This document shows, in pieces, positions 1 through 32,330 of a stretch of 32,330 nt of DNA. Source of the stretch: Candidatus Altarchaeum sp. (GTDB lineage: Archaea > Altiarchaeota > Altiarchaeia > Altiarchaeales > Altiarchaeaceae); NCBI GenBank assembly GCA_018260615.1, contig JAGWDQ010000094.1, forward strand, positions 1-32,330. The letters run 5' to 3'. The notes under the pieces are model-generated. The model did not search any database and had not been told where the DNA came from. It saw only the letters and a program-made list of their open reading frames with translations. Position 1 is the first letter of the stretch. The number at the start of each line of letters is the position of its first letter. The position numbers and the translations under genes were made by a program.

Positions 1-10
1 TTTTCAATCT

Positions 11-33
11 TTAAAAATCTGCAAGATTTTTAA
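11..33. terminator. Perfect 10-bp inverted repeat (TTAAAAATCT-gca-AGATTTTTAA) overlapping the stop codon of the ModE-like gene; possible terminator or operator
   Basis: Arms 11-20 and 24-33 are exact reverse complements with a 3-nt spacer. The - strand TAA stop (30-32) lies inside one arm. Function is inferred. Confidence 0.35.
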
Positions 34-278
34 ATACTGAAACCTAAATTACTTCCGCCGCCTCTTTTTCCTCCGGTTTTTGTGTTTACAACCTTTTTAT
101 TAAATGTTTCTTCTATTTCATGAATGTATCTCCATGCATGAGGGTATGATAATCCGAAGTCCTTTGCTGCCTTATTTACAGAACCGCATCTTTCAATTGC
201 TTCAAGCAGTTCGATTTTTCCATCACCGATTATATGCTTTTCACCTTCAACGACATATAATTTGCTCTTTATTTCCAT
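30..278 (-). CDS. modE: ModE-family winged-helix transcriptional regulator, N-terminal DNA-binding domain only (82 aa, possibly C-terminally truncated)
   Basis: The translation contains the ModE N-terminal signature: GDGKIELLEAIERCGSVNKAAKDFGLSYPHAWRYIHEIE followed by TKTGGKRGGGS. No molybdate-binding TOBE/Mop domain is present. Confidence 0.85.
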   Translation of the reverse strand: MEIKSKLYVVEGEKHIIGDGKIELLEAIERCGSVNKAAKDFGLSYPHAWRYIHEIEETFNKKVVNTKTGGKRGGGSNLGFSI

Positions 279-388
279 TGTTTTTAATTTACAATCCTGT
301 TATTTTTTAGTAATTTTATAAATCCCCAAAAACGATAATTCCGTAATAAAGTTTCGTGCGATATTATTAAAATTACAACAAAAATTAC

Positions 389-428
389 TTTTGCAACATA
401 AATTATTTATAGAAGTTTATTTGCAAAA
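389..428. promoter_or_regulatory. Imperfect inverted repeat in the 255-bp gap upstream of modE; candidate operator or terminator
   Basis: TTTTGCAA(c)ATAAA at 389-402 pairs with TTTATTTGCAAAA at 416-428 (13 bp, one bulge). It lies ~110 nt from both the modE start and the stop of the upstream gene. Confidence 0.3.
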
Positions 429-533
429 TTATGGTCTTACTTCAAAAAGTTTAATTTTTACATCCAAAATTATATATTTTTTAACTTCAACATTATATAA
501 TTTGCACTTTATGAATCCTTTTCCTGAAATCAT

Positions 534-1898
534 TTACTTTTCAATCTCACTTAAACACCAGTTTCCATGCCCTTCTGAAATATTTTTCAGGTAATTGCAA
601 ATCTCTGTTCCTTTACTTTTATTGATTTTTCCGACATTTATTCCGGAATCAAGCAGACAGGTTATTTTAAACTCACCCTGAATTTCATTACAGTTATTTA
701 TAACATTATCCGGATTGGATGTTGAAAGTGCAACGATTCCATAAGCCAAACATCCTTCTTTTCCAAAGTCCAAAGTATTACACAACTCCTTAATTTTTGT
801 TATATCCTTTGATGCAATGGCAGCATTTTGTAAGCAGTCCCTCTTTGAATTTAAATCACTTATGTTACAGATTTCATAAATTCTACTATCGTTATAAAAT
901 TTATACGAAATTTCAACAAAGCAGGAAAGTGACTCATAAGAAGATAAATTTTTACATATTTCTAAACTTTCCTCTTTATTCACATTTACAGAGCCGGCCA
1001 AGTTAATCAGACATTCGGCACTATTATTACATATTTCTTTTGCTTTGCCTAAGTTATTTGAAAACATTTTTGCAATTAATGATTTACAGACATCTCCTGC
1101 TCCTTTACTTTCACATAATTGCAGCCCTTTACTTAAATTTTTCTCTGCAATTATCGGAGAAATTTGGGTTATGCAATGAATTGCATAAGAAGAATCGGTT
1201 GTGTTGTCACAAATCTTTTCTGCCAAATCTTCATCATATTTTGCCACTTCTGTTGCAATACCATTTATACAAAATGCATAATCATTCATATCTTTATCCC
1301 GGAAATAATTACATGCATGAATCGCTTTGGTATAATTTTCTTTTGCATAATTTAAAGCAAGGTTCTTTATGCAACTATCAGCATCACTTTGGTTTAAGCA
1401 TTCTATACTTGCATTTACATTATCATTAACTAAATTAACTTTATTTGTTGGTCCTTCCAGGACAATTTTTTGTATTATGCCGAACATAAAATTTAATGAT
1501 GAACTTTCAGGTGTATTTTCGCCGTATGATAATATTTCAAGTAAAGCAACGGCATCAAAAATGTCAATTTGCATATCTTTATTAATGTCCTCCGAGTTAT
1601 TTGTAATTTCGCATTTATGGGTTGTTTGATTACAAATTCCCGTTGTGCAGTCCTTACTTGTGCTGCAGAATCCTTCTTTTGCCTGACATACATGTAATAT
1701 GGAATGACAGGACTGATAAGATGTATCGCAATTGCTGTCAATTACACATCCCCAGTCAAGTATGCATGAGGGGCTTGGGCACGCATAAACATCCGGTATT
1801 ATGAATGTTATTGCAGCAATTATCGCAAATATTATAAAAACTTGTTTATTTTCCATATTGTTCTTATCGTCTCTGTTTTTTTTATTTTTCGCATCCAT
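534..1898 (-). CDS. Secreted Cys-rich protein (454 aa): signal peptide, small Cys-rich domain, dockerin-like Ca-binding motif, then ~10 Cys-pair helical repeats
   Basis: Long ORF. Basic N-region, hydrophobic VFIIFAIIAAITFII and DVYA|C cleavage site. Cys-rich aa 40-96 (CVIDSNC, CSTSKDC). DINKDMQIDIFDAVALLEIL at aa 104-123. Ten C-x(5-13)-C pairs in the C-terminal two thirds. An alternative start at Met15 (1856) is possible. Confidence 0.88.
   Translation of the reverse strand: MDAKNKKNRDDKNNMENKQVFIIFAIIAAITFIIPDVYACPSPSCILDWGCVIDSNCDTSYQSCHSILHVCQAKEGFCSTSKDCTTGICNQTTHKCEITNNSEDINKDMQIDIFDAVALLEILSYGENTPESSSLNFMFGIIQKIVLEGPTNKVNLVNDNVNASIECLNQSDADSCIKNLALNYAKENYTKAIHACNYFRDKDMNDYAFCINGIATEVAKYDEDLAEKICDNTTDSSYAIHCITQISPIIAEKNLSKGLQLCESKGAGDVCKSLIAKMFSNNLGKAKEICNNSAECLINLAGSVNVNKEESLEICKNLSSYESLSCFVEISYKFYNDSRIYEICNISDLNSKRDCLQNAAIASKDITKIKELCNTLDFGKEGCLAYGIVALSTSNPDNVINNCNEIQGEFKITCLLDSGINVGKINKSKGTEICNYLKNISEGHGNWCLSEIEK
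1530..1589 (-). other. Dockerin-type/EF-hand-like calcium-binding loop plus helix within the 454-aa protein
   Basis: DINKDMQIDIFDAVALLEIL fits the dockerin repeat pattern D-x-N-x-D-x-x-I-D-x-x-D-x-x-x-L. Only one copy is seen, whereas canonical dockerins have two. Confidence 0.6.
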
Positions 1899-1976
1899 TT
1901 TAAAAAACTTTTATCAAAACTTATTATTTGTTATTTTATTTTTATTTATAGAGATTTAATTAATTAGAACTTTTAG

Positions 1977-2430
1977 TAAAAATTTAATTTCATTTATTAA
2001 TTTATATATTTTTAATTAATTTATTAATTATTAATTTATTTATACAAATTTAATTAATATATAAACATTTAATTAATTAATTTATTAATTTATTTATACA
2101 AATTTAATTAATATATAAACATTTAATTAATTAATTTATTAATTTATTTATACAAATTTAATTAATATATAAACATTTAATTAATTAATTTATTAATTTA
2201 TTTATACAAATTTAATTAATATATAAACATTTAATTAATTAATTTATTAATTTATTTATACAAATTTAATTAATATATAAACATTTAATTAATTAATTTA
2301 TTAATTTATTTATACAAATTTAATTAATATATCTTAATTTATTAATTTATTAAAACTTTTTAATTTATTAATTTATTAATTAATTTATTAAACCTAATTT
2401 TAATCTCTTAACCTAAAATTAAAATAATAT
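1977..2430. promoter_or_regulatory. Extremely AT-rich divergent promoter region, with no G on the + strand for 454 nt
   Basis: The last G before the tract is at 1976 and the next is at 2431. It lies between the divergent start codons at 1898 (-) and 2452 (+). The promoter role is inferred from position. Confidence 0.6.
2028..2332. repeat. Perfect 54-bp tandem repeat (VNTR), 5 full copies plus partial flanking copies
   Basis: Unit TATACAAATTTAATTAATATATAAACATTTAATTAATTAATTTATTAATTTATT starts at 2041, 2095, 2149, 2203 and 2257, with a partial copy at 2311-2332 and a 13-nt partial at 2028-2040. There are no spacers. Confidence 0.97.
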
Positions 2431-2451
2431 GAATAAATTAAACTAAACAGA

Positions 2452-2544
2452 ATGGACCAAAAAGTAAACATAAAGGGTTTGTTATTATTGGGATTTCTCG
2501 GAATTATAATAGGAATTTTAATAGGAATTCAGGATGTTTCTGCA
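2452..2544 (+). other. Signal peptide of the giant protein (aa 1-31)
   Basis: MDQKVNIKGLLLLGFLGIIIGILIGIQDVSA|YSG has a basic N-region, a long hydrophobic core and a V-S-A signal peptidase I motif. Confidence 0.85.
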
Positions 2545-5500
2545 TATTCGGGACTGCTCGGAAGTGAATTCGTTGTTTATCCGCCGGATGACTGGAATAC
2601 AGGGGGAACTTTTAATGCGTTAGCGTATGATAATATTGGTGCCGGAAGACCTTCTGTTGCAGGTGTCATTCTTACTAATAATACTTATTGTGAAGTTGAG
2701 GTTATGCTTGATGACGGGAAATATTATAAAATTTATACCGGAATAAATTTAAAGGAAGGGATGGTGATGGATTTCTATGACGGATGGAATAAGACCAATG
2801 ATAACAGGGTTTATAATCATACCTGTAATTGTCCCGCTACAGGAAGTTGTAATTGTTCCTGCACTACAAACGGTGGTGATGGAGGCGGAAGTAATGCAAA
2901 TAATTGTACTTATAATGGTGGGGGTATCAACATCGGCGGAAAGATAATGCACATTGTTTGTAATCAACCAATTTATACATTTACCGCAGAGGTCGGAAGT
3001 ATGAGAAGTCCGGTGGGAAAATCCGGAAAATTTAATGACAGAAATTACATTATTCATTTTTCTAATAATAATTGGGGTGGCCCCCTTTTTATGCTTATAT
3101 CAACTCAAAGGCCAAATACAACAATAACAATTCAGGAAATAGATCCGACAACGGGAAGCAATATCGGAGCGGCTGAAACATTCAATTTAAGCGGAAACGG
3201 TGCTCAAGAGCCGGGAATTGCAATAAGAACCATGACTCCAAGAGATTTAGGAATGCCTTTAAGGGGCAGTGCATCTACTTCTACATATAAAATTACAGCA
3301 AATGAGCCGGTTTTTGTTGAACAATATCTTAAACATATTGATACTTTAAATTGGCTTGGAGCAGAAGATGACGGGACATTAATGGGAAGAACTTATTTAA
3401 CAGCATCAGAATCTAGTCCAACAGGAGGGGTCATATATAATCCAAACGATTATTCAATAAATGTAAGTGTATATAATAGTAATAGAGGGTATACAACAAC
3501 CGGAAATTTTAATGATTCTATTATTACATGGACTGCTGCTGCAACCTGTAATATTCCCGCGAATAGTTATGGGAGATGTTCTTATAATGGTAACAAAGTG
3601 ATTGTAAAACTAAATTCTACGGACAGATTTCAGTTTATTGGAGGAGATCTAACTGCCCAAAATCTATATTCTCTAAATCATTTTTATACAAGAATTCCTC
3701 CTGTAAATAAAATGGATACAAACTTTAGTACAAGATTCGCTATTGCGCAAGGTCGAGTAGGTCATTATTCAGGGGGTGGCAATCGAGGTGGTGCAGCGTA
3801 TATCTGGCAATTGCAGGGATGTGAAGATAATTTAATAAATTTTGATCCAGGAGCAACAATAACATATGCTGAAACTGCCGGGACAATACCTGCAACATTT
3901 CAGGGAAGGAATACAACTTTAAATTTTACAAATTATGGCAGTATAACACAAACAAGTATTACTGCATGTAACGGAAGTTTTTCTTTATATAATGTTATGT
4001 TTTTAAGTCCTTTGAACGGAGCAGATTACAATTGTGGCAGTATGTTATCTACTTGTAATCCACTTGTGGCTTATTGTAGTGTTTCTTGTACCTGTGCCGA
4101 AAATGGTATTGGTCTTTTTGGGCCAATAACCCTGATGGCAGGAGAACCGTGGGCACTGGATTTAAAAAACGGGAGAATTGCAATGACATGGGATTGGGGT
4201 ATGAGTAGTTTATATAGCATGAATATAAGATATGGAGATAATGGAACAAGCGGGATAATTCGTCTGGGAGGAACAGAGGGATTATATGGAAGTGGAGATG
4301 ATAGTAACATAAAATTTAACTCAACATCTCCGGTTAAATTTTACAGAATCGGACTTGCGGAATGTTCAAATTCCCCGATTGAATCGGAAAGTCCTTATAT
4401 CGTCATTGATTCTGATGCACAATCACCCTTAACGATAGGACAAACGGGCTGGGTAAATTCAACGATAACAAATATCGGAAGCAAGGAGGCAATTGACAAT
4501 ATAATTATTCATGAAATTCCTCCGAATATGGAGTTTATTTCTTCAACATTCAGATTGTTCTTTAAAGATACAACGGACTCAAATTTAACAGACATTACTG
4601 GAAATATAACATTGATACTGGGAAATAATGAAAGCGATTGTAAAAACATGATTACAGATATTCATACTGCAAATTATACAAATCCGGCAGTTGTATGTTA
4701 TTATCAGCAGTATTTTGGCGCCTTAAAGAAAACTTATATTCTTATTAACACATCAACATTTGAAGGAGTAACAACGCAGGATGAAGGAGATAAAGTTGTT
4801 TTCTCATATCGGGCAACATTGCTTGAAGGAGATCCTTCAGGAAAAATTTTTGCATATACCTCTTCAAAAGGACAATATTGTGCACCTTATTTTGAAGGTG
4901 AAACAAGGCCCATAGAGGTATTGGCAATAATTGAAATTTTAGTTCCGTCTTTAACAATTTACAAGGAAATTACACCTTCTATGGTAGGTGTTGGTGACAA
5001 TATAACCGTCAAGGTCGTATTTTATGATTTATCCGGCTTAAACATTACAAATTTAACAATTAAGGATTTTAGTTTTAAAAATTTTACTTATAATGAGGAT
5101 GCAAATTATACGAGAACAGGAGTAAACATTACACGAACAATAACTGAAACAAGAAATACCACAACATATCAGATTATTTCATTTTCAATGTTAAATGAAA
5201 ATGTAAATAACATTTCGGATGCGTGTTCGGAATGTGTTCAAAAAACAAGGGTTTATAATGCCACAAAGGTTTATGCCGGAACCGTTTTGACAGATGTAAT
5301 ATTTAACTACACATCCGCTTTTATAAACAAGACAGGAACACCTGAATATGTATTTAGAAATATTCCTGGAGCTATAATAAACAGCACACAAATTGGAAAT
5401 TGTACATGTTCAAATGGCAATAATTGTACAGGTGATACTAACTGTCAACAAAATTGCGGTTCCGGAACATCATATACTTGCATCTATAATGAAACAAGAA

Positions 5501-8500
5501 TGGATTATTACAATTATCTGATATTTACAATGAAGGCAAATGATACGATATTTCCGGAAAATATGACAAATTGTGTAGAGGAAGGCAGCGTATTAACACT
5601 GAGAAGCGGTAATGGCGCGCCGATAAATTCAACGGCAAGATTCTGTATAAGTCCCCAACCCGGAAATGTTTCTCTAAACAAAACTATGAGCCAGCTAAAC
5701 TTTACTCCCAATGAAACGGCATGGATTAATGTAACAGCCAATGTTTCCCTTGATTTTGTCTCTCCGAGAGTGGAAATTGGTGATAAGCTCCCTTCATGGT
5801 TTGAATTTACAGGAGAAGCATATCTTTACGAATACAACATTTCTTCGAAAAATTATGATTTAATCTGTAACATTTCAGTTAATGGAAATAATTGCTCAAC
5901 ATCAATTTCGGATCCGGTAATAAGTAATGATTATGGAGAATTAAGAAAGATTGTATCCTGGACAATGTTTAATAAATCATCATATAATTACAGAATTCAA
6001 CTAAAGGTTAAGGCATTGGCACATGATTTCTTAAATAATGCTCCAAATATGTCCGAGGAAGATACCAGAACAAATATTGCATTTTCAAAAATTTATTATC
6101 CCGGCGGAGGATACAGATATGATGCGGCATCTTTAAGGGGTTTAATGATTATTCCGCCGGAATTAGGTGTTTATAAAACGATGATTCCGACAAAAAGCAC
6201 ACCATATTATACGAATGACACCATAACATTCGTAGCAACGATTTGCGAATTATCCAATACATCTTCATGGTATGATGTTGAGATTAATGATATTATGGGA
6301 CCGGGACTGGAATATAAAGATGTGGCAAAATGGACTTACTGGAATGGAAGTAGTTATGTTACCTCTGACATTTTCTTGTCAAATTCTTCTGTTACTTGTC
6401 CTCAGGGATTTCAAGAAAGTTCCGGAAATTGTACAAAACTAAATGCTTCTTATCTTTCAAATGAAAATTTAAGTGTGATTTATAAAGGAACATGTGCTTA
6501 TTTGACATTCAAGACAACAGTAAAGGAAGGGACATTACTTGGAAGTTCTTTAAAAAATGATGTGTATGTAAATGTTAGAATGGCGGATCATACGCCTATG
6601 AAGGGTAAGGCTACAACCTACCCTGTGACAGAGTATGAAAATTTAACAATAAATAAGGTAGCAAATACATCTGTTGCTGAACCCGGCGACTTTGTAAATT
6701 TCACAATAAGTATAACAAATAAAGGCAATAAAGATATAAAATATTTAAGAATAACTGACCTGCTTCCACTATATTTTGAATATCAAAGTGGTACCGCATC
6801 ATTTAATTATTACAAAAATGGTTCTGTAACTCCCAATATGACCTTTTCTTTAGATACGAACACTATATTTGGAAATGTTTGCGGGACAGGAATAAATGCT
6901 ATAAATGACAGCGGGCAATTACTTTACTGGAGCGTATGGGAACAAATCGGAGAAAATTTCTCTGCAAATGATACAGTTAAAGTTACATTTACAACAAAAG
7001 TAGTAACAACACCCTGTATGGTTAGTGGTCAGCAGAATGTTACAAACACGGGAAATGCTTATGGATATGTGTGGAACGACAGTAAAAACGATTACGATGG
7101 AATTTATGCGACAATAAGAGCTCCGTGGATTTTGGTTATTCCTCCTGCATACTGGTGTGATGTAAAGGTAGGAAATTTCTTTATTGATAATTCAACAAAC
7201 GAAGGGAATATTGAATATATACATATGAGCGGAGAAGTGAATGGAATTTCCGTTTACAATATAATCCATTACTTTAAATTTGCTCCGAATTATACTGTTA
7301 CTAATATAACAATAGAATACAGAAATCAAACAGGAAGATATTTCTATGCTATTCCGCTATATTGTGCGGATATTTTGGGGAATTCGTCAGTTGGAACAAA
7401 TGTTACACTTTCAAATCATACGGCAAATTATTCAAATCCAAATTGTAGTGCCCTGGCATTATACTCGCATTTAAAAGGAACAAGTATTTATACACATATA
7501 TTTGTAAATTTCACAGGAAATGCAACGGTTTGCAGTTCAAGTGAAGCGTGGGCAGGAGACGGATATATGATTGGATGTGCGGGAGGATGTTATAATCTAA
7601 CACAAAGAGTTCCTCCGTTTCCGGGAATAAATTTAACTAAACATGTCTATGCAAGTTGTGCAGAACCGGGAGATATTGTTAATTATTCCATAACTATGAA
7701 ATTAAATGAAACAACAACGGCAAGAAGTTTAAATATATTTGATGCCTTTTTCTTCGGTTCAAATTATGTTCCTGGTTCAACAAAGATAAATGTTACCTGT
7801 GGTAATGGAAACTCTACTATCTATACCGGTTCAAACTATGAACCCGTTATTACGGGTGCAGCAAACGATGTTATATGGTGGGATTTGAATACGCTTGATA
7901 ACGGTTGTCCTCAATGTAGCGGATGTCCTGATAATACAGAACCATGTGATTATGGTTGTGAGCCATGGAAGCCAAAAATAGGTGTTAACTTCTTCGGTCC
8001 AAATTCAACAATAAATGTCTCATTCCGGATGAAAATAAATTCATCTGTTTCATATCCCAATAGCGACAATAATGAAAACACGGTTCCGGTAACATTTGTT
8101 TATATAACTTCCAAGGGAGAAATTGCATTTTCAGCAACAGGTGCGTTTGAAAAACTACTCGTTTGTGTTCCAAATATAACAGCGAGCAAAATTTCTCCGT
8201 ATGGCGCAGAACCGGGCGATATTGTAAATTTCACGATTTATGTTAATGATACATCGGATTGCGAGTGTCAGCATGTTTATAACACAACAATTGTTGATAC
8301 CTTTACAACGATTCCAAAGACAAATAAGGAACCGTTTATTCCACAAAAGGCGTGGATAAATGGTGTTGAAGTAAGCAGTTGGAATTTAATATGGAATTGT
8401 ATAAGGGATAGCAACAACATTGTCCAAAATTGTACAATTAATTTCTCATATGACCTGAATGATGTTACTGCAAATGGAAATTTAAGTAAATTTAATCATA

Positions 8501-11500
8501 AACAAAATTTAACATTGATAATTCAGGCAAAGATTAATGCTCCTTTAATTACAAACATAACAAATAATGCAACCGTAACTGCTGTAATGGGAGACGGAAC
8601 GCCTTTAAATGCTTCAACAGAAACAAAAACAACGATAGTAGGAAAGAGCAATGTAAGTACCGTTAAAAGTGTAGTTACAGCAAGCGTTTACAGACCAAAG
8701 CAGGATTGCTATGTATTTGATACTTGTTTAACAAGCAATAATGTTGTTGAGCCGGGAGATATTGTTGTTTATAATGTAACAATTACAAACACAGGAACAG
8801 CAACTGCTTTTGATATTTCATTTACGGACTTATTGCCAATTGAATTTAAATATATTGATAATAGCAATGTAAGTGCGGCATTTGTAGGTAAAGAAATACA
8901 TGGTTTGCAGGAATTCCTTACATTTTATGTAGGATATGTGGATAATTCTTCACCAAAATCATTTACCTATAATGTTACTGTAATCTCCGGTGCAAATGAG
9001 GGAATGAACAATAACACCGTCATTGTATCTGGATATGACGGGCTTGGAAGGACAATTCCGAAAGAAGTGAAGCAGGCAAATGTCAGTGTTATAATTCCAA
9101 AAATCAGTGTCAGCAAGACAGCGAATGTTTCACAGGCACAACCGGGCGATTTAATTAAATTTACTTTAAACATTACAACAACCGGAAATGTTTATGATGT
9201 TAATGTTACCGATATATTGCCGGATAATTTTGAGTTAATTCTGCCAACACAGCCAAATTATGCAGGCAAGGATGGAAACATATTAAAGTTTAACATTCCG
9301 AACATAAACGGGCAATATTTAATAAATATAACTTTAAAGGCAACATCAAAGTCACAAACATCATCAAATGTATTCTTTGCGGAAGGAATTTACGGCGACA
9401 ATAAACCGGTAATTAGCGACGATGCAAATGTATGGCTCACAATTGTTAATCCGCAGTTAGATGTAGTTAAAGAAATAACAGGTGTTGTATTAAATGGCGA
9501 TATGCTGACAACAGCTTATAAACTAACCATAAAGAATGTAGGACATGGAACTGCTTATAATGTGTTATTTAAAGATACATTACAGCATGGAAATAATTAT
9601 GTTACCGGAACATTCAATGTTAACGGAACTCTACAAAATCCAAACCCTGCTAATAATATATTAACTTATTCCGTTGGAAATTTACAACAGGGGCAGGAAG
9701 TAAATATAACTTATAATTGTTCGGGAAATTTAAGTGATAGTTCTCCGAGCGGATTACAGGGCGGAATTAATCTTGTTACAGTAAATGCAAGCGATGGTTA
9801 TAAAGAAATTTCAGCGCAGGCAACCGCTTCAACCGGAGCATTGTCGGTTTCAAAAACAAAGAATAAGGATATTATTGAAGCAGGAGAAGGTATGACCTTT
9901 ACAGTAACTCTGAATGCTGTAACAGATTTAACAAATGTTGTTGTTAGTGATACATTGCCGTCTGACTGGAGTTATGTGACAAATAGTGCAACGTTGGATG
10001 GAAGTTCATCTGGTTTTACTGTTGTTTCAACTTCTCCATTAACAATAAATATTGGCACATTATCACAAGGCCCACATACATTAAAATATAATGCAACAGC
10101 GGGATGTAATGCATTAAAGCAGGATATGAATAAAGTTATTGTTAATTACACTTATAATAATGGAAATATTGAGTATAATTTTACTTCAAAGCCGGTTTCT
10201 GTAATTGTTAATGTAAAAGGAAAGCCAATTTTAGTTATTAATAAGCAAGTAAATGCAACTTATGCCGAGCCGGGAGATGTTATTCGGTATTCAATAAATA
10301 TAAGTAATTTAGGAGAGTCAAAGATATTAAATTTGAATATTTCTGATAAATTACCTGTTGGATTTAATTATATAGACGGAAGTTCAAAATTGGATGGAAG
10401 CAGCATAGGAGATCCAACACTAACAGGACAGGTATTAAATTGGACAAGTATTATTGGTGTGTTAAATCCCGGAGAAAGTAAGTTATTGACATTTAATGTA
10501 AATGTAACCTCAACAGCAGATGTATATTCATTAAATACTGTAAATGCTACCGGAATAAGCAATTGCCTGGAATTGGTTAAGGAAGCAGAAATTCAAATAG
10601 AAGTTAGAAAGCCGGAATTAGGTATTCAAAAATCAGTAGATCCAAAGTTTGCAACTATTGGAGATACAATTTATTATACTGTTTCAATCACAAACAACGG
10701 GAAAGGAAAGGCATACAATGTTATTGCAAATGATACACATCTGTCAGGTTTTAACTTTGTAAATTCAACATGTGCAAATGTTCTGGATTGTGATCCGACA
10801 GTAAGCGGAAATACATTGACATGGAATGTCGGAACACTTGAGCCGGGACAAACAGCAGTAATTTTATATTCTATGTATGTGAATTCAAGTGCAGCAGACG
10901 GAACAAATATAAATAATATTTTGCTTAGCTATGATGACAAATCAGGAACAACAAATACAAATTATGACAATGAAACAGTACATATAAATGTAGATTGTGT
11001 ATTAAATTTAACGAAGGAAGTTATAAGCATATCTCCATCCCCCGGAAGCAATAAGGCAGAAATAGGAAGCACAGTAACATATAAATGGACCGTAACAAAA
11101 ATAGGAGATTGCGACGACATACGTGATGTTGTGTTGACGGATAACATTCCAAATGGAGGGGATAATTTCGTCAATAAAACATGTGATGCAACGATAAACA
11201 ACAATGTAATAACATGGAATATTGGATACTTATCTGTACCTGATCCAGTAACCTGTGAGTATTCAATAAGAATAAATTCATCGGCAGATGTTGGCTTATT
11301 TACAAATACAGCAAATGTTAGGGGACAGACCGAACAAGGCGTTAATGTTTCAGATGTGGATAAAGCAGATATATGGATTGTAGGCCCGCCGGTTTTAGCG
11401 GTTGAAAAGCTCGCAAATGTAAGTGAAATCTATCCGGGAGAAAGTGTTTTATTTACAATAATAATAAGAAACAATGGAGAATCATCCCTCTATAATTTAA

Positions 11501-14500
11501 CAGTTGAAGACAGATTACCCGATGGCTTAAGTTTAGGAGGAAGTGCAAAATTAAATGGCGCTGCTTTAAGTGATCCAACGGGATGTCCGAATTGTGTATT
11601 TAATTTACAATCAGCGGGTGCATTAAAACAAAACGATGTATGGGAACTGACATTTAATGTTTCATCATCAACAACTGTTAGCGGAAATTTAACAAATCTT
11701 GCTATTGTAAATGGAACGAGAGCAGATGGAACAACAATAATGCAGGATAATGCAACAAAGACAATAGATGTTTTAACATCAGATATTACTATTGAAAAAT
11801 CTGCTGATAGGTCAAATGCCCAAACAGGAGACACAGTAACATATACAATTGCTGTAAGAAACACAAAAAATGCAGAAATTTCTCTTAACTTTACAGATAT
11901 ATTACCAACAGGATTTAACTATACAGATAACAGCTTACAAAACGCAATGTTTGTAAGTTACACGCATCCAACTCTTAAATTTAATGCAACAATTAAGGCA
12001 GGCCAAATCTTGTTTATCTCATACCAGGTAAAGATAAATTCATCGGCAAACGGAGCATCCACAAACACAATATATGTTGACGGAAAAGATAAAAATGGAA
12101 ATCCGATTCCGACAAAGAATGCGAGCGAAACAGTTAATGTAGGAGCATCTAATATTACCTTAAATAAAGACAGAAATCCGGGTGACGGAATGATAGAAAT
12201 AGGAAGTAAAGTTAATTATACAATAACTATAAACAATACCGGCTCGGTTCCGATATATACTTTAACAATAAAAGACAAGATTCCATCCGGTTTGTTAATT
12301 TTAGGAGTAATAAATTACAGTGATGATACACAGGTAAATAATTCGTTAACGGGAAGTTGTAATAATATAACTAATTATTGTGAATTCAATATTTCGGTTT
12401 TGAATGAAAACAAATATGTTAAATTTATCATAAAAACAAAGGTAATAAGTAACCAGTCAGATAATAACAATCAAATATCTGAAAATTTAGCGAATTTGAC
12501 ATATTACGACGGAGCAGGAAACAGGAGTGATACAAACAAGTCGGCAAATCTATTTACTGTCAAATATCCGGTTATTGAAATATCAAAGGTTTATGTTGAA
12601 GGAACAGACAAACAACCGGGGGACCTTGTGCATTATAATATTTCTATAATTAACAAGGGATTGGGCTTTGCAAATGTTACAATTAATGATACATTTGACA
12701 GCAGTTTGGAAATAATTAACTGGACAAACGGAAGCTGTAGTAGCGTACCATCAAATCCAGAGCAGGTTTCAAACTCATCTTCGGGAAATTTCTATCAATG
12801 GAATTTAACAAAATTACCCGGAAAACCAAATGCATTGACTCAGGATGTTTGCTGGAATATTTATATAACTGCAAAGGTTAAATCAGATGATTTCTATTAC
12901 AATAAAACAAGAATTGATAACAATACGGTGAATGTTTCATGGACAGATAACAACGGCACGACAAGAACAACAACCAATACTTCAGCAGGAATTGATATTC
13001 TGACTGCAAATGTGACAATAAACAAAACTTCAACGCCTGAAAGGGTAAATGTTTCGCCGGGAGATAATGTAATTTATATAATTGAGGTTAAAAATAGAGG
13101 AAACGGAACTGCTTATAACATACAAATTAACGATACATTGCCAGAAGGATTAAAAAATATAACTTGCAGTTATACTAAAAATGCTTCTGGAACACTAACA
13201 CCTTTACCCTGTTCATGCAATGGAAGAACCTGCCAGTTCAATATTTCAAAGATGGAAGCAAATACATACTGGAACATAACAATAAATACAACAGTTAATT
13301 CAAGTGCAACAGAAATAGCAGGAAACAATGCAACAATTTACTGGAAGGATAATGAAAGTTACAACAATACAACCACAACTGCAAATACATCATCATTAGG
13401 CGTTTTACATCCGAATGTTACAATAAGCAAGATTTCAAATCCTGAAAGTGGAAATGTTGAACCTGGAGCTTTTGTAAATTATACAATTATAATAACTAAT
13501 GTTGGGAATGGAACAGCATACCATATAAGCATTAATGATACAATCCCGGGTGGATTAAATATAATTTCATGGAGCAATACAACAAATGCATCCGCAACAG
13601 TTAATGGTTTATGTAATAATGATACTAACAGAAATCCATGTCAATTTAATATTTCGGTAATGCAAGCAAATACATACTGGAACATAACAATTACTACAAA
13701 GGTTTCTTCAAGTGCAACAGAAATAGCAGGGAACAATGCAACAATTTACTGGAAGGATAATGAAAGTTACAGCAATACAACCACATCAGATACAACATCT
13801 CCGTTAGGAGTTTTGAAAGGAAATGTAACAATACGCAAAACAAGGCAGGGAGTAGGTTGTGTTGAAGTAGGTGACACAATAACTTATATTATTAATGTAA
13901 GTAATTTAGGAAACGGAACCGCCTACAATGTAAATGTAAAAGATATATTGCCAGACGGAACAAAATTTGATACTTCTTCTTCCGCATATCCTGGTAATTG
14001 TAGTAATTACCTAAGCTGTAGCGAGTCACCATCAGAGTCAGGGAATATTTCATGTGATGTTCAAGGAGGAGGCGCACCTGTGGGGCAGTTAAATACAGGT
14101 TGTTGGGCAGGTGCACGGCTTAAAGTAAAGGTTCTTCCCACAGCAGGAAGTAACATTTCAAACAATACGGCATTCCTGAATTACACCGATAATTATACTT
14201 ATGTAAATGACACAGAAAATTCATCATGGAGCGAGATATGTGTAAACAAATCACATATTGTTCTTCATAAAGCACCGCCAGAACCTCCATCATCAGAACC
14301 CGGACACGAATTTAATTATACAATAACAGTAAAGAATGAAGGTACGGGAACTGCTTATAATGTAAACGTTAATGATACAATTCCGGATAATTGTTCTTTT
14401 GTTTCCCAGCAATCAACTGGAAATCCAACTTTCAGTTTAAGTTCAATCGGGGATAAAGCATATTGGGTATATAATAATATTTCTTCTCAAGATAATACTC

Positions 14501-17500
14501 GAACCATAACTTTAACAATAAAGTGTAATTCAAATGCATCAATTGTAAGAAATACTGCTTATGCAAACTATACGACAAAGGAATATAATGCGACAACGGG
14601 AGCAGGAATTTATAATACATCTTCAAATGAAACAACTGTAATTATAAATAAACCGAATATTACAGTAATAAAAAGCAAATCACTTCCATGGCCACATGAT
14701 CCGCTATGGGTAGGCGATACAATCACTTATGAAATAAATGTTAAGGAAAATGGAGGGGCGCACGCAAATGTTACGGTTAATGATATTATTCCGGATGGAT
14801 TGGTGCTTATAAGCTGTGATATTGCTGGAAGTTACACCAATTGTGATTCTAATGGAAATACATTAACCTGGAACATACGACTGAATCCTTCTCAGAGTAT
14901 TGCAATATATCCTCAATTCAGGGTAAATTCATCAATAAACGCAGATAAAAATAACGGATTCAATAACACAGTAACATGGTCATGGAAGGATGATAATAGC
15001 ACTGTTTATTATCCGTCAGGTAATTCATCAGTTACAAATGTTACTGTTTGCAGGCCAAATTTAACAATTTCAATTGTCTGTGATAAAAAATATGTGTATG
15101 ATGGCACATCAACAATCTGCACAGTCCATGTCAGCAATTCAGAAGATTGTCCTGCTTATAATACGATTGTAAATGTTCCTTTTGATTTGTCTTCCTTTAC
15201 ATGTGCTAATCCCACATCTCCGGGAAGTTGTGAAACAGGAAACGTAGTATGGTATTTGGGAGAGTTTGAGAGTAAGGGCTTTAAAGAATTAAATTTCACT
15301 TTAACATCATTTAATGATGTTTCAACGCAAACAACTCATAACATAACAGCTTATCTTAATTATAATGATAGTTCTAATTCGGACTATGCACGACATTATT
15401 CAAAGAATGATACATGGCAGCTGATACAGATTCAGAAACCAAATGTGTCAGCAGAGAAAGTAATAAATCCAAGATATCCACAGCCGGGAGACGATGTTGT
15501 TTATACAATCACAGTGAAAAATTTTGCATCATCGCTATATACAATACAAAACATTACCGATGTACTCCCGGTAAATTGGACAGAATGTATAAATTCTACT
15601 GTTTCACATTCAAATGCAACTACAAATGCAACACTTGCATCATGGAGTGTTTCCTGGGACACAGTAACAAGAACCTGTAGATTGAGCTTCAACAATTTGG
15701 TTCCGTTAAACCAAAACGAGAATATAATATGGACATTCCACACATCTCCAAATGCAAGTACGCTTGAAGGAACATATTATGAAGACCAGCCCGGATATTG
15801 CGGAAATACAACGGGGGATAGTATAAACTGTCATGATACACCCTCTGATGGAGCATTGCCAAACGGCGTGTATGTAATGTATCCGATGGCATCAGTTCAA
15901 AAGGATGGTCCTGCAAAAGCCTTTGTAAATGATATTGTAGAATATACATTGACAATAAGAGCCGACTATTTAACCTCTTACAGTTTAAATGTTAAAGATG
16001 AACTTCCGGTGGGCTTTATTTATCAGTCCCATACATGCAGATATAAAAACAACAATTCCGATTGCACAGTATTATTAAGTAATAACAACAACCTAATTAC
16101 CGGCTCTTTCTCAAAACTTGATACCGGAGATGCAATAGTAATAAAAATTTATGCATTGGTTACAGACGCTGCGGATCAGATTTCAAAAAATAATGTTTAT
16201 CTCAATTATTCAGATCATTCGGGAGCACATATTAAATACTCTCATGATTCAAAAACAACTGTTGTACCTTATGGGACATTTGTTACAAATATTATTAAAG
16301 AGTTCTCTCCACAGAGCAAGTTCTGCTTTAATGGACAGAATGCAACAATAATTTTAAGGGTTTCAACAACATCAAACGACCCAAGAGCAACGGCATACAA
16401 TATATCTGTATGGGATAACCTGGGGAATCTTGGCTATGCAGGTAACTGCAAGTATAAAGACAGCAGAGGAAATTCATGTAGTTGTAATCCAAGTGTAACC
16501 AGTGGCAGGGTAGAATTAAATTACACAAATAATGCCATTCTTTGTTCGGATATGATTAAACAGCAGAAAGCAGGAGAATGGTTTGAAATTTCTTATGATG
16601 TCAATGCCAGTGCGGAAGGTACTTATCCTGATATTGGTTATGTTAAATTTTATGATTACAATAATACTGCAAATATTTCCTCTTATCCCGCATCTATTTA
16701 TGCAAAGAATTGTTCAATAATGATAACAAAGACAAAAATTTCCCCTGAAAATATAACGCCCTGTGCGGATGTGATCTTTAATATTACAATTAAGAATCTG
16801 GCATCTGTAACCATGCGAAATGTTGAATTCGGAGATATTTATCCGTTAAACTGGCAAAATATAAGTTATGTTTGTGGAAGTGGAGGCGCATGTCAGGACA
16901 ACGGGGATCTTCTGAATGGAACGGCGACTGATTTATCTCCTGGCGAGCAATATTCATTTACATTAACTTTAAGACCGAATACCTCGGCAAATAATGTACT
17001 CGGAACAATAAACTTGGCAAGGGTTTTTGCAAGAAATTCAACTTCTTACAGCGACGAAACAAAGCTTCCTGTGGAAATTTTAGCACAAACCCCAAATGTT
17101 TATAAGGTCTTAAACTCAAGTAATAATTCAGGAATTGCCGACTACGGAAATAATGTAACCTTAACGATAAAGGTTCAGAATCCTTCGCAGGGAAATATGG
17201 TGATTAAAAGCATCACAGATATAATCCCTGAAAATTTCACATTTGTAACCTCGGATTATTCACAAAACTGCACATACAATAGTACAACACGAATTTTAAA
17301 TTGTACTCTAAATATTAATCTTCTGCCGGGAAGCATATTTAATTTCAGTTACATAATTTCTCCGACATCAAATGTTTCAGAGGGAATTTATCAGTTGAAT
17401 ATATGGGACAAGGCAAATGTAACAACAGCAGATGCATGTGGAAAAGAAACAACAACGCCTTCGGTATATTCGCCTGATATTTTAGAAATCAGAGCTCCGC

Positions 17501-20500
17501 ATCTCGTAATTTCAAAATCAGCAAATATTTCATCTCTTGAACCCGGAAATTATGTGAATTATACAATAACAATAGAAAATATACAAACAGGAAGCAAGGG
17601 AACTGCACACAATATAACAGTCAAGGACGAGATTCCCATACAATTTGAATTTATAAGCGCCTCGGCAGCAAAAGGAGGTAATTCGCTGGCAGTAAATCAC
17701 GATTGTTCATCCTCTAATAATTTATGCACATTTAATATTTCCGTTGCTCTTGCTCCGCAGGAAGTGGTAACTATGAGAATCAAAGTACTGGCAAAGTCCG
17801 TATTAACAGATACATCAACAGATAATTATGCAAATGTAACCGGAAAATACGGGGATAACTCTCAAATGAATACAACTAACACAACACCGCCCGCACATGT
17901 AACAATACTCGCATCCCCGATATTGACCATAACAAAACAAGAGCAGAGTTCAACAGCCGAACCAGGACAGCCCTTTTCTTATACAATAAAAGTTTCAAAC
18001 AATTACAACACAACAGCATATAATGTTACTGTTTATGATAATATTCCCGGAAACTGTACTTATATAAGTAATTCGTCTTCGCCATCAGCAGATCGTAGCT
18101 GGAATATAAGCAATACTTATTACTGGAACAAATCACAATTGTCTCCACACAATGACTGGACAATAACCTTGACAATTAAGTGTAATTCAAATGTTACAAC
18201 AGTAAATAATACGGTAAATGTAAGTTATAGTGATGGTTATCAATATATCAATAATCAGTCAAATTCAACGGGCACATATAATGATAAGGTAACAATTACA
18301 AAGCCAACAGTGACTGTAACAAAGACAAGAACAACGCCACCTGGAAATGTAAATATAGGAGGTACAATAACCTATACTTTAAATGTAAATCCAGGAGGAC
18401 ATGCAAATGTTACTCTAACTGATAAAGTTCCGAATGGGCTAATATATGATTCATGTACATCTGCATCAGGACAACCCACATGCAGCCACAATTCAACAAC
18501 AAATATAACAACATGGAATGTTTATTCCAACACATCTGTCTCATTTACAGTTACCTATAAAGTTACAACTTATGCATATCCGGAATTCAATAACACAGTT
18601 AATTACACATGGAAGGATGATACAGGTGGGGAATATGGTCCAAATTCAACAACCTCTATGCCAACAAATGTTTGCAGACCAAATTTAACTTTAACTATTA
18701 CATGCAGCAGGCCGGAAATTTATCAGGGATTAAACGAAATTTGCACAATTACAATAACAAATAATGCAAATTGTTCGGCATATAATGTCAGCGTTGTTTC
18801 GGATGTTCCGGTTAACTTCAAATGCGATCAGGCAGGAGGAGATGCTACCGGAATATGTAATGCAAACAATGCCACATGGTTTATAAGTCAGATTTCAGAA
18901 TATGGAACAAAAATTTTAAATTATACAATGACGGTTGAAAATGATACTAATGTAAATATAACTACACAGATCAATGCAAATGCAACTTACTGGGATCATT
19001 ATGATATAATTTATGGGCAAGATAATTATGTTGCACCCAATTCAACAACAGTAAAGCAATTGCCAAAGCCGAATATAGTTATCTATAAAGATATAAATCC
19101 GTTTATTGCACAGCCGGGAGAAAATGTTGTTTATTCAATAATTGTCAGAAATGACGGCAATTCAACAATTTCTTTGAATAACATAACTGATATGTTGCCT
19201 CCAAACTGGAACGGATGCAATACAACCGGAATTTACGACCAATACGGAGGATTCATTAACAGCGGCCAATATAATATCACTCAATCCGGGGATACATGTA
19301 TAGTAAATTTCACCAATCTAATTTCAGTTTCACCCGGAAAAAATGTTACATGGAAATTTAATTCCTCTGCAAAGCCAAGTGCAGACAAGGGCGCAAACAA
19401 CGATACTCCGTCTGCATGCTATGTTTTGGCAAATCAGACGGTATGTCCGGACGGGCTGGCAGGAAAAGTTGAGATTGTCTATCCGACAGCAAAAGTGATT
19501 AAACAATTTAGTACAACAACTGCAAAGACAGGAATGCAAGTTAATTTTACATTGACATTCTATGATATGATATATGATGTATATAATTTAACATTTAATG
19601 ACACACTTCCATACGGATTAAAATATGTCTCCTCTGCTTTTGAGGGGAATTGTAATGGCTGTACATTATCTGTTTCAACCGCTCCATGTATTGAGGATGC
19701 AGGTAAGACATGCGACTTTATAAATGGAAGTATCGGAAATATGACGCGGGGAAATAATGGCAAGCTAACAGTAACCGTAAATGTTACGGAGAATGTGAGT
19801 GCGGTAAACAGAAATACAGGTTATATATCGTGGCAGGACTATTCCGGAGGCATCGTACAAAATGATACTAACGATGATACTTTATATGTTCCTGTTATGC
19901 CCGCACAAACATTTATTGAAAAATCATTCTATCCGGAAAACAAGGTCTGTTTTAATGCAATGAATTTAACTGTAAAATTAAAGGTATTTACATTAGGAAC
20001 AGACCCGAGAGCAAAGAGTTATAATATTAAAATTACAGACACATTTGAAGGAATGAGTTATATTGATGGAACATGTATTCAAATTTATAGTAATGGCTCA
20101 AGCAGGGCATGTCCATCTGTTATGGATTATGGAAACGGAACAGTAGAATTCATCAATTTAGGAACTCAAAAGGTTGATGACTACTTTATAGTACAATTTA
20201 ATACTAAAATTTGGACCGAAGGGATGAAAAATGATACGGCAATAGTTGAATATTATAATGCATCTTCCGGAGGCGCGAAATTTACCGCAAGTACATCTCC
20301 TGCAAAAATAGGAATTTTGGCAAAGTCATGTAGTTTGGTAGCGGTTAAAAGTGATGAAAATGTATCTCCGTGTGAAGAGGTTACTTATACAATAACAATA
20401 ACAAATTACGCAGGGGAAAAGATGAGAGATATAACTATTATTGATACATATCCACCAGGGTGGAATTTCTCTCACAGTAGTAGTAGCAGCAGCGTGGATC

Positions 20501-23500
20501 CAAATTGTCAAAATACGGGGACTTATGCTGTTTGTCATCCACTTGATAATAATAATAATGAAATCGAATTAATGCCATCAGGATATCCGGGAGACAGCAT
20601 ATCATTTGATATTATTTTACTGCCAAATACAAGCGCTGGAGCATCGTCGGGACAGAATGTAGTTAAGGTTAGTACAATGGGAAGTACAACCAATAAGATT
20701 TATGAAGACGAGATGTCGGTTCCGGCAAATATTATTTTGTCCCAACCATCTGTCTATAAAGGAATATTTTCCGGTGATAAAGCAGATTATGGAGATAACA
20801 TAACGGTGGAAATCACAATAAATAATCCAAGTTCTGGAGATATAACAGTTGAAAAAATTACGGATATAATCCCGCAAAAGTACAATGTCCATCTTCCGGT
20901 AGGCAGCATGCTTAATTGTTCCTTTGATAATAGCAGTAGAGTAATGACCTGCAATGTTAGTATTGTCATTACAAAAGGAGGAAGTGCTAAATTTTATTAC
21001 AATATTACTCCTACATCAGCATTAAACTGCCCGATGGATGGATGCGAATTAAATATTGCCAATTTGACACCTACAATAACAAGTAGAGATAATTGCGGAA
21101 AGGACTACACAACACAAGGATTTTCATCAGGGGTTGTAAAGGTTTATCCGCCGATATTAACAGCAACAAAAACAGCAAGTACCTCACCGGTGCAACCGGG
21201 ACAAACATTCAATTACACTATAACAATAAAGAATGAGCAAACAAATGCAAAAGGAACTGCTTATAATGTAACCGTAAATGACGAAATTCCATCACAGTTA
21301 GGATATATAACTGCTGTATCAAGTAAAGGAACATTAAGTATAAGCAATGTAAGCAATAATTACACATTTACAACAGATGCTTCTCTCGGCCCAGGAGACA
21401 CTATGACAATAACAATTACTGTCAAAGCAAAATCATACCCTTCAAATACAACAGTAACAAACAAAGCAACAATTTATGCAAAATACGGCGACAACAGCAA
21501 CATTTCACCAGTGACAACAAATGAAGTAAATGTAACTATATTATCAAAGCCGGTATTAGATATTACAAAAACACGCTGGAATACATCATCAGAACCGGGA
21601 CATGAATTTAGTTATACTATTACCGTAACAAATACATACCAGGCAACAGCACATAATTTAATTGTAAATGATACAATTCCGGATAACTGCGAATATGTTA
21701 GTTCAAGTCCATCATATTCAGGTGTAACTGGAAAGACATATTCGTGGTTTAAGTTAGAATTAGGAATGGGCGACAATTGGCAAATAACCTTAACAATTAA
21801 ATGTAATTCATCTGCTTATAGTGTTCTAAATACCGCAAGTTTGAATTATGTTGATGGTTCGGGAAGTCCGGGAACAAATTCAAATACATCGGATGCAGTT
21901 GAAATTAAACATCCTCATGTTTCAGTAAACAAAACATTACAAACACCAGGAACAATTAGTGTAGGAAACGTTATACAATATCAAATAACAGTTAAAGAAA
22001 CAGGAGGAGCGCACGCAAATGTTACCGTAAGAGATGCAATTCCACAAGGATTAAAGTTTAATAATTGCAGTGGCGGTGACAATTGTTACAATACAACTAA
22101 TGAAGTGATATGGACATTACGACTAAATCCATCAGACACCAAGTATTTAACAGTGAACTATAAGGTTACAACCAATGCATCCGTCTTTAACAATACAGTA
22201 AATGCAACCTGGATAGATGATGCAAATGGACCGTATGGAACGGATGGGTCAACCAATGCTACATCAGAAACAGCAAGTGTTTGCAAACCAAATGTTACAA
22301 TCAGAATTGAATGTGAAAAACCGTATGTTTATAAAGATGTTCAGGAGGTCTGCCACATTTTTGTTGAAAACCATGCAAATTGCACCGCTTATAATACAAC
22401 AGTTAATGTTCCAATCCCAACGAACTTTGAATGTCAGGTAGCAACAGGAGGAAATTGTATTGCAAATAATGCCACATGGAATGTAGGAACACTTACAGGA
22501 GGACAACTAAAAGTATTAAATTTAACAATGAATGTTGTAAATGATACTAATGTAAATATAACCCATAACATTACAGCATATCTTGAATACAGAGATTATC
22601 CGTTGCCCGATGCAGAAAACCTTGGAAAATACTATTATGGAAATGACACAACAACCGTAATACAATTACCAAAACCGGATATAAGTATAATCAAGAGCGT
22701 AAATCCATATTACAGTGAAAGAGGACAGGAAGTTACTTATACAATAAACATGACAAACAATGGAAATTCAACGATACAAGTGCTAAACATTACGGACGAA
22801 CTTCCAGAGAATTGGAGTTATTGTTATGATTCAGGCATTTCAGCACCCTTATACGGAAATGTTGCACATGAATTATTAAATACATCAAGAAATTGCATTG
22901 CTGTTATCAATCAAACGACAAATGTAATTACTATTAATCCGGGAGAATCATTAATATGGACATTCAAATCGGTTCCTTTGAATAATGCAGCAGGAAGTAA
23001 AGATGGAATAGCACATACAGATACTCCCTCGGCATTTATAAATACCTCGGGAAATGTTCAGGAAGTTCAGGGTTTAGTAGGAAGGGCAGTTGTAAAGTAT
23101 CCCGATATGCAGATACAAAAGAATGGAAAGGAAATAGGAGCGGTTAATGATGTCTTTAATTACACCATAATTGTAACAAATAAAGATATGCCTGCTTATA
23201 ATGTGGTAGTTGAGGATACACTTCCCGGTGGATTTGGTTATCTGAATACTTATCTTGATGCGTGTTTAAATTGTTCATTGATATCAGCAACAAACGGAAT
23301 AATCAAGGTTGATGCAGGAAATTTCACTTCAAACCAGGTAAAGAAAATTTATGTGGAAGTCAATATTACAAATAATTCGGCCGACCATAATATTAACCAG
23401 GCAAATGTTACCTACAAGGATTATTCAGGAACAGTTGAAGATACACAAAACGATACCTTTGATACACGGGTTCCTGTAGGTCCGTTTATTGTAAAGATAA

Positions 23501-26500
23501 CAAAAACTTTAGATCCGCAAAACAAAATATGTTATAATGTTCAAAATATGTCAGTAACATTAAGAGTAGAAGTCATAAGTCAGGATCCAAGAGCAAAAGC
23601 ATACAATATAAATGTAACTGATGAGATTACTGCTCAATTTACAGATTATGTTTCCGGCTCAGGAATTATATGTGATCCAAACTGTCATACATTAGAACCA
23701 AATAAGACCAATAATGCAACTGGATTTGTATTAAACTGGAACACAAATAAGGAGTTAAGGACAGATAACTATTTTGAACTGAAATTTACTTTGAATTCAA
23801 GCAATGAAGAAACAGTTAGAGATACGGCATTCGTTGAATTTGTAAATGCAAGTGTTAATGGAACCTACTTTAAAGAAAATTCAACAGAAAAATCATACCT
23901 TACAAAGAATTGCACACTCGCAGTAACAAAAACAGGAAAGGACAGAGTAAAACCATGTGAAAATGCAACATTCAATATAACGATTTACAATGAAGGAAGT
24001 GAAGTTATGAGGGATGTGTACTTTAGAGATACATTCCCGTCTAAATGGACTTATGTGAGTTCAAGTGACGCATCAGATTCAAGAATAACATGCAATACAT
24101 CAACAATTTCATCAGGATATGTTGATTGTGAATTAGATCAGTTAGTGCCTGGTGAAAGTCATTCATGGGCAATCATACTAAAACCAGATACTACACAAGG
24201 AGTTGATACAGGAATAGAGCAGACAAATGTTTTGGGCGTAGATGCAATTGGAGTTACTTCAAATAATACTTATCATGATGGTACAAAGAAAACAGTAATA
24301 GTTGATAAGACAGAAGCAGGATTATATAAAGAAATTTTAGACACGCAAGCGGATTATGGAGATAATATCAGAGTAAGGATAACAGTAAGTAATAAAGGAA
24401 ATTCAACAATAACATTAACAAAGATTATTGATACAATTCCTGCAAATTTCAACATTTCACTGCCATCGGGTTCAAGTTGCAGTCTTTCTTCACAGGACAT
24501 ATCTACCTTAAGGACATTAACCTGCACTTATGATGTTAAAATTAATGCGTCCGGAACAACAGGAGATAGTTATGAGTTTATCTATAACATTATTCCAACC
24601 TCAAATTTAAGTATATTGACGGATAAAGAAACATATTACTTAAACGCAGCAACAGTAACGACAAAAGACGAATGTAATAACGAAACAACCGACTTAACAA
24701 CAACACCCGCACAGTCAATAACTGTTTATCCGCCGATATTAAAAGCAAGCAAGAGTGCAAATAAGATACAGCTTGAGCTGGGAGAAACATTAACTTATAC
24801 TATAACGATAAAGAACGAACAGACAAATGCAAAAGGAACTGCTTATAATGTAATTGTTTCAGATAATATTCCCTCAAACTTTGAGTATATTAATGCCACA
24901 TTGGATGGAAATCCAATACCAAATTTAAGTTCAAATCCATACACATTTAATGTCGGTAAATTTACTCCCTCAACAACAAGGTCTCTTGTAATAACCGTAA
25001 GAGCAATTTCTTCCGGAGATACAATAAATTTTGCAACTATTAACGGAACTTATGGAGATAACAGCAGTATTTCATCAAAGGACTCAAACAATGTTTCTGT
25101 TAAGGTTTTAGGAGCGCCGCAAATGTCTGTTAGTAAGGAACAGAATGTGACAAGCAGTGTAGAACCAGGGGAATTAATTAAATACACAATAACAGTTAAT
25201 AATTTACAAAATGTTACATCTTATAATGTTAATATAACCGATCAAATTCCGCAATATACTGACTTTAACCGCACTAACGATACTGCTTGTACATATAATT
25301 CATCAACAGGAATAGTTAATTGTACAAAGGCACAAATGCTGGGCTTGGAGATATGGAATATTGAAATTGTGGTTAAAGTTACAAGTAATGCTACATCAGT
25401 AACAAATACCGCAAATTTAACATGGATGGATGGGTTAAATAATAATTTCAGTACTACAAATACAACGACGCCAATTAATGTTAAACATCCGAATGTAACA
25501 ATAAGTAAAGAAATTAAGACGCCTGTAAAAAGTTTCTACGCACCAGGAGATGCAATTATTTATCAGGTAAATATTAAAAATATAGGGGACGGAACTGCAT
25601 ACAATGTAAATGTTACAGATACAATTCCATCAGGATTAATTTACAACACCTCATCTGGACTTACAGCTGTTCAACCAACGATAAGCTATACTTCAACAGA
25701 AATTACTTTGTTCTTTGACAAAATTGGAGTGGGACAAACAGGAGATACTTTAATTTACTTTATTGTTAACACAACCGCAACTGATACATCTTTGAACAAT
25801 ACCGTAAATGTAACATATAAAGATGGTTACGGAAAAGAATTTAATGCGAGCAATTCAACATCAAATGCAAATCAAACAACAATTTGTCATCCAAATGTTT
25901 CAATAAGCATAAATGCAAATCCATCAACGACATTCTATCAAGGACCGGAAATTTTATTCACGATAAATGTTGATCTGTTAACACTATGTTCAGCACACGA
26001 TGTTGAAATTTGCGTAACATTGCCTGATGAAGTTAACTTTATTGCAGGTTCTGCGAGTCCGCAGCAATCAAGCATATCCCCGTTATGTTTCAGTTTAGGC
26101 GATATTTCAGGAGATGCAGCAATAACATTTAACGGAAAAGCAAAGAATGTATCAGCAATAACAATAAGAAATGTCACAATTAACGGAACATTCAATGATG
26201 GAATTAATACACCATTTAACACAAGTGATAATCGCACAGAAGTAACAATATTGCCTCCACCAGATGTTTATGTTGAAAAATCATGGACGCCAAACAGAAA
26301 TTCACCTGATTTCTTTGAACCGGGAGAAACAGTAAATATAACTTTAACAGTAAAGAACAATGGAGATAATGCAATAAATGTGACAACATTAACAGACAAC
26401 CACACACAATATTTGGAAATTTTAAGGACAATTTCTGTAACGGGACCATCAGGAGCAATTAGTTACACAGAAGTTTCAAATACATCAACGAACTACACAA

Positions 26501-29500
26501 TCAGCATTACCCCAACAGTTCTGAATAAAGGACAACAAATTGTTTGGGTTATTGAGGCAAAGATAAAGAAAGAAGCAGTTAATGATTTAGCAAATGCTGG
26601 AACAGATGCAGGAATTGCTTGTTATGTGCCTTTAGTTGAAAATGCAAACCAAACATGCACAATTCCAATTCCAGCGACAATTCCAACACAAGAGCCGGCA
26701 TTTAAGGTAGAGAAGCGCGACGTAACAGGAGGATCAGGAAAATCACCATACAATATAGGAGAAAATGTTACTTATGAAATCAGTGTTTATGCGATAAATC
26801 CGTCAACAAATTCAAGACCTGTTTTAAATGTATTTATCAATGATACTTTGCCAGAGGGCTTTACTTATGTGAGTAATTCGGCAATATGTAATAATACACA
26901 ATGCATTCCGACAATAGACGGAAGTAATCTCATATTTGGACCATTTAACATAACTAACGATGCAAGCAATAAATTTGTAATTAAATTTAATGCAACGATT
27001 GGAAAGAATGCATCAACTCCATCAAAGAATTTGGCAACAGGTAAAGGGGAGGATTATGCAGGAAATGAAGTTAATAACACTGCGCCGGACGGAGAAGCAT
27101 CGGTAAATGTATTAGTTCCACAGCCAGTTATGAATATAGAAAAAGATGTTCCACCGAAGTCATATATAGATACCAATGTTACAGTTATATTGAAAGTAAC
27201 AAACGGAGGCGGAACAAGTGAGGCAACCGCTTACAATGTTTCAGTAAAGGATATTCTTCCATCTGAAATTAATTATGTCGCTGGAACATCACAAATAACA
27301 TTGCCGAATGGAACAATTATAAGTCAGGACCCGGTAATTGGTGGAAATATATTAACATGGCAATACTTTACAATTCCATCAGCAGCGTCAGGAAACAATT
27401 CATTAACAATAGAATTTAAAGTCACTTCAAGTACAACAGGAACATTCACAAATGTTGCTAATGTAACTGCTTTGGATGTTACTGATAAGTTATGTTCCGC
27501 ATGTAATAAGAGCGATACTAAAGAAATGTTCTTTGGAATGTCAAATCTGACAGTTATACCTACAAATAACATTGCTACAACACCTTGTAAAGATGCAGAA
27601 ACAAATATAACAATAACAAATAAAGGAAACAATTTAACAAATGTAAATCTAACTATTGAAGTTCCAACTGGTTGGAGCATAGTTAATTTAACAGGGGATA
27701 ATGCATCTAAGATATCTGGTAATATGTGGACACTTTCAGATCTTCCGACAAATTCAAGCATCACATTGACATTGACTGTGAAAGCAAATTCCTCAACAGC
27801 ACTTGATTCCGAAAATATAAATGTAAGAGTTGATGGCTTTGATGTTATAAAGAACGGCACGGTTACAGAGACCACTATAATTAAGGCAAACTATATAAAA
27901 CCAAGTCCACAATTGAACAAGGTGATGCCGCAGGCAGCATCGGAAGTTGAACCAGGAGATATAATACAAATATGTATGGTTATAACAAATCCACAATCAG
28001 GAAGCGCACCATTTATGGTAACGAATATCAGCGATAAGATTCCGGATGGATTTGAATTGGTTGTTGGAAGTAGTACAGGTTGTACCTTCTACGATAACGA
28101 TACTGGAGGATATGCAGAATGTACTCCGAATGTGCACCTTAACAAAGGTCAAAACTGGCAGGCGTGTTACAGCATAAAGGCAACATCAAATGTTCCAAAT
28201 CCGATAATTTATAAGGTCGCAAATGTAACATTTGAGGATGATTGTGGAAATGGACAAGCAAGCTCAGCACCAATAAACGACAATCAAGGTCCGTACGACG
28301 GAACATTCTACAAACCATCATTATCAGCAACAAAGTCAATTTCGCCATCAAAACAAACATTTATCGCAGGAGCAGACACAATAACTTACAATATAACAAT
28401 AACAAATGCAAATCAACCGAAAGGAACCGCACATAATGTTACAATAACAGATACAATTCCAGAATATCTGAACTGCTCAACATCTCCTGCAACAATTGAC
28501 AACAAGGCATCCGGCTTAAATAACGCAACATACACATGGAAATTTGATAACATAAGTCCAAATGATGCAGAGACAATAACCTTAACTTGCCAGATTTTAC
28601 CGCCTGCAAACGGAACAGCAAATTTCACGAATGTTGCGTTCGTTAATTACACAGATGGTTATGGAACTCCACAGGATCCGAAGAATGGAACTGCATCACA
28701 AATCACTATTTACGGTGTTTCCACTTTACAAATCACAAAAGTAGAGTTCAATGTAACACAATCAATGGAACCAGGAGATGTTTATATTTACACTTTAAGA
28801 GCAACAAATACAGGTACGGCGCCAGCGTATAATTTAATTATAAACGATACATTGGACACCTGTGTAGAAATACAAGGCATAACAAATTCAACAAACGAAA
28901 CAACTGCTGTTATGAATGGAGGTTGCATAAACAATGTCTGTCAGTGGGATTTAAGTAAATTATCAGAAGGTAATTACTGGGAAGTAAACATTACAGTTAA
29001 GATAACCTCAAACTGTACGACAATTCCAATAAACACAGCAAATCTTAAATATGCAGCAGCAAATGGCACAGAATACTCAACAAATAGAAGTACTCAGCAG
29101 CCAATCATAGTTCATCATCCAAATGTAACAATAAGTAAAGAAATTAAGACACCTGTAAAAAGTTTCTACGCACCAGGAGATGCAATTATTTATCAGGTAA
29201 ATATTAAAAATATAGGGGACGGAACTGCATACAATGTAAATGTTACAGATACAATTCCATCAGGATTAATTTACAACACCTCATCTGGACTTACAGCTGT
29301 TCAACCAACGATAAGCTATACTTCAACAGAAATTACTTTGTTCTTTGACAAAATTGGAGTGGGACAAACAGGAGATACTTTAATTTACTTTATTGTTAAC
29401 ACAACCGCAACTGATACATCTTTGAACAATACCGTAAATGTAACATATAAAGATGGTTACGGAAAAGAATTTAATGCGAGCAATTCAACATCAAATGCAA

Positions 29501-32330: not shown

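Follow-up and report, generated by a model that had tools for sequence, protein, structure and literature searches.

The window analysed here, a 32,330-nucleotide stretch of DNA that makes up positions 1-32330 of a contig 39,648 bp in length, raises the question of whether a reading frame that stays open over most of its length belongs to one real gene and, if so, what kind of protein that gene would encode. We conclude that it is probably a single, real, and very large gene of an Altiarchaeales archaeon from groundwater, whose product, at least 12,347 residues long, would be a fibrillar surface protein that is exported by Sec and heavily N-glycosylated. The giant protein can be placed in the CLIPPER class of fibrillar adhesins as an extreme case, not as a categorically new one; its stalk domain is already known, and its undescribed parts are (i) the family to which its head belongs and (ii) the solenoid partner that is encoded next to it.

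The open reading frame and its assembly

Frame +1 is open from position 2452 up to the window edge (2452-32328, + strand), which amounts to 9,959 codons without a stop in our open-ended ORF listing and its translation, and the five remaining frames contain 409-891 stops over the same stretch. The region is 35% G+C, a base composition at which 7.7% of random triplets are expected to be stops; 9,959 codons without a single one would arise with a probability of ∼1e-344. Frame +1 from position 2452 is a genuine coding sequence, and both the open frame of at least 29.9 kb (at least 9,959 residues) and the very large protein size that the initial annotation of this DNA had claimed are borne out. The same annotation had the frame leaving the window and suggested that it be followed through the flanking contig to its stop codon. 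The frame is indeed open at the window edge, but this edge is a 100-N scaffold gap (32331-32430, immediately past the window end), behind which the ORF resumes; it then continues through the flanking sequence, but the contig ends before any stop codon is reached.

On the post-gap side, a single frame remains open for 2,405 codons up to the contig end. The same 55-bp sequence directly flanks the gap on both sides, and the 17 residues encoded by its two occurrences are the same and in phase. By reading these 55 bp as a k-mer overlap and taking the N gap as having zero length, we obtained a merged frame of 12,347 codons (2,388 of them beyond the window) with a predicted mass of 1,334 kDa and a pI of 4.8, in which no stop codon is reached; 12,347 residues is a lower bound, with the 3′ end of the gene absent from the assembly. 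The contig end falls inside a 12/24-bp repeat that codes for (GAKV)n. Neither this repeat nor the Pro/Ala tail was found on the other contigs of the genome by exact and peptide-level scans, relatives of the last non-repeat region were found neither among longer proteins nor in a metagenome scan, and the tail query matched low-complexity glycine-zipper proteins only. The 16S gene of the source genome is archaeal. In view of the low G+C content, we also considered a methanogen as the source and rejected it, as mcrA was not found in the genome.

We considered whether the 37-kb frame could be an assembly artefact, either a chimera of paralogous DUF11 genes or a mis-resolved repeat, with a true protein that is much shorter. 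The state of the assembly lends some weight to this explanation: the source genome is only a draft (2.23 Mb, 148 contigs, 87% complete), the frame contains a 100-N gap with a near-perfect 3.2-kb duplication abutting it, the contig ends within a repeat, and other DUF11 genes of the genome are broken at repeats (contigs C43/C128 and C126/C61, for example). A self-comparison of the contig nevertheless confined long DNA repeats within the giant gene to three places. At the first of these, a 3,231-bp block that encodes eight domains is present as copy 1 (25470-28700, + strand; domains 50-57) and copy 2 (29100-32330, + strand; domains 59-66), which are 99.8% identical to each other, with their final 3,179 bp fully identical; copy 2 ends at the N gap, and its last 55 bp reappear directly behind it. 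The two copies are joined by a unique spacer of 399 bp (28701-29099, + strand), which encodes one domain without an identical twin (domain 58). Since this spacer leads from the end of copy 1 into the beginning of copy 2, the block must, if the spacer is real, be traversed at least twice. The second place is a 354-bp tandem pair behind the gap (contig positions 35875-36588), and the third is a 164-bp pair with 87% identity. The 354-bp units, which encode one domain each, share 99.7% identity and lie 6 bp apart, constituting a second recent in-frame duplication.

Outside these three places, no DNA repeat is long enough to misguide an assembler, and the domains are mostly just 25-47% identical to one another; with repeats longer than ∼160 bp restricted to the three places, the body of the gene is therefore uniquely assembled. 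Moreover, a chance join would be in frame in one of three cases each time, yet the 12,347 codons contain no stop, and the join at the gap is in frame with its 55-bp overlap. Further, the 5′ 1.95 kb corresponds to three separately stored database protein fragments, 100% identical to our translation, which tile residues 1-650 and one of which was traced to a different assembly accession, GCA_002841105.1. In view of this evidence on both sides, we regard an assembly artefact as very unlikely. The duplicated block accounts for ∼1,077 of the 9,959 residues in the window, and its copy number is beyond what a short-read assembly can settle: with one block copy only, the protein would be ∼1,210 residues shorter and the gene would still stand, and hidden extra copies could exist, in which respect, too, the protein length is a lower bound.

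The genome contains several more large DUF11 surface-protein genes that are broken by the assembly. Contig C43 carries one at 479-9925 (3,149 residues, 3′ open), whose terminal motif is also the motif at both ends of contig C128; the latter (3,231 bp, all ORF, 1,077 residues) looks like a collapsed, near-identical repeat unit. Contig C1 (1-15014) encodes 1,671 and 3,343 residues with a short N run in between, and the end of contig C126 matches the start of contig C61.

Architecture of the predicted protein

The start codon and signal peptide (2452-2544, + strand; residues 1-31) comprise two Lys residues, a 17-residue hydrophobic core (Kyte-Doolittle value of 2.48 over residues 4-31), and a predicted cleavage site between VSA and YS. 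Directly past it, the mature N-terminus Y-[ST]-G-L-x-G-x-E-F is conserved in all eight aligned sequences, and every relative of the head has a signal peptide first and then this conserved start. The initial annotation had claimed a signal peptide followed by a unique head, and both points are borne out; residues ∼32-648 have zero matches in Pfam and NCBIfam.

The head (2545-4395, + strand; ∼620 residues) is a predicted all-β, multi-domain region. Among 1.84 billion representative proteins, a search with it returned 10 matches, namely three identical fragments, six true relatives with ∼32% identity, and one spurious repeat protein. It is present in three of the 61 genomes of the phylum, as well as on three more metagenome contigs. 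Alignments of the relatives revealed (i) an invariant motif, H-I-D-T-x-N-W-L-G-A-x-D-x-G, within the head and (ii) a common motif, C-S-N-x-P-I-E-S, at the head/stalk border. The sole complete relative is a protein of 3,100 residues from Ca. Altiarchaeales archaeon WOR_SM1_SCG. In these relatives, it is the head that is conserved, and the stalks and C-termini are divergent. Judged by its sequence matches, the head belongs to a rare, conserved, and unnamed family.

We modelled the head with AlphaFold, counting model residues from residue 30 onwards; the model was all-β and of low confidence (pLDDT 56.6, pTM 0.58). Model residues 266-372 (∼295-401 of the protein), a stretch that begins at the invariant motif, resembled jelly rolls of the CBM32/35/36/22/6 type and the lectin PA-IIL with middling Z scores of 6.5-7.8, and model residues 164-294 resembled small β-sandwiches with similarly middling Z scores of 8.1-8.5. 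In this low-confidence model, these resemblances hint that the head may contain a module of a carbohydrate-binding type. We also sought a named structural homologue for the head, for which Foldseek against the PDB returned multi-jelly-roll matches with TM <0.15 only, and we considered an IgGFc-binding-like or dockerin-like identity for the head or the neighbouring gene product, for which Pfam and NCBIfam give no support.

The remainder of the visible protein is mostly stalk. Using an HMM that was built iteratively from the repeats of the protein itself, we counted 82 DUF11 (CLIPPER) domains in the merged protein, 66 in the window (one of them marginal) and 16 after the gap; with Pfam alone, the significant DUF11 stretches numbered 47 before the gap and 16 behind it. 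The figure of about 67 domains given in the initial annotation is thus matched closely by the own-domain HMM, and the two families that it had proposed as search models, PF01345 and TIGR01451, both score above their cut-offs. PF01345 reached 488.9 and 732.5 bits when the window protein was scored in two halves, as well as 400.6 bits in the post-gap part (cut-off 24.6), and a 1,141-residue sample of the array (residues 2090-3230) scored 258.7 bits with TIGR01451 (cut-off 24) and 101.9 bits with the isopeptide-forming domain TIGR04226 (cut-off 30). The stalk begins with seven irregular DUF11-like modules (4396-8718, + strand; domains 1-7, residues 649-2089) of 121-173 residues each, which are enlarged and Cys-rich, score more weakly, and have inserts and gaps in between. 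These are followed by a regular array of 59 head-to-tail CLIPPER/DUF11 domains (8719-32328, + strand; residues 2090-9959), within which a nine-domain super-repeat is present in three diverged copies (14254-25104, + strand; domains 22-30, 31-39, and 40-48). For most domains of the super-repeat, the domain identity matrix places the best match, 33-47% identical, at a distance of 9 or 18 domains.

A profile built from 16 domains of the protein matched the CLIPPER crystal structure PDB 9IFR over the entire domain with an E value of 1e-7 (profile positions 2-119 to chain residues 6-120); at this sequence-profile level, the stalk domains share its CnaA-like Ig fold. The Lys, Asp, and Asn of the isopeptide bond in 9IFR are aligned with conserved Lys, Asp, and Asn residues of the repeats; the full triad is found in 56 of the 82 domains, with Lys retained in 63, Asp in 72, and Asn in 72 of them. 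Judging from these residues, most stalk domains are probably isopeptide-braced. In the CLIPPER domain studied by Costa et al. 2025, the Lys-Asn isopeptide bond lifts the melting temperature from ∼45 to ∼80 °C and guards against proteinase K, and some members of the DUF11 family are without this bond (PMC12617251). One domain per nine-domain unit lacks the triad Lys and Asp (domains 24, 33, 42, 51, and 60; window positions 15049-29600), with Ile in place of Lys and Val or Ser in place of Asp; Asn is retained in four of these five domains, and domain 33 contains Gln. Such periodic unbraced domains could lend the stalk extensibility or flexibility. If each domain spans 4-4.5 nm, 82 domains would give a stalk length of roughly 330-370 nm.

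The merged protein contains 678 N-x-S/T sequons (5.5 per 100 residues), which is 2.4 times the 278 ± 13 expected from composition-preserving shuffles. By comparison, ORFs of at least 300 residues in the same genome have a median of 0.6 sequons per 100 residues and an observed/expected ratio of 0.99. Since the genome also encodes an STT3/AglB homologue, this sequon excess makes it likely that the giant protein is heavily N-glycosylated.

Past the last DUF11 domain, the visible protein continues with two other β-rich modules of ∼110 residues each, for which no family match was found. Next come a Pro/Ala linker of ∼70 residues, an Ala/Val/Gly stretch of 21 residues that resembles a glycine zipper, and, last, the Lys-rich (GAKV)n. 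The Ala/Val/Gly stretch (merged residues 12,288-12,308; Kyte-Doolittle value of 2.07) is the sole hydrophobic window apart from the signal peptide and is a weak TM candidate; glycine-zipper families match the C-terminal end below threshold. Among the anchors that the initial annotation had proposed to look for (TM helix, PGF-CTERM, PEF-CTERM, cohesin), this hydrophobic candidate is what we found, and PGF-CTERM, PEF-CTERM, and cohesin anchors were not found in the visible part. No sorting signal was found with NCBIfam in the last 369 visible residues, which stop short of the true C-terminus, and no archaeosortase (PF09721) was found in the 87%-complete genome by a search that is insensitive, its control having recovered one of four archaea. 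Several large DUF11 paralogues of the genome end with a TM helix and a basic stop-transfer sequence (RRKK or KKK), and in four of them this is followed by a cytoplasmic tail of ∼100 residues without a Pfam match (contigs C133 [L017:137-616, - strand], C15, C61, and C1); by eye and unaligned, the tails of C133, C15, and C61 contain a loosely similar stretch just past the TM helix. By analogy with these paralogues, and in keeping with the positive-inside rule, the visible end of the giant protein, from its Pro/Ala linker through the hydrophobic helix to the Lys-rich repeat, may be the start of a membrane anchor, a reading to which we give about even odds.

The solenoid neighbour and the proposed mechanism

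Divergent from the giant gene, the window contains a gene (P0002; 534-1898, - strand) for a protein of 454 residues that combines a TM helix at its N-terminus with a Cys-rich segment and a Cys-pair α-solenoid (residues ∼170-454). The protein has no Pfam or NCBIfam match. Its solenoid is well predicted and contains invariant Cys pairs, and searches against the PDB returned generic TPR, SLR, and designed-repeat matches only, none at E ≤ 0.001. Upstream DNA is available for five relatives, and in each of them a homologue of this gene is the immediate upstream neighbour of the head-bearing gene, which together with the window makes six loci. The gene is single-copy in the genome despite at least 10 other large DUF11 genes, and full-length matches (>325 bits) occur in just three of the 61 genomes, the same three that carry the head. 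The solenoid gene associates with the head and not with giant genes in general, and this conserved neighbourhood is a new observation.

A wider family of Cys-pair solenoid proteins of 500-600 residues occurs in 13 other Altiarchaeota genomes (examples are G005:C132, G013:C12, G055:C2, G056:C3, and G058:C61). We considered whether the pairing extends beyond head-bearing genes, and rejected this, as the distant homologues at the G013, G055, and G056 loci do not adjoin DUF11 giants. In WOR_SM1_SCG, a gene whose product has an acylphosphatase-like N-terminus lies upstream of the solenoid partner (L012:13539-15351, - strand); the published hamus locus likewise has an acylphosphatase neighbour (PMC4460559). 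The solenoid gene and the giant gene diverge from an intergenic promoter region that is filled by a tandem repeat (2016-2353) of a 54-bp unit in 6.4 copies (97% matches), which is nearly pure A/T and contains TATA-like words. A change in the copy number of this repeat could tune or switch both promoters.

We propose a mechanism, which we consider likely as a whole, of an exported and glycosylated fibre that is held at its C-terminus, presents a head, and has a solenoid helper. A single chain would be exported by Sec, N-glycosylated by AglB, and held in the cytoplasmic membrane via its C-terminal end. Its isopeptide-braced and glycan-shielded stalk would extend ∼330-370 nm and present the N-terminal β-sandwich head with its CBM-like module, whose ligand would be located on another cell, on a polymer, or on a mineral surface, and the membrane-anchored solenoid protein would be dedicated to the head, either helping it or docking it. 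The placement of the head at the N-terminus and of the sole anchor-like element at the C-terminal end fits a binding head that is held far from the cell. Of the features of the fibrillar-adhesin class, the signal peptide and the stalk are present in the sequence, the binding of the head is putative, and the anchor candidate is weak; head binding, surface display, and filament length are what we infer from this arrangement. Two observations count against a membrane-anchored fibre: (i) the complete relative from WOR_SM1_SCG has no C-terminal TM helix and a C-terminus dissimilar to that of the giant protein, and (ii) the Altiarchaeales lineage is reported to have two membranes (PMC4460559), of which such a fibre would have to pass the outer one. 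The WOR_SM1_SCG relative (MCBE01000110.1; L012:4158-13460, - strand) ends in two copies of a ∼95-residue unit with the motifs GWNLI and GDWFGDLSEI-x-P-x-KGYW, for which no family match was found.

Two other functions were weighed against this proposal. The protein could be a giant glycoprotein of a coat or matrix, forming a hydrated, protease-resistant, and virus-shielding layer in the manner of halomucin, with a head that is merely structural. The extreme sequon density (5.5 per 100 residues) and the acidic pI of 4.8 would suit such a layer, our searches with the head yielded no ligand assignment, and the at least 10 further large DUF11 proteins of the genome could jointly form a coat. However, conservation among the relatives lies in the head, with stalks and C-termini that vary, and the head has a conserved partner gene of its own, so a specific functional tip fits better than bulk material; in addition, stalks are where rigid Ig arrays with isopeptide bracing are typically found (PMC12617251). 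We therefore consider a coat function unlikely. Alternatively, the long exterior and the anchor-like element near the C-terminus are reminiscent of the topology of SPEARE-type proteins, in which a long adhesive exterior and a TM helix are combined with a cytoplasmic restriction-endonuclease-like domain that handles a partner cell or symbiont, and SPEARE-like cytoplasmic sequences have been reported from Altiarchaeales assemblies (Hamm et al. 2019, PMC6642349); any cytoplasmic part of the giant protein would lie in its unassembled end. Against this, serine protease, laminin-G, and toxin-like domains are absent from the 12,347 residues, in which Pfam identified Ig-like families only, and the cytoplasmic tails of the paralogues in the genome are ∼100 residues long without a Pfam match. 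A SPEARE-type function is, in our judgement, very unlikely, and we retain the head-presenting fibre as the preferred reading.

Relation to known systems and significance

DUF11 is the usual stalk of bacterial and archaeal fibrillar adhesins, and the CLIPPER type structure 9IFR comes from B9T28_05395, an adhesin of 2,129 residues from Acinetobacter silvestris (Costa et al. 2025, PMC12617251). The giant protein resembles this adhesin in (i) its stalk domain, with the triad retained in most domains, and (ii) the order of a signal peptide, a non-repeat N-terminal head, and a tandem stalk. It differs from CLIPPER adhesins in its size (82 domains and at least 12,347 residues), in a head that is not a known adhesive domain, in having no OmpA, sortase, or archaeosortase-type anchor in its visible part, in its conserved solenoid partner gene, and in its very high sequon load, which is consistent with archaeal N-glycosylation. 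Among 458 scored candidates of 5,477-17,429 residues, 38 proteins were DUF11-rich, all of them below 8,000 residues and mostly bacterial where the source is named. The literature that we searched contains no link between Altiarchaeales and an adhesin of this giant CLIPPER kind.

With respect to large archaeal proteins, the SPEARE proteins of Nanohaloarchaeota (up to 8,553 residues) and the halomucin of Haloquadratum walsbyi (∼9,000 residues) were the largest named in 2019 (PMC6642349), and archaeal proteins of more than 10,000 residues are rare and mainly from Asgard archaea (bioRxiv 10.1101/2023.11.21.568195). Like these SPEARE and halomucin proteins, the giant protein is a single, mostly extracellular chain from an uncultivated archaeon, rich in adhesion domains and probably anchored near its C-terminus. 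It is longer than both, is built almost wholly of one Ig-like domain type, and, unlike them, contains no protease, laminin-G, toxin-like, or nuclease domains in its visible part.

The hami of the same archaeal order are polymers of ∼97-kDa (or 1,808-residue) subunits and are 1-3 μm long (PMC4460559, PMC4975002), and the hamus subunit of Ca. Altiarchaeum hamiconexum contains S_Layer_N, NosD, and FKBP_C domains (PMC4975002). We rejected the identity of a hamus subunit, as none of these three domains was among the Pfam matches of the head, of the window protein as a whole, or of the part behind the gap. Both structures would be glycosylated, β-rich surface fibres for attachment; the giant protein is one covalent chain, whereas hami consist of many subunit copies.

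In its design principle and its mass (1.33 MDa before glycans), the giant protein is comparable to megadalton bacterial repeat adhesins. In these, of which Marinomonas primoryensis MpIBP (∼1.5 MDa), Salmonella SiiE, and Staphylococcus Ebh are examples, around a hundred Ig-like repeats form a long, rigid array that spaces a ligand-binding region from the cell, and stalks of this type are Ca2+-stiffened (BIg domains), with type I secretion and an N-terminal anchor. The giant protein would instead use isopeptide bracing, Sec, an N-terminal head, and a C-terminal anchor.

A more far-reaching reading is that the head and the Cys-pair solenoid form a two-gene, Altiarchaeota-specific attachment module of a kind not described before, with a fibre of more than 12,300 residues and the longest CLIPPER array. 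Taken as a whole, with (i) a solenoid that docks or matures the head, (ii) the attachment role, and (iii) the claims of record length, we hold this to be rather unlikely. Were it true, Altiarchaeales that are hami-less or hami-independent would use it to attach to partner cells (DPANN symbionts, for example) or surfaces, and its fibre would be among the longest archaeal proteins on record.

Genes like this giant DUF11 gene are missed by ORF callers and fragmented in short-read assemblies. A chain of ∼1.3 MDa with 82 probably braced domains and several hundred glycan sites would be an extreme test case for the export, folding, glycosylation, and anchoring of very long proteins in archaea, and it would extend the CLIPPER adhesin concept, which comes from bacteria, to its largest example so far, an archaeal one. 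Altiarchaeales are abundant subsurface carbon fixers with an unusual envelope and hami, and their remaining surface machinery is undescribed; the rare head and its faithful solenoid neighbour provide two expressible targets for learning what these cells bind.

Follow-up and report, generated by a model that had tools for sequence, protein, structure and literature searches.

Why does a giant archaeal protein repeat nine kinds of domain in a fixed order, and does the number nine reflect a physical period of a fibre or the way in which the gene has grown? Super-repeats are familiar from muscle proteins: the A-band of titin has a 7-domain super-repeat in the D-zone and an 11-domain one of ~43 nm in the C-zone, and nebulin has 7-module super-repeats (PMC10665226, PMC1553488). 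An earlier note on the archaeal DNA had suggested that its nine-domain cycle reflects a structural period of ~40 nm. We find that the array is a clear prokaryotic, archaeal example of a titin-style differentiated super-repeat, and that at present it mainly records a mode of gene growth. In a limited literature search, none of the top-ranked papers described a super-repeat in an archaeal protein or a prokaryotic adhesin.

A giant gene for a predicted surface fibre

The stretch of DNA analysed (the window) covers nt 1-32,330 of a contig 39,648 nt long, which belongs to a MAG of 2.2 Mb in 148 contigs (87% complete) from an Altiarchaeota archaeon, the host of the giant gene. A 100-N scaffold gap lies directly 3' of the window and the reading frame carries on past it. 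The 55 nt 5' of the gap are the same as the 55 nt 3' of it, and joining the two halves on this overlap yields an ORF of at least 12,347 aa that reaches the contig end without a stop. The product is one of the larger archaeal proteins we have seen. Its N-terminal part is laid out as follows.

2452-32330, + strand: window part of the giant ORF, 9,959 aa, stop-free and open at the window end
2452-2544, + strand: putative Sec-type signal peptide (MDQKVNIKGLLLLGFLGIIIGILIGIQDVSA), hydrophobic, read from the translation
2545-4383, + strand: unique N-terminal region of about 610 aa, outside Pfam families and with no relatives found

For the N-terminal ~610-660 aa we looked for a Pfam family, for relatives and for a paralogue in the same genome, and found none. 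Beyond this region, an HMM self-trained on the giant protein delimited 82 consecutive CLIPPER domains of 113-171 aa each; the protein has at least that many. After the last domain, two weakly Ig-like segments lead into a Pro/Ala-rich tract and G-A-K-V repeats, which continue past the contig end. We identified no recognisable adhesive domain, sorting signal or surface anchor in a protein whose N-terminus is outside known families and whose C-terminus lies beyond the contig.

The Pfam family PF01345 (DUF11), lately renamed CLIPPER and represented by the crystal structure 9IFR (PMC12617251), matched the giant protein over 19 + 28 stretches (E = 2.8e-149 and 7e-225). The protein combines a signal peptide with a long stalk of tandem Ig-like domains, as fibrillar adhesins do, and carries 678 N-x-S/T sequons, where shuffled sequences of equal composition have 275 +/- 13. 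From these features we infer a secreted, sequon-rich, fibrillar-adhesin-like fibre with a role at the cell surface.

Nine domain types recur in fixed order

We compared domains 21-58, leaving out the second exact copy described below, by global pairwise identity. Mean identity at lags 9, 18 and 27 was 0.353, 0.332 and 0.297, respectively, compared to 0.25-0.27 at every other lag. When domain order was permuted with the exact duplicate removed, the signal at lags 9, 18 and 27 had a z of 14 and was matched by 0 of 20,000 permutations. The best partner lay at a multiple of nine for 29 of the 38 domains, and adjacent domains were ~26% identical. Domains at the same position are therefore more alike than neighbours, as the earlier note had proposed from the sequence.

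Type HMMs built with one unit left out in turn assigned 34 of 36 domains to their own position, the exceptions being D21 (T2/T3-like) and D54 (a tie). In a maximum-likelihood domain tree, T3, T4, T5, T7, T8 and T9 each formed a single clade, and the position labels required 9 changes rather than the 28 needed when they were shuffled. Lag statistics, type HMMs and tree together confirm nine distinguishable types in a fixed order; the nine-type periodicity is real and extends beyond the exact duplicate. The domain map is given here.

4384-13809, + strand: D1-D20, CLIPPER/DUF11 domains outside all specialised types (type HMMs)
13810-14241, + strand: D21, T2/T3-like, outside the cycle (type HMM scores, tree)
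14242-17487, + strand: unit 1, D22-D29, types 2-9 (domain HMMs, identity, type HMMs)
17488-21141, + strand: unit 2, D30-D38, types 1-9 (domain and type HMMs; junctions seen in a second assembly, L011)
21142-24723, + strand: unit 3, D39-D47, types 1-9, the unit modelled (domain and type HMMs)
24724-28305, + strand: unit 4, D48-D56, the most diverged unit and the nearest to the G060 cassette (identity, type HMMs)
28306-31935, + strand: unit 5, D57-D65, with D59-D65 identical to D50-D56 (exact repeat)
31936-32330, + strand: D66, identical to D57 and truncated where the window meets the scaffold gap (exact repeat)
15046-15429, 18670-19059 and 22279-22665, + strand: type-4 domains D24, D33 and D42, triad-less, with six Cys
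25882-26250 and 29512-29880, + strand: type-4 domains D51 and D60, triad-less
15430-17487, 19060-21141 and 22666-24723, + strand: core cassette T5-T9 of units 1, 2 and 3
26251-28305 and 29881-31935, + strand: core cassette T5-T9 of units 4 and 5

The typed array spans D22-D66 (14242-32330), 45 domains that make five units when read in the phase T2..T9,T1. It is bounded there because the flanks, D1-D20 on one side and D67-D82 on the other, fit no specialised type, D67 being the first domain past the gap. The cycle had been thought to begin at 13.8 kb; the domain at that point, D21 (13810), is T2/T3-like and not type 1, and the array starts at 14242. Units of the array are 25-45% identical to one another. 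Unit 4 stands outside units 1-3 in most type clades of the tree and has identities to them of 0.21-0.35, with the exception of T1 at 0.41-0.53. Outside the typed array, D19/D20 is a single-domain tandem duplicate (66% aa identity) and D76/D77 a further single-domain duplicate (97% identical).

The types differ in sequence and chemistry

The gathering score of PF01345 is 24.6 bits, and eight of the nine types clear it individually. In unit 3 the single-domain scores were 52.0 bits for T1, 60.8 for T2, 42.3 for T3, 37.5 for T4, 38.0 for T5, 31.8 for T6, 40.8 for T8 and 27.8 for T9; T7 gave no match. As judged by these profile scores, the domains of the giant protein are members of the CLIPPER/DUF11 family.

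Sequence alignment of a T2 domain with 9IFR (E = 6.6e-4) placed the Lys and the Asp in register, and the isopeptide triad K/D(E)/N(D) was present at the aligned columns in 53 of the 82 domains. Most stalk domains have retained the Lys, Asp and Asn that would form the intramolecular isopeptide bond. The complete triad occurs in T2 and T3 of every unit and is missing in every unit from T8 and from T4, where all three residues are changed; the T4 domains of units 1-3 have six conserved Cys. Some other members of the CLIPPER family are also without the triad (PMC12617251). Within each unit, T4 has lost the predicted lock and gained cysteines, so that domains predicted to be locked and unlocked recur periodically along the stalk.

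The motifs by which the types had been recognised fared unequally. C(R/K/H)PN..I.I of type 4 and PC of type 8 are present in all units. The type-7 motifs DPRA and K-x-C-x-N hold for units 1-3 and fail in units 4 and 5, and type 9 keeps D-x-C in all units with ADYG restricted to units 1-3 and missing from units 4 and 5. The striking feature of the array is the depth of this differentiation, with neighbours 26% identical, T7 below the Pfam cut-off and the triad lost from T4.

Archaeal CLIPPER stalks were already known (PMC12617251), and the giant protein resembles the fibrillar-adhesin stalks described there in its family domains, most of them triad-bearing, and in its signal peptide followed by a long tandem stalk. 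It differs in exceeding 12,000 aa, in having a triad-less T4 in every unit and a T7 below the Pfam cut-off, and in its arrangement, as the stalks of that study are tandem repeats rather than ordered super-repeats of differentiated types.

The newest copy ends at a scaffold gap

DNA comparison revealed a recent copy within the array.

25522-28700, + strand: identical block, copy 1, 3,179 nt, types 3-9 and type 1 (exact repeat)
28701-29151, + strand: spacer between the blocks, 451 nt, D58, T2-like (DNA comparison)
29152-32330, + strand: identical block, copy 2, ending at the 100-N gap (exact repeat)

The two copies are free of mismatches over 3,179 nt at an offset of 3,630 nt. The offset equals nine domains, in line with the earlier claim that the newest exact duplication spans exactly nine, but the identity covers eight. 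The ninth pair, D49 and D58, has 57% DNA identity compared to 54% for shuffled sequence and is unrelated, and the 451-nt spacer (D58) likewise shows no DNA-level relationship to the sequence that follows the gap. The difference in the ninth domain led us to reject a simple nine-domain tandem duplication for the newest copy. A better fit is gene conversion involving two older units, or an eight-domain duplication; gene conversion, or the reuse of one contig in assembly, may have played a part. At least two block copies must exist, because the unique spacer adjoins a block end on its left and a block start on its right. This short-read scaffold sets that number as a lower bound, with neither the copy count nor the true identity between copies readable from it, because the second copy breaks exactly at the 100-N gap.

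An independent assembly, L011, is the only other one to overlap the giant gene, and the span it covers lies within 15311-21473. It matches the window at 99.3% DNA identity over 15311-20354 and 20610-21473 and reproduces the junctions between units 1 and 2 and between units 2 and 3. The 0.7% nucleotide difference over 5.9 kb comprises 9 synonymous and 25 non-synonymous changes. It is very improbable that the assembler or scaffolder made the second identical block or the unit order: the second copy does stop at the gap, across which 55 nt overlap, the MAG is split into 148 contigs and a single collapsed contig used twice would yield perfect identity, but the unique 451-nt spacer between block end and block start needs at least two copies in some genome, the periodicity persists without the duplicate, and the independent assembly reproduces 15311-21473 at 99.3%.

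An ordered cassette is shared with a second family

We searched for the typed domains outside the giant gene. Among the 150 giant CLIPPER arrays that a representative search with unit 3 retrieved, not one had a confident T4, T5, T7, T8 or T9. Three genomes of the same genus had no nine-domain repeat and gave just generic ~30% domain matches, and the giant CLIPPER ORFs of same-genus genomes, including those of G003 and the other giant ORF of the host genome (G000), had no lag-9 signal. Scanning genome contigs and metagenome contigs with a T7-T9 alignment yielded no relatives, and a protein profile search gave 40 matches, of which none of the 39 new ones contained the ordered cassette.

A single-sequence search with T7-T9 against a set of 5.8 billion proteins returned one protein alone, P0003 (1,682 aa, types 5-9,1-7), from a source labelled 'Candidatus Altiarchaeales archaeon HGW-Altiarch...'. 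We rejected it as an independent homologue, as tblastn traced it to the same gene in another assembly (98.75% aa and 99.3% DNA identity to the window gene). Being the same gene, it confirms the assembly and says nothing on conservation.

A profile search of 61 genomes of the phylum identified one other carrier of the cassette, G060, and none in the other 59. G060 is a 74%-complete MAG from another family of Altiarchaeota, and its relevant contigs have ~40% GC. One contig (C38), ORF throughout and encoding 1,851 aa, reads T6-T7-T8-T9-T1-T5-T6-T7-T8-T9-T3, which is the core cassette twice with a period of 6 (T5-T6-T7-T8-T9-T1) and not 9. Eight of its 10 transitions are in order, compared to 0-2 in each of 39 control arrays. 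A second contig (C268) reads ...T3-T6-T5-T6-T7-T8-T9-T1-T2-T5... and has an N-terminus that differs from that of the window protein and contains a D-x-S-x-S segment of vWA-like type. Nothing in the G060 contigs that were fetched matched the N-terminus, the C-terminus or the upstream gene.

Aligned between the window and G060, PC of T8 and both a Trp and D-x-C of T9 are invariant, and a C-S-x-C motif is common to the G060 copies and the T7 of unit 4. A quick tree placed G060 domains within the clades of T5, T8 and T9; the T6 and T7 domains of G060 joined the unit-4 copies, apart from units 1-3 (SH-aLRT 82-94). Shared order and motifs indicate that the ordered cassette is old and that type-specific features were kept whereas the period was not. 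By this comparison the core T5-T9 (+T1) is older than the nine-domain array. Since order and type-specific motifs are both kept, the T5-T9 (+T1) domains are no interchangeable spacers; a specialised cassette of five to six domains, in order across two Altiarchaeota families, suggests that stalk domains have roles of their own and that the cassette as a whole would have a function.

The array grew in whole blocks

Between units, pS is 0.63-0.70, dS is 1.4-2.0 (saturated) and dN/dS is 0.33-0.54, and the DNA of the older units retains 60-77% identity in patches. The older units are ancient. The nine-domain block, which the earlier note had named as the unit of growth, has served as such at least four times, as seen from the placement of unit 4 outside units 1-3 and from one recent copy.

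We think it probable that the array arose by in-register block duplication of an old, conserved cassette in the stalk of a surface fibre. An ancestral ordered run of differentiated domains would have been copied once as a nine-domain block. After that first copy, DNA homology would exist at lag 9 alone, so that later expansion or gene conversion would stay in register. Repeated in-register block duplication, presumably by unequal homologous recombination inside the gene, would then account for at least three old events, with saturated synonymous sites, and one recent event, with 3.2 kb identical. The example shows a stalk growing by whole blocks, in register.

Other members of the family behave similarly. 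Our comparison set consisted of 105 other giant CLIPPER arrays from the unit-3 representative search, each with a minimum of 2,500 aa and 18 domains. With the same lag profile, 41 of the 105 had a higher-order period, of 2 to 15 domains, the smallest peak lag being 2 in 16 proteins, 3 in 6, 4 in 5, 6 in 3, 7 in 2, 8 in 3, 9 in 1 and 10-15 in 5. Multi-domain block duplication is therefore a common growth mode of the CLIPPER family. Domain repeats are known to expand often by several domains at once, up to nine (Bjorklund et al. 2006, PMC1553488), and often in mid-array; the archaeal array shows the autocorrelation signature used in that survey and an expansion of several domains. The survey focused on eukaryotic proteomes; the archaeal units are far more diverged (25-45% identity), and their order is partly common to two families.

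Two features of the array are also compatible with selection on the arrangement and form a counterpoint to block duplication: motifs survive family-level divergence, and no unit has gained or lost a domain.

Possible present-day length variation

A reading compatible with block duplication would add a present-day function for the recent copy, with the gene growing and shrinking by nine-domain steps as a length-variable stalk that tunes the reach of an N-terminal head. Arrays of near-identical repeats define the Periscope Proteins (SasG, Rib and Sgo_0707; PMC8201768), and the archaeal gene is like them in possessing a recent near-identical stalk repeat that could change length by intragenic recombination. 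The recurrence of 3,179 nt without change, 3,630 nt downstream, agrees with such a stalk, as does the break of the assembly exactly at the block, which is expected for ambiguous or heterogeneous copy number. Against this, two copies are visible and no more, the older units (DNA 60-77% in patches) are far too diverged to recombine now, and the strain comparison with L011 spans 15311-21473 only, outside the identical blocks. Adjacent domains of Periscope arrays are highly similar, whereas those of the archaeal array are ~26% identical, and recombination there would act on a block of eight to nine domains that differ from one another. We consider a length-variable stalk possible, though on the unlikely side.

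Does nine match a physical period?

The earlier note's reading goes further, to selection of the nine-domain period for a match to a physical one, be it the pitch of a helix, a register for bundling or a ruler for partner binding. Titin provides the precedent: its A-band super-repeats are the best conserved, and the 11-domain repeat matches the ~43-nm period of the thick filament and the MyBP-C stripes (PMC10665226). The archaeal array and titin or nebulin are alike in their beta-sandwich domains (predicted ones in the archaeal protein), in a fixed multi-domain order that is repeated, in greater likeness between same positions than between neighbours, and in serial block duplication. Further points in favour are nine differentiated types with type-specific features kept through deep divergence, exactly nine domains in each of five units, an order partly conserved in another family, and one triad-less, Cys-rich T4 at the same position in every unit.

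The comparison also exposes differences. Titin uses two folds (Ig and FnIII) and the archaeal array one fold family, with no partner known; the archaeal period varies (9 compared to 6), and the repeat is found in one species with a partial cassette in one other genome. The idea that related genomes would carry the same period did not hold, given the period of 6 in G060 and the lack of lag 9 in same-genus giant ORFs. The period of 6, the absence of the repeat from the three same-genus genomes searched and the commonness of periods of 2-15 domains in the CLIPPER family also speak against the proposed ~40-nm period. In-register recombination would in addition give a constant period without selection. 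The number nine is contingent and not conserved, and a selected physical period is in our judgement improbable. CLIPPER domains have a CnaA-like Ig beta-sandwich fold. AlphaFold2 modelled unit 3, with the five units as alignment, as nine all-beta blocks (mean pLDDT 70.8), with a pTM of 0.35 that makes inter-domain geometry and unit length unreadable from the model. Foldseek searches with the nine-domain model returned generic multi-Ig proteins alone, at TM 0.1-0.2.

In a stronger version, T5-T9 (+T1) would be a binding or assembly module placed at regular intervals, and the protein would serve a cell-surface superstructure as a periodic scaffold or ruler, a reading to which we assign the slimmest of chances. 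As a low-probability lead, the obvious candidate superstructure in this lineage would be the barbed-wire region of the altiarchaeal hami, with prickle triplets every ~47 nm (PMC4460559). PF05123 (S_layer_N) has been reported in the hamus protein; it was not found in four genomes of the genus, all four of them incomplete. The period of 6 in G060 and the approximately five units visible stand against the hami or ruler reading, and the PF05123 result may count against it too. What hami consist of in organisms other than Ca. A. hamiconexum has yet to be settled (PMC4975002). If extended, nine ~134-aa domains would measure roughly 35-45 nm, numerically close to 47 nm, and the gels on which the 97-120 kDa hamus subunit was identified could have failed to show a cross-linked, glycosylated protein of megadalton size. 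If the cassette proved to serve in binding or assembly, it would be relevant to the way in which these subsurface archaea construct their unusual surface structures.

Growth and divergence of the giant gene

The giant gene, which encodes the secreted CLIPPER (DUF11) protein, has also grown by one domain at a time, as indicated by two domain pairs. D76 and D77, encoded beyond the scaffold gap (L012, contig 32431-39648; residues 11090-11328 of the joined protein), are neighbouring single-domain duplicates with 97% identity, and D19 and D20 (window 12997-13809) form an older single-domain pair that is 66% identical. Among type-1 and type-2 domains of the nine-domain units (window 17488-25107), the nearest pair of units varies with type, being units 3 and 4 for type 1 (identity 0.53) and units 1 and 3 for type 2 (identity 0.48). 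A possible source of this type dependence is mosaicism from old exchanges among the units.

Comparison of window 15311-21473 with a second assembly of the gene (L011) revealed that 25 of the 34 nucleotide differences are protein-changing, with a rough dN/dS of ~0.8, which suggests weak constraint or diversifying change at the stalk surface over short time scales. Across the whole open reading frame (ORF) we counted 678 N-x-S/T sequons against the 275 +/- 13 expected by composition, and this 2.5-fold enrichment points to very dense N-glycosylation of the giant protein.

Identical block and scaffold gap

The second copy of the 3,179-nt identical block ends exactly at a scaffold gap, on either side of which the flanking 55 nt are the same (k-mer overlap). 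Each copy of the block also contains an antisense ORF; the two probably represent open frames that arose by chance within coding sequence rich in Asn and Thr.

Contig 32331-32430: 100-N scaffold gap, directly past the window end
Window 27324-27875 and 30954-31505, minus strand: pair of identical antisense ORFs, 183 aa each

Protein termini and upstream region

Within the last ~600 nt of the contig (L012), the C-terminal tract turns G+C-rich and Pro/Ala-rich and then enters G-A-K-V repeats, within which the contig ends; no continuation of these was found in another contig. The tract gives a weak glycine-zipper match (E = 0.004). In G060, an Altiarchaeota genome of another family, a giant protein with the same core cassette (T5-T9, T1) is encoded from position 3871 of contig C268 (L023), but its N-terminus differs, comprising in order a signal/anchor helix, one CLIPPER-like domain and a vWA-like segment that includes the motif D-x-S-x-S.

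The giant gene is preceded by a divergent gene.

Window 534-1898, minus strand: divergent upstream ORF, 454 aa

At E <= 1 its product fell into no Pfam family, nor did it match anything in the retrieved G060 contigs. The two genes are separated by an A/T-rich tandem repeat (window 2016-2353; 54-nt unit, 6.4 copies, 97% matches) with TATA-like runs inside its units.

What the first reader, a model, noticed from the sequence alone, without database searches (positions are those of the whole stretch)
15049..27870. Putative isopeptide triad (Lys/Asp/Asn) lost as a set in every type-4 domain
Most domains keep a Lys in the first strand (PNVTISK), an Asp in YNVxVxDxxP and an Asn in the last strands (NTAxxxY). 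This is the pattern of CnaA-like intramolecular Lys-Asn isopeptide bonds catalysed by Asp. In all four independent type-4 domains (~15049, ~18673, ~22282, ~25885) all three positions become non-reactive together: K to I (PNLTISI, PNLTLTI, PNVTIRI, PNVSISI), D to V/S (YNTIVNVP, YNVSVVS, YNTTVNVP, HDVEICV) and N to I/V (HNITAYL, QINANATY, HNITAYL, NVTINGTF). These domains carry extra Cys pairs. The type-8 domain of unit IV (~27541) shows the same triple loss, while type 8 in units I-III keeps all three residues. This co-variation supports a real covalent triad. It also suggests a deliberately unlocked domain every ninth position, which could act as a periodic hinge or shock absorber in an otherwise covalently locked rod.
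Basis: partly seen in the sequence, partly recalled or inferred. Interest (0 to 1): 0.85.

Follow-up and report, generated by a model that had tools for sequence, protein, structure and literature searches.

The report
Isopeptide-free domains in giant archaeal adhesin
A giant archaeal surface protein is built from about 66 self-crosslinking "CLIPPER" (DUF11) domains, and one domain type in each nine-domain repeat has swapped the three crosslinking residues for greasy ones; the pattern is real, but the chemistry is already published and the regular spacing comes from copying the repeat, so a purposeful "shock absorber" is not shown.

Summary
The observation largely holds. The window is one ORF (2452..32328, 9959 aa) with 66 DUF11 domains, 58 of them unique. 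Their conserved Lys, Asp and Asn align with Lys715/Asp748/Asn806 of PDB 9IFR, the solved isopeptide-bonded CLIPPER domain (Costa et al. 2025). That paper already reports triad-less DUF11 domains.

- **Co-loss of Lys and Asp:** they are lost together in every type-4 domain (I/V/I, I/S/I, I/V/I, I/V/V), in type 8 of unit IV and in the first domain. The other 52 unique domains keep both.
- **"As a set" is only partly true:** type 9 of unit IV changed Asn only (to Lys). Types 5, 7 and 9-I carry Asp there. Asn in type 8-IV is ambiguous.
- **Not four independent losses:** the type-4 domains are paralogues, and two of the five copies are identical and abut a scaffold gap. A homologue in another archaeal family keeps K/D/N in its type-4-like domain, so the loss is derived (one or two events) and spread by unit duplication.
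- **Type 4 is a maintained domain:** pLDDT 92.6, Z 13.7 to 9IFR, three co-varying Cys pairs.

The hinge or shock-absorber reading is untested. This is a new member of a known kind, of modest interest.

The parts
2452..32328 (+). Giant ORF (9959 aa inside the window). It has a signal-peptide-like N-terminus, a head of about 640 aa with no Pfam match, and then 66 DUF11/CLIPPER domains. It continues beyond the window.
   Evidence: Continuation after a 100-N gap for at least 2405 aa.
13402..13779 (+). Example of a canonical locked domain (aa 3651-3776), with Lys in VTISK, Asp in INDTIP and Asn in GNNATIYW.
   Evidence: Profile A1 aligns these columns with Lys, Asp and Asn of 9IFR.
15040..15426 (+). 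Type-4 domain of unit I (aa 4197-4325). The triad columns hold I4208 (15073-15075), V4242 (15175-15177) and I4298 (15343-15345). Cys at domain positions 4, 14, 27, 37, 55 and 64.
   Evidence: AF2 pLDDT 92.6, and Z 13.7 with rmsd 2.1 A over 115 residues to 9IFR.
18664..19056 (+). Type-4 domain of unit II (aa 5405-5535): I5416, S5450 (an Asp follows at +1), I5507. Six Cys.
22273..22662 (+). Type-4 domain of unit III (aa 6608-6737): I6619, V6653, I6707. Six Cys.
25876..26247 (+). Type-4 domain of unit IV (aa 7809-7932): I7820, V7855, V7908. Four Cys: the 14/27 and 55/64 pairs are missing and a new 46/71 pair is present.
   Evidence: It is 35-36% identical to the triad-bearing G052 domain.
29506..29877 (+). 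Fifth type-4 copy (aa 9019-9142), identical to the unit IV copy.
27535..27885 (+). Type-8 domain of unit IV (aa 8362-8478). Lys is replaced by P8370 and Asp by I8402. The Asn column is ambiguous (I8456 or N8457). An identical copy lies at 31165-31515.
   Evidence: Type 8 of units I-III keeps K, D and N.
27886..28302 (+). Type-9 domain of unit IV (aa 8479-8617). Lys and Asp are kept, but the Asn column is K8588 (28213-28215). This is a change of the third residue alone.
4387..4731 (+). First, degenerate DUF11-like domain (aa ~646-760), which lacks Lys (YIVIDSD), Asp (IIIHEIPP) and an aligned Asn.
25522..32330 (+). Exact 3179-nt direct repeat (25522-28700 = 29152-32330, offset 3630) that runs up to a scaffold gap. 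The unit copy number is therefore uncertain.

Best explanation
The window encodes most of a secreted surface-fibre protein of more than 12,000 aa from an archaeon (Altiarchaeum according to earlier scan notes; I did not check this).

Its stalk is a chain of CLIPPER (DUF11) Ig-like domains. In most of them a buried Lys on the first strand is expected to form an autocatalytic isopeptide bond with an Asn (sometimes Asp) on the penultimate strand, helped by an Asp at the end of the third strand. This is the arrangement solved in PDB 9IFR.

One domain type of the nine-domain super-repeat (type 4) has replaced all three buried polar residues with beta-branched hydrophobic ones (Ile, Val/Ser, Ile/Val). 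It still folds as a CLIPPER domain and is as conserved between units as its neighbours.

The loss is derived. A homologue in another family of the same class has the same type 3-4-5 order, and its type-4-like domain keeps Lys, Asp, Asn and the Cys4-Cys37 pair. The loss happened once or twice and was then copied when the nine-domain unit was duplicated. That copying is why it recurs every ninth domain.

Inferred, not shown:
- Type 4 lacks the first-to-penultimate-strand covalent clamp. It would therefore be the least heat-, protease- and force-resistant element of each unit.
- Up to three disulfides may buffer this, but they would trap only short loops.
- Nothing shows that this weakness is selected for.
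For: **The triad is the CLIPPER isopeptide triad.**
- Pfam DUF11 matches 47 stretches, and TIGR04226 also matches.
- The profile hit to 9IFR has E=4.5e-11, with the K, D and N columns on the bonded residues.
- The crystal structure and the K715A destabilisation are in PMC12617251.

**Co-loss of Lys and Asp.** Six of 58 unique domains lack both, and none lacks only one.

**Hydrophobic replacements.**

**Type 4 is folded and maintained.**
- pLDDT is 91-94 within the three-domain model and 92.6 when folded alone.
- VIA Z is 13.7 with rmsd 2.1 A over 115 residues to 9IFR.
- Identity between units is 42-50% for units I-III, as high as for types 2 and 3.

**The loss is a derived state.**
- The three domains of the G052:C201 fragment score best against the type 3, 4 and 5 profiles (58.5, 62.7 and 47.9 bits).
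- Its type-4-like domain has TISK, ITDILP and NNISGTF.

**Paralogy.** The type clades are recovered in the tree.

**Family context.**
- Among 1999 domains of 150 other giant DUF11 proteins, Lys loss and acid loss are strongly linked (odds ratio 118), but single losses are common.
- Fifty of the 151 proteins surveyed (the 150 others plus the window's own) hold at least one Lys-and-acid-less domain, in runs or alternations.
Against: - No coordinates were available, so I could not measure the contact between the three positions or the Cys-Cys distances.
- Isopeptide formation in this protein is inferred by homology only.
- The single-domain tree places each G052 domain with its unit IV counterpart (86/89 for type 4). 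That would mean two separate losses at the same repeat position, a hint of selection or predisposition. However, the AU test does not reject one clade (p=0.21), and the concatenated, outgroup-rooted tree weakly favours a single origin (73/76).
- There is only one outgroup fragment, 362 aa long.
- Disulfides may not persist in an anoxic, sulfidic habitat.
Confidence: 0.6

Rival explanations
1. One reading: type 4 is kept free of the isopeptide bond by selection. It acts as a periodic extensible element (a hinge, sacrificial domain or shock absorber) in an otherwise covalently locked rod.
For: - Type 4 is well conserved and confidently folded, so it is not decaying.
- All three positions became hydrophobic rather than random.
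- The single-domain trees allow two separate losses at the same repeat position.
- Isopeptide bonds between the first and last strands make pilins inextensible, and CnaA domains have been described as dissipaters of mechanical shock (PMC8382745 and its reference to Echelman 2016).
- Loss of the bond lowers the CLIPPER melting point from about 80 to about 45 degrees C.
Against: - The periodicity is explained by unit duplication alone.
- Regaining three residues is improbable, so persistence says little about selection.
- The AU test and the concatenated tree do not support repeated loss.
- Unit IV also has incomplete triads in types 8 and 9, so the spacing is not regular.
- The stretches before and after the super-repeat do not follow the pattern.
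- Many other DUF11 giants are fully locked, or largely unlocked.
Confidence: 0.2
2. Crosslink swap: type 4 is not unlocked. Disulfide bonds took over the stabilising role of the isopeptide bond, so the rod stays covalently braced throughout.
For: - Type 4 has 6/6/6/4 Cys in pairs that co-vary. Positions 4/37 are in all copies. Positions 14/27 and 55/64 are in units I-III only. A 46/71 pair is in unit IV only.
- Cys14 lies two residues after the former Lys position.
- The Cys total is even in every unit: 34, 32, 24 and 18.
- Disulfides co-occur with isopeptide bonds in about 30% of CLIPPER domains.
Against: - The universal 4/37 pair predates the loss. It is present with an intact triad in G052.
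- No Cys pair joins the first strand to the penultimate strand, so none reproduces the N-to-C force clamp.
- The pairs would trap only about 33, 13 and 9 residues.
- Unit IV lacks two of the three pairs.
- Canonical domains also carry Cys pairs.
- Pairing could not be checked without coordinates.
- A reducing habitat argues against stable disulfides (inference).
Confidence: 0.15
3. The conserved K/D/N residues are only a structural motif here, and no isopeptide bonds form in this archaeal protein. In that case their absence from type 4 has no mechanical meaning.
For: There is no direct chemical evidence for this protein, and I could not test the triad geometry.
Against: - The homology to the solved, bonded 9IFR triad is strong.
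- Lys and Asp are invariant in 52 of 58 unique domains that are otherwise about 20-35% identical.
- The losses are linked both here and across 1999 other domains.
Confidence: 0.05

Closest known systems
CLIPPER (DUF11, PF01345) intramolecular isopeptide domain; PDB 9IFR from Acinetobacter silvestris adhesin B9T28_05395 (Costa et al. 2025, PMC12617251)
   Same: - Same Pfam family and the same predicted fold (Z 13.7).
- Lys, Asp and Asn fall in homologous columns.
- Tandem stalk of a giant surface protein.
- Disulfides occur alongside the isopeptide triad.
- The paper already notes archaeal members and members without the triad.
   Different: - Here one paralogous domain type has a clean, all-hydrophobic replacement of the triad, repeated once per nine-domain unit.
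- The host is an archaeon and the protein is far larger (more than 12,000 aa).
- Several domains carry Asp at the Asn position.
RrgB D2-type pilin domains (NCBIfam TIGR04226) and other CnaA-like pilin domains (BcpA, SpaD, EbpB)
   Same: Lys-Asn bond with a catalytic Asp in a CnaA-like sandwich. Five stretches of the first half of the protein match TIGR04226, and pilin domains appear among the fold matches.
   Different: - There is no sortase-type polymerisation. This is one polypeptide carrying dozens of domains.
- The second half of the protein, which includes the super-repeat, does not reach the TIGR04226 model.
Mechanically clamped Gram-positive pilins (Spy0128) and the shock-dissipating CnaA domain of SpaA-type pilins (cited in PMC8382745)
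   Different: In those pilins extensibility was measured. Here it is inferred from missing residues only.
Integrin alpha calf/thigh domains and TRAP-beta (fold matches without isopeptide bonds)
   Same: They tie with 9IFR as the best structural matches to the type-4 model (Z 13-14). This shows that the fold is stable without an isopeptide bond.
   Different: There is no detectable sequence relationship, and these are eukaryotic proteins.
Titin-like super-repeats of Ig/Fn3 domains
   Same: Position-specific domain types are conserved across duplicated multi-domain units.
   Different: Different domain family. The analogy concerns architecture only.

Membership tests
CLIPPER / DUF11 (PF01345) | Match to the family HMM above the curated cut-off | tested here: met
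   19 + 28 stretches, 489 and 733 bits against a cut-off of 24.6. One search finds the same domains in the genome. The type-4 domains also score above the cut-off (18685-18978 at 42.1 bits; 22345-22578 at 37.2 bits).
CLIPPER / DUF11 (PF01345) | CnaA-like (E-set) beta-sandwich fold like 9IFR | tested here: met
   AF2 model of type 4-I: pLDDT 92.6, nine strands. VIA-align gives Z 13.7 and rmsd 2.1 A over 115 of 123 residues to 9IFR, tied with the top matches.
Isopeptide-forming subset of CLIPPER | Lys (strand 1), Asp/Glu (end of strand 3) and Asn/Asp (penultimate strand) at the columns of 9IFR Lys715/Asp748/Asn806 | tested here: met
   For canonical domains: Lys and Asp are invariant and Asn is at least 90% conserved in alignment A1, and the three columns align with the 9IFR residues. 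52 of 58 unique domains keep Lys and Asp.
Isopeptide-forming subset of CLIPPER | The same triad in the type-4 domains and in type 8 of unit IV | tested here: not met
   Type 4 has I/V/I, I/S/I, I/V/I and I/V/V. Type 8-IV has P/I/(I or N). These are family members by fold and HMM but cannot form the bond.
Isopeptide-forming subset of CLIPPER | Triad side chains within bonding distance in three dimensions | not testable with these tools
   Structure prediction returns no coordinates. Only strand assignment could be checked: positions 12, 46 and 102 lie in strands 8-14, 39-47 and 99-109.
Isopeptide-forming subset of CLIPPER | The covalent bond actually forms (-17 Da, protease and heat resistance) | not testable with these tools
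   Needs mass spectrometry or biophysics. This has been shown only for the 9IFR domain.
RrgB_K2N_iso_D2 (TIGR04226) | Match to the NCBIfam model above its cut-off | tested here: met
   198.6 bits (cut-off 30), five stretches, all in aa 1-5000. There is no hit in aa 5001-9959.
Fibrillar adhesin architecture | Signal peptide, N-terminal adhesive head, repeat stalk and C-terminal anchor | tested here: inconclusive
   A hydrophobic N-terminus and the stalk are visible. The head has no Pfam match. The C-terminus is not assembled, because the contig ends inside the gene.

The most novel reading that the evidence does not exclude
Position 4 of the nine-domain super-repeat is a selected mechanical fuse. 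The isopeptide triad was lost twice independently at this one position: once in the ancestor of units I-III and once in unit IV after its split from the G052 homologue. The pre-existing Cys4-Cys37 staple permitted the loss. The result is a periodically extensible element in a giant archaeal tether that works in flowing groundwater.
Probability: 0.15. Interest if true: 0.55.

Novelty: new member of a known kind. Interest (0 to 1): 0.3.

Why it matters
This protein is a natural within-molecule comparison. It holds dozens of homologous CLIPPER domains with the isopeptide triad and a conserved paralogue without it. A relative in another family still carries the triad in the matching domain.

That makes it a convenient system for asking three things:
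- what the bond contributes to stability and mechanics;
- how a buried reactive triad is replaced by a hydrophobic core;
- whether Asp can stand in for Asn in a CnaA-like fold.

It does not change what is known about the chemistry, which was published in 2025. The proposed shock-absorber role remains a hypothesis.

Tried and rejected
- **Measuring K-D-N and Cys-Cys distances.** This was not possible. The structure tool returns no coordinates, and nothing is written to /data.
- **Fold search with the three-domain model.** It returned only generic multi-Ig hits such as integrin legs and antigen I/II, so it was uninformative.
- **Looking for diverged type-4 orthologues.**
  - The 1.84-billion-protein profile search found only P0031, a 98.8% identical fragment of the same protein.
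  - The genome-contig scan found none.
  - One metagenome contigs attempt failed for lack of conserved columns, and the scan that ran found none.
  - A word-based search with the G052 domain found no close relative.
  - Sixty genomes of the same class gave one hit, G052:C201.
- **Counting loss events.**
  - The 41-domain tree pairs the G052 domains with unit IV.
  - The AU test does not reject a clade of all four type-4 domains (p=0.21).
  - A concatenated type 3+4+5 tree with paralogue outgroups weakly favours the opposite topology (73/76).
  - I therefore leave the count at one or two events.
- **Automatic HMM column calls.** They were wrong by 1-2 residues for several domains (for example aa 1721, 2083, 2854, 5955, 7150). 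I corrected these by hand from per-type alignments.
- **Pfam on the head (aa 1-660) and on the upstream ORF 534-1898.** No family matched.
- **Rejected idea: the type-4 Cys pairs arose to compensate for the lost bond.** The 4/37 pair is older than the loss.


Full report
**What is there.** The window holds one very long ORF on the + strand (2452..32328, 9959 aa, open at its 3' end). After a hydrophobic N-terminus and a head of about 640 aa with no Pfam match, a self-search finds 66 tandem domains of about 120-135 aa. Pfam calls them DUF11 (PF01345; 47 stretches). NCBIfam calls them the DUF11-type repeat (TIGR01451). Five stretches in the first half also match TIGR04226, the isopeptide-forming RrgB D2 model. 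From about aa 3787 the domains form a nine-domain super-repeat with a period of about 1203-1210 aa. In a tree the domain types group by position, not by unit.

The window does not end at the contig end. A 100-N scaffold gap follows at contig 32331-32430. After it the frame stays open for at least another 2405 aa, with at least 15 more DUF11 domains, to the contig end. The protein therefore exceeds 12,000 aa. An exact 3179-nt repeat (25522-28700 = 29152-32330) abuts the gap, so the number of units is uncertain. Earlier scan notes assign the genome to Altiarchaeum. I did not verify this. A 98.8% identical fragment lies in NCBI assembly GCA_002841095.1.

**Checking the observation.** In an alignment of 30 canonical domains, Lys and Asp are invariant and Asn is at least 90% conserved, although the domains are only about 20-35% identical.

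I combined an HMM alignment with per-type alignments, because the automatic calls slip by 1-2 residues in several domains. The curated result is as follows.
- 52 of 58 unique domains keep both Lys and Asp.
- Six lack both: the four distinct type-4 domains, type 8 of unit IV, and the first, degenerate domain.
- No domain lacks only one of the two.

The type-4 residues at the three columns are:

| Domain | Lys column | Asp column | Asn column |
|---|---|---|---|
| t4-I | I4208 | V4242 | I4298 |
| t4-II | I5416 | S5450 | I5507 |
| t4-III | I6619 | V6653 | I6707 |
| t4-IV | I7820 | V7855 | V7908 |

The naive chance of this overlap is 2.5e-8. Counted as three events it is 3e-5.

The third residue is looser.
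- Type 9 of unit IV keeps Lys and Asp but has Lys at the Asn column.
- Type 7 (units I-III), type 9-I and probably type 5 have Asp there.
- In type 8-IV the column is Ile or Asn, depending on a one-residue gap.

So "lost as a set" is strictly true for Lys and Asp and only mostly true for Asn. Unit IV (and its copy) has three incomplete triads out of nine, not one.

**What the triad is.** A profile of the window's canonical domains finds PDB 9IFR at E=4.5e-11. The three conserved columns fall on the Lys of KPTVDVVK, the Asp of LNDTL and the Asn of VNKV. 9IFR is the crystal structure of a DUF11 domain, renamed CLIPPER. It has a Lys715-Asn806 isopeptide bond next to Asp748. The K715A variant melts at about 45 instead of about 80 degrees C and is protease-sensitive (Costa et al. 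2025, PMC12617251).

The same paper classifies DUF11 as CnaA-like. It reports archaeal members, notes co-occurring disulfides in about 30% of CLIPPER domains, and states that some DUF11 domains lack the triad.

**What type 4 is.**
- Type 4 is not a decaying domain. Its identity between units (42-50% among units I-III) equals that of the neighbouring types.
- AlphaFold gives it the highest confidence of the three domains in a type 3-4-5 model (91-94) and 92.6 when folded alone.
- The model superposes on 9IFR with Z 13.7 and rmsd 2.1 A over 115 residues. This ties with integrin calf domains and TRAP-beta, which have this fold without any isopeptide bond.
- The three replaced positions lie in the first, third and penultimate strands.
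- Type 4 carries Cys pairs that come and go together: positions 4/37 in all copies, 14/27 and 55/64 in units I-III only, and 46/71 in unit IV only.
- I could not obtain coordinates, so I tested neither the triad geometry nor the disulfide pairing.

**History of the loss.** The type-4 profile finds nothing similar among 1.84 billion representative proteins except a fragment of the same protein. Among 60 genomes of the same class, one 1090-nt contig (G052:C201) encodes three domains that score best against the type 3, 4 and 5 profiles, in that order. Its type-4-like domain is 35-36% identical to type 4 of unit IV. It has Cys4 and Cys37 and keeps Lys (TISK), Asp (ITDILP) and Asn (NNISGTF). The triad-less state is therefore derived, and the 4/37 Cys pair is older than the loss.

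How many times the triad was lost is open.
- Single-domain trees pair each G052 domain with its unit IV counterpart (89/54, 86/89, 96/84). That implies two losses.
- The AU test does not reject a single type-4 clade (p=0.21).
- A concatenated, outgroup-rooted tree weakly supports one origin (73/76).

Either way the four domains are not independent observations. The nine-domain spacing is what duplication of a unit with one triad-less domain must produce.

**Family context.** In 150 other giant DUF11 proteins I called 1999 domains.

| State | Domains |
|---|---|
| Full triad (Asp or Glu as the acid) | 1824 |
| Lys and acid both lost | 43 |
| Lys only lost | 53 |
| Acid only lost | 13 |
| Asn only lost | 66 |

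Lys loss and acid loss are strongly linked (odds ratio 118), but the domains are phylogenetically non-independent and alignment errors remain. Fifty of the 151 proteins surveyed (these 150 plus the window's own) contain at least one domain without Lys and acid. Some are fully locked. Some have long triad-less runs. Some alternate. A mixture of locked and unlocked CLIPPER domains is therefore common.

**Mechanism and verdict.** Most likely (about 0.6), type 4 is a folded CLIPPER variant whose buried triad was replaced by a hydrophobic core once or twice and then copied with the unit.

By analogy with K715A and with pilin mechanics, it should be the least heat-, protease- and force-resistant domain of each unit. 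Its disulfides, if they form, would trap only short loops and do not bridge the first and penultimate strands.

Selection for a periodic hinge or shock absorber (about 0.2) is possible but unsupported. A full swap of disulfide for isopeptide bracing (about 0.15) is weakened by the age of the 4/37 pair and by unit IV lacking the other pairs.

This is a new member of a known kind. Its interest is modest, mainly as a natural test system.

Noticed in passing
L014 (contig C94 31000-39648); gap at contig 32331-32430: The window ends at a 100-N scaffold gap, not at the gene end. The same peptide (YTDGYGTPQDPKNGTAS) flanks both sides of the gap. The frame then stays open for at least 2405 aa, with at least 15 further DUF11 domains of other types and no type-4-like domain, up to the contig end. 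One of those domains also lacks the Asp (TTITIALPP).
   Followed up: partly
L009 (G052:C201:1-1090): A fragment from another family of the same class carries type 3-, 4- and 5-like domains in the same order. Its type-4-like domain has an intact K/D/N triad and the Cys4/Cys37 pair. It is the only outgroup I found.
   Followed up: yes
window aa 4613-4743, 5815-5942, 7012-7138 (type 7), aa 4882-5002 (type 9-I), and type 5 domains (aa 4327, 5537, 6739, 7934): Asp replaces Asn at the acceptor column while Lys and the catalytic Asp are kept. These may be Lys-Asp isopeptide bonds in a CnaA-like fold. The solved CLIPPER bond is Lys-Asn.
   Followed up: partly
window 28213-28215 (aa K8588, type 9 of unit IV; copy at aa 9798): The Asn column is Lys while the strand-1 Lys and the Asp are retained. 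The domain probably cannot crosslink, although only one residue changed.
   Followed up: partly
window 4387-4731 (aa ~646-760): The first DUF11-like domain has Asp or Ile at the Lys column, His at the Asp column and no aligned Asn. It may be a transition domain between the head and the stalk.
   Followed up: no
proteins P0052, P0008, P0003, P0004: Other giant DUF11 proteins show striking patterns. P0052 has 31 consecutive domains with Lys and Asn but no acid at the aligned column. P0008 and P0003 have long triad-less runs. P0004 alternates strictly between locked and Lys-less domains. In addition, 216 domains use Glu instead of Asp.
   Followed up: no
L013 (GCA_002841095.1, PHDX01000013.1): A 98.8% identical copy of aa 4288-5967 exists in a public assembly. 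There the gene call stops at 5050 and a new one starts at 5171. This suggests a frameshift or stop that is absent from this window.
   Followed up: no
whole ORF: Cys totals are even in every super-repeat unit (34, 32, 24, 18). Cys pairs vanish together between units, for example DNC...KCN of type 2, which is lost in unit IV. This fits structural pairing, even though the habitat is probably anoxic.
   Followed up: partly
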